Source: Pseudogymnoascus verrucosus (Eukaryota). Taken from it: a stretch of DNA of 64,000 nt. The position numbers and the translations under genes were made by a program. The stretch lies in NCBI GenBank assembly GCA_001662655.1, contig KV460209.1; one strand, written 5' to 3'. Positions 1-64,000 of this stretch are shown piece by piece. The notes below the pieces were generated by a model. It did no database searches. It was given only the letters and a program-made list of their open reading frames with translations, and had not been told where the DNA came from. Numbering within the stretch: the stretch's first letter is position 1; every line of letters begins with the position of its first letter.

Positions 1-479
1 TGCTATCGGCGGCCAAATACTTGTGCCAAGAATAATTGATAGGCACGGCGCGCTTCAGAGTTGTAGAGCAGTATTTGTCATACTAATGTTTCTTTACTAC
101 CTCTTGCCATTCACTGCTACTTGGAGTACCTAGACTGGTCTGCCGACAATGTTGATAATCCTCTGGGTGCATGCAGTGGCAAGTAGCCTGGCCACCACTT
201 GTTCATCAATTCTGTACGTTTGCCTCTCGGATTTGGGTTAACACTGACTTACCTACGTACAGCCTTAAAAGCACGGTGCCTTCGCCCATCTGCTTGGCGA
301 CAGTCAATGGAGCTTCTGCTTCGCTTGGATGCCTCGCACGAACTTTAGGACCTGCAGTCTCGGGGCCGCTGTTTCGATTTGGGCTCCAAATAGGTTATGT
401 TGGACTGCCGTTCTGGTTACTCGGTGTTGTTGCAGGTCTGGGAGGGATTGTTTCCTTGTATCTCGTCGACCACGCTTGA
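1..479 (+). pseudogene. 3' part of an MFS transporter gene with an in-frame stop (gene begins upstream of the window)
   Basis: Frame from nt 2 reads AIGGQILVPRIIDRHG...LPFTATWST*TGLPTMLIILW..., with TAG at 131-133. A GTACGT...CTGAC...CAG intron follows, then LATVNGASASLGCLARTLGPAVSG, a typical MFS C-terminal helix motif. Confidence 0.6.
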
Positions 480-724
480 GGTTTAGCTATGCTTTTTGTC
501 CTGTATAAAGATACCACAATGTTATATTTAGATTGAAAGGGCATTCGGACGTTTCATGTGTACGCTCAAGCTAGGGGAGGATAAAATACCTTTTCAGTAA
601 ACTTATAACGATGGCCATTATGGCCATGCTTGTGCGCAACAGTTCATTGCATCCAATGCCCCTATGTTAGAAAAACGAGTCTAACATACCATTATAACCC
701 TAATTTAAGCTCTCACACTACCCC

Positions 725-1932
725 TCACGCAGCCAGAGCCTCCCCAACAAGCTCCACAACCCTCTGCGAACACCCATACGATCCTTGATACCCCCACCCC
801 CCATGCCCATAGTTATGCACCACCCACACTGCATCCACCTTCTCCTTCTCAACCCTCACCCCCCCCTCCCTCACCGGCCTCAACCCAACTCCATGCCTAA
901 CGACACTCAACCCCTTTACGCCCTTCCCCCCCGCAAGCTCCGGACACACCTCAACAGCCCTCTTCATAATCCTCGCTGCAGTCTCCATATCCGGCGCGGC
1001 CTCCCAACTACCTACTATGTACGTCCCGCCGAGAACGGTGCCTCCACCAGCTGCGCGCTGCATTATGTAGCATAGCTCGTCTGGGCCGTCGTCGGTCCCT
1101 GATGTTGCGATCATGGGGGTAGCTTCATTCCTGACTACGACCGTTTGGCCACGCACTGGGACAACCTTGGCATCCATCACACCACCCAGCTTCGACGCGA
1201 GGAGGCCAGTGCAGTTTACCACGAGGTCCGCGGGTTTACCGGAGTGGTGTAGTGATGCTGCATCTGCAATGTGGGAAAGCTCCGCGCGGGATATGCGGGC
1301 ACCGTTTGCTAGGCATTGGCCAACTAGATAGGGGAGATAGATGGCGGTGTTGATACAGACCGAGGAATGGCGGAGGCCAGAGTCGTAGCCTGGGGGAAGC
1401 TCGGAGAGAGGGACGACGCGGTAGTCGGGGACTACGTCTTTGTACCAGGGGTTTAGGTCGGCGGACAAGCTCATAGCTGCACCGGACTCGAGGTCTTTGG
1501 TGCGGTTCAGGACTAGGGAATCTGGAGGGAGTTAGTTGGCGAGTAAGAATGGAGGGAGGGGGGGTTGCCTTGGAGGTGGATGCCTGATTCTGGGACGTCG
1601 TTGGCGAGGCGGTAGAGCTCGGGGAAGGTGTTTCTCTCCCAGGGACCCCTTTCATCGTTTGTGTGTCTGAATTGGGTCAGTGGCCATCAGATGGGGGAAG
1701 TAGTTGAGTCAGCTTACGGGGAAAAGTTGGCTCCAGCCCATGGGGAGGTATATTCGATGTCATAGTCACCGGGCATGTGTTTGGCTACGATCGTGACATT
1801 ATATGCGGGGTTCTTGGAGAGAAGGAGCGCAGTGGTGAGTCCAGAGACGCCAGCACTGTGGAATGTCAGGATAACTCCTTCCTCGTGTGGGGTTTATCAT
1901 AATACGCACCCGACAACTACGATGTTCGCCAT
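725..1932 (-). CDS. DAO1: D-amino acid oxidase (FAD-dependent), spliced
   Basis: Spliced N-terminus [17 protein letters not shown] (GxGxxG), then [27 protein letters not shown] and [15 protein letters not shown], all DAO signatures. Confidence 0.92.
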
Positions 1933-3506
1933 AGCTCAGATAGAGCAATAGAGTAAGTCTACGTTCTAAACTGACATTCACAGTAAATCGTAGATAGTTA
2001 TACTTAATGACTGCCACGCGGCGGGGTAAATGAGGAAGGTGCTTCAAGTTGGGTGCCTGTTATAAACTGTTTTGCTTAAGAGAAAGTATGTGGTACCTCT
2101 TCTCCCTCACTATTGTTCGGCGAAGTGGAAGTAGAGTTACCCCACCTCGGAGCACTACTAAATTATTGGGGAAACAGCCCCGCATACTCCGAAAAAAGGA
2201 GAGGGAATAAAGCACGTGATCTGGCTAATTTTGGGATGCCGATGACGTAGCAAATAGGATCCCGTTGCTCTTCAGCCTCGGACCAAAATAGCTCCTACGG
2301 CCAACGCAGCACCTCTAAGAAGCTCCAAGCTATTCATTTCTTAGAAACAGGACGGAAAATACTACTAATTCTACCTGCCTTCTCGACACGCGTTGAAAGG
2401 ACGTATGCAGATGGCCGCGACTGACCGAGACAGAACAAAGGAGGTGCACGTGAGGCTAGATAAGAACCCCGATAAGAATTTTCTGAAGGCGGTATGCGGG
2501 TTTCTTTCCGTGGTAGTGGAGCTTCTTGTTACCGTCAAACTTCCGAGACCCGTCTCATCCGCGAGTGCTTTGACTTACATCGGAGATGTATCAGTCCACT
2601 GTGGAGGAGTAGCCTGCCGGGGCAAAAAGGGGCTGGATGTCTCGGAAATTTGACAAAGGGCGTCGTTCCGCCAGGCTCTGTTTTCACATTTGGCGGCAAA
2701 TCAAGGATTGAAGAATGTTCAAAGAGAAAGGTTCAAGCAAGACACTAAACAGAAACTAGAATGCAAAAACAAAAACGGATGTGAGAGCTAGTTTGTCCGC
2801 TGGGCCTTTAGAGCCATTGTGAGTGGCGCTTGGAGAGACTTGGGAGGACTTAAGTGACAGGAAAAATGTGTTTAAAAAGTTGGACTTCTTTAGCCTTTGC
2901 ACACGTGAAGTTTGTCCCGGTGACATCTTCACACTGGGCGGCTCTCACCGGGTTCTGTCTCCTGACATGGACTCTGTTTCCTTAGATAGCATTCTCACAA
3001 ACCCCTCAAATAATCGCCGAGGTTGTTATATAATCCCCGAACATCTTCTCCAACGCAACAAAATCAATAGATTAATATTAAATGAAGACTCTCCGCCGCC
3101 CGTGATAAAATAATGCATATCGCTTACTAAGCCAACCCTGGTGGTTTTTCCGGCCAAAAAGGTGGTCAGTACGGGGTACTTTCGTTATTGTTGGTGCTAA
3201 AATGGTACTTGCGTACTAAAATGTGACGCGGTTCTACTCCTTGTCACGGAGCAGAAGCCCCCAAACTTGTGAGTTCACGACTCTAGAGCTTGGGAAATCG
3301 CTTTTTAGAACCTCCAACCCCTACGTACGACCTCTTTAGCCTCATTGTCGTTTGGACTGGACCATTTGAAAATATACCAACAGCACTTTTATATATTGAC
3401 ATCTTCAAAACCTCCCCCTTGATGCAGTCTTCCAACCACAACACCGCCGACCGTACCACTACTTCTTACTGCTCTGCTCGTATACACTGCTGTCTTGTTC
3501 ACCAAA

Positions 3507-5026
3507 ATGGCCAACAACCACGCGGGCGAGTTCCCGTTGTTGGCTGCCCACAACCTCTACGCCGCCGATATCAAAGGAGATGGTGGGTTTTAAAGCTGTA
3601 TAATTTATTGATCATTCATTAATTGCTAACTTTCTCCAGGTAACTGCCTCTTCAACGCCCTTTCCGACCAGCTCTATGGCGACCAGAGCGAGCACAACAA
3701 GATAAGAGCTCGCGTGATAGAATACATGCGGGAGCACGCCGTCTACTTCAAACAATTCATTGAGGTGCTTCCTGGTGGAGGGCAACGCCGAAACCCCAAG
3801 AGGAAGAATGCAAACGTATATTCGACGCCTACGACTTTCACTCCGCCAACACAGGAGGAAATCGACCGTGTGTTTGAGACACACCTGGGGTCCATGGCTA
3901 GGGGTGGAACCTATGGAGACAACATGGAGATATCGGCCTTTACTTCAGTCTACAAGGTCGACGTGAAGATATACCAGCGTGATTTCGCCTACATGATCAC
4001 CGCCCCAGACGATGGGACAGTCCATCCCGTCGCCCATATTGCGTATCACGTAAGTACCACCCGAGGAAGCCGGTCCTCCTCCCAAGCAGCCTTCCACTAA
4101 CAACCTCACAGACATGGCAACACTACTCCTCGATACGCAACACCGACGGCCCCTACACCGGCCTCCCCAATGTCCACGAAAAACCTCTCACCCCCGAAGA
4201 AGAAGCCGCCAACCAAGCCGCCGCCGCCCAGATGCCCCAGGTCTTCCCCTGGATGATAAATGTCGTTCAGCAATCCCTCCCCTACCTCACCGACGAAGAA
4301 ACAATCAAACGCATCCTCGAATCACACAAAGGCAACATCGACGCAGCTGTGTGCTCGCTCCTCGACGCCGAAGATGGCGCTAGCATCTCCTCGCAGGACG
4401 GCAGTGCCAGCACAGAACGTGACCCTGACTCTGACGACGAAGATCTCTCCGCACCGAATAAGAAGCAAGACCGCCGTATGAGCCGTGCCACGAAGGCCGT
4501 CCGCAAAGCAAAGGCTGAAGAACGTCTCGCCCAGGCCATCGAAGCAGCAGGCCTCGTGTCGGAAGCAGACACCACTGGTTCATCTGACCATGGCGTTCCA
4601 AGGGAATCCTCACCTACCGGCCCGCCGCGCAGGAAACTCATCCCAAAGTCCCGACTGAAGCACAAGACTGGCGAAGAAGGCACATCTGACTCCGCGTCAG
4701 GAACCTACTCGCCGTCCTGTTCATCAGTCGCGTCATCCGCATCCCCCAGCCGCTCGTCATCAATAGGCCCAATACTCGCACCAAAGAACAACATCAAGCT
4801 TGTCGTCAAGCCGCCCGCTGTCGTACCAAAACGTATCACAGCACGTGAACGTGGAGATCTCAAGAAAGCAGCACAAAAAGCAGCAAGGAAAGAGAGCAAA
4901 CGCGCAGCAGCAGCAGGCGCAGCAAACCGAGTGGATGTGAAGAGCGAAACACCCACATCTGCACCGGCGCACACACCATCACCGCCCACAGAACTGGGAA
5001 TGGGGATACGCACACTATATATCTGA
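3507..5026 (+). CDS. OTU-family cysteine protease (deubiquitinase) with CUE/UBA-like segment and disordered tail; 3 exons
   Basis: Cys box KGDG/NCLFNALSDQLYG spans intron 1. Also GTYGDNMEISAF and His box IAYH/TWQHYSSIR, followed by IKRILESHKGNIDAAVCSLL. Confidence 0.88.
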
Positions 5027-6064
5027 GGACATCATCCCACGCGCTGTCGGTCGCAGGGACATTTATAATATTCTTTCTTTCGTCGGTTTTGGATTTGGAG
5101 TTGCAAGATGGGGGTTGGCAGGCAAGCAGGCATAGCGAATTACCCCAACGGCTGGGGGAACATGGGTTTTTTACATCACAATCTGGGGCGTTTTTTTATT
5201 TACGGGTGAAACTGGGGGAAAGCATGAATTGAGCGAAAAGGTGCATTGGTGGTTGCAAGCATCTGGAATTGACATGAGCGAAAGACAGGGCATGAGCGGG
5301 GCAACGGATTTGCATTACGCCCTGGCCGAAATTACTTCAAAGGCGGGGGGGGGGCATTTGTTTTTTTAATTATTTTGGGATAACTTGGGGGGTTTGGTGA
5401 GCATAGAAGTGATGGCTTTGAAGAGCTCGGGACATCACGTGGGGTTTGGCGTTGGGGGTGAATCGTATAGAGGGGAGTTGGCGGGGTGAGGGAGGCTGCT
5501 GCGACGTATATTGAACAGTCGGTCAGTCGGTCGTTTGGAGAGTTGAGGTGTGAATACAGAGAGGGGGTGATACATGATACTTGGGGAGTATATAGCGAAC
5601 ATCAGCGATGAAGGAATGGAGATCTTTGATAACCGTGTATTTTTTTGTTGTCGGTTGACAGTGACGTATTTTCTATACTCTGAACGCGTGAACTCGTGAC
5701 TGTGATTTACTACCAACTTCCCTCTTCTGGCTGTACGATAAACGAATCGCATGAAGGGGGTTCTTATGGGATATAAGCTTCGACATGTACGATCTCGTCC
5801 GAGCCATGGCGGTGTTTCCTGGCCTTGACATCGGTAAAGTAATTGGGTAAAGAGCTTAGACGTCACTGCAGGAGCTATTCACAACGGCCATACATATATA
5901 TCACCACGGACAGCAGACACAAATTCAACAGAACGAATGTATTCCTTTCCCTCCAACTACCAGCAGCTGCAGCACCTTAAGTGCGCAAGCTATACCAGCT
6001 ATAATGTACCCCATCCATCCTCGCCTCCCCTATTCAACCCAAAAAACATACATCTCCACACCCT

Positions 6065-6618
6065 CTAAGCCGCAGCCGTTGGGCCCGCAAGCTTCTCAAT
6101 AGCCGCCAACAGCGCAGGTGGGTTCATGCCGACCACCTCTCCGACCTTCTCACCCTTCTTGAAGAGGATGAAGGTAGGCATGGCGCGAACGCCGAGCTCC
6201 TGGGCGACGTCGGGGACGTCATCGACATCGACCTTGATGAAGTGGGCGTTGGTGAATTGCTCGGAGTATCTGTGTTCACTAGTCAGCTCTGACATGGAGG
6301 TTATAATGGGGTCAGGAAAGCGTACTTGACGAGCGTAGGCGCGATGGCCTTGCAGGGGCCGCACCAGACGGCGAAGGCGTCGAGGACGACAATGTCGTGC
6401 TCCTTGAGGGCGGCCTGGAACTCGGCCTTGCTGTTGTGGGGGAGGCAATGATTAGCGCGTGTCCCTGATGCAACGGGGTGAAATTCGCGGAGGGGCAGGC
6501 GGAGAACTTACTTCTGAACGTTGTGGACACCCATGATTCTAGCTGTTGATGAAAAGGGTCGGAGAGTCTGTATACGCGGCGTCTTTAGCAGATTCCTCGA
6601 GATGGCGCGGGAGAACAT
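6065..6618 (-). CDS. TRX1: Thioredoxin, with an optional N-terminal mitochondrial presequence
   Basis: WCGPC at about 6351-6366, FIKVDVDD and VRAMPTF. Two introns. ATG at 6534 (MGVHNVQ) and an in-frame upstream ATG at 6618. Confidence 0.92.
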
Positions 6619-8127
6619 GAAAGATGGTTTAAAAAAGTATGTAGTGAGTGAGGAGGAGGAAGGGTTATATAGGAAGTGATAGATGGGTGATGGTGGTTGA
6701 TGGATTATGTGCTTTTGATGACGCTTTGCGCCGGACTTTGGGGATTTTGCAGCAGGTGTCGCCCGCACCGCACCGCGTCCGTTCGCTGCTTAGTGATCAA
6801 GACATGGCGGCGGCGGAGGTCGGCTCAGCGGGTAGCGAGGGCGTGCGAGAGGATTCCATCTTTTCACCGAAGGGATGGGATAGAGGTATGCTTACAAATA
6901 GATCTTTCAGAGAGAAATGTTCGAATAATCAAAGTTCGGAGTTTGAATTATGGAGGCGTTTGTGTTTTGTAGGTGGTTGAGGTATTTGGAAGGAGGGGTA
7001 GAGTGATGGGGGGTGGGATGGATGGAGGGGGGGCAGTTCGGGTACTTTGGTACTTTCTGATGAGTGAGCTTTTTTGCTTACGGAAGGTTAAAGGGCCAGA
7101 CCATGACGTGCTATTACCCGAGACAATGTTGGTCATGTGACTATTCCATATTTGTTCTTTCACAGCCACGTTCCAATAGCTGCCTCGTTATGCTGGCCGT
7201 GCACCACACCACGCAAGGGGTGGCGAAGCAAGCAGAATTTAGCGGATACGACAGGTACGAGAGACAGTTTAAGAATAGAAATAGAAATATAGAATAGCAT
7301 GGAAGAGGGGCACAGCATGTTGTGAGATTCAAAACAAAGTGGTATTGTACGACTCCAGCTACACGGGGCAATCCTCCTTGGGATCCCGGCCACACACATT
7401 GGCTCCTCTCTCAATAGCCCCCAGGGCAGCTACGGCGCTGGCACAGCACTGCCCCTTCTTCTATTATCCTCCCTCCCTTGATTCCCCTCCTCTCGTTCCA
7501 TGGCGACACCGCCGCCTCCTTTACACCAATCCCTGAGCTAAACAAGCACAATGTGCAAAGTACATCCGGATTCCCATACCTTCCCAACCTAATCCCAATC
7601 CCAATCCGATTCCAACAATACATGGTTTCCTGCCCAGGGCCCGCTAGACTTAAGGAGAGCATACAATGACATGATAGCAAAGAAGCAAGTAGTCCAGAAT
7701 CCAGTGATTTGATGTTCTGGCTGCCGCTGCTGTTGTGATGGTAAGAAATGTGTAATAGCAGGTGAAATCTATAAGCGGATATATCGGACAGTTAGACGAT
7801 AAAAGAAATTGCGCGGTGAAGCCCGTGTGGGTGTCGGTCGGCAGGTTGATATCAGTTTGATCGCTAGATGGAGATCGGACGACTCTGGGTGTGGTGTTGG
7901 ATGTGTGAGGAACTCGGTGACGTAGACGTAGCGGTAAATCAGGGGTCCGTAGACCCAGAAACAATATTTGTGAAATATTCAAACGAGTGTGGGCGCCTAT
8001 CGGCATCGGACATAGGAAATCGCAAAAAGAGTGTGGTGCTAGTCGTCGTCGTCATCAAGTCTCATCCATTCCAATCCTCATCCATCATCAGTCGTCTCCA
8101 AATCGAAACGATCCCCCCTATCCCAAC

Positions 8128-10710
8128 TCAGCCGATGCTCGTCCTCTTCGACTCTCCCGAAGCTCTCGGCTTAAGGTCCAGTAGCCTCGCGCTCCCGGCG
8201 CTGACGGCTCTCATATGTGCTTTCTTGTAATCGACGCTCGTTGCTCGCTCCAGACCGCCACCCCCAACCGGCGTCACTGGGGACTCAGCAGTCTCCGAGT
8301 CCTCGCCATCCTTGGGAGGCGAAAGCGGGCTGTCGAGCTTCCCGTCGTCGCCAGAATCGTAGTCCTGGAAATCGTTTAACCTGCCCTGCCTTGATGCGGC
8401 ACGGGGTTCGCGGTGAACGATCTTCGGTGTGCGGGCCACTTCGCCCCATTTGCTGCTTTTCGAAACGGGGCTTCCCAGGCTCTCGCCATCCTCTTCGTCG
8501 CTCGACGGCATGGGGTTGCCGCTGATGCGGTTGGCCATGTTCGACTTGTTATACATGTCATCTGGCCCCGGTGTCAGGCGGTTGTAGTATTCGTCTTCAG
8601 CTATGCCGAGCTCTTCTGCGGAATCGGAGAGGTCTCTGTATCGCTTCATGAGAGAGCTGTGGCTGTCTCTTGACTGCGTAAGGGGGATCTGGCGTGAGCT
8701 TCTCTTGGAGTTCGCTCTTGCGCGTCCAGATAGCCATGAGCCTTCGGAATCAATGGATGCTAAAGACTGTGATAAGGCGTTGAGCGGTTCTGGGGACGGC
8801 ATATCTGCGGGGTGTCCACGAGTAGGGGTCTCGTAGCGCAAATGAGTGCGGTGGCCACTCGATGTATCGAGCTGCATCTGTGATGAAGGTTCGGCTGACT
8901 TTCGACCACTGGTAATGTTCATCGGAAGCGACCTTTCAATCGGTTGTACTCGCATGATATCGAGTTCTGGAGACTGGACCCTGGAATATGGCGGTGACAT
9001 TGGCAGTTCCGGTAAGTCTTCCCTGAAACGTGACATAGTCCTCTTTGGTCCAGGTGGATGTACTATCGGAATAGCGTAGATAATCGTAGCTGGCGGGGGT
9101 GCCACTGTGGATTCGCGAGTTGTGTTCGAGAAAGACGATTGAATTGACGACCGCTTCTCCTTCGAGCTCCGCTTGAACCACGACTTCCATGACGACTGCT
9201 GCTTGCTGCTGCTTCTTCCAGTGTCGAAACTCGTCCTTGACGTGTCCTGCTTTGAGAGCTCCGCCGGGGTGTGTTCCACTTGTGGAATCGGCATGGGCAA
9301 TTCCGTCGCTTTCGGCGGTGTCGGCAGGTCGTTGATCTGCGATACGCTCGATGCATTCCGGTGGTGGCCAGCTTGTAGTGATGGCGGAGGAGACATGGTC
9401 GCCCGCGATAACCGAGCGATCTGAGCAGTTGCTAAGACTGGCTCCGATTGTTCGCTCCCTGGAGATTCCAGGTCTGGGCTGGGCGGGCTTCCATTTACTA
9501 GGATGCCAGCGGGAACGTTCTGCGCGGCGGTCTCTGGAGCTTCATTCCTAACATCCGCAGCACCATCGGTTGTCGTCACAGGTTCTGTCGATTGTTGCGC
9601 CGCAGCTTCCACCGGTGTTTGGCCTTCAATTCCAAGCCCCATTAATTCCCGTCCCATTACTCCCCGATCCATGTTCTTCGCCGGCTCGTTGCCATGGATG
9701 ATAGCCTGGTTTTCCTCGGCCTTTTGCCTCTCCTTTCGCCTTGCCACCCTCTGCGCCATCGCCTCTCGTTCAGAAGTCCTCTTCTGCTCCCTCCGCCTAT
9801 TATCCCTCTCCATCAGTTCTCTCAGAGCGCCTGCATCGAGATCATCGGCCAAGTCATCGATACGCTTCCGATAAGCCGGCTTTTCTTCGGGTACAGGTAC
9901 CTTTTCCAACGCCCTCTTCCTCTTCGAGGAGTTGGATCGCTCAATACCGACCCCACTTTCGTACTGCTTGAACTTTGGGTTTTCGCTGTACCTTATCGTA
10001 GGTCGCGGGGTAAATAAATCCATACCTTTCAGCTCGTACGAGGCGAATCGCTCAGAATCCGACGACATTGACGAGCGAAGCGAGTCTGGTATCGGCAATG
10101 AGACGTCTGATGTCGTGCTCGTAAATAATCTGTTGATACCATGTAACTTCTTCGTGTCTTTCCTTATCGGGCTTCCACTCCAGTCTGGTGTAGTCGCTGC
10201 GCGCACCGGAGTCGGCATGAACTTGCTCATGGCTTTGATTTCCGCCGCCCTATCGTGATCTTCCTTCCGCTTCTTGCTCGACTTCCGCCTGTTCAGGTCC
10301 TGCGCAGTTCGTTTATGGAGCGTCGGAACCCTTCCCATGTCTTCGGTTTGCGCTCTCCCGTTGGCAGCGAAAGCCGACCTTGCCACTATCGCAACGGCAT
10401 TATCGGGCAACGGCGGGTGTGCGCGGCCATCTCTTCGGACCCCAAGGTTCTCCGACCGACCCGGAGAGTAGCTGTAATTCCTCTTCGGCGGATCGCGTTG
10501 CAACTTCTTGCTTTCCCTCGACCTCCGTCGCCTCTCGCGCCCAGTTCTCTTTCGCGAAAGCTCTCCCGCGGCGCCAACTTCACTCCCATTCAGTCGCCCG
10601 GCCTCCCGCGACCTCACCCTGTCCATCGTCGTCGGTTCTGCCGCAGACGTCTTCAACCCCAGACTACTTTTCTTGCGACTATTCTTCCTCCCAAACGGCC
10701 AGATGGTCAT
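8128..10710 (-). CDS. 860-aa intrinsically disordered, S/R/P-rich hypothetical protein with a coiled-coil segment
   Basis: Single long ORF with low-complexity composition and a coiled-coil-like stretch ALRELMERDNRRREQKR. No recognisable catalytic motif. Confidence 0.8.
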   Translation of the reverse strand: MTIWPFGRKNSRKKSSLGLKTSAAEPTTMDRVRSREAGRLNGSEVGAAGELSRKRTGRERRRRSRESKKLQRDPPKRNYSYSPGRSENLGVRRDGRAHPPLPDNAVAIVARSAFAANGRAQTEDMGRVPTLHKRTAQDLNRRKSSKKRKEDHDRAAEIKAMSKFMPTPVRAATTPDWSGSPIRKDTKKLHGINRLFTSTTSDVSLPIPDSLRSSMSSDSERFASYELKGMDLFTPRPTIRYSENPKFKQYESGVGIERSNSSKRKRALEKVPVPEEKPAYRKRIDDLADDLDAGALRELMERDNRRREQKRTSEREAMAQRVARRKERQKAEENQAIIHGNEPAKNMDRGVMGRELMGLGIEGQTPVEAAAQQSTEPVTTTDGAADVRNEAPETAAQNVPAGILVNGSPPSPDLESPGSEQSEPVLATAQIARLSRATMSPPPSLQAGHHRNASSVSQINDLPTPPKATELPMPIPQVEHTPAELSKQDTSRTSFDTGRSSSKQQSSWKSWFKRSSKEKRSSIQSSFSNTTRESTVAPPPATIIYAIPIVHPPGPKRTMSRFREDLPELPMSPPYSRVQSPELDIMRVQPIERSLPMNITSGRKSAEPSSQMQLDTSSGHRTHLRYETPTRGHPADMPSPEPLNALSQSLASIDSEGSWLSGRARANSKRSSRQIPLTQSRDSHSSLMKRYRDLSDSAEELGIAEDEYYNRLTPGPDDMYNKSNMANRISGNPMPSSDEEDGESLGSPVSKSSKWGEVARTPKIVHREPRAASRQGRLNDFQDYDSGDDGKLDSPLSPPKDGEDSETAESPVTPVGGGGLERATSVDYKKAHMRAVSAGSARLLDLKPRASGESKRTSIG

Positions 10711-13700
10711 CTTCTCATGCGTCTCGATTGTCGTGTGTGCGATGCGACCGTCTAGTTCTGGCGCCTTGTCCTCGTTTCGCGGGTTCGGTTCGTGCTATGT
10801 CGTCGCGACTGGAGATGAGCCAGACATAATCTCGGATGTGTAGTTAGGTGTCCTCCTTGCGGTCAGGTTGCTTCGAATAATTTATTGTGTTGCGATTAGG
10901 TCGCCTTGCTCTCTCGATTCGCTGAGTTGGTAAAATTGCCGATATCGATGGGGCTGGTGGTGGGGAATTCGGTGCGTTTGCGCAACAGGGACGGGCCGTT
11001 TCAGGGTATTAGTCCACGTACAGTTCGCAGGCGCAGTCGCATTCAATATTAATTCGATATAGATTTCAAAGTGAGTGACGGTTGATTTGTAGTCGGATGC
11101 GATTTAGAGAGAACGAGGAGTGAGTATGTTTGAGGAAAGGGAAATCTGTGTTTCGAGAGAGGTTTGCGAGTACAGCGAGGTAAGGGAGTTTAGTTGAGTT
11201 GAGTGTGAAGGGAAGGGGTGTGACGGGAAAAGGTCCCCCAGTCAGTCCAGTCCAGCCACGCGAAAGTACTTTTCAGGTACCTGAGTACCTTCGGACATCC
11301 AATAATAGAGCGGCCACTTTAACCCGGACACCAGTGAAAGTTAGTAGTATTTCGTAGTATTTAGTAGTATTTAGCAGTATTTGGTTGGTAGTTTTAGTAG
11401 TTGAGTTCACTAATATCGGGTCTGGGAGTACTTTGACTGGATGTACATTTTATGTGTCTATGTGTCGATGTGTCTGTGTGTGTGTCTATGGGTGTCTGCG
11501 AGAGATGAGTACAAGCACTATAGGCCGACGATATTCCCAGATCAACAACCCATAACCATGACTGCGGCCAAGGATATTAGAGTGTTCTATCGCTCTGCCG
11601 GGCAGAAGAGTGTCGCTGGGTGTTGATAGGTGTCGCTGGAGAGATTACCTCTTCTGGTTTTGTATTTCCCTTCTCAGCCGTTCTGAAGAAGCCGCCTGCT
11701 AATAGGTACATACAGAACGAGAAGGGTACATCTATCTCCCACCGCTCGAAATCGATACGAAGTGTGAGTGCGTGTTCAGAAGAACGAGGCCCGCCTGTGG
11801 AGCGAGACTATTTTACGGTACCGTGGCCCTCTGCTCTGGTCCTCTCTGCTCTGTTCCCTACTCTGGCCTTATGATCCTAAACTGTGGTTCTCTACTGTGG
11901 TTCCTGATCCTCTATGCAGAAACACTGCTCCATGCGTTGGTCATCCCATCAATGCACTGGAACGTGGTACCTCTGTGTGTGTTCTGTATGTTCTGTATGT
12001 TCGATGTGCTCTGTGTGCTCTACGTGCTCAGTCTGCGCTCTGTCCGCTCATCTTTTCCTTCTTCCGACTTTGACATGGAGGGGTTACTCTTGAGTAAGGT
12101 ACGGCTGCATCACACGTCCGCCACTATTCTTCTTTCCTCCAAGGTACATGTGCTCTTTACTGTACGTCGATGGTGCTAAAGAGTGCTAAGAGGTCAAATG
12201 TCTGATACCAACAGAGTACTATTGCCGTGGCGCATTATCTGCCGACTCTGTTTGTATCCTTTTTGTGCCTGTCTGGATTAGCTTGCATATCTCGTTCATG
12301 CTCACTCGCTGCAGGCCCCTCGCAGTACAGCAAACACAGGCGGTTGTGACAGGCTTTGCAGGAGCTTAAGTGTGCTGGCCCTGCGTTGGCTCAGTGCGTG
12401 CATTGCAACTCAACCTCCTCTTGAGATTATCAATTATCACGATACGATATAATACGATACGATATGATATGATACGAAGTGACAAGTGCTCTCGGGGCGA
12501 GAGCCACCTGCTGTCCAAGCGTCAGTGTCCGCATTGGCTTCTATTTGTGTCGACAGCATATTGGACTATATTGAAGTACTGGTGAACAATGTACATACTT
12601 CCCATCCTCAGCATCCGTACCACCGACGGTGTGGCTGACATGATAACAAGGCACACACCGTACAATTACAAGGCATCACGATCTGGGGCTGTCTCAATGA
12701 TGTCTGTGGCACTCAAGACAGAGTCCGCAACTTCCAAGGAATATTACTCGAGTACCTGGAACTCTTCCCCCCATCAGACGAAACTGACAGGCAACAGCCG
12801 CGAGTCCTTTGACCGCCGTTGTGCCCCATCCCATCCTCCTGACGAAACACCCACGACAAACCAAGTCACACGATTGGAATTTCAAGATACCTACCTGGGA
12901 CGGGCCCCTCTCAACGCCCCATCTGCCCTCGAAGCACCTGATCCATGGTTGCGGATGGGTTTCCCAATGGGCAACTCCTCCAACGGGAGCCCCTCATTCG
13001 GACCCTGTTCCGTTGGGCCACTCCGAGCGAGCCGTTGTGTCGGTCTGCTTGCCGTGTCATACTACTGCGAACCCAATATGTAGATCGTCCACAACGACCT
13101 CCAGAAATCGCCAAGCCATGTGCTCATCGTTGTGCAAACCTGCTGCTTGACGCCCCATCATTCGCTCGGGTTGCACTGCTACTGTGCATAGTCTGCCGTG
13201 GGGATTTAATGGGTCCTCCGGGGCACTAGAAACGGTTCGCGTCTCTCTCCTCCCTTCGGCACATCTCCAGCGGCCGGGATATGTGAGACCACATCAGCTC
13301 CTCTCTTATGATCGGCGTCATATCGCCGTCTACGAAAGGAGGAGCGGTGATGGGAATTCGTCCTCCTCTTCCCAGCCCCCAGCTCATCGCCACACGGCAC
13401 GTCCAGGATTCCCCACCGACTCTCCAATCCAACACCGATAGTGTGAGTAAACTGCACCGCCCCGTCGTCACCAGACATGGAGTAAGAGGCGGTAGGCATG
13501 CGCGTACTCCCCATCCCGCCCGCCACCAACTCCACAAGTCCAAGCGGCAATGGAGAGGGATCGTCAGTATGTGAACCTAGCCCTCCGGCTCTTAATTGCG
13601 GCCCAGCCACTCATGGAAGAAGAGGGTCATGTGCATATTAAACTTGTATGGGGGGAAGACTGAGACATTGCACCTGATGTCCCGGGTATGGGTGACGATT

Positions 13701-14346
13701 CTAGTTGGTGTGGCGGGCGATCCCATCGCTTTCCCGCAAACCTGTTCTGAAACAACGGAGAAATGCCAGATTTGTTCTCCGCGTGATTTCTGGAAGGAAG
13801 GAAGTCACGTGGATGGTTGTGGTGATTTAAAATTCACGTGACCGAGAAATGATTATAGCAATTTTAAGGTGCTGCGGTTTCTCCTTTTCGCTCTCTTTCT
13901 CTGTAACTAAAATAATCATTTTGAATATAAGTGATTAAAAGTCTATATTTCAATTACAATTGCTATAACTAGTGATGTTTTACACAGTTTTTATTCTAAC
14001 TTTGCAGCGGCACAGGTACAATGAACAGACTCTAGGAAGGAAGCTCTCTAACGGTCGAGGTACAGAATATCTCATAATCGTCTTAGCCCTGAAAGGAGAT
14101 CTAGGAGATCTAGGAGGAGATGGAGGCGAAGAAGTCCGTTAGTTACAGGATATCCTAAAAAAATGCATTACCATCGATGACCACGAGCAACCCCTTTTAC
14201 CACGATCACGCAAGGCGCTGTATTTTCAAGATACTCAAATCCTTCTTCTCACGATGCTCGGAGGCCCAACGCAGAAAGATGGGTATTCGCAGAAATTTTG
14301 GGCCACGAAAGCTAAGATCGAAGAGAAGAAGGCAGATGTTACGTAA

Positions 14347-14483
14347 CTCTTGCTGTCACTTAATTCTTGCTGTCACTTAATTCTTGCTGTCACTTAAAGC
14401 TTACTACTGCTTGAATTTTCCTGTTACTTAAATCTTCCTGTCGCATGAATCTTCGTGTCACTTGAGTCTTGCCGTCACTTAAA
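14347..14483. repeat. 17-bp minisatellite (TTCTTGCTGTCACTTAA), 3 near-perfect plus about 5 degenerate copies
   Basis: Read directly from the sequence. Confidence 0.8.
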
Positions 14484-15065
14484 ACCGCTACCCCGACCAC
14501 GAGGAGCCTCTGGGTATAGCAGGCGATGTAAACTATCTGCCTGGGCAGGCGACAAGTTGAGCAAACCGCCATTGCGGTCGTTGCTGGTGTGCGTGGCGCA
14601 CCCTCTGATTTATCGGATCTACCGATTATGTTAGCACGACGCCACGACTATGAGAGCATCCTTCGCACCGCTGCCTATTGAGCACCGCAAACGTCCCGTC
14701 ATTCTCCCTCTTCAGCTCTGTCTCGGCAATTTAGAATACGGCCTTACGGACGGTGAGTAGGCGCCATGCCTCTGGAAAGTCGATGATGATCTTGAACCAA
14801 CGCGCGAGCTCGTGCACATTCACGTAGCAATCTAACATTCCATCCGAGCGCTTGACGACTGCTTGACATTAGCCTGTGCCCACGCATCCCGTAATCCAAC
14901 GACTTGCAGAAGCCGTCAGCGGGCCTTTCCTCCACAAACCGATCCATGAAGAAATCCAGGGTGACAGGACAACCCTTAGCCCCACGCGGACCTACGCCAC
15001 CATTGGGGAACGACGCTGTCGCTCCCACTATCAGATATATCATGCGACGGAGAAAAAAACGAGAA

Positions 15066-15495
15066 GAGGGAGTTCGATTGCATTACGAGCAGTGTAATAG
15101 GGTTGAAACTTCCAGAGTCTCACACTACTATAATCACAATACTGGCAAGGTATTGTGCAAAGCTTGCGATCTATACCATTGCAATAACTACAAGGACTGA
15201 GATATGTCTAAGGAGATACGTCGCCAGGGCATGGTTGACGTGAAGCAAAAGTGGAAAGAGGGGGTCCTGATGAATTACGAATAGTGTAATATAGCGGAAT
15301 CCTTAGGATTTCTCATATCTTTAACGCTAAGAGCAACAAGTTGTTATGCATTGCGTGTAACAACTATTACTATAAGCATAGCTAGGATTAGGATCTAGCT
15401 AAAGAGGAACGCTGCTAAGCCCTAGCTAACGTTAAGAAAAAGTAGGTAGATAGGGTCCTGATTTACTACGACGAGTGTAGTAAAGCTAAGAATTA
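15066..15495 (+). pseudogene. RIP-damaged tandem GATA-like zinc-finger repeats (about 192-bp period)
   Basis: Units start at 15066, 15258 and 15449: (C>Y)EQC-x20-CKAC, (C>Y)E*C...LCIAC and (C>Y)DEC. Stops become denser toward the AT-rich block. Confidence 0.5.
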
Positions 15496-15852
15496 TAGAG
15501 TTAATTTATTCTATATATACTAGAACTACTCTAACGTAGTAACTTATTCTATAATAGCTATACTCTAAAAGCAAGCCTTAAATTTAGAGAAGGTTTTATT
15601 AGTATATTCTTTCTCAAATATTTATAAGTTATTAAATAGGTTTTAGGCTTATTCTGTTTTATTACTAGTAAGGTAGTATAAGCCTAGTAGGTCTATTATC
15701 TTATCTATACTTTAGAACCTATATATAGCAAAGAGATATTAAGGCTTAACCTAGTTATAGTTCCTTATATTAATACTCCCTATAAGATATCTATAGAGTA
15801 GTAGTCTTTATTAACTATAAGTTAGTTCTATATTAATATAAGGACATAGAGT

Positions 15853-16085
15853 ACTATATTATAAGAAGTAGTATATAGGAGTATAAGTTAGATAGGAGTT
15901 AGTATAATCCTATAGGTCTACTATAAAGGATATAAAAAAGATAAAGAGAGAACCTCTTAAATCTATTCCTACTAGTATTTAAAATAGGTCTAACTTAGTT
16001 AGCTAGCTACTAGCTCCTTTTATATAACTACCTTAGCTCTAAGCTTAATCCTAAGAATGTCTAGAGGATAAGGCATCCTTATATT
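15853..16085 (+). repeat. Solo-LTR-like repeat, copy 1
   Basis: ACTATATTATAAGAAGT...ATATAGGAGTATAAGTTAGATAG.AGTTAGTATAATCCTATAGGTCTACTATAAAGGATA is near-identical to 45472 onward. Both copies end near AGGCATCCTTATA. Confidence 0.7.
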
Positions 16086-16402
16086 AATAATAATAGAGTA
16101 GTTAAGAAATTAGAGAGTTATAGTATAATTATATATAGTAATAATTATAGTAATTACTAAGCTATTATATAAAAACTATCTAATTTATTTAATATTATAT
16201 AATCTAATATATATATATTATCACCTAATATTTAAACTTATAAAGTAACATGACTAGTTTCTTAGCTAACTAGTAGAGGACTGTCGTTGCTTAGCCTAAG
16301 ACCAGACTATGGTCTAGTCTAAAGATTTAGAACTAGACCGGACTATAGTGCAGTCTAGTTCTAGTCCCCTAGTGGTTTAGGTCCCCTATAGCGCACACTA
16401 AG

Positions 16403-16498
16403 TAAGGGTCATTATTAAGGGTAGTGGTGTAAGAACAGTAGAAATGATTAGATTTTAGTGTTTTGGTGCGTCACTCGTCGCTCGCGTGTGAAATACAT
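16403..16498 (+). mobile_element. Isolated right end of a pogo/Fot1-like element
   Basis: TAAGGGTCATTATT...TAGTGTTTTGGTG...GTGAAATACAT-TA resembles the right end of the 43464-45302 element. Confidence 0.6.
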
Positions 16499-17010
16499 TA
16501 TAATACTATATAGCATTCATTGAATTAGGCTTAGCTCAGCGCTGACACTCTATTAAGTACCCTTGCTTTGGTTATTCTGCTCAGGCCTCTCTAACGCCCT
16601 CGTAGATCCCTGACAAGGGATTTGGTTTCCGAAGGAGGGGTAAATCTCGAACTAGATACCCCGCATCTTCCCAATCCTAATCCCCATGGGGTAGACTAGT
16701 GCGAGATGGCTCGAGGGTTTTGTTAAGGTTACGTCTGTACGAACAAACATTATTCTAACCTGCACACTCTGATTAAATCGATCCCATTACTATTGACAAT
16801 TCCCTACATTGGTCAGACGTTTCTTGCCGCTTGCATCTCATCGGGGATGTTCTGTTGAATCGAACAAGACAGACAGTGTCGCTTGAAATAAACGTCCTAG
16901 CTCAACACCACCACCAGAAGCCCGGGCGCCGCAAGAAGGCCGCCCATGAGCCGCCCGCGAGCCACCGCTCTCAACAACCCCCCACACATCTTTCTCCACC
17001 GATTGCTGTA

Positions 17011-19888
17011 ATGGAGCAGCCATCACAGAAGCCCGAAACCAAGCGAAAGCACGTCACGACGGCCTGCGTTGCTTGCCGGGAGAGTAAGGTGAAGGTACAT
17101 TGCAATCCGAACACTACCCTCTTCAGCCAGGCGAATGCTCAGAACTGACACCCGCGCAAGTGTAATGGCGCAACGCCGACTTGCTCAAACTGTTTGAGCA
17201 AAGGTAAGGAATGTCGACAACAGGCCAAAGAAGACAAGCGCAAGTTAGTACTGCCTTCCTTGCTACATCTCCTAGCTAGATGTCCTGACCTCGTAGGCTC
17301 TCCCTTCGCGTCGCTATCGATCTACTTTCCAAAAGAGTCCAGCAGCTCACCCAGTTCGTCAGCGATCATGGATTGGATATCCCACCGATGCCGCTTGACG
17401 ATGACAAGACATTGTCCGGAATTCTGCGAACTCTTGGGCTACCTCAACCCATACCTGCCCAGACCAGGCCAGACGGTGAGAATGGCGCCATACAAGGATC
17501 TCCGACCACTCAGTGTCCAGACCAGAGGATTGAACCCCCAGGGGGCGCAGTTGCGCAAGGATTAAATATGCACGAGATGCCTTCTTCGGAACGCGCCGGG
17601 GAAAGTCCGCTCCCGGCAGCAGCGCGAGGCTTACTCGAGCTTGCGAACGCGGCCGGCGATATAGGCGGCATTATTAAGACCACAGCCAGCTGGGACTGGG
17701 ACATGGCGGCTGAAGCTATGTCACAAGGGCAAATGGTGCACCCAGACTACATCCCGGAAGATACGGCGCTGCAGGGCTTTTCCGGCAATGTCTCGACCCC
17801 CCAGCAGTCTGTCTCAGGCGGAGTGCCGAGCTGTCCTTCGCTAGAGGACGATGACATCAGCACCATCGAAAGCGTCGACGAGCTCGTAGACCAGCTGTCT
17901 GATCGAGTAGGAACGCTTCACATTAAAGCAGGCGGCCACATTCGCTTCTACGGATCGACATCAAACTTTAACCTCCTAGAGACGCCGGCTTCGGATGTCA
18001 ACATGAACGTCCATCGGACTATCCGGAATGATGGGACCGAGCTTTTAGATCGCCTTGGGGTCAACAAGAAGGTTCCGATCGATTTAGAAGACCATCTGAT
18101 AAATCTTTATTTTACGTGGCAGGACCCGTCGTTTCATGCCGTCGATCGCAAGATGTTCGATGAGGCGAAAGTCATATGGCGTGATAAAGGGGAAGATACG
18201 GCCTACTACTCGGAAGCTCTAAGGAATGCCATGTAAGCCAAAGATATATTCACTTTAGTAGTCGAGAGCTAAACTCGTATGGAAAGTTGCTGTCTAGGAG
18301 CAGCCTTCGACGCTCGACACCACCCGGCATTTGTCACATTCCCCAGATCCCTCGCCGATTTCTTCGCCGATAGGGCCAAGGCGCTTTTGGAAATAGAATT
18401 GGACATGCCCTGTGTCGCTACCATCCAGACCCTGATCCTCTTGAGCGCACACGACATAGGATGTGGCCGGGATTCCAAAGGATGGCTCTTTAGCGGTGCG
18501 TTGTTGGCTCGTCGATAATATGTTACTTACGCTTTAGCTGACTTCCCTTATGTTAGGTATGGCAATGCGGCTGTCATTCAACCTGGCGTTGAACCAGGAT
18601 CTCAAACCTTACATCGCGAAAGGCGTAGTAACCGCGGCCGAGGCTGATCTGCGCCGGATGGTCTTCTGGGCCGCCTTCGTAGTGGACCAGTAAGAGAACT
18701 TTTCCACACCTACAATTCAGGGCAGGATCACTGACTGCTTGGCACAGTGTCTGGAGTTTTTACCTAGGCCAGCCATTCCGAATGTCAATGAAAGGCGTTA
18801 CCCTCGAAAAGGCTGGGGCAAAGGCCTATCTGGGGTTACCTGGACAGTGGAGCCCATATGTGTCCCCGACTATGACGCAGACTTTTCCCCCTATGGTCGA
18901 TTGTGTAGAAGAAGTCTGTACATATCAGGTCCTACTATTTGAGGCTATGGCCCCTCTAAGCGATGCCTTGTAAGTTTGACGGCACCAGCAACTGTGGATG
19001 GATAGTTGCTAATCGCCTTGCCACTCTCTTTAGTTACGGCAGCGCGACAACCTCGAAGAGTGCTCTGCATGAACTCAATTCTCAGATCGTGACGAAGCTT
19101 CAAGACTGGAAGGAGAATCTTCCAGTCGAGCTACGCGTGGATCTTCACAATCACGAGACTACTTACTTGCCGCACGTCATCCTGCTTCAGTAGGCGGTCC
19201 CCCACTCCACTCATGATATGCTTTACCTCCCTAACACTCTCGATTTAGCATGCAATACTACCAAAGCGTCATCTACGCATACCGTCCCTGGATGTCAAAA
19301 AGTCAGGTCCAGCCACAGTGGGGTCCCGGCGCCGATCACGCGCGGAAAATGTGCATAGACTCCGCGAGCGCCATTGCACGCCTTCTGCACTTGTATGAAG
19401 AACGGTACACCTTCCGCAGGATCAACATCCAGGCCGTAGCAATTACCTTCTCTGCCGCGCTGCTGCTCGTCTTCGCCACTGTTATTCACCACCAGCGGGA
19501 AAGAGGAGACGAGATCTTGGCCGACCTGAGCGTGTGCTTCCGAGCGCTAGATGAGCTGGCCCCCTCATGGGACACGGCCAAGCGGGCTCGTGACTTCCTC
19601 ATCCGGTTACAGCGGCACTGGGAGCGACGGGCGAGGTCGAACAGTTTAGCCGCCGCGCGTGACGATGCCGGCTCCATGAGTTCGGGCTTTTCAGTCTCGA
19701 GGAAACGGCCACGGCCGTCCGTCCGACCCAACGATGAGCCGTCCGTCCGGCCCAACGATGAGAACAACTGGGCCGACAATGGCATGGCGGCGGCCAACTT
19801 TGGGATAGATATTGATTTCGACTGGATGCTTGCTACAAGTATGGAGGGGATGCCAGGGAACTGGGGAAATGTTTTTTCGGTGCAATAA
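17011..19888 (+). CDS. Zn(II)2Cys6 transcription factor with fungal-specific TF (middle homology) domain; multi-exon
   Basis: ACVACRESKVK/CNGATPTCSNCLSKGKEC binuclear cluster. Also HLINLYFTWQDP, GWLFSG/MAMRLSFNLALNQD and RRMVFWAAFVVD. Confidence 0.95.
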
Positions 19889-20160
19889 GGCCCTAGTATC
19901 CCCCTTTACCGGAGCCGGTGAGCACATGTGGTTCCCATCAATTGTTTTGTTCAGGCATTAATTGCATAGTGCATATTACGTATAATAACAGTTAGATAAT
20001 AGCAACCACCTAGTTGCCCCTAGACTACATACAACAGCAAGAGAGCTATAGTCTCCATTTAGGCCATGTAAATTTCCCCCAAATCAATATATATATATAT
20101 ATATTTCATAAATATCTCTTTCGAGACTCGTTAGACTCGCCTGTGTGCCGGCCATGTCCC

Positions 20161-21319
20161 CTACAATAATCTTCCAGCATGGATCCCTCCTGTGATGAGA
20201 ATATCATCCGATGTATGATACGCACTAGCATCAGACAGGAGGTAGACCACCGGAACCTTCAGGTCCGTTCGATCGCCGATCCGGCGCATGGGCGGCTCGT
20301 TTGTCATGATGTCCGCCAGCCAGGGGTAACGATCACACAGATCAATCGTCATGTCCGTCAGCATGTACCTGTTCACCCAACATTTCCTTTGTTAGCCCTC
20401 TGGAAAAAACGATACAGAAAGTAAAAAGTGCTAGAGTGATCAAGCGTGCTTACCCAGGAGAGATAGAGTTTACGCGGATCCCGAAGGCCGCCAGCTCGAC
20501 ACCCAGTGCTTTGGCTAGCGACAATACGGCGCCCTTACTCGCACAATAGTCGCTCGTCGTCTGTCCTTTGCTGGCAACGTGCGCAGCAATGGAGGCAATG
20601 AGGACTATCGAGCCTCCACGCGGGTTAAAGTCGGTGGGCTCCTGCTTGGCCATCTGGGCGGCAGCCAGCTGCGCGGCGTAGTAAGTGCCGAGCACGTTGA
20701 TGTTCATGCACCGTGCGACGGACTCGGGGGCGCGCTTCATGAAGGGCTCATCAGGGCAAATGCCGGCGGCGGTTATTCTGTTGGGTTGGTTAGTCCTGTG
20801 AGGAAAATGGTCTTCGGAGACGGGAACCACTGCGACAGGTGGACTTACAGGCCGTCGATACGCCCGAAATCCTTTACGATCTCGTCGAAGGTGACTTGAA
20901 GACCAGCGTGATTAGTCACGTCGCTCCTGCGCAAACGAACCCGCTAGTTAGCATTATATACACCATTTAATGATACGCTGGACGAGGTTTTCGAGCTATG
21001 CACATCATGTATGGGGTCGTTCATACAGATCACAGCCTTGCAGGGAAACTTACTTGTACAGCTTGACCTTAACACCAAATTCCGTCTCTAACTTCTGAAA
21101 ATGATGATGTGGCTCGTCAAGCAGGTCGATGATGGCGACATTGCCCCCAACCTCAGCCACGGCGAAGCCAAAGGCCAGGCCAAGGCCACGGCCGCCTCCA
21201 GTGATGACAATGGTGCGGCCCTTTAGGGAAATCAGGTCATACACCGAGCGCGATAGGAACTTATCCGGGTTTCGATCGAGACCATCCTTGGCTGTCGCAG
21301 GGTTCTGTTGGTCTGCCAT
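20161..21319 (-). CDS. Short-chain dehydrogenase/reductase, polyol/keto-sugar type (arabitol/sorbose/5-ketogluconate reductase-like); 4 exons
   Basis: TGGGRGLG, an acidic end to beta-2 (AIID, NAD-type), catalytic Ser in LIASIA, YCASK and IRVNSISPG/YMLTDMT. Confidence 0.9.
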
Positions 21320-21561
21320 TGCACAATAGCGACTTGGCTGGTGACGAGGTTGACGCGAGTTTGGAGTTGATAGATGGAGGGGTATGTTGTCACGTTTACC
21401 TTGTCTTGTACTCAGATGTAAGAGAGTTGCTGGCTGAAGAGGCTACTGAGATGACGGCGCGGCCAAGTAGATATCCTTACTGACCCATTGTCACTTATTG
21501 GAAATGGGTCGCGACAACGGGGTAAACTTCCGTGGCGCGTGCCTAGATTGGCGGACTGGGC

Positions 21562-21640
21562 GTTGTGATGCGGGGTGATCGGGTTATGGTTTTGGACGTC
21601 AGTGGGCCGGGGGTTGTGATGCGGGGTAATCGGATTATGG
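21562..21640. promoter_or_regulatory. Duplicated 28-bp element in the divergent SDR/transketolase promoter, each copy containing GCGGGG (fits the CreA SYGGRG consensus)
   Basis: GTTGTGATGCGGGGTGATCGGGTTATGG (21562-21589) and GTTGTGATGCGGGGTAATCGGATTATGG (21613-21640). Confidence 0.55.
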
Positions 21641-21646
21641 ATTCCG
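21631..21646. promoter_or_regulatory. CGG-N10-CCG candidate Zn2Cys6 site
   Basis: CGGATTATGGATTCCG, 15/16 identical to the site at 36886. Confidence 0.65.
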
Positions 21647-21788
21647 ACGTACTTTCGGCAGTTGACACGCAAGGGGCTCCAATACAAACCCACTGTAATT
21701 TAGCACTCGTCTTTATGAGTCTCGACAATTTCATGTGTAGGCGTGAATAAGGTGCAGACCGACTAATTTTCCGGGTGTGTAGAAGGGG

Positions 21789-21804
21789 CGGAATCTTGAA
21801 CCCG
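21789..21804. promoter_or_regulatory. CGG-N10-CCG candidate Zn2Cys6 site
   Basis: CGGAATCTTGAACCCG upstream of the transketolase. Confidence 0.55.
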
Positions 21805-21928
21805 TGAGTTAGGGTGGCAGTAGCTCGCGATTCAATAATCCGAATCCGTCCAATTCATATTGACTATATACCGCCTCTCCTGGAGAGTCTGGCAGATAAG
21901 GTATGTCGAACTATCAGCACAGCATTTA

Positions 21929-24206
21929 ATGAAGATGACAAAGATGATAAACCAGATTTTGGAGAATATAGTGCCTTCGGCGCCGACGAAGAAGCCCCTG
22001 GACGCCCAGGCTACAGGCTGGAGGGAGAACCTCGACGACGACGACCGTGCCGTTATTGCGCTGCGAAACTTGATCTTCGATATCTGTAACCAGAATGGCG
22101 GCGGGCACGGCGGCTCTGCTATCGGCATGGCTGCCATTGGTGTTGCCCTGTACAAGTACACGATGCGTTACAATCCTTCGAACCCGGAGTGGTTCGACAG
22201 GGATCGCTTCGTTCTCTCTAATGGTATGAGGTTGGAATTCTTTGCATGGTCGTATGTTAACCTGAGATTTTGTAGGACATACCGCGATGTTCTTGTACGC
22301 CTTGAACCATCTCGTCGGTTATGACGCCTGGACAATGGACCAGATCAAGGGTTACGGTAGTGCGAAGATGAACGGTTACAGCACCATGTGCCACGCCCAC
22401 CCAGAAATTGAGGAACCAGCAGTGGAGATCACCACGGGACCGCTAGGCCAGGGTATCGCTAATGCCGTCGGGCTTGCTGTAGCCTCCAAGAACCTCGCAG
22501 CGCGCTTCAACCGGCCGAGCTTCGACGTCGTCAGCTCTCGTGTGTACTGCATGACTGGAGATGGCTGCCTGATGGAAGGAGTCGCGCTCGAGGCCATATC
22601 ACTAGCTGGAAGCTTGCAACTGGATAACCTCGTTTTGATATACGACAACAATCAGGTGACTTGCGACGGTCCTCTTGATTGGATCAACGTCGAGGATGTC
22701 AACGCCAAAATGCGCGCATGCGGGTGGCATGTTCTCGAGGTTGCCGACGGTTCATACGATGTCCAGGCCCTAGTTTCAGCACTCCGTTATTCAGAGACCC
22801 TGGGTGGGAAACCCGTGTTTATAAACATCCGCACCGTCATCGGGCTAGGCACCTCCAATGCAGGAACTTACAAAGCCCACCACGGCACCTTTGATGCAGA
22901 GAGCGTTGCTCTTTCGAAGCGCCTAGCTGGTCAGGATCCCTCAATGACACATCAGATCTCACCCGCCGCCCTAGAATACTTCAGAGAGAGAAAACAACGC
23001 GGCCAGAAGCTACAAGGCGAGTGGGACGACCTAATCCGCAGTTACCAGTTGGCACACCCGGACCTAGCCAAGGAGTTCCATATGAGACAAACAGGAGACA
23101 ACGGGGATGAGTGGCGGAAGATGCTCGAGACGATAGACTCGGAGGCTTTCCGGGGCCAAGCAACACGTGAGGTTAACGGTTCCATTATCGAGAGCATGTG
23201 GAAAGCCCATCCAGCCCTTTTCGGAGGTGGTGCCGATCTAGTCAACTCCAACAAGGTTCCTTATGAGGCGTCCGAGGTATTCCACCCATCCGTGGGCTAT
23301 AAAGGCCGCTATTTGCGTTACGGCATCCGTGAACATGCTATGGCAGCTATCTCCAATGGTATCGCGGCTTACAATCCGGGCACATTCCTACCTATCACAG
23401 CTACATTCTTTATGTTTTTCCTCTACGTAAGTCATCGCGCTATCGGCCGAAGCCGGCTATAAGCTATTATGATGCATTGCAATACTAATCTTTACTTTTG
23501 CCAGGCCGCTCCGGGAGTCCGCATGGGTGCCCTTTGCCATTTGCCCGTTATCCACCTCGCAACGCACGACTCCTTCGCCGAGGGCCAAAACGGTCAGACT
23601 CACCAGCCTATCGAACTGGATTCCCTGTACCGTGCTATGCCTAACCTGACATACATGCGACCGTGCGACCCTGAGGAGACCATCGGCGCCTGGCTGCTCG
23701 CGCTCTCGAAGACTACGGGTCCGTCCCTGCTTTCGCTCGGCCGTGACCCCGTCGGCCCTGTGCCGAACACAAACCGCTTAAAGGTCGCCAAGGGCGCGTA
23801 CGTCGTCAAGGAGGCCGATAATGCGCAGCTCACTCTTGCTAGCTGTGGGACCAATATGCACTATGCCGTCGCGGCGGCCGAGAGTCTGTCCGCCTCAGGG
23901 ATTCCGACGCGATTGATCAGCGCTCCGAGCTTCGATCACTTTGACGAACAAGACAGGGCTTACCGCGAGTCGGTGTTCCCGCTGGATGGCACGCCTATTG
24001 TAAGTGTCGAGGAGTATGTTGCGACGACCTGGGCGCGGTACGTGACGGCAAGCATTGGAATGACCGGGTTTGGATACTCGGCTTCGAATGCCAGTAACTA
24101 TGACAGATTCCGGTTAGATGCAAAGGGAATAGAGGCTAGGGTCAGGGATTATCTAAAGGATTTGGCTGGTGGTGATGCTAGGAGGGCAGGATGGCGTGCA
24201 ATATAG
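21929..24206 (+). CDS. Transketolase of the dihydroxyacetone-synthase-like subfamily; 3 exons (exact start ATG uncertain)
   Basis: GGGHGGSAIG, DRDRFVLSNG/H, HPEIE..EITTGPLGQG, TPP motif GDGCLMEG...YDNN, YGIREHAM and the variant loop THDSFAEGQNGQTHQPIE. Confidence 0.93.
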
Positions 24207-24613
24207 ATCTGGTGAGGGGTTTGCACCTTAGTTTGATAGTACTATCTAGTAAAAATATCTTCGATTGCGAGGATAACCTGTTCTAGTAGTGTAATAGAAG
24301 TCTCTGCACTTATTTACTCGTTAAATAATTTATTTAGTAATGCATGTAACGCTAGGTCTTAAACTATAAGACTTATAGAGGTTTCGTCGCGTTAGTTTAC
24401 TTAACAGAGGAGGTAGGGGATTAGACATAAAGGCTTTTATAAGACACGTTACTAGTATATAACAAATACTATATTAAGTTGAGCATAAAGCTCCTATCTA
24501 AGAACTATCTATATAGTTAATAGTTCCCCTAAGAGCTATAATAATGCATTAATTTACTAATTAAAGTCTTAAGTTAGTAACATAGTAGATATTATATATT
24601 ACTTACTATATAA

Positions 24614-27265
24614 CAGTGTTCCCCGGATACGTATCCGGATACTATCCGTGAACTCTACGGATAGGATACAGTATCTGTGAGAAATCTATAGATATGTATC
24701 CGGATATCCAGATATGTATCCGGATACATGAGGCTTAAGGCTATAATAGAGTATATAAAAATGGAATTGAAGCTCATAGCTATAGTGTATATATATAATA
24801 ACTCCTATTCCTCCCGCTTATCGTCTACATCACTATCATCTACCTCTAGTAAATGGCCCTAATCCTGTAAGTAAAGTAGATATCTAACTGTTAATAGCGA
24901 CAGTCTGTTCCGTTTCTTGGTAATAATATCACTACTATTGCTAAATACCTGTTCTGATGCAGCTAATGTTGTAGGGATTGCAAGATGATCTCTTGCAATC
25001 TTTGCAATAACTAGATATTAGTACTACTTTGTAGCCTAATATTTAAGTATATTAGTCTGTGGTCTAGGACAGCCCTCGTTGTTCCATCTTTTCCATTCTA
25101 GCTCTTAATGAGAGGTTGTAGTTGTAACATATAAATCATCATTAGAGTCTAGCTCTAGTTGCTCCTTAACTTCTAATTGAATCTGTTGCTCAATTCTCTC
25201 ATTAGTAAGCTGATACTCACGGCTGTTATACTAGTTATATATAGCCCTAAATTAAGCTAATACTCGATGCCTTTTAGCATTCTTAATGCTAGTTGGCCAT
25301 AGCCTCTAAAATACAGCAAGATTTATCTATAGATCACAAACTGTAGCTATAGCTAAGTGACTATAACGCTAGCTTGTTGTTAAAGTATAGTATTTGTTAA
25401 GTTTAAGCAACGTAGCTATACAAGCTAGGCTAATTGTCGTCTAGTTACCAACTGCCTAAATTGTCATTTTAAGTCTCTCAATCATCTTAAGATATTTTGG
25501 AATAACGTAGTTTAGAGTTAGGTAGGCGCTTGCTTGCATCTTTTAAGACGGGCTTAAAAAGATCTTAAACAAATCCTTAAGACTCTAAATAATTGTCTAA
25601 TCTTCTAAAGTAAGAGCAATCTCTCTTATACTTAGATCAAAAGTCTATGTAGCATATATAGCAGTTATAGGATCTTGTAAGTACTTTGTAGTAATAAGCA
25701 TATAGTACGTAGAATTCCATCGAATTAGCATGTTAAGCGTTAGCTGTTAAGGCTTAAGACTAGCTATAAGTGCTTACCTTTATAGAGCGTCGTTCCATTG
25801 CCTTCGATTCTAGAATACATATATATGCCTCCATAGCTTTGCTAGAGTTATCATAATCTCTATATTACTCTCAACTATACGCGGAATCTAAGCTACGCCT
25901 AGCTCACATCGATAATCATTAATCTCTGCTAATAGGTTGGCTTTTAAGGCTTTAAGAGTAGCTTAAACTACAAGATTGATAATATAGGCGATATAGCGTA
26001 CGTTGCCTTCCTTAACAGTAAAGGGCTATAGTTGTTAAGATGAAATTAGATAGGCTTTAGCTAGTTTCTCAAACTTAGAGAGCATTACATTATTAACTAA
26101 GGCATTGTCCTGAGTGTAAGTAAAGATAGCTCTTATAATGCCTATTCCGTCTATAACAGCTTATAACTCCTCTATAAGATATTCACCGCTATGAATAGGC
26201 TCTTTAAGATGTATTACATTAAGCAAAGCTAACTGTTACTGCCATTTATCATTAATCCAATGACTAGTAACTGCTGCAAACTAAGTATAGTTGCAAGCTG
26301 ACTAGGCGTCTGTTGTAATTGATATTCGTCCTCTACTCTTAATATGAGAATTAAGCTCTACAATTAACTGCCCTTAGTAATATGAGAATTAGCAGAGCAG
26401 CTTACAGCTAACAGTTGTAGTAGATATACTAAGTGTAGTTGGGCTTAGGAAGTGTACTAGTTAACGGTACGTATAGCTCTCTATAATACTCAAAGACAGG
26501 TTATTTAATATAATAAATTATATTAACAATTCTCTATATTTTGCTTAGTGGAGTGCTAGCTTGAGTGTAGGCTGTACTCGCTAGCGAGGCTCGAAAAAGG
26601 ATGATGAATTGCTGCTTAAAGCGCTAGATATACTGATATTGCTGTTCTTGCTATTGTGTAGCTGCTCTAAAGCAGGGTGCTTTCTCTTATAATGCAACTA
26701 TAAGTTGCTAGTTGAGTTCTAGGTTGCAAGTTAGGGTAGTAGCTTGTAGCTGCAGCCTAGCTAAAGGCATTCATACTATATAGTTAAAGGTGCCGTTTTA
26801 AGTAGTAAACGGCTGTATAGCCTTATAGAGAAGAGTGATGTTTTAGTAATAGGCAAACTATGCTGTAGTGGCGGCTATAAGTAGACTAGAGTTCTTAGTG
26901 TAGACAGCGGCAGAATAGGGGTATTTAAGGGCGGGAGATTTAATTCTTGATAGCCTATAGGGGCTTCAATATTAGTGGGAGCATCTAACAAAGGCGAGTC
27001 GCTTATTTTGTCTACAGTAACAAAGTTATAGTAAAGCAACTCTCAACTCTTCCTATCGACGGTAATGGTAAGCGTAACGATGAATTTTCTATTCTTAGCT
27101 ATTCTTAGCTATTCTTAGCTATTCTTAGCTATTCTTAGCAGGTATCTGGATATGTATCTATAGATACTCATAGTATCCGGATACTCGTTGAATTCTTAAG
27201 GATACAAGTATCTGCATACAAGTATCTAGATACCCTAGATACTTAGGTATCCGTGGGGATCACTG
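24614..27265 (-). mobile_element. hAT DNA transposon, full length, RIP-inactivated
   Basis: 8-bp TSD CTATATAA (24606-24613 and 27266-27273). Imperfect TIRs CAGTGTTCCCCGGATAC / GTATCCGTGGGGATCACTG, with subterminal GTATCCGGA repeats. Minus-strand relic motifs TTDA(W)S, RWNST and IAKIARDHLAIP...SEQVFS...IITKKRNRL. Confidence 0.93.
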
Positions 27266-27273
27266 CTATATAA

Positions 27274-28520
27274 ATATATTAAAGATAAGCTATAGGTATA
27301 GAAAATAGATTATAGGTCTATAGAGTAAAAGAATAGGCTACTTAAGTAAGAAGACTTAATAAAAGCTCTAATATTTAAGAGTAAGATTAGGCTTAAGCTT
27401 AAGTAATTAGAGCTTTAGGCTTATAAGCTTAGCTTTAGCTCTAAACTTAAGCTAGAGCCTAGCTCTACTAAACCTATAAGCTTAGCTCTAGCTCTAAGCT
27501 TAAGCTAAAGCTTAGGAGCTTAGTAGAGCTAGGGTCTAGCCTAAGCTCTAGCTTAAGTTCTAGCGTAAGTTTAAGCTTAAGTTTAAGCTTAAGCTAGAGA
27601 GCTTAAGAATTAGAGCTTAAGAATTAGAGCTTAAGAATTAGAGCTTAAGTGTTATAGCTTACCTTACTATTAGTATTAAGGAATAGATTAGTTATAAACA
27701 CATATATAGAAAATAATAGTTATTAGCTAGAAAGGGATAAGGGGTCTTAGTTATTATATAATAGACTATATAGGACCTTAGTAGTCTAGTAAGGTAATAG
27801 TTAGGACTATAATAGACTATAATAGTCCTTTATAACATTAGGTATAATACTACTATATAAGTAGATAGTTAGTTCTTAGATAGGAGCTTTATACTTAACT
27901 TAATATAGTATTTATTATATACTAGCTAAGCCTAAGACTAAGCTTTAGGCTATAGCTAATCCTATAATTAAGAGAACTATAGTAGCTACTTAAAGAGTAA
28001 GGGTTTCTATAATATATAAGTATATAAAGAAGTATAATATCTAACACTTTAATATTAGAACTATAGTCTCTATAAAGGTGCCTTAAGAGGATAGAACCTT
28101 AACTAATAATAAAAGGCTCTTTATATACATTCTAAAAGAGCCTTACCCTTATAGATATTAGGTTCTTATATACTCTAGTATTATATAACACCTTATCTCT
28201 ATAAAGTCACTTAGAGTTATAAAGTAAGCTCTATAGTCTAATATTATTATTCTTATGTTTATAAAGTAAGTAATGCTAGGACTTATAGCTAAAGAGGCTT
28301 CTATAAGTATATAGGTTAGAATATTATGTTAATGTAAGGGTTAATGTAGTATAAAGAGGTACTGTTGTTATAAGGAAGTAAAGGAGTGTAGTGTATACTA
28401 CTATAACGATGATTATGACTATAGCTACTTATTAGGTCTAGCTACCTATATAGAAATTGCTTTAGTTAAGAGGCTAAAGTAGAAGTTGGCAAGAGCAGAC
28501 ACTACTAGACATATAGTATA
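27274..28520 (+). mobile_element. Heavily RIP-mutated partial copy of the Ginger-like integrase element
   Basis: 27280-27345 aligns with about 50665-50730, and about 27960-28510 aligns with about 51255-51800 (shared ATAGTCTCTATAAAGGT.CCTTAAGAGGATAGAACCTTAACT). Confidence 0.8.
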
Positions 28521-28605
28521 GAGTAGGCAATTCAATTCAATTCAATATACTAGTCTATTATACTACGTAGTGGTTGGTAGTTAGGCTAGAGCATATATAA
28601 TCTAG

Positions 28606-29858
28606 TTATAAAGCTACCACTGTTTTCACCACTAACTTCCCATCGGCATCTCGTGTCTTTCGGGCCATTTCCAGAGCATCCTGAACGAGATAAAGCCCCT
28701 TAAACCGGTGAGTTATCATATGAGACATATCGGGTAAAGTCTTGCCGTCTATTGGTGACCTGGTAATTGATGCCTTCGCAATTTCAATTGCTCTTGGGTA
28801 AGCATCTGCATATCGCCACGTAGAGACAAGATTGATCTCCCGGACTGAGAGCTCTGAGATTGGCAGTGTATGGTTGGGGATTCCCATGCCAACGAGGATG
28901 ACGCTTCCGCCTGATGCAGTGGCCTGTGTAGGACCGGTTGTTAGCTTACAGACAAAGCATGACATAGAAAGTCACTTACATAGATGCTAGACTGTAGACA
29001 CGAGTCGGCGCCTGTGCACTCGAAAGTTCGCTGCATCTTACCTATGGGCTCGCCATCCGGCCACTTCAGCTCCCCAATCTCTGTTGCAGTCGCCTTACTA
29101 ATACCCAGCTTGTCTTCCAAAGTCTCCCCTCTCTTGGGCTTTACCGCATACACAACAGAAGCAAACCCATGCTCTAGGGCAAAACCTAGGCGGCCTTCAT
29201 CAATGTCGACCATGACAATATCTTGACAGCCTGCCGCGCGCGCCGCCATAGCACACAGCAGTCCTACAGCGCCGGCGCCGAAGACCAGGCACGCACGCCT
29301 ATGGGAGATCATGTCCGGCCCTGCCCTATGGACAGCATGTACTGCGACGGCTAGAGGCTCGAGGAGTGCGCCCGCGTCAAAGTCCAGCTCCGGCGGGAGG
29401 TGATGCACCCAACACGCAGGGTGGTCCACAAACTCCTGGAGTGTTCCTTGGTAGTGAGGGAACTTGGATCCTGAGCTGCGAAAACGAAGTTCTGGGCATA
29501 TGTTGTATCTCCCACTGCGACAATGCGCACACTGCTCGCAGGGCACGCCGCACTCAAGCGCTACAGTATCGCCAACCTTCAAGCCTGGTCTTGCTTGGGA
29601 TGCGAGGGTTCCCACCGCGACGACTTGACCCGCAGCCTCGTGACCGAGACAGAGGGCCTCGCGGACTTGAATACTCCCATTGCAAAAATGGGTATAATAG
29701 TGTACGTCGGAACCGCAAATGGTGGTGGAGCGTATGGCGATGCGAACCTCATCGCTGGCAAGAGACGCGAGCTCTCTTGATTCGAGCTTCAGAGCCTTGG
29801 CCTCGTGAAGGTATTGGCCGCGGCTCTTCTCAGAAGAGATAATTGTACTATTAGACAT
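28606..29858 (-). CDS. Zn-dependent MDR polyol dehydrogenase (sorbitol/xylitol/L-idonate 5-dehydrogenase family); 2 exons
   Basis: ICGSDVH, LGHE, structural Zn site CEQCAHCRSGRYNIC, LRFRSSGSKFPHYQGTLQ, LLEPLAVAVHA, GAGAVG and VDID (NAD-type). Confidence 0.93.
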
Positions 29859-30020
29859 TGTGGGTAATGCTCTTTTTGACCGAGGTAAGATATGGAAGGA
29901 ATTGAATGAAGCGACGATGGAGAAACGAAATACCTTGATGGCCGTTGATGACCTTTAACTCCGGTGGCCGAGGGCGAGGTGTTACGCCCGTTCTTGAGGC
30001 TCGCCTCAAGAGCCCCGAAG

Positions 30021-30036
30021 CGGAATGAGATCTCCG
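30021..30036. promoter_or_regulatory. CGG-N10-CCG candidate Zn2Cys6 site
   Basis: CGGAATGAGATCTCCG in the MDR/BVMO divergent promoter. Confidence 0.6.
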
Positions 30037-30154
30037 CATTTAGCTACGGCCTAACTATTGTAAGTTGAGATATTATCGTTCGAGCCACCGAAAAGTGGCT
30101 AATGGTCTCGGACGTTGTTGCGAGATGCGTTCTCCAAAACAATTAGCGTATGTA

Positions 30155-30170
30155 CGGGATCTAGTTTCCG
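30155..30170. promoter_or_regulatory. CGG-N10-CCG candidate Zn2Cys6 site
   Basis: CGGGATCTAGTTTCCG in the MDR/BVMO divergent promoter. Confidence 0.6.
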
Positions 30171-30425
30171 AACATCTAAATTCGTGGCAATGTCTACCCC
30201 GCGAATGCGGATGCGATGGCAATAAACCCCATCGGATTATGATAGCCAGACTGGGGAAGCTAATACTCTTTGCTTCTAGCATGTGGCAAGATGTTTTCGG
30301 GTCTCGCAAGTACTTGGTTCCTAGCTCTTTCGAATAGTTAATATATTGTCCTTCGATCCTCTAAACAGAGAACTTATCATCTTGATTTTGCTTCTTAACT
30401 AAGTTGTCAACCTCCGCTTCTTATT

Positions 30426-32257
30426 ATGTCGGCACACGGTCTAGATGCTATCATAATCGGCGCAGGGCCGGCGGGCATTGCTATGGCCTATCGCCTGAAG
30501 CATGAGCTCAATTTTCACGACTTTCTCATATATGAGAAGCTCAATGGCGTAGGTGGAACGTGGAGGCTAAACAGCTATCCCGGATGGTATGTATAAATCC
30601 TAATGAGCTGTATATTCCGCAGTTAGATGCTAAGAGCTGACGAGACACTTCAATTTTGCTAGTGGCTGTGATCTTCAATCACATCTCTATTCCTTCAGCT
30701 TCAACCCAAATCCGAATTGGTCAAAGCAGCTGTGCGAGCAGCCTGAGATCCTCCAATGTAAGTTCTATCAAGCTTGTCGTTACCCAATGAACATGGCATT
30801 GATTATGAGGCTTCGAAACAAGACTGACCTATGTTAAAATAGACATGGAAGATACGGTTGACAAATTCAACATCCGCAAGCATGTCAAGTCGTCAATCGA
30901 GTGTACCGGTGCAAAATGGCACAGCGATATTGCTAAGTGGGAGGTTTTCGTCAAGGACCTCGAATCGGGCCTTGAGTACTCGCGCTTTGCGTCCATCTTC
31001 GTCTCAGCTGTGGGGGCTATCTCATTCCCGCGCAACGTCAAGTTCCCAGGCATGGAGAACTTCAAGGGTGATATGTTCCACACCGCACACTGGGATCATT
31101 CTGTTTCATACAAGAACAAGCGCGTCGGCGTTATTGGAAATGGCTGTAGCGCTGCCCAGGTTATTCCTGCCGTTGCCCAGAAGGCTGGCTTCGTGAAGCA
31201 GTACGCTCGCAGCGGGCAGTGGTTCCATGCCCGGCCAAACAGGCTCAACACTGATTTTGACAAATTTGTACTCCGCTGGGTTCCGCTCTGGCAGCGGCTG
31301 CTCCGCCTGAGTATCTTCCTCGAGGCCGACGAGGAGACGACGACCTACTTCCCAACCCCTAAGGGCCTCAAGGCTCGAATCGCGAAGGAGAAGGAGTCTA
31401 AGGAATATATCCAGTCCAAGGCGCCAGAGAAGTACTGGCAACACATCATTCCCAAGTTTCCGCTTGGATGCAAGCGTCGTATCTTTGACCCTGGATACCT
31501 TGACGCCCTCTGCCTGCCTAACGTTGAGGTGCTTCCCGAAGGTATCAAGGAGTTCACTGAGACGGGTATTATTAGCTCTTCGGGAATCCAGGACGACTAC
31601 GACATTATCGTCCTCGCCACCGGATTCCAAGTTTCTGAGTTCCTGACTCCCATGGAAATATTCGGCGCAGATGGGCGCTCGCTGCAGCAGCAGTGGCAGG
31701 AATGTCGTGGCGCCCAAGCATACCTGGGCACCTACGTCCACAACTTCCCCAATCTCGCCATCATCTTCGGGCCCAATACCTTCCCTGCCAACAACTCGGC
31801 CCTGTTCGCGTGCGAGACCCAGGTAGACTACGCCATAAAATCGCTCTTCACGCCGCTGATCGATCGCTGGGCCGACGTCCTCGAGGTCAAGCAGACTGTT
31901 GAAGACTACACGACTAATGCCATCCACGAGCAGCTAAACAACACCGTCTTCGCGGGAGGTTGCTCCAACTGGTACATCGGTAAACACGGCCGAAATGCTG
32001 CCTCCTGGCCCGGACTGGCGCGGTCGTTCTGGTTCAGTACCTACTTCCCTGACTGGTCGGCCTTCAACCTCGCAGGTGGAAGCAGGTTTTGGCCACTCTA
32101 CGCTGCTCGACGCTGGCTGACTACCATGAAGCCGCTTACAAAAGTCTTGGTTTCAATAAGCTTTGCGGCGGCAGCCATCATTTATGGAGGTTATGGAGCA
32201 AGGCTCCCGGCACTTGCTTCCCTGCGTAGCCTAGCCGCGAGGGTGAAGGCGTTTTAA
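30426..32257 (+). CDS. Type I Baeyer-Villiger/flavin monooxygenase; 3 exons
   Basis: IIGAGPAG, GGTWRLNSYPGCGCD, fingerprint FKGDMFHTAHWD (FxGxxxHxxxWD), second GNGCSA, GCKRR and ATGF. Hydrophobic C-terminal segment. Confidence 0.92.
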
Positions 32258-32780
32258 ATCGTATTTTGGGGTGGATTCGTAGACGTTCTTTCCTACTCAG
32301 AAAGTAGATTGCTTATGAGATCTTAGCTTTGTGTTCAATCTTAGACGGAGTACTAGTATAGCAGCTAAATATTAGAATGCGTTAATGTCATGCCTGCTCC
32401 TATTTATCATAAACGGCAGGTTTCTCAGCTCAAACGTTGGGGGTGTTATCAGGTTAGGTACGCCCTGGACCTCCGAAGTATTTCTGAGTAGATCTCAAGT
32501 CTTACAAAGTCCAAACGTCTTTACTTGAGCATCTAAACGCCCAATGAAGTGACCAATTTACAATGCTGCAATTTCACAAGAAAAAAACCTATCAAGAAGG
32601 GAAAATTGCAGCTCCAAAAACAAAATGAGAACTCGTGGTGAGGAAAAAGAGCTTTATTTTGCTTCGAAAGTATAGCCGCTCATACTATAGGGTAACCAAT
32701 TATACATTCAAGCATCCCAATGTCGCACGAAACTTATATTACCATATCCCACAACTCAAATAAAAACCTTTCATATGAGG

Positions 32781-34378
32781 TTATGAAGGGAAGAACTTGT
32801 TTTGAGCGCCTGGCTCTAAGCAGAAAGTACCTGATTCGGGTCGATAAGAATAGGCACTGAAATCAATGCCGTAAGGTGTCTAAATCGAGCTCGCGTCAGT
32901 AAAAGCCTTCCTCGTGATACAGCTTCTATGTGGAACTATGTAGAAATACATACTGGCTTAAGGCAAAAGCCCCAGTTTTTCGGTATCACCATCTCTGCCA
33001 GATCATCGCGGCGGAGATCCAAGAAGTAAGACAGAAGGACACGCACAACTGCCCGATGTGTCACAAGCAGCACATGATCCTTCCTGCGCTCCAGTTCTAG
33101 GATGACGGGCCGTAGGCGGGAGATGAGGTCAACATAGCACTCTCCGCCAAGGCCAGGCCACCTATATAGGAGTTTATGCTGTTTGCGGGCAGTGTAAACG
33201 GCAGGTTGACTTGTAGCAATCTCCTCGAACGTCAGCCCAGCCATGTCGCCTGCATTAAGATCGTCAAGCGTCTTCATCTGCAACTTTGTAAAAAGCTTTT
33301 CGCAAAATCCTAAAGCGGTTTGGGTGGTCTGAGGCATGGTGGAAGTCCAGATGCAAAAATCGAGAGGGCAAGACCAATTTTTGTGACGCTGTGGGTGTAA
33401 GGCGTCCTGTTTCCGTGTCGGATCGTCAACACTGAACCTTGTTGAGTCACGATTCTGAGTTCTATGACTTTGCCTCTTCTTTTCCCAACGTTCGCGCTCT
33501 CCGTGGATGAACCGAACGAGTGAAGCTGCATACCGCTGTCCGTTTTCCGTGAGGTCTGATCGCCTCCCTATTCTGCCAGCACTATCGTCTATGCTCTCGC
33601 CACCGCTGAATATCCATATTTGACGCTCTGACAAGTTGAAGTTAAGCATATACTCAACCACTCGACTTGAAAGATATCCCTGGATCAAGTGCGTGTTGAT
33701 CTTCCGGCCAACATCAATCACCTGGAGATAGGGGATCTTGTCTTGCTCTTCAACTTCTCCAAGTGGAACATATGACTTCTCGTAGAAGACGACCCTCTGA
33801 CGGAAATCCCTAAGGGCCTCATCAGGGTCTTGGCCCCTGTAGTCCGGTCCGTTGAGCTTCAGTTGGAAGTTGTGCTCGAGTATGTCCTGGTCGAAGCAGC
33901 AAGTTTCTATGAATAGCACTTCATTTAGAGTGCCACGTTTCCGCCGGATATGTGATAGTAGAATTTGGCGGCGCTCTTGTGTGCTGTTTGTCGCATCAAG
34001 TATCCCAATACTGCTGCTATCTTGTCTAGAGAGCCAATTGAGAAGTTCGTCTAGAGTTTTGAGGGCAATCTGGTCGCGAGCTGAGACCAGATCAGCGTTC
34101 GTAGGGTCGAAGAAGGCAGCGGAAGAAGAGAATTGACCTCTACTGAGATGTGATTCCTCCGCTTTCTCGCCACTTTGTTCTACATGCGCTTCTGCCCTAC
34201 GTCGTTCTCCAACGTTGAAGACACGGGCTTCATACTGTAACCAGTTCAGGTATCTGGACAATTTTCTGACGATGTAGCTTTTACCTCTGGCAGGTAGCCC
34301 GACCATGATGATCAGCAATTTCGGGGCTGCATCTGCTTCCTTGGCGCAGGGCAGATTAGAGAGTACAGAGCTGCCCAT
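32781..34378 (-). CDS. 6-phosphofructo-2-kinase with a degenerate fructose-2,6-bisphosphatase domain; 2 exons
   Basis: MVGLPARGKSY, VFNVGERRR, ILDATNST and KLNGPDY. The phosphatase motif reads IWIFSGGES. Last exon TPYGIDF...FPS* follows a GTATGT...TAG intron. Confidence 0.92.
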
Positions 34379-34556
34379 ATTCAAGATGGATGACTGATAG
34401 TGTCCCCCACCTGTTACAAAGTGCTATCTTTCAACGGGCGGCTTGGGTACAGCGTGGGTTTCCCCTGCCCGGTTTATGGGGCAAGAACAGTGTAACCGGG
34501 AGGGCAGAGCTGTCATATCCTTTCCTATTGGAGTAATTAAACCTTAATGCAGCTAA

Positions 34557-34609
34557 CGGATTCAATATCCCGATCGGCGAAGATCTAACGTCCCGGGATT
34601 CGAGAGCCG
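34557..34609. promoter_or_regulatory. Two CGG-N10-CCG candidate Zn2Cys6 sites
   Basis: CGGATTCAATATCCCG (34557-34572) and CGGGATTCGAGAGCCG (34594-34609) in the PFK2/ALDH divergent promoter. Confidence 0.55.
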
Positions 34610-34870
34610 GCGGGGTGAGTGGGGCTGGGAGTCGGATGGGAACAACGTGCGGGGTTCGGACGTGAGCTCCGGGTGGAGATGGGAAACTTGGATTCGTCCC
34701 ACTTCCCCATACTCTAAGATCTCCGAAATTCCAAACCTCCAAAAGCTATAGACGCAACTTTTGTCTTTGAGCATGGCATAATCCTCAAACTTTCCTATTG
34801 CATTGAACTCTAGCTGCTGTAACCTAACACTCTAAATCTCACTTTTTTTATATATCTCGATTTTCAAACA

Positions 34871-36634
34871 ATGTCTTACCACGAACAACATCTACAGAGC
34901 GTAAGTAGGCCCATGCTCATTCAAGCAACCTGGGCGTGCGGATAGCTAATCCAAGCCCTTTGTGACTACAGTTGAAGGACAGGAGCCTGTTCTGCGGAGA
35001 TGCATTCATCGACGGACAATGGGTCTCCAAAGAAAAGAAGTTCGATGTCTACGGTCCGTACTCCCGTAGGCTAGCCATCATCTTTCACCATACTCATGTT
35101 GAATAGAGCCCTCATCAGTCGCCGTCTTGGGCCAGGTATCGGACTGCAATCTCGAGGATTTTCAGAAAGCCGTCCAGAGTGCGAATGAGGCACAGCGTAA
35201 CTTCTATGAAAGTACAACGGGAACAGCAAGGGGAGCACTGTTGAGGAAATGGAACAACTTGATCCTGGAGAACCAGGATGATCGTAAGTATATACAACTT
35301 TGACTGAGCTAAGATACATCCTAACATGACTTACAATAGTTGCGACGATCCTTTCGCTCGAAAATGGCAAGACTTTGAGCGAGGCCAAGGGTGAAGTCAT
35401 CTACGCCGCTAGTTTCATATCATGGTTTGCCGAAGAAGCCACTCGATCCTACGGCACTACTATTCCATCATCTACTTCTCATGCAACTCTCATGACCGTC
35501 CGCGAGCCAGTCGGCGTGTGCGGAATCATCACACCCTGGAACTTCCCTGCAGCCATGATCACTAGGAAAGTAGGTCCGGCTCTCGCTGCCGGCTGCTCCG
35601 TCGTCATTAAGCCACCCAGCGAGACACCGTACACTTGCATTGCCCTCACCAAGCTGGCCGTCAAAGCTGGTCTGCCTCCCGCAATAATCCAAGTGTGTCC
35701 TACCAAGGACAGGCAGGCTGCTACCGAGCTAGCCACGAACCCTCTAGTGAAGAAACTCAGCTTCACAGGCTCGACAAACGTGGGCAAGATGTTAGCCAAG
35801 CTGGCGACTGGTACCTTGAAGAAAGTCAGCCTCGAGTTGGGCGGTAACGCTCCATTCATCGTTTTTGACGATGCGAATCTCGATCTGGCTGTGGAGGGTG
35901 CCATGTTCTGCAAGTTCCGTTGCACGGGGCAGACATGTGTTTGGTAGGACTATCTTCCCCCCCACTTTCTATACATGTGTATACTACGCACTACACTCTG
36001 CGGGCAAGTGGACTATGTACATAATTCTAACGGTGACTTTAGCGCGAATCGGATTTATGTACAGAAAGGTGTGGCCAAGGCTTTCACTGAGAAATTAGTG
36101 GAGGCTGTAAAAGCGCTTAAGGTGGGACCGGGTTTGGATTCAGCTACAACCCAAGGCCCATTAGTAAACAAAAATGCTGTTGAAAAGGTCAAGGAGCACG
36201 TAGAGGACGCAGTCTCCAAGGGCGCGAGTATTGAGGTTGGCGGCCAGTCATCCCTATCCTCCGGGTTCTTCTACGATCCCACTGTGCTCTCCGGAGTGAC
36301 CCCAGATATGATGGTCAGCCGAGAGGAAACGTTCGGCCCGCTCGCTCCAATATTTCAATTTGAGACCGAGAAAGAGGTCTTGCAACTCGCTAATGACAGC
36401 GAATTTGGGCTGGCCGGATATTTCTTTTCTCAGGACATCGCGCGAGCAATGCGAGTAGCACAGAAGTTGGAAGTTGGAATGGTAGGCGTGAATACTGGAA
36501 AGATTAGCGCGGCCGAGGCGCCCTTTGGGGGCATTAAGGAGAGCGGCTACGGCAAGGAGGGCAGCCTTTATGGTCTTGCAGAGTACCAAAATATCAAGAG
36601 CATCACCATTGGCAACCAGAATGCTGGGCTCTGA
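34871..36634 (+). CDS. Succinate-semialdehyde-dehydrogenase-like aldehyde dehydrogenase; 5 exons
   Basis: ITPWNFPAAMITRK, SFTGSTNVG, LELGGNAP, KFRCTGQTCV/CANR (catalytic Cys), EETFGP and PFGGIKESGYGKEGS. Confidence 0.93.
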
Positions 36635-36885
36635 ATGGAACACGAATATAAATAGCAATTTTAGTCTGCTTATAACTTTCACTATCTTCTTCGCACGTTA
36701 TAGTCATTTCGTTCCTGGAGTATTTGACAAGCGACTGAACGAATGTAGAGACCAGTGAAAGAATTCAAGCTTTTCACCGCGGAGTAGCCTTGCCCCATCA
36801 ATCCACCATTTGCTATTGCCGATAGATGTTGCTGGAAATGCTGCTATGCAGGGATCCGGCCTGGACAGAGTTCCATGGCCAAGCT

Positions 36886-36901
36886 CGGATTATGGCTTCC
36901 G
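36886..36901. promoter_or_regulatory. CGG-N10-CCG candidate Zn2Cys6 site
   Basis: CGGATTATGGCTTCCG upstream of the tartrate dehydrogenase. Confidence 0.65.
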
Positions 36902-37046
36902 CTATTCGGGAGTGGAAGACATAATCATCTTCCGATGCCGCGCTCGCAAAAGACTACATCTTAAAGGTTGTTAGATTAGATGTTGCTTTTCACTTTATAG
37001 ACTTTCACACTTTGAAACGACAGCAACTCCACGCAGAAGCCTCATT

Positions 37047-38288
37047 ATGTCGTTAAGGCAGAACGGTGTTCGCACGCACAAGATTGCTTCTATCCCCGGG
37101 GACGGTATAGGGGTAGAAGTAATAGAACAGACGATCAAGGTTCTCCGGACCATAGAGGCACTGTTCAGCTCATTCACTTTAGAAATCGACACTCTGGACT
37201 GGAGCTCGAAGCGATACTTAGAGCAAGGCAAATACATTCCCGCAGATGGCTGGCAGAGATTAAGTGTCAACGATGCCATCTTGTTTGGTGCTGTTGGATC
37301 ACCTGGTATGTGCTCGGTCAAGAAGGGAGGATATTTTCAATCCAGAGGTCACATATCTAACATTTTTTCTTAGATGTGCCCGATGATATCTCCCTGTGGA
37401 ACCTGATTCTGCCGCTTCGAAAAAAAGTGATAACTCTTAAGACAATTCATATCAGACCAGCAGCTGACAGTAGCTCAGTTGAATCAATACATCAACCTTC
37501 GTCCAATCCGGATTCTGCCTGGGATTTCAGCTCCGCTAAAGGGCTGCGCAGATAGCGACCTAGACTGGATCATTGTCCGGGAGAATAGCGAGGGTGAATA
37601 CGCTGGCCAGGGCGGCATCACGCACGATGATACCCCGAACACCATTGCGAACGAAGTCGCCGTCTTCACCAGGGCTGGTATCGAACGCACCATGCACTTC
37701 GCATTCAAAGTCGCTCGAGACAGACCCCGAAAGAAACTAACCATGGTAACTAAGAGCAACGCCCAGAGATACGGCATGGTCTTGTGGGATAAGGTCTTTT
37801 ATGAGGTTGCAAAGGAGTATCCGGATGTAGAGACAGACAAGATGCTTGTAGATGCCATGACAGTGCGGATGGTGCTGAAGCCCAAGTCGCTCGACACCAT
37901 TGTAGCTACCAACCTCCACGGAGACATTCTGTCGGATTTGGCCGCCGCACTGGCTGGCAGCATTGGGGTTGCTGCTTCCAGCAGTCTAGACCCAACGAGG
38001 CAGAACCCCAGCTTGTTCGAGCCGATCCACGGAAGTGCTCCAGACATAGCAGGTCAGGGTATTGCTAATCCCGTCGGGGCGTTTTGGAGCGCTGCCGAAA
38101 TGCTCCGCTGGCTTGGAGAAGGCGCGGCGGCGGACCTCTTGATGAAGGCCATTGAGACTGTTACAGCCTCTGGTGCTAAGACAAGGGATTTGGGGGGTGC
38201 ATATGATCTTGCTCAAGTCACTGAAGCAGTCATTGTGGAGATGAAGAGGTCATTCAGCAATGCCAGGAAAATCGTGTCTAAAATCTAA
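37047..38288 (+). CDS. Tartrate dehydrogenase/decarboxylase (D-malate dehydrogenase; TtuC/DmlA branch of the LeuB/ICDH family); 3 exons
   Basis: IPGDGIG, ILFGAVGSP/DVPDDISLW, NQYINLRP, RENSEGEYAG, TKSNAQ, NLHGDILSDLAAALAGSIG and FEPIHGSAPDIAG. Confidence 0.9.
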
Positions 38289-38749
38289 TCTAAGAGTTTG
38301 GTTAAATTATTACATTACAATTGATATTCCTCCTTGGTATTGTCCCTTCTGACAGTGTCCTCGGAGGGTAGTTCGCTGGGGGTATATTATTAGAGTTATT
38401 TTGATGTTCCATTCTTAATCTTCTTTAACTGTTGTATTGTCGTAACTGTATGGCATTATCTCTAACCCCGGAAAATTGATTGACTACAAAAGTGCAAAAT
38501 CCAGCATTGGCTGGCTTAGCGAAATCGATAGCGATAATACCCCATTAGAACTCAAATCCCCACTATTCTCACTGTCGTCGGCGACGTAAGTGCTGGCCCC
38601 CCGATGCCTACGGTACCGGGCGAGTATACTCGTGTTATCATACCGTTTAGGTCTATCTTCGTAGCAAAGCCTAGACCATTGTTGCCCACGGGCAGTCATC
38701 TCGGAGGGAATTTCCGTTAATGTGCATATGTATGAGCGGCGGCCCTATG

Positions 38750-38765
38750 CGGAAACTGAATTCCG
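38750..38765. promoter_or_regulatory. CGG-N10-CCG candidate Zn2Cys6 site
   Basis: CGGAAACTGAATTCCG upstream of the aldo-keto reductase. Confidence 0.65.
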
Positions 38766-38863
38766 GCATCGTTTCATGAAGGACTAGGTATAGGTAGTAG
38801 TAATATGGACGCAGCCGTAACGCAGTTATGAGAAGCACGACACCTTGTACCCACTTCGCAAAT

Positions 38864-39905
38864 ATGGCACCCTCATACTTCAAACTGAACACAGGAGCCA
38901 ACATCCCTGCCCTAGGCCTCGGCACCTGGCAATCTGGACCAGGAGAGGTCAAAAATGCCGTGTCGTACGCGCTCCGTACCGGCTACAAGCTCATCGACTG
39001 CGCTTTCTGTTACGGCAATGAGTCTGAGGTTGGGGAAGGTATCAAGGAGGCTCTGGACTCAGGTGCCGTAAAGAGAGAAGATTTCTTCGTCACTAGCAAG
39101 ATGTGGTGTACCTTCTCGTCCAGGGTAGAGGAAAACCTCGACATGAGCTTGAAGGCTTTAGGGCTCGACTATGTCGATCTCTATCTTATACATTGGCCAG
39201 TGGCCATGAATCCTCACGGTATGGATGTACAGCTCAGTTGTATGGCCATTTAGGCTGACATGAGAACTTGTTGGTTGTAGGCAACGATATCAAATTTCCC
39301 ACGCATCCAGATGGCTCCCGTGATCTTGACTTGTCATGGTCACACATCCAGACCTGGAAACAGATGGAGGATCTAGTCGGAACGGAAAAGGTGAAGGCGA
39401 TAGGGGTGTGCAACTACAGTCTGAAGTATCTAGAGGAGTTGGTTTCCCATGCCACCGTGGTCCCTGCGGTTAATCAGATTGAGAACCACCCCTACCTACC
39501 ACAAACCGAGGTGGTGTCTTTCTGCAATTCTAGAGGCATCCAAATCATGGCATACTCACCTCTTGGGAGCGCCGGATCCCCTCTGATGAAAGAGTCACTT
39601 GTGCAGGCTATTGCTGCGAAGCATGGACTATCTCCCGCCACTGTTCTCCTAAGCTATCACAGTCTGTCCTCCCCTGCTCCTATCGTCTTATTATATTTAA
39701 TGCTGATACATGATCCTTAGACAAACGCGGCAGCATTGTAATCGCTAAGTCTGTACAGGAGAGTCGAATTGACCAGAATAATAAAATCATTGACCTAGAT
39801 GCAGACGACATGGAAGCTCTAGAAAACATCTACAAGTCAGCTGGGATCAGGAGATATGTATATCCGGCCTTCAATGTAGACTTTGGCTTTCCAGATAAAT
39901 CTTAG
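38864..39905 (+). CDS. Aldo-keto reductase resembling Trichoderma GAR1-type NADPH D-galacturonate/D-glucuronate reductase; 3 exons
   Basis: GLGTWQS, GYKLIDCAFCYGNE, LIHWP, AVNQIENHP, IAKSV and C-terminus RYVYPAFNVDFGFPDKS*. The AKR call is firm; the GAR1-subfamily match is from memory. Confidence 0.85.
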
Positions 39906-40200
39906 ATAGATATTGATAGCGTGGTTACATAGTACATAGCTGACTCTGTCGGATGTCCAAATACTGATCAGCAATGGATTCAAATGAGATCTTGTTACTG
40001 CCTGCTTCTTAGAGATATGTGTGTATTCCATGAGATGGGCTAGTATAAGTAAGGATACAGTGCTATATTGTGTAACAGAGAAAACTTGGCCTGCCAAAAG
40101 TTCAAACCCCTCAGATAACTCAACTCTATCCGCTATATATGACATATAGTTGTTTGTGAGCCTAAAGAATACAGCGAATGTCTGTCTAGACCTAGCAACT

Positions 40201-41946
40201 TCATACATGCTGTATCTGGCCCATAAGGGTCTGCTCAGCCGAAGCGGCTGCAATCCTCATGAAATCCTTCTCTTCCTGCCCGCTTTTATCCCCAAACATG
40301 ATGTCCATCTGTTCTAGAGTCTTGCCCTTTGTCTCCGGGACGAGAAGCAACGCCCAGAGACCGGAAAGACCACAGAAAAAGGCGAAAAAAATATAGGTCC
40401 CGTAACCAATAGTTTCAAGCATGGGAGGGGTGGCGATTCCAACGGTGAAGTTGGAAAGCCAGTTAACGCACACAGAAAGAGCCACACCCTTCGCGCGCTT
40501 AGAATTTGGGAACACCTCCGGGGGCAGGCTCCACCCCAAGGGCGAGTAGGAAACGCCATAAACCATAATGAAGCAGAAGGCCATGGCGACTGCTGCCCAG
40601 CCAGCAGCCGGGTTTGCTGACCAGTTCTTTGAGTAGACTCCAGCAATAGCAGCAATGACGACGTAGCAGATGCAGGAGCCAAACCCTCCCACGATGGCAA
40701 GTGGCCTTCGTCCCACCTTATCGATGACAACGAAGCAGACTCCGACAGCGACAAGCTGCAATACATTAAAGACTCCCGATAGAGTAAGCGCCATCTCGGG
40801 CGACTGCCCTATAGATTGGAAAAGGGTGGGTGCGTAGTAGATGAAAGCGTTGATGCCAGAAAACTGCTGGAAGAAGCAGACTCCGCAGCCCACCACGGTT
40901 CTGCGCCACATCTTGCGGTCGAAAAGATCAAGCCACGAGAGCACCTCAAGCTTGAAAGAGCCAGTTCCCGGGTGTCTTTGTGCCAAGACCATCTTATTGA
41001 ATTCGACCTCGGCGACGATGCCCTTGAACTCCTTTTGGACGCGGCTGTCGGAAGGGGGCAGACGCCGCAGCTTTGATAGACTGGTTAGGCATTCTTCGTT
41101 GCGGCCGACGAGAGCGAGCCATCGGGGCGAGTAAGGGAAGAGGTGGATAGCAACACCTAGAAATGTGGCGCAGAGCATTTGCAATCCCAGGGGGAGCCTA
41201 AACGAGACTTCGCTGGAGATGAATCGTGTACCGTAGGTGATCCAGAATGCAATGACGACGCCAGACACAATGGAGATGGACTCGAGCACGAGAAGTGTTC
41301 CTCGTAGATTTGGCGGAGAGATCTCAGAGATGTATAGCGGCGCGCCCTGTGTTATATCCCCATTAGCTTTCCGTACAAAAGCACGCATTTTCAAAACAAC
41401 AACTTTACAGAGTACATGTTTACATACCATTGCAAGCGTACCAACTCCAATACCTCCAATAGCTCTTCCAACAACCAGGGCACTGTAGCTCTGAGCCGCG
41501 GTCTGGATGATGGCGCCGATGTCGAATATAATAACCACAACGGTCAGGGCCCACTTACGCGAGATCCTGTCAGCCAGGTACGGCATGAAGATGCAGCCTA
41601 TAAAAGCGCCGAGCAGCAGCATGGCAGTCATGAGGCTAGTGCCAAACGCAGTCTTCGTCTGGGGGAAGGCGTCTTGGAACTGTTCCATAACGTTGATAAT
41701 CGAGATGACGCCCTGGTCGTAGCCGAAGGAGAAGCCGCCCAGCGAGGCGAGGAAGGCGGCACCGAAGACGTATGAGTTGCCAATCAGCCCACGGATGCCG
41801 TTTGGCCCATACGCCAAGTTCTCGGCGAAGATATCATCAGCCTCCAGGTCGGTCATGGTCTTGTTCTCGGAGCGTTCCACATGCTCGCTTTGGACCCTTT
41901 CTTCAGGCGTCACAGTATCCGAGTCGAGCTTCTTGTCTATGGACAT
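40201..41946 (-). CDS. Sugar porter (MFS) family transporter; one in-frame intron at about 41349-41427
   Basis: LGGFSFGYDQG, ADRISRK, PLYISEISP, PYSPRWL, QQFSGINAFIYY, DKVGRR and VPETKGKTLE. Confidence 0.95.
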   Translation of the reverse strand: MSIDKKLDSDTVTPEERVQSEHVERSENKTMTDLEADDIFAENLAYGPNGIRGLIGNSYVFGAAFLASLGGFSFGYDQGVISIINVMEQFQDAFPQTKTAFGTSLMTAMLLLGAFIGCIFMPYLADRISRKWALTVVVIIFDIGAIIQTAAQSYSALVVGRAIGGIGVGTLAMVCKHVLCKVVVLKMRAFVRKANGDITQGAPLYISEISPPNLRGTLLVLESISIVSGVVIAFWITYGTRFISSEVSFRLPLGLQMLCATFLGVAIHLFPYSPRWLALVGRNEECLTSLSKLRRLPPSDSRVQKEFKGIVAEVEFNKMVLAQRHPGTGSFKLEVLSWLDLFDRKMWRRTVVGCGVCFFQQFSGINAFIYYAPTLFQSIGQSPEMALTLSGVFNVLQLVAVGVCFVVIDKVGRRPLAIVGGFGSCICYVVIAAIAGVYSKNWSANPAAGWAAVAMAFCFIMVYGVSYSPLGWSLPPEVFPNSKRAKGVALSVCVNWLSNFTVGIATPPMLETIGYGTYIFFAFFCGLSGLWALLLVPETKGKTLEQMDIMFGDKSGQEEKDFMRIAAASAEQTLMGQIQHV

Positions 41947-42479
41947 GGCGGACAGAGATTAGATACCTATTTGGCTCTGTTGATAAGTTGTTTTTTTCAT
42001 GCATATATAGAAGTAAGGAAGGTGTGGCAGGTAGAAGATGATAAAGTTGTCGTGGCAGATAAGTGAGACTATCAATTCTTATATCATTTTGAGACTGTGG
42101 GGTCCCCATAGTTGGGGAAGGCCGCTTAGATTGAATGAGACTAAAACAGTCGTGAGTTCGGATATCTCCACTCGGGTCGTAAGGGGGCTGATCATGGAAA
42201 CCAAATTCCGAGATGCGGCCCATCAGAAACCGGGCCTATTCGTATGCCAACGCGGGGTGGCCAATATTAACTAGACTAAAAAGGAATCTAGTTGGCCCCA
42301 CCTTCCCCGGAATTTGCAACGGCTCGCTATCAAGAGCCGGCACACTCACAATACTAACTAATCGTCATGACCAACTTTTCGCTTCGCTCAAGGTTGGAGG
42401 AAGCCATGTGCGTGGTCGAAGAATGGAGGGTAAGCGATATGCATAGTTTAAACCTAAATTTTATAAGTCATTTTGCATA

Positions 42480-45466
42480 ACGTACTTGCATAGCGAGCGG
42501 AACATCATAGCGAGCGGAACACTTTTTCCTAAAATGTAACCATATAACTTAAACATCACTTTTCTCAACTAATTATTATAGAATCTTCTTTAGTTAAAAG
42601 CTATACTATCCTTGCTATTTAAGCTTTAAAAAAAGACCCTAAACTCTCTATATAAGACGCTATAAAGATCTATGAAATACCTATGACAACTTTATACTAT
42701 TAACATGTTAGATAATAATTATAACATAATATGTTATCTAATTTAAGGAAGCTTATAGATCTAGAGGAGTTAGTTATTATTTAATGTATACTTAACCTAG
42801 ATTTATAAGGATTTTAACCCTAATAGAGCAATGTTTAAGAAATAGCTAATTACCTTTATATAGACTAAAACGTATTACTAGTTAGACTATAATAGGTAGA
42901 GAACTTTATAAAGTGCTACCTATAGCTTAAGATAGCTTTTTAATACTAAATTAATTATTAAAGGGCTAAATGTAAAGATCCTAATGTTATATAGGCCTAG
43001 TTTATACTTATATAGAATGTTATTACTAAGTATAGTATCTAAGAGGTAGATATCTATAACTTTAATAAGACTAGGTTTTTAATAGGTATACTCTTAAGTA
43101 TAAAGGTAGTTATAAGCTCTAAATAATGTAGTAAGCCTTATATAAAGTAGCTAGGTAATTAGGAATAGGTTATAGTAATCTAGGGTATATATATAACTAG
43201 CTAGGTAGTACCTTTATATATAGTTGTTAAAGGTAAATATTACCTCTTACCCTACTAATTCCTAAAGGATTAGAGGATTTATATAAGTAATAATAGTTAG
43301 ATAATAAATAAGATTAGGTTAGATTAGATAAAACACTTTAATAAGTATATAAAGGGTTATATAATAGGTATAAATTATCTATTAATACTTAATAGTTATA
43401 AAAGTCATTACTTAGCTCTCTTTAAGGACTATTATTAATAGAATTATATTATAATACTCTATAACGTATTTCACAAGCGACTTGCCTACACAAGCGACTC
43501 GCCCACTAAAACACTAAAACGCGTCAACTTGACAAATGTAAACATGCCACAACCAACACAAGCCTAATCCTCTAATCAAGAGGATTGAATACTATTGGCT
43601 ATTAATGCAATCAAACAAGGCCAATTTCGAAGTGTTCGAGCAGCTGCAGCTTTGTACGATATCCCCTAAACGACCTTACGCGATCAGATTCACAGAATGG
43701 CTTCTCAACGCGATTCTATTCCTAAATCACAGAATCTGACTTCGTACGAAGAGTCAGCTCTCGTTTAGTACATTCTCGACCTAGATTCACGTGGATTTCC
43801 GCCCTAGCTGCAAGCTGTACAAGAAATGGCTGACCTTCTACTCTCCGAACGAGGCAAGAGCCCTGTTAGGAAGAATTAGACTACTAACTTCATAAAGCGT
43901 CGTACAGAAATTAAAGCAAAGTTTAGTCGGAAGTATAACTATAAACGAGCAAAATGCGAAGATCTGAAGATAATTAAAGGGTGGTTCTCCCTTATACGAA
44001 ACATAATTACAAAATACGGAATCTTAGAGCAGGACATCTACAACTTTAATAAAGTAGGTTTCACAATAGGAGTTATTGCTACTGCAAAAGTAGTTACAAG
44101 CTTAGAAGCAAAGAGCCGTCTAAAGACTATACAGCCTAGAAATAGAGAGTAGGTGTTAATTATTTAAGGTGTTAATTCGTATAGATGGGCACTCCCGCCA
44201 TTCATCATTTTCAAGGCGTAGAATCACCTCTCTGCTTAGTACGAGGACTTAGGATTACTACACAACTAGGTAATTACACTAAGTAAGAATAGGTGGACTT
44301 CAAATTCAATTAGGTACAAGTGGATTCAACACTTCAATCGGCATACAAATGCTTGTACGGTTGGAACCTATCGCCTTCTTATTCTTAATGGGCATGAGAG
44401 CTACCTCTCTGCTTAATTTCAACACTACTATATAGAACGGAAGATAATTACCCTCTATATACCACTACACTCGTTGCACATTCTTTAGCCTCTTGATGTA
44501 AGCTGCTTTGCGCTACTAAAGCTCTCGTACGGAAAGCAGATTGAAACCTTCGTACGAAACCAGCTAAACCACATTACAAAGCTCAAGTTCCTCTCTACAT
44601 TCAAAGAAGCATTCAAAGCTACATTTATAGAGCAGAACATTAAGAGCGGATTCTAGGCTATAGGGCTAGTTCTATACGAGCTACAGACTGTCCTCTCTTA
44701 CTTAAATCTACACTTAAGGACTCTAACTCCTCCTATAGTTGAGAGTAGCAATTAGACTTCAAAGACTCCTCAAACTATACGGGAGCTTAACTTTTAAATA
44801 GAGCACATTAAGAACTGCATCGTACGACATCAGAACAGCTCTCCTACCTCAATTAATGATGCTATTAGCTGCCTTGTTAAAGGGGCAGAAATGATGATGC
44901 ATTCTGCTATTCTACTCAAGGCAGAGGTTAAGGCTCTACAGGCTGCAAATGAACAGAAAAAGAGGAGGGAAAGGAAGCGTAAGAGGCGTATAATGCAAGG
45001 GGGCAGTCTTTCTGTACGAGAGGGAGAGGATATCCTTTAGAGTGCTGAGGTTGATGCTCAACTCCGTACGGAGGTGGCAAGTGAGACTACTCGGCAGGTG
45101 GGTTCTATAGGCCGACAGCGGCGATGTGGCACATGTGGTAATATGGGGCATAATGCTCGTACGTGCGAGAGGCGCTAGGAATCAATTGCAATAGAATAAG
45201 GGTTATTATATAAGGTGGTGGTAGTGTAGTAGTAGTAATAGTCATATTCTAGTGTTTTGGTGGGCGAGTCGCTTGTGTGGGCGAGTCGCTTGTGAAATAC
45301 GTTATACTTCCTTATTTATCTTATTTCCTTTAACCTCTTAATATTAGCTGTTTTATATTACTTAAAAGCTTATATAATAATGTATATATATAATTAAAGC
45401 ACTAAATAAGCAAAAGTGCTAAAATATTATAACTAGTCTTACTATACTTACTATATGTAAGTATAT
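42480..45466 (+). mobile_element. Outer pogo/Fot1-like element, heavily RIP-mutated and internally deleted, interrupted by a second pogo element
   Basis: TA followed by left TIR ACGTACTTGCATAGCGAGCGGAACATCATAGCGAGCGGAACA. Relic transposase with IYNF(D/E)TGF-like and (Q)PL(D)-like segments on either side of the insertion. Probable mutated right TIR ...ATGTAAGTATAT at about 45466. Confidence 0.75.
43464..45302 (+). mobile_element. Inner pogo/Fot1-like (Tc1/mariner) DNA transposon, full length, with stops
   Basis: TA duplicated on both sides. TIRs ACGTATTTCACAAGCGAC... / ...GTCGCTTGTGAAATACGT. Transposase motifs DLDSRGF, YKRAKCED, LLILNGHES, PHSLHIL*PLDVSCF and a C-terminal CGTCG..GHNARTC knuckle. 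Confidence 0.95.
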
Positions 45467-45471
45467 AGGGC

Positions 45472-45759
45472 ACTATATTATAAGAAGTTGCATATAGGAG
45501 TATAAGTTAGATAGAAGTTAGTATAATCCTATAGGTCTACTATAAAGGATACTAAAAAAGATAAGGATGTAACCCTCTATAGCTATTCCCTTAAAATACC
45601 TAAAACTACTCTAACTTAGCTAACTCCCTATTTGCCTAAGGCTTCCTTACTATATGCCTAAGGCTTGTAGTTGTAATTAAACTATAACAGCCCTAAGTCT
45701 TAAGGGCGCTACGTAACGACCATAACTACCCTAAGTAAGGAGGCATCCTTATAATATCA
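45472..45759 (+). repeat. Solo-LTR-like repeat, copy 2
   Basis: Same orientation as 15853-16085 and a near-identical first 80-110 bp. Confidence 0.7.
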
Positions 45760-46143
45760 CTACGTAGGTAAGGTATGATAATAAAGCATATAAGAGCCCA
45801 TTTACAGCTTTTTATAAAGGTTGAGCTGTCTACAGTCACTGCCACCGAGCAGAATCGCTAAAGCCATAGTTGAGTTAGCACTAACGTTGCGACTGTAGCG
45901 GATACGGCCTAATTCGGAAGGGTGGGTGCAGGGATGTGTGTAGCCTAAGGTAGCGGAAAAATCGCTCATCGTGATTCCAGGGTGGTTCAGGTTATATTCG
46001 CCCTCTACTGTGCGTAAATAAATTGTGTGTGTGTACGTACCGATAGAGGAACAATCCGCTGCTCACGCCACTGCCCCCTACATTGTCCTTTCCATCACTC
46101 GATCTTCTTCCCAACCCGTCAGAGTCAGCGCTGGTTACGGCCT

Positions 46144-46215
46144 GATGAACTGGGCTTCGTTCACATAAATCACATCATCGATGAACTGGGCTTCGTTCAC
46201 ATAAATCACATCATC
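46144..46215. repeat. Perfect 36-bp tandem duplication
   Basis: GATGAACTGGGCTTCGTTCACATAAATCACATCATC x2. Confidence 0.9.
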
Positions 46216-47184
46216 AATGAACGGACCCCGAAGATAGCACTAGAGACCTGCGACCGTTGCAAGCGCAGGGAGCAGAAGCACTCATGGTTGAAAGACAAGT
46301 TGGCTAGCCACTCTCGACGGCTCTGGATCAAGGCCTCACAGCATACCCCTTGCGAGATATGCTAAAATTACCAAGTGGAAGAAGAACAGCCACTCAAGAT
46401 CATCCCGCTACCTTAGGTCAATATCAATGAGGTCAGGTAGCGGAAGCACAAGTACTAACGATTATGTTTCAAGTTACCAACCATTCAGGCAGCTCTGCCT
46501 ACAGAGATTAAACGAGTTCGGCGACGTACACATAATGCCGGTTCCACCGAGCACCGTGCTTAACACGTCTGACCCAAACTACCAAGCGAAGCTCACGATG
46601 GACCGCCAACATCGTCGACGTCGCCTCCGACTTATCCTCTCCTTTCCACTTCCTGACGAACAGCGACTCCTACGCGGACAACGCTGACCTGTGGAGCGCC
46701 CATTGGTGGGCCCATGCCCAAGTACTGGAGCGTCTGGTCCTGCGAGTCGAACTTCTCGCTGCATCTGTACAAGACGGCTGTGCACCGCGTGGATGTACGG
46801 ACAAAACACGGGTAGGACGTCGCAAGCTGGCGAGGGAGTGGAGAGTCGAGACAGGTTGGGAGAACCAAAGCAGCCCGGAATGTTATTGTGTCAGGCAACG
46901 AATAAGCCGCGGAGGAGTATGCTTTAACCATCCCTTAAATAAGAGCTTCGTGCTTAACTTGATATAGTATTTGTTATACCGCAGACTATAATGCATACAC
47001 TTAAAAAGCCTTTTATGCCTAATCCCTTGCCTTACCAGTTAACCCTTTACATACGGAAGCCATCTTCAGAATGCTTAGGGCTATTCCTTTTAAGACCATC
47101 AATAGACCCTAACAGTCCTCGTTGATCTTTGTCGTAAAAATCCGACTTTATTACTACGGTGTGGCTCGTTTAGAATGTCATGCC

Positions 47185-48704
47185 TTAGCATTGACAGAGC
47201 TTATCCATCCGATACTCAAAAACAAAGTATCCGTGGTTTATACTGTCGCAGGCTCCGAGGCGCACGGTTACTTTCTTGGTTTCTGCAGGCCATATTAGAA
47301 CATCTAGCGATCATATTCGATTCCAGTTTCACCACTCACCTTTAGGAATTCGGAATGAACCCCAGAATCCAGCATTAGAGATACTCTTCAAGGCCCCGGC
47401 GTCATAACGGCCAACATCAACAGTGGAGGCGATATGTTTCGTATTATATTTATCATCGCCGAGGCTCAGTGGGCCATGCGTCTTACCAACCTCTTTACCA
47501 TCTGCGAGAACCGTATACTGTTCTGTGGTGACCCAAGTATCTGCAATGGTGAAAACAAGATCGAAGTCGTAACCGCTGACGTCAATATCTTGATCCCGAG
47601 CAGTTGTGTACAGTGGCTTCCCTTCATTCCAGGCTGCTACTTCTTCGCCTATGCAGGGTGTATCTGCTGAACAGGCTCCAAAGAACTGGATTTGAGCTCC
47701 TTTGGGGGATTTGTAGTACACATCATCCGCCGATGTTCCTGTGACCACTAGTTAGACTTTTCTTCAATCTTTGGTATCAAAACTTGCCAGCAGGAATCAA
47801 ATAGCTTGTCCCGGACGCTTGTGGCTGGAGCTTCTGATCCTTGACATAAATACTTAGATCATCATCGGGCCACCCCACTACCCACGTGTCAAAGGGATAC
47901 TTGTAGTTCACCACGGGTACGTTTGGATTGGGTAAGACCTTGTGATCAGAGCCTGTTGCCGGTAGGTTTTTTCGAACTTTGTTGTTCTCCAAGGGAAGCC
48001 ATTTACACGGCGAGTTGTCCCGCGGACACTTCCAGTTAGGAATCGGGTCAGGGTTTGGTGTAGGCTTGCCACAGCCATTCTTAATGATGACCTCGATAAG
48101 GTTGATATTTCCGTTGAGAACGGTGAGGTAGTACTCGATGAACACGTCCAAGGCTACCTGGTCGTGAGGGAAACAGCGCACCAGAGTTTCCCGAAGAAGG
48201 CTTTCTAGCCCGGCGTCCTTGAGATGAGTCCCACAGGTTCCAGGGAGTGGAATAGGGACTACACAGTTTCAGCGCCCATTGCAATGCTGGTCACCATCAG
48301 ATGTGTCTGTACTCACTTTGGTCACCCTTCCCTCCGGGTTGCACGCAAGAGTCCTGCTTTAAATCTTGCCCTCGAGGACAGCAGATCCACTGACCTGTCT
48401 TGGGATCCTTGTGTAAAGTATTCAGATCCTGGTCAGGGTTGCAGATGTCGGAAGTCTGGACAGTGGCACATTTCCATTTTCCATCTTCTTGCTGAGGGAC
48501 TTGACCTATAGATTTGTGAACATTTGTCTACAAATAGATGGACTGCCAAGCATACCTCTTTGCTTGCAGAGCTCTAACTGTAGCGAGTCAGTATAACCGA
48601 GTACGTATTCAAGTGTGACCACTCACTATTTGCTTAGGTGGAGAGTCAGACGCGAATGCGAAGGGAAGGAAGGCCAAAAGGCTAATGGCGCTGAAGTATT
48701 GCAT
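47185..48704 (-). CDS. Secreted cysteine-containing protein of unknown function; about 6 exons including a GC-AG intron
   Basis: Signal peptide MQYFSAISLLAFLPFAFA. Exons splice in frame through WKCATVQ..ICNP..WICCPRGQ, ORF 47777-48181 and ORF 47329-47748 to a last exon ending MDKLCQC*. Confidence 0.75.
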
Positions 48705-49496
48705 GACTGCTGTGTCCTTTTCTCTTGCTCTTGATACTGGGATTCGAATGTTGCTGTTTCTCACCTTCCTTCAGGCAGTATCTGAGCTCTATTTATATTT
48801 GTTCATACTTGATCACGATGGCATTCCCCGTGGTCCCAAGACATAGTTAATGCTCAGATTCCTAGAATCACTGGAGCGGAATTAACATTTTTATTCATGA
48901 CGATAATCTGATGTCAAAGTCGGCCTATAACACCTGAGATCACCATTTCAGCTAATGTACTAGCTGGAATGACAACTTTACACGACATACGGGACAAGGA
49001 TTAGTTGGTAATGTGTAGGGCTGCGGAATAAGCCGCGGTCTAGCCTGCCTGCCGTCAATTAATTAGTCGATATGCAAACTTTAATCTCACCACAGAGCTT
49101 TGCATTGCTTCTATTAAGACGAAGCGGAGATTTCAGCAAAAGGAACTTCCCAAGAATATGAGGCTATAGATGACGCAAAAATAATATAATGTTAACTACA
49201 TTTTAGGAACTTCGTCATTGCATTTTACTGTTTCCAACATTCTTAGCTAACTGCAATCAGGTGGGAATTAACAGAACGGCAAATTCCATTAACAAAAGTT
49301 TTCGACGTAGACGTCAATTACGGCATTTATTTTGCTACAGATCTATCTTATGCCCCAGAGAAACCCCTTATACGTAAGAATGTATTTTTGCATATAAAAT
49401 GGAGGAGAGAGGCACTTATGCTCTATGTAACTAGTCTCCGTAAAACTTTTAAAACCGACGCAACGTAAGACACAAGGGGTCCATAGCTTACATTAG

Positions 49497-49667
49497 ATCC
49501 ATCGACCCGTCGATCGGTCGATTTGCCAGCTAGATTGGGCAGTTTCTAGGTAGTTGGATGCATCAACCCATCGATCCGTCGGTCGCTAGTTGGATCGGGC
49601 GGGTATTAAGTACAAGATCTATCGATCGACTCGTCGATCCATCGGGTCGCTAGTTAAATTAGGCGAG
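49497..49667. repeat. Three diverged approx. 60-bp GATC/TCGA-rich tandem units
   Basis: GATCCATCGACCCGTCGATC..., GATGCATCAACCCATCGATCC... and GATCTATCGATCGACTCGTCGATCC..., each followed by GC(C/T)AG(C/T)T....(C/T).GGC. Confidence 0.55.
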
Positions 49668-49701
49668 TTTGCTTGTGCTCCTTGCTAAGTTGGGACATAA
49701 C

Positions 49702-51904
49702 TGTTCCGGCCCAACCGTGAGCGGGCCGGCCTAACCACGAGTTTTGAAGCTCACGGTTGGGCCAGCCCAACCGTGAGCCCAACCCAACCCAACGTAGTAG
49801 TGTAGAATAGTATCGTAGAAAATTCAAATCTATAACCTACAACCTACAACTATAGCAATTATGGCTACTATTGCTTCGATCAATCCATTTCCACATGATG
49901 TGCGCACTGCTTTTAAGGTCTATATGAGTAGTACTACCTACTATAACCGTAAGTAATTTATACACGAAAAATGGCACTGCATGCACATAATACTTAATAA
50001 TCCTACTACCTACATACTATATAATAAAGAGAGCTTAAACCTTAAGATATGCACACTCTCTAGCTTTATGCTTATTAATAATAAGCTATATAAGCAAGGT
50101 GATATATAGCATCTATACCCTAGAATTATAGTTCTAAAAGAAGAGGTGTTTAATATTATTATATAAGAACACCTTAAGCTTCTACATGTAAGCTAGAATA
50201 AGGTATAGCCTACTATTAAGTAATAATACTATAGAATAAAGTAAGAAGATGTTAAGTTTATACTTAAACAGTATAAGAATTATATACTAAATCAACTAAA
50301 TATAACTAAGGCTCCCTTAGTCCTTATTATAAGTAGGCAAGCGTAAGAGAGGGTTTAAATTAACCTAATTAATATATACTATAAGCTATTAGGGTAGTAT
50401 AAATGGATTCTTTATATAAAGGATTATTTCTTAAAATATATATAGCTATACCTATTAAAAAGCAAGCACGTAGAGCCTATTTTAGACTGCTTTACTTAAT
50501 TTATTACTACATTCTTACCTCCTAAGATTATGTAAGCTAATAACAGAAAGGAATTTAAGGGGGCTCTCTTACTCTTACTATAGAAGTATAGAATATAGGT
50601 AGTAAATAGAGCACTATAATTACTATAAACGCAAGGCCTAGTTAAGTAAGTAAATGAAGTTGTTAAGAATAAGCTCTAGGCATAGAAAATGGATCATAGG
50701 TCTATAGAATGGAAGAATGAGCTACTTAAAGTAGTGCTTGCTATGAACACCTAAATCCACTCTACAATTAGGTGTGCGCTAGCTAAGCTTCTATTCTAAG
50801 AGCAGAGCTCATATATTAACTAGCTCAACAGTTAGGCCTAGAAGGATTTGTCAATTGGAATTAAGTAGGAAGACCCAACCATGGGCCCGATATTTGAGAG
50901 TGATCTTGAGCCCGAAGCTCTAATTGACCCACAGCTCCGCTAGGCGCTAGAGCTCTCAATTGAGCTTAGAATTAGGAGCTCCCACTCTAAGCCAGAACTC
51001 GGAATTGAGCTCGAAATTGAGAGCTTACACTCTAAGCTAGAAATCGGAATTGAGCTTGCAATTGAGAGCTCACACTCTAAGCCAGAAATCGGAATTGAGC
51101 TCGCAATTGAGAGCTCACACTCTAAGCCAGAAATCAGAATTGAGCTCGCAATTAAGAGCTTACACTCTAAGCTAGAAATCGGAATTGAGCTTCAGCGTGG
51201 GACCTAGGCTCAAGTTCTAGCTCAGCTTAGAACTGAGCTTCAGCTTATACTAGATCCTATAATTGAGAGAGCTATAGTAGCTACTTAACGAGCAAGGATT
51301 TCTATAGTGTAGAAGTATACAAAGAAGCATGATATTTAGCACTTTAATATAGGAGCAATAGTCTCTATAAAGGTTCCTTAAGAGGATAGAACCTTAACTG
51401 ATCATAAGAGGTTATATGCACGCATTCTAGAAGAGCCTTACCCTCATAGGTATTGCATTCTTACACCTTTAGGTGTTATATAACGCCTTATACCTACAAA
51501 ATCACTTAGAGCTATATAGAGCAAGCTCTATAGTCTAATATCATTATTCCTACTTCTATAAAGCAAGTAACACTAGGGCTTGCAGCTAGAGAGGCTTCTA
51601 TAAGCGTACGGGTTAGAATATGGTGTCAATGTAAGGGGCAGTGTAGTACAAAGCGGTGCTAGTGCTATAAGGAAGCAAAGGAGTGTAGTGTACACTGTCA
51701 TAATGATGATTATGATTGTGGCAACTTATTAGGCCTAGCTATTCGTATAGAAATAGCTCTAGTTGAGAGGCTAAAGCAGAAGCGGGCACGAGCAGACACA
51801 GTAGGTAATAGTATATAGCTATATATCAATTAACTACTCTACTCTTACTTTTGGTTGGGCCGGCCAGCTCATGAGCATGAATAACTCACGGTTGGGCCGG
51901 AACA
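49702..51904 (+). mobile_element. Ginger2/TDD-like DNA transposon (retroviral-type integrase with TIRs), RIP-inactivated
   Basis: Perfect 20-bp TIR TGTTCCGGCCCAACCGTGAG / CTCACGGTTGGGCCGGAACA and 4-bp TSD TAAC (49698-49701, 51905-51908). Relic ORF from 49861 shows EHLKLLH, an rve-like core (..KEFKG, TQGLV) and a C-terminal CQCKGQCSTKRC.CYKEAKECSVHCH. No RT, gag or LTR. Confidence 0.88.
50962..51186 (+). repeat. 45-bp tandem repeat x5 inside the integrase reading frame
   Basis: Unit GAGCTCGCAATTGAGAGCTCACACTCTAAGCCAGAAATCGGAATT (15 codons). Confidence 0.9.
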
Positions 51905-52334
51905 TAACGTTTAACTATCGTCGTTAGTTGCATTTTAGTGACAACAAAGAAGGTTGGCTCTGCTGGCATAACAGCGTAACTAATACCTTTGAAAGTGAGA
52001 TAGTATAGATCACAGTTAAAATCAGAATCGTTACCCAAATTAGCAAAAATATCAAAAATCCTTCTCCAGACGATGGTGAAGTGTATTATTAGTATGCCAG
52101 GGTTTCATCTTAAGCTCTTGTATTATAAAGTCTGCTATTAGATGCCTAGTGATATATTGTGCGTAACTATACAGAGCGAAAAAATAATAATTGATGGGAG
52201 TGATTGGTCTGGACCCCGACTGCCAGTATTGCGGAATATAATTTGATTATCCCCCTATCCCCGTGAATCATGTCGCGTTGACCCAAAGCATATGACGACG
52301 ATTATCTCAACTATCCAGATACCTAAAATCGCAA

Positions 52335-52700
52335 TCAAACAGCACAGCCTGGCCCTGAGTAAGTCGGAACCTCTGTACACAACGTGCCTACTCCACCATA
52401 GGGGTTATCACAGAGGGTATTGCAAACGGTATTCTCGGGCGTGAACACGAGGAAGCCATAGTTGGGCATCGTTAGGCGGAACTGTTTGTTGACATTGTTG
52501 TTTTCTTTAGACGCCTTATAGCCGGCGCGGCAGGCGCAGTGGAAATGAGCACCAGTATTGATGCACGAGGTGGTTGGGTCACAGTGGTTCAGACCCGAGA
52601 CAGGGTTGCAGGTTCCGCAGACAGGGTTGGTGGGATTAGAGGTGACTAGAGTGACGGCTGAAGTGAGGAAAAGGGCGATAGTGATGAAGTTGTTCCACAT
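52335..52700 (-). CDS. Small secreted cysteine-rich protein (121 aa, 10 Cys, EGF-like spacing)
   Basis: Signal peptide MWNNFITIALFLTSAVTLVTS, the segment CDPTTSCINTGAHFHCACRAGY, and a TATA-like element upstream. Confidence 0.85.
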   Translation of the reverse strand: MWNNFITIALFLTSAVTLVTSNPTNPVCGTCNPVSGLNHCDPTTSCINTGAHFHCACRAGYKASKENNNVNKQFRLTMPNYGFLVFTPENTVCNTLCDNPYGGVGTLCTEVPTYSGPGCAV

Positions 52701-53560
52701 TTTAGTTAGGAGCTTATGTGCTTGAATGTTTTGTGTGGGATAGTGATATAGTGCTGTAGAAGGACTTGTTTGTTATGTAGAATATTGCTTCTCTAATGAA
52801 TAATTAATCTACATGATGGCCTTTATATACGTTTTTTCTTAGCTAGGGAAAGTCTATATAATGAGGTAGTGATATCACTCAACGTCAGTTGCAGCCGTTT
52901 TTATGTAATGGCACACAGCAGTTCCGAGCTGGCGGGGGAGAGCAACACTACTAAAACCAATGATCAAGCTCTGCATGATTATCGTTCGGGTTCCCCGTGG
53001 ATCGCGAACGGTAGCAGCAATGATAGACATACCGAATTCCTAGAGCGAGTGCTCTATATCCTTGGTAACGTCATTGCGGATGGATCTATCGATCCCTTTC
53101 ATATGCCATTCTATATTTGGTTCCGAAACTGATCCGAAAAACTCAGAACTATCGACGAGTCACTTTTCGAACACCAAGCTATGCAGTACGTATATTTAGA
53201 TGCAGATAGCGCAGTAGCTAAACCTACAGCCTTCTTACACAATTATGCGATCGTATGAGAGCAGATACTCTCTTCCTGTCCCGCTGGGACAGATTCAACC
53301 TCAATAGCGACAACCATTCTTCTTACGTGTTACAAACCCCTCATATCCCTTCTACACTCCCCTCAACTTATAATACCGTTTGCACCTGTGTGACTAGATT
53401 ATAACTCCCTTTACATCTACCTTCCACTAACTATGTCTCCAGATGGCATGAATTTACCCACCACAGCTGATTGTCAGCGCCATCAATGAGCTAGATGTTA
53501 CTGTCATCGATGATTTTACTTTCGACGTAGCTAGTTCTATAGGATGGTGCATATCATTAG

Positions 53561-53799
53561 CGGCATAAGTGAGAGCTAGATCATCGAGAATCTTGATGAT
53601 CCGGCTCTCGCTTATGCCGGGACTTTGTGATGTCAGTTGTAGTCTGTCCCAAATCGAGATTGAATCTGGGTTGCATAAGCGAGAGCCGGATCATCAAGAT
53701 TCTCGATGATCTTGTATCTCGATGATCTGGCTCTCACCTATGCAACCCCGATTCAATCTCGATTTGGGACGGACTACAACTGACACATCACAAGTCCCG
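53561..53799. repeat. Nested inverted repeats (compound palindrome)
   Basis: 29-bp arms 53561-53589/53591-53619; perfect 40-bp arms 53578-53617/53673-53712; approx. 78-bp arms 53618-53695/53721-53799. Confidence 0.9.
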
Positions 53800-53970
53800 A
53801 AGCAACAATGGCTGCATTCACTCGCCGCTTCGAAACATGTTATTGTTTCCTTAAATCGTCTATCTAGATACAAACAATACCCAGCTGTCACAAGCCACGT
53901 CAGTCGCCACTGCATTTTGCGAACCTTTGTACCATGTCCAATCGTCGAACTCTCGGCTCAGCAGGCTCAC

Positions 53971-54224
53971 TGTAACGGCGTAGGCCCAGGGTCACACGGG
54001 AGTTCAGGGAACCAGATCAGAAGGCAGGTAGGTGAGGTTATATAGCGTAACAATAGGTCTACCTGAATACAGCGGCTATTGACTGGAGGCCTCAGTCCTA
54101 CGCCTCCAGTCCCTTTTATGTTGGGGCTCCTGCTTTTACCGAGCCCTACCGTGTCCTGCACGTGGGGGCGTCCCCACGTGACGCCCCTTTACACTCACCT
54201 TGCTCTGTCCCTTTCCCCGTAACA
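53971..54224. mobile_element. Probable solo LTR, not RIP-damaged
   Basis: 254 bp bounded by TGTAACGG...CCGTAACA with an internal TATA-like TTATATAG. The flanking 5-mers do not match. Confidence 0.5.
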
Positions 54225-54785
54225 GTACCGGACAAGTAACGTTAAGGGAACATGCCATTGATCGACCATACAATACAGATCCTGACTTTCGCACACGGTA
54301 GTGTAAAATCAATTTAACCTCCGAACCTACGAGATCTCGTCAGCCTTATCTGCTCGTCGTATTCGACTTTTTATCTCCTTCTAGATCCGGAAATTCTAGC
54401 ATGCTCTCGTCACTTCTGTCGTCGCTCCCTTTCCATCATGGTTATTATACGATGCATTACCCAAGTATTCACGGTATAGCACAGTCAGCACGGACTATTG
54501 CCTACGGCCACGGCCAGGGCGATACCGTGCGTGCGTCGTGGTTTCACAGTTTGACGTGCCGTACGTGCAGGATACTCGATGATGGCTGGCTCTACTGGTA
54601 AGCTGCTCCACTTTTGATTATCTCCTTGATTATCTCTCAACCCCTTCTTATATATCATTTGTTCTTATACGACGCTCCCTCCGTACTATATAACTCCTCC
54701 TTACTTTCCCTAACTCCCTCCATTTCCTCCTCGCATACACCTTTTTTCATACCCCTCCTACTCCCTCTCATCTTCCCCGTCCTCC

Positions 54786-55577
54786 TCATAAAGCCCCCCT
54801 ATACAACTTCTTCCTACTAATAACCTGCTCCGCCCCCTCCGTAACCAACCCGGCCACCGTCTCTCCCGCCTGTACCCTCCTCCTCACCTCACTGGGGCTT
54901 ACCTCCCCTCCCTCACCCCGCAACACCTCTAACCCCTCCACCCATTCTCCCCTGGCCCCATTCCTCTCCAACCACCCCCCCTCCCCTCCTCCTCTGCTCC
55001 CCCTCCTCCTCGTCACCCCCAGCGCGCAAGTGGACCCTCACACTCCCCTCAAACAGCGGTCCTAATATGGGAAGAGTGGGGGGGTCGTAGTAATGCACCT
55101 CTAGCAGCCGTTTAAGCGTATCGAAGCTGAGGATGAAGACTTTCTTCGCGCTGAAATATGTCGATTCTTCAGCGATAACGCGGGCTTTGTCGATGAAGAG
55201 CGCGTGAGGCGTGAGAGCGATATCCACGCCCTCCGCGGCGCGCAGCTCATTCTCCGCCGCCCCCTCTTTCCCCTCCGTCGCGACCGACCCCACGCCCCGG
55301 TCCCCCACCACATCCCCTGCCAACACCCTTCATCATCGTCACCCTATCCTCCCTCTCGGCTTCGACATCGGGTTTATCAGCGTTCTTCGTTGCTAATAAC
55401 AGCACCACGCGCCGCGGATGTAGATACCGCACTTTAAATTCCGAGAAAAGTGCTGAGCGCGCTAGGTGCAGATGTGCGGTTGTGGGGGGGGTTGAAGGAG
55501 GAGTCGGGGATGAAGAGGGTTTTTGGCTTTGGGGGAGTAGGTGTGAGGATTTGAAGCGGGGGAGGGGAGGTGGGCAT
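54786..55577 (-). pseudogene. POF1-like cytidylyltransferase/NMN adenylyltransferase split by three frameshifts
   Basis: DSSFNPP|TTAHLHLA, LLLATKNADK, R..MM, LFIDKA, FDTLKRL and VSPSEVRR fall in four successive reading segments. Confidence 0.7.
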
Positions 55578-56015
55578 TGTTTGGTGTGTGTGATGGCGGT
55601 GGTGGGGTGTATATATTGTGCTGTGAATAGAAGAGTGGGTTAGAGATGGAGAAGCGAGAAGGCGGCTGCGAAAGTAAGGGATGCGATGTGATACTCGAGA
55701 CGCCATGAGCATGATGGTGTGAGTGCTGTTCCCCGACGGCTCGGTGGGATGATCCCGGTGTGACGTTGGTGGTTCGGGGACCGAGGGGCGGAACCTGGGC
55801 CCTGGGCCCGTTATTTTAGCGGCCGGCGTGGCGGGTTTGGGGCGATGTCTGGAGTTTGTAGGTGGATGGACAGTGGTATGAATAAATGGTATTAATGAGA
55901 GAATTGTAAAGGAAATTATAACATTTCTAGAGTTTCAGGAAATAAGTATTTTTCTACAACTTTAGTCCAAAATAAACTTGTTTCATGCGCCAACATATCC
56001 ATAGTGTCATTTATA

Positions 56016-58546
56016 TCACCTCTCAAGTTGCATGCTCTTGGTCCTCGTGTCTCCAGCAATCTTCGTCGCTTGCTGGAGACGTTTGATCTTTTCCATCGCC
56101 TCCTTGCGAGAAATAACCACAAACTCATCTTCCCCTCCTAATATATCAACTTGCTCCTTGTGGAGAGTAAGCACATACTCGTCGGACAAACCGAGGATGA
56201 GCCCTTTGGGATCCTTGAGGAATTCCTCCACAAGGCGATGGATGTCCGTTTTGAACGTTTCGAGGGCAACCTAAAGCATTGTTAATTATCTGTCAAGGGT
56301 TGGGAAAGTCCATATAGAGGAAGATAGTCACCTCATAATACGCCTTCAACAAGTCGTGAATCTCATCTTCGGTGTTTCGGGTAGCACGAGGATGGACCTC
56401 GTCGAATAGCTGGTTGAGTCTGTTGGTATCAATAACAACCCAACCACTAGTCAGTTTTAGCATCTCTGGAACCAATTTTGGCACTTCCTTGTCCGCATAG
56501 GCATGGATAAACGACGCAGGTGGATTTTTCTCCCTGTATCGCATGAGAGCGGCAATGAACCTATCACTTTGCGCAATTTTAACTTTAGCCTTAAAGTTTT
56601 CATCGGTCGTTACTAGAGGAAACGTTGAGTTTCTGTGGCAAATGTTGCGTAGTTTGAGAGTTGCGTAGTTTAGAGACTGGGTCTCAAACTCGTCGATAGT
56701 GTTCTTCAGCTCGCTTGCGGTATGATGGGGAACTGCAAACTCGGAAAAAGCATAATCAAGAATCAATAAAGAAACCTTCTTGCTCATTTTCACTACCTCT
56801 TCCAAGTATGCCTGCCCGAAAGCTTCCCACTTGCTAGTCTGCTGGGTAAAGAGAGGTCTCATCACGGCTGGGTTTGTCATACTGTTGAGCTCTTCTCCTC
56901 GATTTTCCGCAATCTGGGTTCGGATCTCCTTGTACAAATCGTTAGGATCAACCGTACTTTCACTGACACTTACGTCGGCAAAATTATGAAGATGTCCCTT
57001 TAGCTTCATATTATTGGCGAAGCCTTCCATGGCAGTTTTAGTCAACCCGCGCAGCTTCATAGCAGACAAAGGTAACCTTTCAGGGTTCGACAGGGAGTCC
57101 CGAGCCAGTTCTTGGTATCTCCCCACAATCTTTAGGAGATATTCCCGTCGTCTCTCTTGGCTTAGTCTTTCCTCTCCTAGACTTTCCAAATAATCCGTCT
57201 CTTTCGCCAGCAGCTCTTTTATTTTCCTTTGCACCTCTGGAAACGCTGTGCGGATTCGAGAGGAAAGGGTGATTGCAAGAAATTTCTTCAGCGCAGGGGT
57301 ACCACGTTGCTTTGCGGGTATATCAGTCCATGGGTCTCTGCGAAACGTTGCCTTCTCGGCCTCTTCTTGATTAAATGTTGGGGACGGATTTTTAGGCCGA
57401 TTTTGGACCACGAACCAACCATTGTGGAGGCCAATTTCGAGGTTATCTCGAACTATCCGCACAATCTAACCTCGATTTAGTATTTCTCTGCAAACTGGAC
57501 TTTTTCACACTCACATTCTTAGGGTCGGGTGCCTGATCACACTTTGTGAATACTCCTACGACCCGCGAGCTTTCAGCGTGCTTTTTCGCCAGTGTGAATA
57601 TTTGCTGCATTGCTAAATCACCAGTAGCAGGAGCCACACAGCTGATTCGGATTAGCAAAGCACCGCATCGAAAGAAATAGTCACGAACATGATGACGTTC
57701 TCGGGCTTCTTCATATGTGAAGTTACCATGGCAGTGACGCGCTCCATATCTTCGTCGGTCACGGTTTCCGTCAATGCATGGAAGATTCCAGGCACATCCA
57801 ATATGCCAAAGTGGGAACGGGTTGGTCCATGAAGCTCGATTCTAAGGATATCGCTAGAAAAATTGCTCTGCTTCGATCCACGCTGATCTGTGATTCCCAT
57901 ATACTTACTCGCCTATTGAAGTTAGCCTCCGTCAAGAACAGGTCAAAAATACGGCATACCTGTTCCAAAATATCTGCGAAGACCTCTGCAGTTATAGAAT
58001 TCACGTGGGGGTTGAATGGCTCTCTCTGATCGTCGGCCTGACCTCTGAATGGTTCCGAATCGCCCTTTTCGATGGATACTTTCACAAAATCGGAGCTATC
58101 GGGGGCGGATCTTCGCGAGATTATCCGGGTCGCAAATCGAGTGCATAATCCGTCACCTACTGGGAAAGGAATGTCTGTCAAACTCTGAAGTAGAGATGAC
58201 TTTCCAGCAGATTGGCCTCCCACGATTACAAGCTATTGCAAATATAAATCAATCATGTCATAAAAATGTAGTAAAGGGATCTTACCTGTGGAAGATCGAG
58301 GTCGACGGCAGCGCCACACCTTCGCAATTCATCCACGCCATCGAAAAGAATCTTGCTTGCCTCACTACTGAACGGATCTTCCTCTAGTAAAGTTGTAGAT
58401 ACCTCGCCATTGACTTCGCCATCCGAACCACTGTGCTTGTGCTTTGGGATTGCTTTTTGGTTCGAATCCGTATCGACAGATACGGACCCCGAACTTCCAC
58501 CGGGAGTCTGACGATTACCAACAAGAAGAGTATCTGCGCTCTGCAT
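56016..58546 (-). CDS. Dynamin-superfamily GTPase (fungal Mx-like lineage); multi-exon
   Basis: LPQ/LVIVGGQSAGKSS (G1), LCTRFAT (G2), LDVPG (G3), TKCD (G4), GWFVVQNR, and helical middle and GED-like regions. Confidence 0.9.
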
Positions 58547-59600
58547 TGTGGATTATGCTGGTGTTTTGCAAGCTTAAAATGTGACTTGGTTTGGTATTGA
58601 TGTTCTTGTAAGAGGATTAAATCTGGGAAGAAAACGAAAGTTTGAAAGGGCACGCAGATATATATACATAGTTGTTCCCAAAATGAACAGTTTGAACGCA
58701 TTGCCAACGGCAGCATACCTCGACCTACATAGAACTGAAAGTAGAACATACTAAAAGCACACTACTGCGGGAAAACACCCCTTAGGGACCAACACGCTAA
58801 AGTGAAGCATCTAGCTGTTGGTGTTTCATTCTTCAGCAAATCATAGGATGACTTATCGTTGCGGGTCTGCTCCGGAGAAAATAGCGCCTAATACTAGCGC
58901 TTGATTGACGGAGGTTTGTTCTGGGGGTCTCGTAAATGTCACCGGGGCCGGCGACGAAATGTGAGGCCTTCAAACGTTCTACGTGCTGACGTATCTTCAT
59001 GGCATCATTTCCAATGGCTGCTGTCAACATAGCCATGAAACATGTTTACTGTATTCCTGCGTCGCAAATAATCAACGAAAATCAATCAATTAAAACCGTC
59101 AAGGTGATGCGACTTAAAACAATGGATTTGGGTTCGGGCCGCTTCTCGAAAAGGCACATGTTGGACTAACCCCCACCCCCCCCTGTATCCAACCAACATA
59201 TGCAGCCCCCAAACGACGACATGACGCGTCTTGCCAGATGAGGTGAACGCTAAGCCTAGGAGGGCGACCACTATTCCTGAGAATACGGGCTCATTATTTT
59301 TTATATTATATATTTATCTTATATTTACAAATTAAGGGAATGAAATCTATATAATATGAATTAATACATATCACGTGATTCTACTTATACGTAAGCTAAC
59401 TTAGACTACTCAGCTAAGTACGTCCTTAGGCATCTATGCATTAGTTCGTTTACATTGTGCATTCCGGTTAATATCCAAGCATTGGTTTGTTTACATTGTG
59501 TTTCTTGGTAACAACATCGACCACGAATACTCATATCGAATGCGACAACGATTCTACAACCCACAATCTACAATACAGCATCGCGCATTGAAACCTCACG

Positions 59601-61107
59601 ATGTCCTACAATCCACGCATGAGCATGGCTCCCCCCCCATCTCAGCAAAAAAGCCGCGTCACGAAAAAAGAAGAAGAGAGCGATGCGTTTATGCGCCTGG
59701 TAATCCCACCCGCCCCGCGCAATCCATAGAAGTCCAAGAGCTGACAAAATATCCCACAGCCCGACAAGGAAATTGCAGGATGCATCAGCGATATTGGTGT
59801 CCCATTCACTGCCGCCGACCTCCAGAAGCCGAATCCGCTTCAGATCCAACAAATCTTCCAATGGTTCGCCGAGCTGCTCATGAACGCGACCCACGACACC
59901 ATCGGGCCTGCGATGCGCGCGGCCGCTGAGGATGTTTGCGGCGAGTACATGGATGTGGTTCCGTCGGATGTGCGCAACTTGATGGGCTTCTATATGTCGC
60001 TCCGCAAGCTGCTGCTGGAGTGCGGGGTGCACGACTTCTCGTTCCAGGACCTCCAGAAGCCGACACACGAGCGCCTGAGCAAGATCTTCAGCTACATTAT
60101 CAATTTTGTGCGCTTCAGGGAGAGTCAGACGGGCGTCATCGATGAACATTTCAACAAGGCTGAGACGACGAAAGGGAGGATCGAGACGCTGTATATGGAG
60201 AACCAGGAGATGGAGGCGCGACTGGAGGAGATGAGGAGAAATCGGAAAGCGATGGAAAGTCATGTTTCGGAGAAGGTGAAGCGCAACCAGGAGTTGAAAC
60301 AGAGATTAAGGGCGCTCCAGGTCAGCCAGACGGAAGTTATGGCAAGATACGACGGGCTTCAGAAGAAGAAGGACGAGTTGACACATGTCCTGGAAGACAA
60401 GACGGCGACGGCAATTAATCTGAGGCAGGAGAGCGGGAAGTTGAGGCCATATGTGTTGCAGAGCCCTGCGGCACTGCAGGCTACACTGACGGATCTGGGA
60501 GCGTCACTGAGCAACGAAAAGGCACATATCGACAGCCTTGACCGCCGCGCAAGAGCACTCCAGACTAGCACCGACACCTTTGGCGTCGTATCAACAGATG
60601 TCGCCTCTGTGTCGAAGATCCTTGAAGAGACGGCAGCGGAGCTACAGAAGGAGGATGAGGAGAACGTCAAAAACTCGCGGCAGCGTGATGCGCTGTCGGA
60701 GCGCGGGAATAACGTGCGTGAGGTCGAGCGCGAAGAGTCGCTTCTTAGGAGGCAGCTGGCGAAGTACAACGAGCGCACAGAGAAACTGCGTGAGGGGAGT
60801 CGGGAGAAGGCTCAGGCGGCGAAAGAGAGGATGGAGGAGTTGAGGGCGGTGCATAGGACGCTGACGGAGGAGAGGGGAGACAAGGGACGGGAGATGGAGA
60901 GGAGGAGGGTGAGGATCGAACAGACTGAGAAGAAGGTATGTTCATCTTTGTATTTCTGGGACTTAATGAGATTTGACGCTAACTGTCGCATAGATGGTGG
61001 ATCTGAAGGAGAACATCGAGAACGAGATACACACAGCGCACGACGAATTCTTGAAGATGGATTCGCACATCAAGCTGTACATCACGGAGATGGAGCAGTC
61101 GTTGTAG
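59601..61107 (+). CDS. NUF2: Kinetochore NDC80-complex subunit Nuf2; 3 exons
   Basis: [36 protein letters not shown], a long coiled coil, and C-terminus [13 protein letters not shown]. Confidence 0.95.
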
Positions 61108-61604
61108 AATGTTGGTCTATTCGGAGAGATGATTGGGGATAGGTATAAACACGGGATTGGGCGGCGTTTCGGGGAGCGTAATGTGCTGGGAATACCTCTG
61201 GATACTGGTGTTGCTTACGATGCAGGTTGGGGGGATTGCGTGATACCTTGTTAAAGTTGAATGATAATGAATAAATGGACTTGTTTTTGCAACAGTAGTC
61301 CTCATGTGGAAGTTAATGAATGGTGTCTGACTGAAGGTAAATTGATTTTGGAAACTGAATATCACTTTGTCTAACTGAGAATCTGGGAAGGTGTTTTAAA
61401 CGTTGGCTTTGCCACAAAGCTTTTTTGGCGGGGCTGACGTGAGATACGCATCCCTGCATCTGCTTCCTTCCACGATCAACAACAATCCCCATCTCTCTGC
61501 CATTGTCCAACTGCCACCATCTCGAAACCGTTCACTCGTCTACTAAGAGTATAATATCATACTCTAACGCCGTTAACTCTCCATCTCCGCGCCAACCACC
61601 CACA

Positions 61605-61988
61605 ATGTTCTCCCTCCGCCACCTTCCCCCTCTGGTCGTGGCTACTGGGATGGGCCTCGGTGGGACTATGCCATTCTTCAGTCCCTCCCGCGCAATGACG
61701 ACCTTCGGGCTTCCCCCCTCTCTGGCCGATAACCCAGCCGCTCAGGTCCTCATGACCATCATGGCCGGCCGCAACGTCGCGCTCGGGGCCGCGATCTGGC
61801 TGCTGTACCTGCAGGGGGAGCTGGGATCCGTGGACACGGTGCTGGGGTGCGTAGGGATTGTAGGGCTGGTGGATGGATGGGTGTGTTGGAGAGAAGGGGT
61901 CACTGGGACTGCGTGGTTTAGATTTGCTAATGGGCTGTTTTTTGGGGGGTGGGGGGTCTTAGGGATGACGGCTGGGAGGGGGAGGTAG
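61605..61988 (+). CDS. Small integral membrane protein (DUF4267-like)
   Basis: About 127 aa with four hydrophobic segments and the pattern FGLP...GRNVALG...DGWVCW. Confidence 0.7.
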   Translation: MFSLRHLPPLVVATGMGLGGTMPFFSPSRAMTTFGLPPSLADNPAAQVLMTIMAGRNVALGAAIWLLYLQGELGSVDTVLGCVGIVGLVDGWVCWREGVTGTAWFRFANGLFFGGWGVLGMTAGRGR

Positions 61989-62137
61989 GGTAACTGAGAA
62001 TCGGAGAATATAGCTAGGCGACTGAGAATGGGAGTATCTAGCTAGGCGACTGGGAATCAGGGAATCTAGCTTAGGGACTAAGAATGGGAGTATCTAGCTA
62101 GGCGACTGAGAATTAGGGAATATAGCTAGGTGACTAT
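61989..62137. repeat. 28-bp minisatellite x5
   Basis: GGCGACTGAGAATGGGAGTATCTAGCTA-like contiguous units. Confidence 0.85.
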
Positions 62138-62358
62138 AGGGTTTAAGGGCACGTTTAGAAGCTAGGCTTTGCTATGCGTGTAAATAATATTTAGGTTATT
62201 AGAGACGGTCTTAGACTTCGGTCATTTTGCGTAAAACTGCCTTCATTTTAGTTTACTAGTTGTTATTAGTCTATACTCCTACTTTAGTAATTAATTAAAA
62301 GCTTTTACATTTCAAATTCTAATAAATTTAAATATAACAATAGCGTTTATATGGCATG

Positions 62359-63478
62359 TCATATTCTATCTGCCTTGTCCGAATATACGAGCCAGTTAGC
62401 CGCCACGCCTCCCCATATGATGCCTCGTGACTTACCACGATGAGAACAGCGGGAATTCCGTTTATTCCAATAACCGCTTGCGCAGGCGTTGAGGCCCTCC
62501 AGGAGATAACAACCGAAAACAGTCGAACAATTGAAGCTTGGGCGCTCAGCATCTTTGCAGATACTATCTTGTAAAATCCCACACGCTGCAGACAATAGAC
62601 CGTTTGCGCGTTGGCCGTTTGTGAGCGAGAACGATCCATCTGACTCGCGGGGTAGTTCTCTCTCGCTGATAAACAGGACGGCTTCGCGAATCGTAATGAG
62701 TCTCCATGCCTCCGGGACTTCGATTACCAAGTGAAAACGTCTAATGATCTCAGGAACGTCCAAGTAGCGTTCATTAATCTCGAGTTGCGCTGGGGGCGAG
62801 GGCATGACTGGAGGATGATCATCACGATCACTTCCAACAGATGTACGTATGGCAGCCCAACATAAATCCCCTTCGATTTATGATGGTGCTTCTGATCACC
62901 ATCGAGTGCCGAGATTGAAGCTGGGGCAAGAGAGTCTTGTCCCAGCAGCAGCTTACCTTGCGCGGAATTGCCGCCATATACGACTCCATCAAGTCGTCCA
63001 CCGAGACGCGGCAGAGCGAGAACCAAAAGCTGTAGCTTATTGGATATCTCGACCTCTGCCCTTGTCGTGTTGGATCATATTTGATCACTTGGGCAAACTC
63101 CTTCAAGCCCGCGATTGCCATAAGCATACGGCGCCGGAAGAGTGCCTTGCATCTGTCATCCGACATTTGCTGGGCTGGTGCCATGTGAGAAGCTGCTGGT
63201 GGATTCGCGCCACCTTCCACAGCTATCTCGGCACCACCGCCACTGGTGGCGATCTCGTCGCTCGACGACGATGGACCAGCATCAGCTTCTCCATCATCGT
63301 CGTCACCAGAGCCTTCATCGTCGTCGGGACCGGGAATGAAATATCCATCCCTGTCGTCCCCGATGGCATCTCCGAAGGCGACCTCGTCTCCGTCGAGGAT
63401 GGCGAGTATTTCGTCTTCGTCCACCTCCTCTGCCACATCCGCAGCTCGGGAAGGATCGGTGGAGGCATCGGCTGGCAT
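62359..63478 (-). other. Hypothetical or degraded gene with a very acidic N-terminus, continued in shifted frames
   Basis: The D/E-rich ORF 62828-63478 is followed by ORF 62359-62805 in another frame. I found no convincing intron joining them. Confidence 0.35.
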
Positions 63479-63584
63479 GGACTGACGCTGGTCATCAACC
63501 TCGTCGCCGGCGATTTGTAGATTTTAGACTTTAGTAGATTTATATATATTGATAATGTCTGTACGGAATATTCTATTTTATAAG

Positions 63585-63920
63585 CACTGAAAGCAAAATT
63601 ATAATGTTGAGACGCTGTGCAGCAACGCTCAATTTTCAGTTATCATAACTAGGTCAGGTGGGCACGAAGAAGATCGCAAAGCTTTTGTCTCTTTTAACAT
63701 CATCGTCAATCGCGAAGAGAACAGCAATTTATAATAAATATTGTCTATTAAGCGCCTATTTGGCATATTCTCATTCATAGACACTGAAAGCAAACCCACA
63801 ATGCCTGAGGCGCTGTGCGACCAATCACGATTTTCAGTGCCTCACTCACTGAGGTCACGTGGACAGTTCCTCACAAACGACCCCATCACCACAAATATCA
63901 TCAATCACAAAGAGAACAAA
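63585..63920. repeat. Old diverged approx. 197-bp tandem duplication
   Basis: CACTGAAAGCAAA...AATG..GAG.CGCTGTGC...ATTTTCAGT...TCAATC.C.AAGAGAACA occurs at about 63585 and about 63782. Confidence 0.6.
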
Positions 63921-64000
63921 CAACAAACGAATTCAGAACAAACATGGTCTATTATGATCTATGTTCTATCCATAAAAACTCAGGTTCCACCGCGCAAACC

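What the first reader, a model, noticed from the sequence alone, without database searches (positions are those of the whole stretch)
16616..42210. A shared CGG-N10-CCG palindrome marks every promoter of the cluster
Seen: eight exact CGG-N10-CCG sites with AT-rich spacers, at 21631 and 21789 (SDR/TK), 30021 and 30155 (MDR/BVMO), 34557 and 34594 (PFK2/ALDH), 36886 (TDH) and 38750 (AKR). One-mismatch sites lie at 42195 (TGGAAACCAAATTCCG, transporter) and 16616 (AGGGATTTGGTTTCCG, upstream of the TF). Sites 21631 and 36886 are 15/16 identical. At uniform base composition six fixed bases occur about once per 4 kb, so the roughly 3 kb of promoter DNA should hold about one site. Established: Zn2Cys6 dimers bind spaced CGG triplets. 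Inference: this is the binding site of the cluster TF, it defines a regulon that includes the BVMO and PFK-2, and the TF may autoregulate.
Basis: partly seen in the sequence, partly recalled or inferred. Interest (0 to 1): 0.78.

Follow-up and report, generated by a model that had tools for sequence, protein, structure and literature searches.

The report
Shared switch for unknown fungal pathway
A real 16-base DNA switch sits in front of the genes of a ten-gene fungal cluster; the switch type is ordinary, but the enzymes it seems to control point to an undescribed way of breaking down a ring-shaped sugar alcohol or sugar acid.

Summary
The motif is real. Seven promoter regions (3,775 bp) hold 8 CGG-N10-CCG sites against 0.68 expected, the best of 1,344 palindromes tested. 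The fuller consensus is CGGRWT-N4-AWYCCG. It recurs in all three divergent promoters of a rearranged orthologous cluster from a distant fungus (L007). The order BVMO-MDR-x-x-TF is kept across three fungal classes, so the cluster's Zn2Cys6 factor is the likely binder (inferred; binding untested). A CGG-Nx-CCG site is an ordinary Gal4-type element.

The cluster is the more interesting part. Its aldo-keto reductase, polyol dehydrogenase and transporter have close relatives in myo-inositol-oxygenase/glucuronate clusters. It lacks MIOX but has a conserved Baeyer-Villiger monooxygenase, a transketolase with Asp-to-Asn at the substrate-hydroxyl site, an SSADH-like dehydrogenase, a tartrate/D-malate dehydrogenase and a kinase-only PFK-2. 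Best reading: a non-myo cyclitol is oxidised, ring-opened by the BVMO, converted to a 5-keto-hexonate, cleaved by transketolase, and finished through tartrate or D-malate. The lower half is about 50% likely and cyclitol entry about 30%. No substrate was tested.

The parts
16616..16631 (.). One-mismatch site (AGG...CCG), 380 bp upstream of TF
   Evidence: (matrix score 12.9)
17011..19888 (+). Zn2Cys6 + Fungal_trans transcription factor, about 820 aa, multi-exon; candidate regulator
20161..21319 (-). Short-chain dehydrogenase/reductase (about 90% identical to the L007 orthologue in two exons)
21631..21646 (.). Exact site, SDR/TK divergent promoter
21789..21804 (.). Exact site, SDR/TK divergent promoter
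21929..24206 (+). Transketolase; Asn replaces the Asp of the GEDGPTHQP motif; phosphate-site residues kept
24300..28550 (.). AT-rich block with RIP signature inside the cluster (not part of the regulon)
28606..29858 (-). Zn-dependent polyol dehydrogenase (MDR); best NCBIfam hit L-idonate 5-dehydrogenase, below cut-off; same subfamily as MIOX-cluster MDRs
30021..30036 (.). Exact site (weaker), MDR/BVMO divergent promoter
30155..30170 (.). Exact site, MDR/BVMO divergent promoter
30426..32257 (+). Type I Baeyer-Villiger monooxygenase, 556 aa
32936..34378 (-). 6-phosphofructo-2-kinase; kinase motifs present, phosphatase RHG motif replaced by SGG
34557..34572 (.). Exact site, PFK2/ALDH divergent promoter
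34594..34609 (.). Exact site (weaker), PFK2/ALDH divergent promoter
34871..36634 (+). Aldehyde dehydrogenase, best hit succinate-semialdehyde dehydrogenase
36886..36901 (.). Exact site, 146 bp upstream of TDH
37047..38288 (+). Tartrate/D-malate dehydrogenase (decarboxylating) family
38750..38765 (.). Exact site, 99 bp upstream of AKR
38864..39905 (+). Aldo-keto reductase; closest paralog in G000 lies 2 kb from the only MIOX gene
40201..41946 (-). Sugar-porter MFS transporter; a close paralog lies in the MIOX cluster
42195..42210 (.). One-mismatch site (TGG...CCG), 249 bp upstream of the transporter
   Evidence: (score 14.2)

Best explanation
The 16-bp palindrome CGGRWT-N4-AWYCCG is the binding site of the Zn2Cys6 factor encoded at 17011-19888. 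A homodimer binds one or two sites 100-470 bp upstream of each gene and co-induces a ten-gene catabolic cluster when its substrate is present (inferred, about 0.8). The pathway most likely runs through a C6 sugar acid. Proposed order, every step inferred: transporter imports a cyclitol other than myo-inositol; SDR or MDR oxidises it to an inosose; the BVMO inserts oxygen and the hemiacetal lactone opens to a hexuronate, doing the job of MIOX; AKR reduces this to an aldonate; MDR or SDR makes the 5-keto-aldonate; transketolase moves C5-C6 to a sugar phosphate and leaves a C4 semialdehyde; the SSADH-like enzyme makes tartrate or D-malate; TDH decarboxylates it to a C3 acid. Kinase-only PFK-2 raises fructose-2,6-bisphosphate so that glycolysis consumes the transketolase product and regenerates triose-phosphate acceptor. 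The Asp-to-Asn change in transketolase would suit a donor lacking that hydroxyl, as from a deoxy-inositol (quercitol), giving D-malate and then pyruvate. Odds: lower half about 0.5, cyclitol entry by BVMO about 0.3, quercitol specifically about 0.1.
For: Motif: enrichment and family-wise control; genome background; matrix recovers the two mismatch sites; replication in 3 of 3 divergent promoters of L007; 14 of 20 hand-picked strict matches elsewhere in G000 fall inside ORFs of 150 aa or more, whereas the 8 cluster sites lie between annotated start codons. TF link: six cysteines, the Gal4 K18-equivalent lysine and a coiled-coil-like stretch (role of K18 recalled); DNA-binding domain nearly invariant in 40 of 71 homologues with a complete domain; BVMO/MDR/TF order by accession in Diplogelasinospora (KAK3942519/18/15), Coniochaeta (OIW32331/32/35), Aaosphaeria (KAF2012995/96/99) and by locus tag in Sporothrix, Scytalidium, Cosmosporella. 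Pathway: MIOX in 7 of 29 MDR-relative loci of 8 kb or more, with an AKR 52-69% identical to the cluster AKR in 7 of the 28 non-cluster loci; AKR paralog (72%) 2 kb from G000's only MIOX; transporter paralog in the same MIOX cluster; cluster MDRs group with MIOX-linked MDRs (100/100 against two G000 outgroups); BVMO fingerprints and fold; MDR and BVMO share a contig in 19 of 34 named MDR records; TK plus semialdehyde dehydrogenase is the proposed 5-keto-D-gluconate to tartrate route (PMC11066805, PMC12016104).
Against: No binding, expression or enzyme data. In L007 the best matrix match (16.6) is inside the SDR coding sequence, one promoter site (6144) scores under 8, and TF, ALDH and transporter were not in the 12.7 kb retrieved. 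Footprinting in four 90-95% relatives was uninformative (P about 0.14 for one run; table cut). TF and MDR share a contig in only 11 of 34 named records (lists truncated); in Penicillium argentinense they are 469 locus numbers apart. The MDR is not A. niger GluE itself (termini differ) and scores far below the L-idonate 5-DH cut-off (137 vs 469 bits). The transketolase keeps the three phosphate-site residues whose mutation improved 5-keto-gluconate activity in E. coli TK. The best transporter paralog by bit score is at C45, not in the MIOX cluster. The SDR could not be assigned to any subfamily. No BVMO acting on an inosose turned up in the literature search (listing only).
Confidence: 0.7

Rival explanations
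1. Same regulon, acyclic substrate. A hexuronate, aldonate or ketose is taken to a 5-keto-aldonate or ketose. The BVMO, not transketolase, cleaves next to the keto group, releasing glycolate or formaldehyde. Transketolase then uses hydroxypyruvate from TDH, or fixes formaldehyde like dihydroxyacetone synthase.
For: MDR and BVMO are the most tightly linked pair and share a promoter in the window and in L007, which suits consecutive steps. The Asp-to-Asn change resembles dihydroxyacetone synthases (recalled, not tested). AKR, MDR and transporter relatives come from the uronate route.
Against: No precedent known to me for a type I BVMO on an acyclic sugar acid (recall; one search found none). A kinase-only PFK-2 would inhibit fructose-1,6-bisphosphatase, which formaldehyde assimilation needs (established biochemistry, recalled). 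No dihydroxyacetone kinase in the cluster.
Confidence: 0.25
2. The motif is functional but is read by another Zn2Cys6 factor, for example the paralog at G000:C75, which sits in its own BVMO + SSADH-like cluster.
For: The C75 paralog has a similar DNA-binding domain and linker. Its cluster has motif-like sites upstream of the BVMO (score 10.1), the next gene (16.0) and the ALDH (9.0).
Against: The window's TF keeps a fixed position beside SDR-TK-MDR-BVMO across three classes. The C75 sites fit equally well with shared ancestry of two factors that each read their own cluster.
Confidence: 0.12
3. The cluster detoxifies or builds a non-carbohydrate compound (secondary metabolism), and the sugar-enzyme likenesses are only ancestral.
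For: The sister TF/BVMO/ALDH module at C75 lies next to an acyl-CoA ligase and an A-T-TE NRPS-like gene.
Against: No PKS, NRPS or terpene synthase among the window ORFs scanned. Sugar porter, transketolase, PFK-2, two polyol-type dehydrogenases and an AKR from the MIOX lineage all point to carbohydrate catabolism.
Confidence: 0.08
4. Chance matches or promoter duplication, without function.
For: Six fixed bases are common (15 in the window); two sites are 15/16 identical; two sites are weak in leave-one-out.
Against: Family-wise 0 of 300; replication in L007 with rearranged gene pairs; the flanks of 21631 and 36886 are unrelated.
Confidence: 0.02

Closest known systems
Zn2Cys6 inverted-repeat sites: Gal4 CGG-N11-CCG, Ppr1 CGG-N6-CCG (PMC10250231, passages); Put3 and Tea1 CGG-N10-CCG (recalled, not confirmed in any paper read)
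   Same: Inverted CGG half-sites at one fixed spacing, in promoters of co-clustered metabolic genes, next to a Zn2Cys6 gene.
   Different: Spacer positions 4-6 and 11-13 are also constrained (RWT/AWY). The factor is an uncharacterised Pezizomycotina lineage; likeness to Put3 is confined to the Zn cluster (E 0.02).
Aspergillus niger D-glucuronate pathway, GaaA/GluC/GluD/GluE(IddA)/GluF(KgrA) (PMC5306355, PMC5814732, PMC13158570) and the fungal MIOX clusters seen here
   Same: AKR, MDR and transporter are close relatives of genes in MIOX/glucuronate clusters; divergent gene pairs with shared promoters.
   Different: No MIOX, no GluD-like 2-hydroxyacid dehydrogenase, no GluF/KduD-like SDR. Instead BVMO, transketolase, SSADH-like ALDH, TDH and PFK-2. 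The MDR is a separate clade from GluE.
Grape L-tartrate route: L-idonate to 5-keto-D-gluconate to L-threo-tetruronate to L-tartrate (PMC11066805, PMC6827314, PMC12016104)
   Same: An L-idonate-dehydrogenase-like MDR, a transketolase and an SSADH-like enzyme are the proposed catalysts of these steps.
   Different: Here they are clustered with a tartrate/D-malate dehydrogenase, so the direction is catabolic. In plants the TK and semialdehyde dehydrogenase steps are still putative. The actual C4 acid here is not established.
Bacterial cyclohexanol / cyclohexane-1,2-diol degradation (cyclohexanone and 2-hydroxycyclohexanone monooxygenases; recalled)
   Same: Alcohol dehydrogenase + type I BVMO + semialdehyde dehydrogenase; with a 2-hydroxy ketone the lactone opens without a lactonase, and the cluster has no lactonase.
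   Different: Only 21-26% identity to solved BVMOs; polyhydroxylated ring proposed; product routed through AKR and transketolase rather than beta-oxidation.

Membership tests
Zn2Cys6 inverted-CGG element | Two inverted CGG triplets at one fixed spacing, enriched in target promoters | tested here: met
   N10 only: 8 vs 0.68; other spacers 0-3
Zn2Cys6 inverted-CGG element | Conserved in orthologous promoters | tested here: met
   3 of 3 divergent promoters in L007; only one distant locus available; close-relative footprint uninformative
Zn2Cys6 inverted-CGG element | Cognate factor with six Cys, recognition Lys, linker and dimerisation helix | tested here: met
Zn2Cys6 inverted-CGG element | Direct binding and TF-dependent induction | not testable with these tools
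   needs EMSA/DAP-seq and a deletion strain
Put3 / Tea1 / Cha4 (N10 binders) | Orthology to the yeast factor | tested here: inconclusive
Type I Baeyer-Villiger monooxygenase | FxGxxxHxxxW and GxWxxxxYPGxxxD fingerprints, BVMO fold | tested here: met
   (orthologues)
A. niger D-glucuronate pathway | GluE/IddA orthologue | tested here: not met
   GluE termini read from primers match none of 120 homologues; same subfamily only; full GluE sequence not compared
A. niger D-glucuronate pathway | GluD- and GluF-type reductases in the cluster | tested here: not met
   no 2-hydroxyacid dehydrogenase among scanned ORFs; the SDR is 30-48% identical to the KduD-like SDRs of MIOX clusters
MIOX inositol cluster | myo-Inositol oxygenase gene | tested here: not met
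   single MIOX in G000 is on C22
Grape-type tartrate route | TK cleaves 5-keto-D-gluconate; ALDH oxidises tartaric semialdehyde | not testable with these tools
   families fit; TK keeps the phosphate-site residues and has Asp-to-Asn
Tartrate/D-malate dehydrogenase (TIGR02089) | Best family and closest solved structure | tested here: met
   E 1e-109 on one exon, below the whole-protein cut-off because partial; 3FLK top hit
Bifunctional PFK-2/FBPase-2 | Catalytic His of the RHG phosphatase motif | tested here: not met
   SGGES in the window, CGGES in L007; RHG motif recalled; reads as kinase-only

The most novel reading that the evidence does not exclude
The cluster encodes a MIOX-independent fungal pathway for a plant cyclitol (quercitol, an O-methyl inositol, or scyllo-/chiro-inositol). 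A Baeyer-Villiger monooxygenase opens the inosose ring to a hexuronate, and a dedicated transketolase and semialdehyde dehydrogenase turn a 5-keto-hexonate into tartrate or D-malate. It was assembled from three older modules (TF+BVMO+ALDH; transporter+AKR+MDR; TK+PFK-2) and brought under one operator. It would supply natural enzymes for the two still-putative steps of tartrate formation.
Probability: 0.3. Interest if true: 0.8.

Novelty: new variant of a known kind. Interest (0 to 1): 0.55.

Why it matters
The operator alone is a new member of a familiar class. Its value is that it defines a ten-gene regulon, including the unexpected BVMO and PFK-2, and gives a ready reporter for finding the inducer. 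The cluster core is conserved across many soil, root and wood fungi and was not found described in the searches run. If the pathway reading holds, it adds an oxygenative ring-opening route for cyclitols in fungi. It would also give natural candidates for the transketolase and semialdehyde-dehydrogenase steps that remain putative in grape tartrate synthesis and are sought for bio-based L-tartaric acid.

Tried and rejected
1) Cluster MDR as A. niger GluE: rejected, termini differ. 2) Footprinting with four related genomes: gene order kept, but 646 rows of the substitution table were cut. For run X6 the 40 rows shown cover 34388-34852, with none in site 34557 and one at the centre of 34594; P about 0.14, so no evidence either way. 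3) No RNA holder listed. 4) Bacterial or archaeal relatives of the BVMO: two pattern scans found none; weak, pattern-limited. 5) The rest of the L007 contig (21.6 kb) could not be obtained. 6) Wider regulon: 20 hand-picked strict matches out of the 45 non-cluster sites listed (80 in the genome); 14 lie in ORFs, and neighbours of the rest show no common theme. An apparent tannase link shrank to 1 of 6 tannase genes with a site about 1 kb upstream. 7) ESM Atlas gave only generic names for transporter and SDR. 8) Literature: no paper held all of tartrate dehydrogenase + transketolase + fungi + gene cluster; Baeyer-Villiger/inosose/ring cleavage showed nothing relevant in the 25 of 123 listed; quercitol catabolism gave one tree review; CGG-N10-CCG gave one unrelated paper; Tea1/Cha4/Put3 spacing was not confirmed; no paper for the transketolase Asp477/dihydroxyacetone synthase point. 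9) Four look-ups of earlier findings returned nothing.
Full report
OBSERVATION. The window is ascomycete DNA (G000:C4:62001-126000, genome 30.17 Mb). The closest named proteins are from Pseudogymnoascus (MDR 98% identical). The placement is what matters. In the seven promoter regions (3,775 bp) there are 8 against 0.68 in dinucleotide shuffles (0 of 2000 reach 8), other spacers give 0-3, it is the best of 1,344 inverted-triplet patterns, and 0 of 300 shuffles yield any pattern as strong. The symmetrised consensus is CGGRWT-N4-AWYCCG. CGGR-N8-YCCG occurs 1,001 times in the genome; 7 are in these promoters and none in the remaining 60 kb. A worst-case bound that puts all 1,001 into an assumed 5 Mb of promoters still gives P about 1e-5. 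A matrix from the 8 exact sites finds the two one-mismatch sites as the only other window hits at score 12 or more. Sites 30021 and 34594 are weak in leave-one-out.

INDEPENDENT TEST. One metagenome scan with an MDR alignment returned 80 loci, of which one (L007, MDR 57% identical) is an orthologous cluster. It holds BVMO/MDR, TK/SDR and PFK2/TDH as divergent pairs, plus AKR. PFK2 is paired with TDH there, not ALDH. Each of the three spacers has one CGGR-N8-YCCG (1550, 6144, 9949; 3 vs 0.16 expected, 2 of 5000 shuffles), and the TK/SDR spacer has a second CGG-N10-CCG. Against this: the best matrix match in L007 is in coding sequence, site 6144 scores under 8, and TF, ALDH and transporter were not in the 12.7 kb retrieved. 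As a control, the paralogous SDR/MFS/TF/PFK2/TK cluster at G000:C82, whose regulator is a Fungal_trans_2 protein, has no such site between PFK2 and TK. Four 90-95% relatives keep the PFK2-ALDH-TDH-AKR order, but the footprint test had no power.

THE REGULATOR. The gene at 17011-19888 encodes a Zn2Cys6 + Fungal_trans protein. Its Zn cluster aligns with Gal4 and Lac9 and keeps the lysine at the Gal4 K18 position (role recalled). Domain and linker are nearly invariant among the 40 of 71 homologues with a complete domain. BVMO, MDR and TF keep the window's spacing by accession in Diplogelasinospora, Coniochaeta and Aaosphaeria, by locus tag in Sporothrix, Scytalidium and Cosmosporella, and in three other Pseudogymnoascus isolates. 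I left out unnamed records, the Pseudogymnoascus record, Aspergillus and Penicillium rows and P0113-P0120, and the hit lists are truncated, so misses are not absences. In Penicillium argentinense MDR and TF are 469 locus numbers apart. Gal4-type factors bind inverted CGG at strict spacing (PMC10250231, passages). That Put3 and Tea1 use N10 is recalled; no paper read confirmed it. The closest TF paralog in G000 (C75) lies beside the closest BVMO paralog (about 50%) and an ALDH 63-74% identical, with motif-like sites upstream of three of its genes. This suggests the specificity is ancestral to the lineage, and also leaves cross-binding open.

WHAT THE REGULON ENCODES. Open frames and family scans give SDR, transketolase, Zn-dependent polyol dehydrogenase (best hit L-idonate 5-dehydrogenase, far below cut-off), type I BVMO, PFK-2, SSADH-like ALDH, tartrate/D-malate dehydrogenase, AKR and a sugar porter. 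The cluster looks like a mosaic. First, an inositol/uronate module. Relatives of the MDR sit with MIOX in 7 of 29 loci of 8 kb or more, with a Gfo/Idh/MocA gene in 8 and a KduD-like SDR in 17. In a 37-row tree the cluster MDRs (94/91) fall with the MIOX-linked MDRs (100/100 against two G000 outgroups; one short row dropped; some rows include in-frame introns). The AKR's closest paralog (72%) is 2 kb from G000's single MIOX. The transporter has a paralog in the same MIOX cluster (57% in one exon, about 40% overall), although the best by score is at C45. In N. crassa the IddA orthologue NCU01905 and the uronate reductase NCU01906 have adjacent numbers (PMC13158570, section 3.9 and passages). The MDR is not GluE itself. 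Second, the TF+BVMO+ALDH module seen at C75. Third, the TK+PFK-2 pairing seen at C82.

MECHANISM (all steps inferred). AKR then MDR is the uronate to aldonate to 5-keto-aldonate sequence of the A. niger glucuronate pathway (PMC5306355 parts 2-3 of 5, PMC5814732 part 2 of 3). There GluF reduces the keto acid to gluconate. Here that SDR type is absent, and transketolase, an SSADH-like enzyme and TDH are present. TK plus a semialdehyde dehydrogenase is the proposed route from 5-keto-D-gluconate to tartrate (PMC11066805, PMC12016104, PMC6827314, passages), and TDH-family enzymes take (R)-2-hydroxy C4 diacids such as D-malate and L- or meso-tartrate (recalled). MIOX is missing and a BVMO is the most conserved partner of the MDR (66-92% identity). 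Baeyer-Villiger oxidation of an alpha-hydroxy cyclic ketone opens the ring to an aldehyde-acid without a lactonase (bacterial 2-hydroxycyclohexanone precedent, recalled); on an inosose that product is a hexuronate. PFK-2 keeps its kinase motifs and lacks the phosphatase histidine in both window and L007, which fits pulling transketolase products through glycolysis. The transketolase has Asn for the Asp of GEDGPTHQP in both window and L007, while the four other G000 transketolases keep Asp. That Asp binds the 2-hydroxyl of the aldehyde substrate (recalled). A donor lacking or capping this hydroxyl, as from quercitol or an O-methyl inositol (abundant tree cyclitols, PMC8919412 passages), would give malic semialdehyde, D-malate and pyruvate. 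The same change is recalled from formaldehyde-fixing dihydroxyacetone synthases, which feeds the acyclic rival. The enzyme also keeps the three phosphate-site residues whose mutation improved 5-keto-gluconate activity in E. coli TK. Odds: TF-site-regulon about 0.8; keto-hexonate/TK/ALDH/TDH lower half about 0.5; BVMO ring-opening of a cyclitol about 0.3.

NOVELTY. The element is a new member of a known class. The cluster is a fungal catabolic cluster with a pathway-specific regulator, a known kind, but its enzyme set was not found described. The searches were made, limited to open-licence PMC and bioRxiv; one search was seen as a listing of 25 of 123 papers. No supplements were read; supplementary transcriptome tables of PMC13158570 or the A. 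niger papers could hold induction data for homologues. Earlier scan findings gave nothing. Verdict: observation confirmed, regulatory reading supported indirectly, interest 0.55, carried mainly by the unassigned pathway.

Noticed in passing
L100:3301 to L101:5007 (G000:C22 about 143-155 kb): MIOX cluster containing a D-2-hydroxyacid dehydrogenase (GluD-like family), sugar porter, Gfo/Idh/MocA, a cytochrome-b2-type FMN dehydrogenase, AKR and MIOX. The FMN alpha-hydroxyacid dehydrogenase is a candidate for the L-gulonate to 2-keto-L-gulonate step, reported as unidentified in fungi (PMC5814732; PMC13158570, 2026).
   Followed up: partly
L008:11335-13305 (-); also L009, L011, L015, L021, L023, L025, L033, L058 and others: A 657-aa open frame with no Pfam hit, conserved (about 40-75%) next to the MDR/SDR/AKR/MIOX genes in 13 metagenome loci; not seen in the G000 C22 stretch fetched.
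   Followed up: partly
L109-L110 (G000:C75 about 50-66 kb): Sister module: AMP-binding enzyme, closest BVMO paralog, a gene that looks metallo-beta-lactamase-like by eye (no Pfam hit on exon pieces), closest TF paralog, SSADH-like ALDH and an A-T-TE NRPS-like gene, with motif-like sites at L109:1761, L109:4411 and L110:1528.
   Followed up: partly
L087-L088 (G000:C82), L090-L092 and L094 (G000:C5): Three further transketolase clusters: one with divergent PFK-2, SDR, two transporters and a Fungal_trans_2 regulator; one with dihydroxyacetone kinase, SDR, Gfo/Idh/MocA and transporter; one with AKR and MDR. PFK-2 paired with transketolase recurs.
   Followed up: no
window 23556-23603 region; L007 about 4100-4150: Transketolase motif reads GQNG(Q/P)THQP instead of GEDGPTHQP in both orthologues; the four other G000 transketolases keep the Asp.
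   Followed up: partly
window 15300-16400, 24300-28550, 42450-46000: AT-rich blocks with RIP-type dinucleotide indices flank the cluster, and one 4-kb block splits it between TK and MDR.
   Followed up: no
L011:8336, L015:3720, L023:8339: A CGGR-N8-YCCG lies about 470-490 bp upstream of the Gfo/Idh/MocA match in three closely related MIOX-type loci, but not in more distant ones; may reflect relatedness only.
   Followed up: no
L128:2501 (G000:C13:507637): A strong match (score 14.9) about 1 kb upstream of a tannase/feruloyl esterase gene; 1 of 6 such genes has one.
   Followed up: partly
P0160 (Fusarium oxysporum record): A homologue of the cluster TF is annotated fused to a cytochrome-b2-type FMN dehydrogenase, probably two adjacent genes.
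   Followed up: no

Follow-up and report, generated by a model that had tools for sequence, protein, structure and literature searches.

Two bacterial systems resemble parts of the locus described here. In the ttu operon, TtuC is accompanied by a transporter and an enzyme of glycolysis, and the chn pathway relies on an SDR, a BVMO, an alcohol dehydrogenase and an ALDH. In fungi, myo-inositol is opened by inositol oxygenase. In the window (the whole 64,000-nucleotide stretch that was analysed), a tartrate dehydrogenase (TDH) of the TtuC type lies among ten neighbouring genes that include a transketolase (TK), an SDR, a BVMO and an ALDH (Table 1), and no description of such a cluster was found in the literature searched.

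A Pfam scan combined with gene models places all ten genes, intact, between position 17011, the start codon of the transcription factor, and position 41946, the minus-strand start codon of the porter, and these limits are exact. Every family that the earlier note had named was borne out at its place by the Pfam families listed in Table 1, and the genes it had called apparently intact are indeed so, the spliced models having zero internal stops. Its description of the genes as mostly in divergent pairs is also right for SDR/TK, MDR/BVMO and PFK-2/ALDH, three pairs in all, but 'contiguous' needs qualifying, since a 4.4-kb AT-rich repeat remnant splits TK from MDR. This remnant (TpA/ApT 1.66, 74-bp inverted ends, no ORF of at least 80 aa) matches a block at 49.8-52.3 kb over 606 bp at 81%; in L013, a related locus that lacks the insert, TK and MDR are ~350 bp apart.

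Table 1. Genes and other features of the cluster, in window positions.
Feature	Position	Strand	Details
Zn2Cys6 transcription factor, 820 aa	17011..19888	+	7 introns; Zn_clus + Fungal_trans on exons
SDR, 291 aa	20161..21319	-	introns 20369-20453, 20778-20848, 20927-21053; adh_short
SDR/TK divergent promoter	21320..21928		CGG-N10-CCG at 21631-21646, 21789-21804; tandem repeat ~51 bp
TK, 'DAS-like' fungal clade, 715 aa	21929..24206	+	introns 22224-22275, 23427-23504; Transketolase_N/pyr/C
AT-rich RIP-like repeat remnant, 4.4 kb, not a cluster gene	24207..28605		GC 0.33
MDR, Zn-dependent, polyol dehydrogenase type, 398 aa	28606..29858	-	intron 28924-28979; ADH_N + ADH_zinc_N
MDR/BVMO divergent promoter	29859..30425		CGG-N10-CCG at 30021-30036, 30155-30170
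BVMO, type I, 556 aa	30426..32257	+	introns 30587-30662, 30758-30842; FMO-like
6-phosphofructo-2-kinase (PFK-2) paralogue, predicted dead phosphatase half, ~508 aa	32781..34378	-	intron 32880-32953; 6PF2K + His_Phos_1
PFK-2/ALDH divergent promoter	34379..34870		CGG-N10-CCG at 34557-34572, 34594-34609
ALDH, succinate-semialdehyde-dehydrogenase (SSADH) type, 494 aa	34871..36634	+	4 introns; Aldedh
Site upstream of TDH	36886-36901		CGG-N10-CCG
TDH, tartrate / D-malate dehydrogenase, TtuC type, 373 aa	37047..38288	+	introns 37306-37373, 37427-37478; Iso_dh
Site upstream of AKR	38750-38765		CGG-N10-CCG
AKR, 306 aa	38864..39905	+	introns 39219-39280, 39662-39720; Aldo_ket_red
Sugar-porter MFS transporter, 554 aa	40201..41946	-	intron 41347-41427; Sugar_tr 362 bits

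Fungal secondary-metabolite clusters typically have a pathway-specific Zn2Cys6 regulator, an MFS transporter, BVMOs and tailoring-type oxidoreductases. The locus has all of these, RIP-like AT-rich blocks flank it, and it might be imagined to build a small sugar-derived metabolite rather than to degrade one. This is very unlikely, however: no PKS, NRPS, terpene synthase or DMATS was present among the ORFs scanned over 64 kb or in the Pfam-scanned loci, the transporter is an uptake-type sugar porter, and the SSADH-type ALDH and the TDH are catabolic enzymes of central-metabolism type. Judged from its gene content, the cluster seems to be of the sugar-breakdown (catabolic) type.

Comparison with 30 metagenome loci encoding TK relatives, most of them on short contigs and several near-duplicates (L007 of L015, L020 and L022 of L021, and L011 of L012), revealed that the most frequent partners of TK at orthologue level are BVMO (8 loci), SDR (6), MDR (6) and the SSADH-type ALDH (5), at least one of which is present in 17 of the 30. 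The cluster also includes TDH, PFK-2, AKR, the sugar porter and the Zn2Cys6 factor, which were found alongside TK or one another. L013 holds eight of the ten genes (SDR, TK, MDR, BVMO, PFK-2, TDH, AKR and porter) in a rearranged order, with identities of 69% for TK, 66% for the porter and 43% for AKR, and homologues of the transcription factor adjoin TK in L003 (40% identity) and L015 (28%). TDH, PFK-2 and AKR each occur in only one metagenome locus (L013), but the linkage of the first two was regained in named genomes, where TK, TDH and the PFK-2 paralogue are separated by 3-5 locus tags or share a contig: Scytalidium lignicola (TK g3130, TDH g3134, PFK-2 g3135), Phialemonium thermophilum (TDH ..9913, TK ..9917) and Conoideocrella luteorostrata (TK 008273, TDH 008276, and an equally long contig bearing PFK-2). 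Equal scaffold lengths give weaker linkage in Coniochaeta ligniaria, Aaosphaeria arxii, Cadophora, two Talaromyces species, Xylaria cf. heliscus, Ophiostoma piceae, Diplogelasinospora, Neocucurbitaria and Verruconis, and in Paramyrothecium foliicola TK and ALDH are merged in one gene model. The co-conservation that the earlier note had put forward as a check was found for TK, SSADH-like ALDH, TDH and MDR; AKR recurs only in L013 and at 43% identity. Two loci carry extra genes: L021 has a cyclase-family hydrolase, and L001 a xylose-isomerase-like TIM barrel that is preceded by the promoter palindrome.

This palindrome, CGG-N10-CCG, was derived from the window before six further loci were searched for it. 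It is present in all five enzyme promoters, which contain 8 of the 15 window sites in 5.7% of the window, while spacings from 4 to 16 other than 10 give 0-3 sites in the same regions. The six further loci contain 31 sites, 17 of which lie no more than 700 bp upstream of a cluster homologue, regions that account for 11.4% of the sequence (binomial 5e-9); both comparisons are of promoters with all remaining sequence rather than with unrelated promoters. The palindrome is absent from the porter and transcription factor promoters, and from four of five loci checked in a second TK clade, the fifth (L006) having two sites. Its occurrence in common suggests that the enzyme genes are co-regulated, and the clustered Zn2Cys6 factor is probably the protein that reads it. 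Because fungi have very many SDR, MDR, AKR and MFS genes, single neighbours may recur by chance. Mere adjacency of unrelated metabolic genes is nevertheless exceedingly improbable and is contradicted by the recurrence of orthologue-level partners, over rearranged loci and several fungal classes, and by the conservation of the palindrome in other fungi; moreover, L027, the single long locus with a canonical-type TK (39% identity, GC 0.71), holds none of the partners. The ten genes make up a single cluster that is conserved in filamentous ascomycetes, more than a chance adjacency.

TK, which gives a gap-free alignment with a Pseudogymnoascus protein (P0001, 93.4% over 710 aa), has kept the catalytic and phosphate-binding residues of yeast TK (His30/69/103/263/469/481, Arg359, Ser386 and Arg528), and the retained sugar-phosphate-binding residues fit an aldose phosphate acceptor. 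Asp477, which reads the 2-hydroxyl of the acceptor aldose, is replaced by Asn, as in 117 of 120 family members, and an orthologue scores under the TIGR00232 cut-off (636 vs 682). The label 'DAS-like' given earlier is tentative, backed by this family-wide replacement and by database entries, which often name the family 'dihydroxyacetone synthase' (DAS) by automatic annotation. If TK were a true DAS, formaldehyde could be the key intermediate: MDR would oxidise a polyol to a 2-ketose, BVMO would insert oxygen at the hydroxymethyl side to give an ester yielding formaldehyde and an aldonic acid minus one carbon (e.g. threonate or erythronate from a pentulose), TK would fix the formaldehyde onto xylulose 5-phosphate, and SDR and ALDH would oxidise the C4 aldonate to tartrate for removal by TDH. 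Such a scheme has a job for every enzyme and is consistent with BVMO and TK being the pair seen in the most loci, with a common divergent promoter in the second TK clade (L006, L010 and L028), with the family name, with the Asn that genuine yeast DAS also carries, and with the nearest solved relatives of MDR (pentitol/hexitol 2-dehydrogenases) and AKR (aldose reductases). Nevertheless, it is rather unlikely: the secondary hydroxylated carbon should migrate in preference to CH2OH, giving glycolate and an aldose without formaldehyde, Pfam scans detected no dihydroxyacetone kinase or formaldehyde dehydrogenase in the cluster, the TK C-termini (-RAI, -RQL) are unlike the peroxisomal signal of yeast DAS, and the DAS names are automatic.

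By their sequence matches, the oxidoreductases look less specific than the earlier note had them. Among solved structures, MDR comes closest to L-arabinitol-4-, xylitol and sorbitol dehydrogenases. The L-idonate 5-dehydrogenase (IdnD) model gives it 137 bits (202 for full-length homologues) against a cut-off of 469, and the threonine dehydrogenase and scyllo-inosose 3-dehydrogenase (IolM) models score almost equally; 'idonate-type' is not supported. PDB and NCBIfam matches make the 'GAR1-like' AKR a generic aldose/aldehyde reductase, and the SDR, for which solved structures and curated families contain no close relative, is generic too. BVMO carries an FxGxxxHxxxWD motif along with two of the GxGxx[GA] type, and its best solved relatives are cyclohexanone, steroid and phenylacetone monooxygenases; like MDR and ALDH, its model is collinear over the splice junctions with intron-free homologues. 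One could envisage cleavage of a plant cyclitol or alicyclic alcohol as in the chn pathway, with the same enzyme classes: SDR would form a cyclic ketone, BVMO a lactone, MDR would oxidise the freed alcohol and ALDH would yield a dicarboxylic acid, leaving only final fragments to TK, TDH and PFK-2. The proximity of BVMO to cyclohexanone monooxygenases, the near-equal IolM and IdnD scores and the extra genes of L001 and L021 would fit, but there is no lactone hydrolase in the window, TK, on which the conserved set is anchored, would not be needed, and inositol oxygenase already opens myo-inositol in fungi. We regard this as improbable.

Two enzymes match their proposed identities well. The best family for ALDH is TIGR01780 SSADH and its best solved relative E. 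coli GabD (8e-76), which bears out the SSADH-like assignment, and it shares 78% and 64% identity with the ALDH portion of a merged TK+ALDH model (P0104). TDH, gap-free over 373 aa with a Pseudogymnoascus protein (P0121, 98.7%) and closest among solved structures to the P. putida tartrate dehydrogenase/decarboxylase 3flk (4.7e-72), is supported by this orthologue scoring above the TIGR02089 tartrate dehydrogenase equivalog cut-off (482.4 vs 470.4). An assignment at equivalog level raises the possibility that TDH acts first, on tartrate or D-malate as imported substrate or early intermediate. The oxaloglycolate it makes would lose CO2 to give hydroxypyruvate, the classic irreversible TK donor, whose C2 unit would pass to an aldose phosphate, in keeping with the retained phosphate-binding residues of TK, and the ttu operon offers a comparable pairing; the remaining oxidoreductases would be side branches. 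This is distinctly unlikely, because the transporter is a sugar porter rather than a carboxylate carrier (one exon gives 275 bits with TIGR00879, over the cut-off of 238) and BVMO, MDR, SDR, ALDH and AKR are left unexplained, four of which recur near TK more often than TDH does.

The PFK-2 paralogue, 99% identical to a Pseudogymnoascus protein, has a C-terminal intron that moves its true end to 32781 from 32936. Its kinase motifs are intact. Throughout the short subfamily to which it belongs, other residues stand at the phosphatase site (RH of RHG, plus one conserved Arg and one conserved Glu); by these positions, it is a kinase-only, phosphatase-dead enzyme.

The route proposed earlier, from a uronate or 5-keto-hexonate to tartrate, is compatible with TK, with an ALDH of SSADH type, with a TDH at equivalog level, and with MDR and AKR, but leaves PFK-2 without a role and also BVMO, the TK neighbour found in the most loci (8/30); no result points to its substrates. 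For this conserved, apparently co-regulated cluster, our best explanation, to which we give a probability of about 35%, is an amended TK/ALDH/TDH backbone that includes BVMO and PFK-2. A sugar-like compound (possibly a sugar acid, polyol or cyclitol) would be taken up and converted by AKR, MDR and SDR to a ketone adjoining a hydroxymethyl group, such as a 5-keto-aldonate. The C-C bond next to the carbonyl would then be cut, TK moving a C2 unit onto an aldose phosphate and freeing a C4 acid-aldehyde, which ALDH would oxidise to tartrate or D-malate and TDH would convert to glycerate, hydroxypyruvate or pyruvate. BVMO would act on a similar ketone, either upstream, turning a cyclic ketone (e.g. 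an inosose) into a uronate, or as an oxygen-dependent means of ketol cleavage; both alternatives are guesswork, and needing two of them weakens the explanation. By raising fructose-2,6-bisphosphate, the PFK-2 paralogue would let ketose phosphates formed by TK flow into glycolysis. On sequence grounds, the backbone from ketol through TK and ALDH to TDH is one plausible chemistry among several, and tartrate or D-malate is a plausible pathway intermediate. In many other moulds, too, these genes stay clustered.

Pfam recovered all ten families that the earlier note had assigned to the cluster, in the order it had given them, and none of the exon models, obtained by splice-site search and manual building, contains an internal stop. 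The window is fungal, single exons being 93-99% identical to Pseudogymnoascus proteins; the transketolase (TK) and tartrate dehydrogenase (TDH) models align without gaps to the Pseudogymnoascus orthologues P0001 (93.4% over 710 aa) and P0121 (98.7% over 373 aa), and the models of the Baeyer-Villiger monooxygenase (BVMO), Zn-dependent medium-chain dehydrogenase (MDR) and aldehyde dehydrogenase (ALDH) are collinear across splice junctions with intron-free homologues. A C-terminal intron in the gene for the 6-phosphofructo-2-kinase (PFK-2) paralogue was exposed by alignment to an annotated orthologue. Three pairs share divergent promoters: TK with the short-chain dehydrogenase (SDR), MDR with BVMO, and PFK-2 with ALDH. 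The flanking genes are unrelated to the cluster (DAO-family FAD oxidoreductase, OTU, thioredoxin, dynamin and Nuf2). Among the Pfam matches of the scanned window ORFs (selected ORFs of at least 80 aa in the cluster and most ORFs of at least 110 aa in its flanks) there was no polyketide synthase, NRPS, terpene synthase or DMATS, and this makes a biosynthetic cluster very improbable. An open frame of 888 aa (8131-10794, minus strand) is without a Pfam match at E ≤1e-4.

Genes of the cluster and AT-rich blocks around and within it
Feature	Coordinates	Strand	Assigned by
Zn2Cys6 factor	17011-19888	+	Pfam
SDR	20161-21319	-	Pfam
Transketolase (TK)	21929-24206	+	Pfam
Zn-dependent MDR	28606-29858	-	Pfam
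Flavin monooxygenase (BVMO)	30426-32257	+	Pfam
PFK-2-like	32781-34378	-	Pfam
Aldehyde dehydrogenase (ALDH)	34871-36634	+	Pfam
Isocitrate/isopropylmalate-family dehydrogenase (TDH)	37047-38288	+	Pfam
Aldo-keto reductase (AKR)	38864-39905	+	Pfam
Sugar porter	40201-41946	-	Pfam
AT-rich block, first	13700-16700
AT-rich block, second	24207-28605
AT-rich block, third	41960-45900
AT-rich block, fourth	49800-52300

The cluster is framed by AT-rich blocks (GC 0.33-0.40) and split once by the second of them. All four have a RIP-like dinucleotide bias (TpA/ApT 1.3-1.7); a 606-bp repeat (81%) is common to the second and fourth, and a 171-bp repeat (82%) to the first and third. The second block has inverted ends of 74 bp, is absent at a related metagenome locus (L013) and is interpreted as a degenerate transposon that landed between TK and MDR.

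Metagenome contigs were scanned with 25 aligned TK relatives, yielding 30 loci (with near-duplicates: L007 and L015; L020 and L022 with L021; L011 and L012) that were then searched with the ten window proteins. At least one of SDR, MDR, BVMO and ALDH occurs at orthologue-like identity in 17 of them. Partners were not found at ten of the 30 loci, nine of these ten being 1.0-6.0 kb long; the tenth, L027 (22 kb, GC 0.71, TK only 39% identical to the query), whose contig is probably bacterial, serves as the negative control.

Cluster partners at the 30 metagenome loci
Partner	Loci	Best-segment identity
BVMO	8/30	45-85%
SDR	6/30	42-90%; two further at 29% left uncounted
MDR	6/30	39-57%
ALDH	5/30	68-74% in four, 40% in one
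TDH	1/30	71%
PFK-2	1/30	59%
AKR	1/30	43%
Close porter	1/30	66%

Locus L013 carries SDR, TK (69% identity), MDR, BVMO, PFK-2, TDH, AKR and porter in a gene order different from that of the window, with the divergent pairs SDR/TK and MDR/BVMO retained. BVMO, MDR and SDR also adjoin TK in a second, intron-poor TK clade (~53% identity; L006, L010, L012 and L028); at three of these loci (L006, L010 and L028) BVMO and TK are arranged head to head. The association of TDH and PFK-2 with TK was supplied by named genomes: Scytalidium lignicola (locus tags g3130 for TK, g3134 for TDH and g3135 for PFK-2), Phialemonium thermophilum (TDH ..9913 and TK ..9917 on one 55-kb contig) and Conoideocrella luteorostrata (TK 008273 and TDH 008276, with PFK-2 on a contig of equal length, 88 kb), together with the weaker evidence of some ten further species in which scaffolds of equal length carry two or three of the genes. 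In the Paramyrothecium foliicola protein P0104 (1108 aa), TK is joined to an SSADH-type (succinate-semialdehyde dehydrogenase) ALDH that matches the two large ALDH exons of the window at 78% and 64% identity; annotation has probably merged two neighbouring genes of the same strand here, with a genuine fusion as the alternative. Relatives of TK, TDH and PFK-2 bear taxon names from Leotiomycetes, Sordariomycetes, Eurotiomycetes and Dothideomycetes, and the enzyme set is, as judged from these names, widespread. Other genes seen at the metagenome loci are a xylose-isomerase-like TIM barrel with weak similarity to 3-dehydroshikimate dehydratase (L001:6002-7078) and a CGG-N10-CCG ~160 bp upstream, and, at two loci only, a 'putative cyclase' family protein that could be a hydrolase (L021:8360-8770 and L020:2597-3007).

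The 64-kb window contains 15 copies of the palindrome CGG-N10-CCG against 9.9 expected, and eight of these sites lie within five enzyme promoters (two each in SDR/TK, MDR/BVMO and PFK-2/ALDH, one each in TDH and AKR); the palindrome is absent from the porter and Zn2Cys6 factor promoters of the window. Together these seven scored promoters account for 5.7% of the window, and the excess within them (binomial 5e-7) is a post hoc result, the spacing having been chosen after inspection; alternative spacings of 4 to 16 give 0-3 sites each in the same promoters. In an independent test on six non-duplicate loci, 17 of 31 sites were found at most 700 bp upstream of cluster homologues, in regions amounting to 11.4% of the sequence (binomial 5e-9; here as in the window, promoters are compared with all remaining sequence, not with unrelated promoters). 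Five second-clade loci were checked, and only L006 has any sites (two). The half-sites resemble CGG[AG][AT][AT], and because the classic Zn2Cys6 site consists of inverted CGG triplets a fixed distance apart, the clustered factor is the obvious candidate reader; the cluster is probably one regulon. The SDR/TK promoter also contains a ~51-bp tandem duplication (~21555-21660) with GATGCGGGGT[GA]ATCGG in each copy and an intact CGG-N10-CCG in the second copy only; its 16-mer has no further occurrence in the window, and the repeat GATGCGGGGTRATCGG was rejected as a shared promoter element, being confined to this promoter. The cluster is real and conserved, bringing together uptake, redox and C-C-cleaving enzymes behind promoters with a common conserved palindrome; chance adjacency of the genes is contradicted and deserves hardly any credence.

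As to the identity of the substrate, we infer throughout. The earlier note had proposed a route in which a sugar acid is taken up and converted by AKR and MDR/SDR to a 5-keto-hexonate, which TK cleaves, ALDH then producing the tartrate that TDH consumes. The last two steps find counterparts in the cluster. The TDH orthologue P0121 passes the NCBIfam tartrate dehydrogenase equivalog TIGR02089 (482.4 against a cut-off of 470.4), the best solved relative of TDH is the P. putida tartrate dehydrogenase/decarboxylase (3flk, 4.7e-72) and its orthologues are named D-malate dehydrogenase (decarboxylating) in UniRef; it is predicted to be a TtuC-type tartrate/D-malate dehydrogenase. Its -SKI end was dismissed as a peroxisomal signal, not being kept among orthologues. 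The ALDH, whose best solved relative is E. coli GabD (8e-76), has the SSADH family TIGR01780 as top family for both exons (310.9 + 260.3 bits over 396 of 494 residues, the cut-off of 646 applying to the whole protein) and is a putative SSADH-type enzyme. On the simplest reading, the pair would convert a C4 acid-aldehyde to tartrate or D-malate and then decarboxylate this oxidatively. In the tartrate utilization operon ttuABCDE of Agrobacterium vitis, too, a TtuC-type dehydrogenase is accompanied by a transporter, a regulator and an enzyme of glycolysis, and the cluster TDH orthologue passes the same curated TtuC model; that operon, however, encodes hydroxypyruvate reductase and pyruvate kinase and is not known to include TK, BVMO, MDR, SDR, ALDH or AKR. 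It is improbable that in the fungal cluster tartrate is the entry substrate and hydroxypyruvate the TK donor.

Upstream of TK the route fares less well in its detail. The nearest relatives of the MDR are L-arabinitol, xylitol and sorbitol dehydrogenases, with L-arabinitol 4-dehydrogenase at 5e-42 against 9e-26 for E. coli IdnD. Among curated bacterial families L-idonate 5-dehydrogenase (NF007375) comes first, far under its cut-off of 469, with 136.7 bits for the MDR exon of the window and 201.6 bits for the full-length cluster MDRs of L028 and L012, and threonine dehydrogenase (200/179) and the inosose dehydrogenase IolM (190/162) are close runners-up; the idonate-type assignment of the earlier note is not borne out. 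Database names of MDR relatives are generic (threonine or sorbitol dehydrogenase), and SDR and AKR are generic family members only. An MDR of the polyol 2-dehydrogenase type would yield a ketol of the kind cleaved by TK. In the route proposed in plants from ascorbate to L-tartrate, L-idonate is oxidized to 5-keto-D-gluconate, which has the stereochemistry that TK donors require, and TK cleavage and semialdehyde oxidation then give tartrate. That route matches the cluster in its enzyme classes, employing a sorbitol-dehydrogenase-family enzyme that makes a 5-keto-aldonate, a TK and an SSADH-like ALDH. However, the cluster MDR fails the curated L-idonate 5-dehydrogenase model, and tartrate is the end product in plants, whereas the cluster has in addition a dehydrogenase that would consume tartrate, together with a BVMO, a PFK-2 paralogue and a porter for uptake.

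Catabolic gene clusters of fungi are already known, for instance for quinate, galacturonate and glucuronate; no literature on a cluster such as this one was found in a full-text search whose reach stopped short of ~1.7 million articles in PubMed Central and of most papers behind subscription. In the available passages, the D-glucuronate pathway of Aspergillus niger (gaaA, gluC, the gluD-gluE pair and gluF) ends in gluconate. It resembles the cluster in its enzyme classes (the first step is of AKR type, the L-idonate 5-dehydrogenase of alcohol-dehydrogenase type and the 5-keto-gluconate reductase of SDR type) and in the pairing of genes on a bidirectional promoter, which gluD-gluE (a D-isomer 2-hydroxyacid dehydrogenase and an alcohol dehydrogenase) share (PMC5306355). 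In these same passages transketolase, monooxygenase and tartrate have 0 occurrences each, whereas the cluster has TK, BVMO and TDH (PMC5306355). The galactarate pathway of A. niger was rejected as a match, its genes, in the passages available, including no transketolase or monooxygenase (PMC5153877). A 2-Hacid_dh domain, the type of the gluE partner, was not found in the cluster by Pfam, and the promoter partner of the cluster MDR is BVMO.

The BVMO model has the fingerprint FKGDMFHTAHWD and the dinucleotide-binding motifs GAGPAG and GNGCSA, the type I fingerprint being FxGxxxHxxxW[PD]. Among solved structures, cyclohexanone, steroid and phenylacetone monooxygenases come closest to it (1e-35 to 1e-27), the database names of its relatives are generic (4-hydroxyacetophenone or cyclohexanone monooxygenase), and it is predicted to be a type I enzyme. 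The bacterial cyclohexanol-to-adipate pathway (chnA-E) uses an SDR, a BVMO, an alcohol dehydrogenase and an aldehyde dehydrogenase, classes that the cluster shares and that run in that order. It is a long shot, however, that the cluster encodes such a ring-cleavage pathway, since Pfam found no hydrolase domain in the window cluster that could act on the lactone; unlike chnA-E, the cluster is eukaryotic and has a sugar porter, TK, TDH, PFK-2 and a Zn2Cys6 regulator.

All three Pfam TK domains are found in TK, whose orthologue P0001 scores below the transketolase equivalog cut-off of TIGR00232 (636.3 against 682.25). His30, His69, His103, His263, Arg359, Ser386, Glu418, His469, His481 and Arg528 of yeast TK are kept, their catalytic and substrate roles presumably being those of the yeast enzyme, and the only catalytic or phosphate-binding residue changed is Asp477, which is Asn. 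This Asn (in E/Q-G-Q-N-G) is found in 117 of the 120 TK relatives P0001-P0120, in place of the canonical Asp of G-E-D-G; one relative in the set has the canonical form. The dihydroxyacetone synthase (DAS) of methylotrophic yeasts, which serves the xylulose monophosphate cycle, also has Asn at the Asp477 position, and the clade of the cluster TK is named after DAS in databases. The main rival builds on a true DAS-type TK, which would fix formaldehyde freed by BVMO; it gives every enzyme a role but requires an unusual migration preference, and we consider it unlikely. In contrast to DAS systems, the cluster lacks alcohol oxidase and DHA kinase (by Pfam) and a canonical peroxisomal signal, and the neighbours of its TK are sugar oxidoreductases and a BVMO; its hosts are not known to be methylotrophs. 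The C-terminal peroxisomal consensus is [SAC][KRH][LM], and the TK family ends chiefly in -RQL, -RAI or -RSI, the -RAI being that of the cluster TK; these ends are not of the consensus type.

The PFK-2-like protein (6PF2K, 216 bits in Pfam) belongs with a short form of the enzyme. GLPARGKS, FNVGERRR, DATNST..RR and GPDY, which we take to be the nucleotide and sugar-phosphate kinase motifs, are common to the short (cluster-type) and the long forms. In the phosphatase half, by contrast, TRHGES, found in all 65 long, housekeeping-type homologues (at least 560 aa) of the fungal set P0241-P0360, reads FSGGES in the window protein, and the RH pair is also missing in most of the 55 short homologues; one conserved Arg and one conserved Glu, kept in 65/65 long forms, are likewise replaced. 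By its motifs, the short subfamily is phosphatase-dead with the kinase kept, and the contigs of several of its members also carry TK or TDH.

The tartrate route thus survives in part: the ALDH/TDH pair and the ketol-making type of the MDR fit it, whereas BVMO and PFK-2 fall outside it and leave it incomplete. Because BVMO is the most frequent partner of TK across loci and the cluster also includes the PFK-2 paralogue, its backbone needs amending, and with both enzymes added it is the best single reading, to which we give a probability of roughly 0.35. On chemical grounds, BVMO may open a cyclic ketone (as from an inosose to a uronate) or cleave a ketol with oxygen. More speculatively, and with rather low probability for the reading as a whole, BVMO and the Asn477-type TK might form an unrecognized two-enzyme module for the cleavage of keto-sugars or keto-sugar acids in fungi that are not methylotrophic. 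BVMO would open or cleave the ketone, and the DAS-like TK would capture the C1 or C2 fragment (a formaldehyde or glycolaldehyde unit) onto a sugar phosphate; the residual C4 acid would leave via tartrate, which the SSADH-type ALDH would produce and TDH consume, while the dedicated kinase-only PFK-2 would retune glycolysis.

Such a module, if real, would give the 'DAS-like' transketolases of moulds a first physiological role and would provide natural enzymes for the TK and semialdehyde steps of tartrate metabolism. Once the substrate is known, a function would follow for these 'dihydroxyacetone synthase-like' transketolases, for a phosphatase-dead PFK-2 subfamily and for a conserved fungal BVMO (few fungal BVMOs have an established physiological role), and a pathway of fungi that runs via tartrate might come to light, its enzymes being candidates for steps by which plants make tartrate. 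Direct experimental access is offered by the clustered regulator and the conserved CGG-N10-CCG element.

Follow-up and report, generated by a model that had tools for sequence, protein, structure and literature searches.

The window, by which we mean the whole 64-kb stretch of Pseudogymnoascus verrucosus DNA that was analysed, carries on its plus strand a gene for a DAS-like transketolase, composed of three exons that are separated by two GT..AG introns (22224-22275 and 23427-23504). Exon 1 (21929..22223) encodes residues 1 to 98 plus the first base of Gly99 and contains the GGGH motif, to which the N-terminal catalytic His60 belongs. Exon 2 (22276..23426, residues 99 to 482), which aligns with residues 69 to 448 of yeast transketolase (1gpu), comprises the ThDP-binding domain together with the opening half of the pyrimidine-binding domain, while exon 3 (23505..24206, residues 483 to 715 and the stop codon) contributes the remainder of the latter and the C-terminal domain, ending in GWRAI. 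The Pfam matches follow in the order Transketolase_N (PF00456; 3.2e-17 in exon 1 and 5.2e-81 in exon 2), Transket_pyr (PF02779; about 1e-16 on each of the two exons that share this domain), and Transketolase_C (PF22613; 1.9e-30). The spliced coding sequence of 2148 nt has a single terminal stop, so that the gene is intact, and its product of 715 amino acids is identical over 715/715 residues (100%) to P0280 (XP_018134132.2 / OBU00400.2), the hypothetical protein VE01_01384 of P. verrucosus; the gene model derived here therefore agrees with an independent annotation. Orthologues from Pseudogymnoascus are 93 to 100% identical and run without breaks. The AlphaFold model of the protein has a mean pLDDT of 93.1 and a pTM of 0.93, and its best matches in the PDB are all transketolases (1r9j, 1trk, 5hje, 2r5n, and others), with TM values of 0.88 to 0.90, an rmsd of about 2 Å, and 35 to 40% identity.

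The loop THDSFAEGQNGQTHQ, encoded at positions 23562..23606 of the plus strand in the frame of exon 3 (residues 502 to 516), places Gln510 (CAA) and Asn511 (AAC) at the positions of yeast Glu476 and Asp477, and Gln513 (CAG), which follows the GQNG core, where Pro is usual. Residues H21, N29, and H33 of the exon 3 peptide align with H469, D477, and H481 of the yeast enzyme and with H461, D469, and H473 of the E. coli enzyme. These offsets indicate that Asn does replace the acceptor-binding Asp and that Gln replaces the preceding Glu; the departure from canonical transketolases at the Asp477/Asp469 position, as put forward in the original prediction, is thus real. The claim that the loop had been rewritten in this gene has to be given up, as the motif turned out to be a shared property of DAS-like homologues. 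GQNG is present in 117 of the 120 nearest homologues, the three exceptions being P0110 (GEDG), P0119 (ADNG), and P0104 (no readable motif), so neither chance nor a sequencing artefact accounts for it. Among 149 representatives clustered at 50% identity, 109 show GEDG, 4 GQNG, and 12 other cores, and the motif is unreadable in 24; GEDG thus occurs in 109 of the 125 representatives with a readable one. Many members of the GQNG family are named dihydroxyacetone synthase (DAS) by their sources.

In a FastTree phylogeny based on 197 rows, a single clade of 179 rows (support 99) unites the GQNG proteins, a positive answer to the proposed alignment check, and this clade splits into subclades of 73 and 106 rows with a support of 100 each; the outgroup is not monophyletic, with four rows on the wrong side, so the position of the root is unsure. 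The protein encoded in the window nests in successively smaller clades of 14, 5, and 2 rows (supports 99, 99, and 96). Several Fusarium rows fall into different subclades, and there are many paralogues per genome. Judged from these alignments, the Gln-Asn pair is very probably a fixed hallmark of the whole fungal DAS-like branch of transketolases, and as such it does not set this gene or strain apart. Position 513 is more variable, since Pro and Gln interchanged at least five times on the tree among 174 rows, in a lineage-restricted and recurrent manner. A private strain mutation is ruled out by the 117 homologues and the 179-row clade, and RIP as the origin of the motif by the age of the motif and by the dinucleotide composition of the gene (TpA/ApT of 0.76, with no RIP-like bias). 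The earlier argument that RIP alone could not explain the loop is moot for so ancient a change. The product ends in -RAI, and a strict PTS1 ([SAC][KRH][LM]) occurs in 0 of 176 GQNG family rows, which extends to the family what had been noted for this protein; a PTS2-like motif was not seen by eye in its N-terminus. As PTS1 is missing, the enzyme probably works in the cytosol.

Alignments to 1gpu and 2r5n and across 185 family rows bore out that the catalytic apparatus is retained. Specifically, the DAS-like protein keeps the GDG..NN ThDP motif and the equivalents of yeast H30, H69, H103, H263, E418, and H481, as well as those of R359, S386, F442, F445, Y448, H469, and R528, among which the phosphate-binding R359, S386, H469, and R528 correspond to Arg396, Ser423, His503, and Arg562. 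The columns of the ThDP motif, the cofactor-activating Glu, and the catalytic His residues are invariant or nearly so in the family rows. Other positions differ consistently between the family and canonical transketolases. Gly126, which precedes a five-residue insertion (Lys129-Tyr133; 22356..22379, plus strand), occupies the position of E. coli Arg91 and yeast Arg94; this column holds G, A, or S in 182/185 family rows versus Arg in 20/26 canonical rows, and Lys129 is found in 181/185 family rows where 23/26 canonical rows have a gap. According to the legend of Figure 4 in PMC5073344, Asp469 and Arg91 of E. coli transketolase form a salt bridge. The catalytic His300 (yeast H263) is followed by a family-specific second histidine, His301 (22878..22883, plus strand), which is present in 185/185 family rows at a column that holds Gly in 21/26 canonical rows. 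Likewise, the phosphate-binding Arg562 (yeast R528) is followed by Asp563 (23742..23747, plus strand), with Asp in 180/185 family rows versus Gln in 24/26 canonical rows. Glu508, at the position of E. coli L466 and two residues upstream of the Gln-Asn pair, and Asp521 are further fixed family-specific residues. The original prediction had stressed the neutralisation of two acidic residues; both are indeed lost, but the family has acquired Glu508, Asp521, and Asp563, and the Arg with which the Asp pairs is missing as well. As far as the alignments tell, GQNG belongs to a concerted remodelling, shared by the whole family, of that half of the transketolase pocket which receives the acceptor. Neither this remodelling, with loss of the salt-bridge pair and gain of Lys, His, Glu, and Asp, nor a text linking DAS with Asp477/Asp469 or printing GQNG was found in open-access papers and bioRxiv.

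The surroundings of the gene were compared with 20 metagenome loci (L001-L020) that carry DAS-like genes from both subclades; identities of counterparts are given in parentheses. A Zn2Cys6 transcription factor gene with several exons (17149..19888, plus strand; PF00172) has a counterpart in L018 (28% and 43%). Its ORFs resemble the fungal-specific transcription factor domain by reading, with no Pfam match, and ORF 19235-19888 is read as the C-terminal part of this regulator. Divergent from the DAS-like gene lies an SDR gene (20161..21319, minus strand), whose best solved relatives reach only about 1e-14 and which recurs in L008 (90%), L002 (87%), L019 (77%), L020 (65%), L014 (65%), and L011 (46%). 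The cluster is split by an AT-rich block (24300..28500) with no ORF of at least 100 amino acids and with RIP-like dinucleotide indices (GC 0.334, TpA/ApT 1.66, (CpA+TpG)/(ApC+GpT) 0.66); a megablast search of this block against plasmids gave no match. Beyond it follows a Zn-dependent polyol dehydrogenase of the L-arabinitol, xylitol, or sorbitol dehydrogenase type (28606..29954, minus strand; L008 58%, L018 49%, L016 42%, L005 40%, L015 33%). It matches 3m6i (4e-42) and the L-idonate 5-dehydrogenase 6dkh (1e-25), and its top solved relative is an L-arabinitol 4-dehydrogenase, followed by a xylitol dehydrogenase, not an idonate dehydrogenase. A Baeyer-Villiger monooxygenase of type I (BVMO; 30426..32257, plus strand; L008 73%, L018 47-59%, L016, L015, and L003 42% each, and a 40-amino-acid fragment in L002 85%) consists of an FAD-binding exon (GAGPAG) and a large exon that bears the fingerprint FKGDMFHTAHWD as well as GNGCSA, ends in a hydrophobic C-terminal tail, and is closest to cyclohexanone monooxygenases among solved structures. 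The next genes encode a 6-phosphofructo-2-kinase / fructose-2,6-bisphosphatase-like protein (PFK2-like; 32936..34423, minus strand; L008 57%) and a succinate-semialdehyde-dehydrogenase (SSDH)-type ALDH (35330..36631, plus strand; 3jz4, 2.8e-76; L018 81%/69%, L001 82%/68%, L006 55%); the latter was mapped as two same-frame ORFs around a short intron, with an N-terminal exon further upstream, outside the mapped span. They are followed by a tartrate dehydrogenase/decarboxylase-like protein of the Iso_dh family (TDH; 36975..38285, plus strand; 3flk, 2.1e-72; L008 76%), an aldo-keto reductase (AKR; 38804..39717, plus strand; L008 65% and 54%), and an MFS sugar transporter of the Sugar_tr family (40204..41958, minus strand; 4.8e-108; L008 65%). 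The 64-kb window contains no methanol oxidase, amine oxidase, formaldehyde dehydrogenase, or dihydroxyacetone kinase gene.

In the metagenome loci with counterparts of the window genes, the DAS-like genes themselves are 49 to 84% identical to that of the window. A BVMO counterpart lies near the DAS-like gene in 6/20 loci (L002, L003, L008, L015, L016, and L018), a window-type SDR also in six (L002, L008, L011, L014, L019, and L020), a polyol-type ADH in five (L005, L008, L015, L016, and L018), and an SSDH-type ALDH in three (L001, L006, and L018). These adjacency counts are raw, set against no formal null, and SDR, ADH, and MFS are large families in fungi; moreover, the loci are not all independent, L003/L016 and L004/L005 representing the same species sampled twice and L001 and L018 being close. 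L008 has 8 of the gene families of the window within 16 kb, in changed order. TDH, AKR, and PFK2-like genes accompany the DAS-like gene in two places, the window and L008, so that TDH is found in 2 of 21 places; L018, with a flank of 10 kb on each side, has none of the three. In L001 and L018, the SSDH-type ALDH gene immediately follows the DAS-like gene on its downstream side, and the two are fused in the gene model P0107. The proposed linkage of the GQNG clade to ALDH was accordingly observed in the window, L001, L006, L018, and the fused model, and that to tartrate dehydrogenase in the window and L008. No partner gene was seen in L007, L009, L012, L013, and L017, whose flanks measure at most about 1.2 kb, and the 8 kb downstream in L004 contain no more than an SDR gene of another kind and an MFS gene of the drug type. 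From this recurrence, the DAS-like gene quite likely belongs to a functional, conserved catabolic gene cluster. We infer from the gene order that it encodes no housekeeping pentose-phosphate enzyme and that the cluster has its own regulator. Open-access papers and bioRxiv yielded no fungal cluster joining a DAS or transketolase gene to BVMO, TDH, or semialdehyde dehydrogenase genes.

Because the ThDP chemistry and the phosphate- and anion-holding residues are kept, ketol transfer between xylulose-5-P and glyceraldehyde-3-P is to be expected. We favour, with a probability of roughly 50%, the reading that the protein is a DAS-like ThDP enzyme with a remodelled acceptor pocket that performs a step in a conserved catabolic cluster, namely, the capture of a short aldehyde. 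The enzyme would shuttle two-carbon ketol units between xylulose-5-P and glyceraldehyde-3-P, and the remodelled half of the pocket, offering no Asp for the D-configured 2-hydroxyl of a sugar aldehyde, would instead accept an aldehyde that is short or atypical, for instance formaldehyde or glycolaldehyde, which amounts to DAS-type chemistry. In the cluster, dehydrogenases would yield an α-hydroxy-ketone, which the BVMO would cleave with release of a short reactive aldehyde; the DAS-like enzyme would capture this aldehyde, and the ALDH would oxidise the other fragment. That short-aldehyde capture is the actual reaction is a tentative proposal, to which we assign somewhat less than even odds. Asn can still hydrogen-bond a hydroxyl, so that the loss of charge need not abolish binding of sugar aldehydes, and an acidic C4 product accords better with the SSDH-type ALDH and TDH neighbours than formaldehyde does. 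To our knowledge, action of a Baeyer-Villiger monooxygenase on sugars is without precedent. The homologue sets for exon 2, P0274, and P0291 comprised uncharacterised relatives, with no characterised DAS of methylotrophic yeasts among them, and a search of the ESM Atlas returned generic transketolase clusters only; the tie to formaldehyde-fixing enzymes consequently rests on the names given by the sources and on PMC3866509, which describes DAS orthologues across Pezizomycotina. In PMC6231085, homologues of A. niger are assigned EC 2.2.1.3 by homology only, and open-access papers and bioRxiv provided no functional data on them beyond that source.

An acidic C4 product would result if a polyol-type dehydrogenase made 5-keto-D-gluconate (5-KGA) or a comparable 2-ketose carrying a carboxylate at its far end, the DAS-like enzyme transferred the C2 unit of this compound to glyceraldehyde-3-P, the SSDH-type ALDH oxidised the C4 semialdehyde to tartrate, and TDH consumed the tartrate. 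Such a route comes near the original prediction, in which keto-sugar acids and tagaturonate were put forward as possible substrates. An idonate/sorbitol-type Zn-ADH, the SSDH-type ALDH, TDH, AKR, and the sugar transporter do lie together in a 14-kb part of the window, the ALDH gene adjoins or is fused to DAS-like genes elsewhere, TDH recurs in L008, and the kept anion-binding Arg, His, and Ser could hold a carboxylate. Transketolase and SSDH are described to turn 5-KGA into L-tartrate, ordinary enzymes performing poorly with a Km of 141 mM (PMC13527115), and a variant of E. coli TktA is active on 5-KGA (PMC12016104). This engineered enzyme, however, lost phosphate-binding residues (R358I/H461S/R520Q, PMC12016104) that the DAS-like protein keeps, and 5-KGA has the D-threo configuration which, to go by its stereochemistry, is normally served by the very Asp that is lost here. 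The acidic Glu508, Asp521, and Asp563 gained near the pocket, the fixation of GQNG even in loci with neither ALDH nor TDH in flanks of up to 10 kb, and the scarcity of TDH also speak against this route, which moreover leaves the BVMO, the most frequent partner, with no role. We consider it unlikely.

The same BVMO is again unexplained if the cluster degraded a rare sugar, a tetritol, or a cyclitol oxidoreductively, from AKR through polyol dehydrogenase to SDR, in the manner of fungal pentose catabolism; a short unphosphorylated ketose such as L-erythrulose or dihydroxyacetone would then act as donor to glyceraldehyde-3-P, giving xylulose-5-P, and ALDH would oxidise the leftover aldehyde. Since this is the DAS reaction in reverse, it would suit the same pocket, and the solved relatives of the Zn-ADH, first L-arabinitol 4-dehydrogenase and then xylitol dehydrogenase, as well as the PFK2-like kinase/phosphatase conserved between the window and L008 point in this direction; together, AKR, SDR, Zn-ADH, and sugar transporter match the classes of enzyme in fungal pentose catabolism as presented in PMC6231085. 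The sequence names no substrate, however, and TDH, AKR, and PFK2-like genes are confined to two places, which makes such a pathway distinctly improbable as the explanation. That the protein is a decaying, regulatory, or otherwise non-catalytic paralogue, or that its loop is strain-private or RIP-made, would agree with the alteration of the canonical GEDGP at three positions, but is contradicted by the family-wide occurrence of GQNG, by the invariance of all catalytic residues in the 185 family rows, by the intact, independently annotated frame and unbroken orthologues, and by a TpA/ApT of 0.76 in the gene versus 1.66 in the neighbouring AT-rich block. We give this explanation hardly any credence.

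Being ordinary for its family, the loop alone calls for no special explanation. The linkage of DAS-like genes to a conserved set of partner genes is a new result and hints at a dedicated sugar-oxidising breakdown pathway: BVMO, polyol-type dehydrogenases, and the SSDH-type dehydrogenase are found repeatedly, across the two subclades and among distant taxa. Fungi without growth on methanol commonly carry homologues of yeast DAS, in multiple copies, and the function of these can now be tested with a short list of candidate substrates. The set of remodelled residues additionally provides a concrete basis for understanding or engineering acceptor specificity. A bolder and rather doubtful view is that the DAS-like transketolases of filamentous ascomycetes are not leftovers of methylotrophy but the C-C-cleaving step of an undescribed, widely conserved cluster under its own regulator. 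This cluster would include a sugar transporter, one or more polyol dehydrogenases, SDR, BVMO, the DAS-like transketolase, and a semialdehyde dehydrogenase, optionally joined by TDH, AKR, and PFK2-like protein, and its substrate, whether polyol, cyclitol, or sugar acid, would be degraded by way of a keto intermediate. In its boldest form, the protein would be a natural transketolase converting 5-ketogluconate into tartrate semialdehyde, the enzyme missing from the tartrate pathway. Were the keto-sugar-acid reading true, the family would supply natural enzymes for a step that engineering has forced with poor catalysts.

Among known systems, the DAS or formaldehyde transketolase (EC 2.2.1.3) of Ogataea, Komagataella, and Candida boidinii has the same three-domain ThDP architecture. 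DAS of methylotrophic yeasts also has Asn instead of the acceptor Asp, and it is peroxisomal. The family described here differs from it in the absence of PTS1, in its many paralogues per genome, and, in the window, in having BVMO, polyol dehydrogenases, and semialdehyde dehydrogenase as neighbours instead of methanol-pathway genes. Its putative kinship with the yeast enzymes is drawn from names and literature, the data sets containing no characterised DAS sequence: the sources use the DAS name, and in PMC3866509 the genes of Pezizomycotina count as orthologues of DAS. Yeast TKL1 (1TRK/1GPU) and E. coli TktA (2R5N/1QGD), as canonical transketolases (EC 2.2.1.1), have the same fold (TM of about 0.9) at 35 to 40% identity and share the ThDP motif, Glu418, the catalytic histidines, and the Arg, Ser, and His that bind phosphate, whereas the DAS-like protein has Gln and Asn for Glu476 and Asp477, Gly for Arg94 (E. 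coli Arg91), the Lys129 insertion, and the fixed family-specific His301, Glu508, Asp521, and Asp563. The route from 5-keto-D-gluconate to L-tartrate, which was proposed for grapevine and demonstrated with enzymes of bacteria (PMC13527115), likewise combines a transketolase-family gene with an SSDH-type ALDH, as do the window, L001, L018, and P0107, and the window cluster also has an idonate/sorbitol-type dehydrogenase and a TDH homologue; this likeness is one of gene order alone. The published enzymes of that route (PMC13527115, PMC12016104) are either ordinary transketolases, whose kinetics are very poor, or variants devoid of the phosphate-binding residues, whereas the DAS-like protein keeps those residues, and TDH is no constant partner in the DAS-like clusters. 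Finally, the window cluster resembles the bacterial clusters for cycloalkanol degradation. For cyclohexanol, such clusters comprise SDR, cyclohexanone monooxygenase, lactonase, alcohol dehydrogenase, and ω-oxo-acid dehydrogenase. The combination of SDR, type I BVMO, Zn-ADH, and semialdehyde-type ALDH is common to both, whereas the window cluster includes a sugar transporter and a transketolase-family enzyme, for which the bacterial pathway has no use, belongs to a fungal host, and has no recognised lactonase.

The DAS-like gene, so named after dihydroxyacetone synthase (DAS; EC 2.2.1.3), is intact. Its three exons (21929-22223, 22276-23426, and 23505-24206, plus strand), separated by two introns with GT..AG borders, were joined by script to 2148 nt with a single stop at the end, encoding 715 residues with the Pfam domains Transketolase_N, Transket_pyr, and Transketolase_C_1. 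The product shows 100% identity over its full length to the stored protein P0280 (XP_018134132.2/OBU00400.2, hypothetical protein VE01_01384 of Pseudogymnoascus verrucosus), and orthologs in other Pseudogymnoascus strains are 93 to 99.9% identical and free of breaks. The acceptor loop is located in exon 3 (23562-23606, plus strand; codons ACG CAC GAC TCC TTC GCC GAG GGC CAA AAC GGT CAG ACT CAC CAG), and its translation, THDSFAEGQNGQTHQ, is identical to the loop sequence of the original prediction. With exon-3 residue i corresponding to residue i+448 of the yeast enzyme (1gpu) and i+440 of the E. coli enzyme (2r5n), the His-Asp-Ser of the loop aligns to yeast H469 and the Asn to D477 (E. coli D469), while the alignment offsets place the preceding Gln at E476, the second Gln at P479, and the last His at H481.

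The GQNG core of this loop is a family hallmark and not a feature of the individual gene. Among the best 120 matches of exon 2, all of them fungal or unnamed and many termed "dihydroxyacetone synthase," "formaldehyde transketolase," or "transketolase" by their sources, the core reads GQNG in 117, GEDG in one (P0110), and ADNG in one (P0119), and is unreadable in one (P0104); the position of the Pro is occupied by Gln in 7 of the 120. The 149 representatives of clusters at 50% identity comprised 109 proteins with GEDG, 4 with GQNG, 12 with other cores, and 24 fragments without the motif, the top matches being GQNG and near-GQNG rows. A tree of 197 full-length rows (P0107, with 1108 aa, was omitted) united the GQNG proteins in a single clade of 179 rows with a support of 99; FastTree was the only method applied, several long branches among the outgroup drew a flag, and monophyly was not recovered for the 12 outgroup rows, four of them being placed on the wrong side. 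The clade splits into subclade A (73 rows, mostly HDSIGEGQNG, C termini mostly -LLK) and subclade B (106 rows, HDSFAE/FQE-GQNG, C termini -RQL, -RQI, -RAI, or -RSI). The window's protein belongs to subclade B, specifically to a 14-row clade with -RAI ends (support, 99) and, within it, to a 5-row Leotiomycete clade with Gln in place of Pro (support, 99); on this tree the Pro/Gln state changed at least five times among 174 rows. The motif is ordinary for a known fungal family whose biochemistry is unstudied. DAS orthologs have been reported from Pezizomycotina, among them species that lack alcohol oxidase, and a role in formaldehyde detoxification has been suggested (PMC3866509); two homologs of A. 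niger were given EC 2.2.1.3 by homology alone (PMC6231085). No paper describing the GQNG motif was found in the main texts of open-access papers and bioRxiv preprints.

Four fungal transketolase-like proteins, P0110, P0141, P0130, and P0119, are located between the canonical (GEDG) and DAS-like groups in the tree. P0110 and P0141 retain GEDG, yet are 45 to 47% identical to the window's protein, and other cores are found in P0130 from Zopfia (GACG) and in P0119 (ADNG). These intermediates may record steps of loop remodeling.

The remodeling of the pocket extends beyond the loop core and is coordinated, with the catalytic residues kept. For a residue comparison, 185 full-length GQNG rows were set against 26 full-length GEDG rows (P0280 numbering); as the motif itself served to pick the two groups, the difference between them at positions 510 and 511 is built in. 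Glu508 is found in 184 of the 185 family rows, whereas 20 of the 26 canonical rows have Leu or Val at this position (E. coli L466). His301, directly after a catalytic His, is invariant in the family (185/185; Gly in 21/26 canonical rows), as are Asp521 (185/185; Leu in 19/26) and Ala501 (185/185; variable in canonical rows), and Asp563, directly after a phosphate-binding Arg, occurs in 180/185 rows (canonical Gln, 24/26). The column of Gly126 holds Arg in 20/26 canonical rows, but Gly, Ala, or Ser in 182/185 family rows, and is followed in the family by a five-residue insertion (Lys129-Tyr133) with Lys as its first residue in 181/185 rows. The canonical Arg corresponds to E. coli R91, which forms a salt bridge with Asp469 (PMC5073344, legend of Figure 4); since the columns of R91 and D469 are both changed, both partners of this bridge are lost in the family. 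New charged residues are present near the lost pair, and the proposed neutralization of two acidic residues does not describe the net change.

Alignments to the yeast and E. coli transketolases and the family columns do confirm that the catalytic and anion-binding residues are retained, i.e., the GDG..NN motif, yeast H69, H103, H263, E418, F442, F445, Y448, H469, and H481, and the phosphate binders R359, S386, and R528. The AlphaFold model of P0280, calculated with a 120-row alignment, has a mean pLDDT of 93.1 and a pTM of 0.93, with poor confidence only at residues 1 to 27 and scores of 82 to 85 for the loop blocks 501 to 520. The PDB structures closest to the model are without exception transketolases (TM score, 0.88 to 0.90; rmsd, about 2 Å; identity, 33 to 40%); the matches of PDB sequence searches included no entry named dihydroxyacetone synthase.

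The C terminus of the window's protein is GWRAI, and a strict PTS1 ([SAC][KRH][LM]) was found in none of 176 GQNG rows, which extends the lack of a PTS1 noted for this gene to the whole family as sampled. The non-PTS1 C terminus (24192-24206 in the window) is still conserved across family rows: subclade B ends with Gly-Trp-Arg-(Gln/Ala/Ser)-(Leu/Ile) and subclade A mostly with Trp-x-Leu-Leu-Lys. This end may have a structural function or act as an unrecognized signal for targeting or interaction.

Within the window, the DAS-like gene (21929-24206, plus strand) is flanked by AT-rich blocks. It is preceded by genes for a Zn2Cys6 regulator (17149-19888, plus) and a divergently oriented SDR (20161-21319, minus). 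Downstream, an RIP-like AT block (24300-28500; GC, 0.33; TpA/ApT, 1.66) separates it from a Zn-dependent polyol dehydrogenase gene (28606-29954, minus), whose best solved relatives are L-arabinitol 4-dehydrogenase and xylitol and sorbitol dehydrogenases. Then follow genes for a Baeyer-Villiger monooxygenase of type I (BVMO; about 30426-32257, plus), which has the fingerprint FxGxxxHxxxWD and cyclohexanone, steroid, and phenylacetone monooxygenases as relatives, a PFK2/FBPase2-like protein (32936-34423, minus), a succinate semialdehyde dehydrogenase (SSDH)-type ALDH (35330-36631, plus), a tartrate dehydrogenase (TDH)/decarboxylase homolog (36975-38285, plus), an AKR (38804-39717, plus), and an MFS sugar transporter (40204-41958, minus). 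The AT-rich blocks at 24300-28500, 14000-16500, and 42100-45900 have a GC content of 0.33 to 0.40, no long ORFs, and RIP-like TpA/ApT ratios of 1.41 to 1.66; unlike them, the cluster genes lack RIP-like dinucleotide bias. The C terminus of the BVMO (32150-32257) contains a hydrophobic segment, about 20 residues long, that resembles a membrane anchor; such a tail is unusual among the soluble bacterial type I BVMOs to which this enzyme is similar. An 888-aa ORF at 8128-10794 (minus) had no Pfam match at E ≤ 0.001.

To determine whether this arrangement is more than local synteny, metagenome contigs were scanned with the aligned sequences of the 14-row subclade, yielding 20 loci (L001 to L020) with DAS-like genes 49 to 84% identical to that of the window and GQNG in all readable motifs. 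L001, L002, L007, L008, L017, and L018 fall into subclade B and L003 to L006 and L009 to L016 into subclade A, while L019 and L020 had no match to tree rows and were left unplaced; L003/L016 and L004/L005 represent the same proteins sampled twice. Flanks were examined by Pfam scan and by tblastn with the window's neighbors, to which the following identities refer. The neighbors recur around DAS-like genes. L008 combines, within at most 16 kb and in an order and orientation unlike those of the window, a sugar transporter (65%), AKR (65% and 54%), TDH (76%), a PFK2-like protein (57%), SDR (90%), the DAS-like gene, ADH (58%), and BVMO (73%). In L018, a Zn2Cys6 regulator (28 to 43%), BVMO (47 to 59%), and ADH (49%) are found together with the DAS-like gene, ALDH (81% and 69%), and a further sugar transporter, with no TDH, AKR, or PFK2-like gene within 10 kb. 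The DAS-like gene is accompanied in L001 by ALDH (82% and 68%) and a sugar transporter, and in L002 by part of a BVMO gene (40 aa, 85%), SDR (87%), a TIM-barrel gene resembling xylose isomerase, and a sugar transporter. Within subclade A, a BVMO gene (42%) is divergently adjacent in L003, L015, and L016, with ADH genes beyond it in the latter two; L014 and L011 have a divergently adjacent window-type SDR (65% and 46%), L005 an ADH (40%), L006 an ALDH fragment (55%), and L010 a sugar transporter. A downstream SDR of a different type is present in L003 and L004; in L004, this unrelated SDR and a drug-type MFS protein are all that is found over 8 kb downstream of the DAS-like gene. No partner gene was found in L007, L009, L012, L013, and L017, whose flanks measure only about 1.2 kb or less.

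Altogether, a type I BVMO gene lies beside the DAS-like gene in the window and in 6 of the 20 loci, in both subclades. Recurrence is given here as plain counts, and the partners include members of large families (SDR, ADH, and MFS); the recurrence of the BVMO and the close SDR and ALDH counterparts are nevertheless hard to ascribe to chance. The link of the GQNG clade to TDH and ALDH neighbors that the original prediction had proposed to check was also found, with ALDH in the window, L001, L018, and L006 and TDH in the window and L008. In P0107 from Paramyrothecium foliicola, the gene model fuses a GabD-annotated ALDH to the DAS-like protein; whether a true fusion or adjacent genes merged by the annotator, it documents the adjacency in a further genus.

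Three further features of these loci are recorded. The PFK2/FBPase2-like gene is part of the cluster in two distant taxa (window 32936-34423 and L008:6152-7660, 57% identity) and may be a cluster-specific paralog with another sugar-phosphate substrate rather than a housekeeping regulator. The TIM-barrel gene (PF01261) at L002:6002-7078 lies between the SDR and sugar transporter genes; the PF01261 family includes keto-sugar and oxo-tetronate isomerases. L020 contains only a DAS-like fragment (residues 35 to 98; L020:3929-4119, 78% identity), adjoined by an SDR of the window type and a reductase of the PRISE family and then an unrelated Sec7 gene, and may represent a degenerated copy of the cluster.

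Because of the gene order, we think that the DAS-like enzyme serves a dedicated cytosolic catabolic pathway and neither methanol assimilation nor the pentose-phosphate pathway. It would retain ketol-unit transfer and the site for a phosphorylated partner. The pocket half in which a sugar aldehyde's D-2-hydroxyl is normally recognized would be rebuilt in a way that suits a short aldehyde without that hydroxyl, as in the DAS reaction. In the proposed pathway, the dehydrogenases would make α-hydroxy-ketones, the BVMO would cleave them, the DAS-like enzyme would capture the short aldehyde set free, and oxidation of the remaining fragment would fall to the ALDH; we assign this model as a whole a probability of about 0.4. 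A bacterial precedent for formaldehyde release by BVMO-type chemistry is acetol monooxygenase, which gives acetate and formaldehyde.

The observation underlying the original prediction stands, and its interpretation does so only in part. Its suggestion of a transketolase for keto-sugar acids appears unlikely: the SSDH-type ALDH and TDH among the neighbors speak for it, but the motif is family-wide, phosphate binders are retained, acidic residues are gained, and the BVMO is left without an explanation. For such chemistry, conversion of 5-keto-D-gluconate to L-tartrate by a transketolase and succinate semialdehyde dehydrogenase has been described, with an apparent Km of 141 mM for the wild-type enzyme (PMC13527115), and E. 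coli TktA R358I/H461S/R520Q was used for 5-keto-D-gluconate cleavage (PMC12016104). A pathway with a short ketose as the donor is judged rather improbable, and a dead enzyme extremely so. No paper tying a DAS-like gene to a fungal BVMO, TDH, or SSDH cluster was found in the main texts of open-access papers and bioRxiv preprints. It is the conserved gene cluster around the DAS-like family, and not the loop motif, that deserves follow-up.
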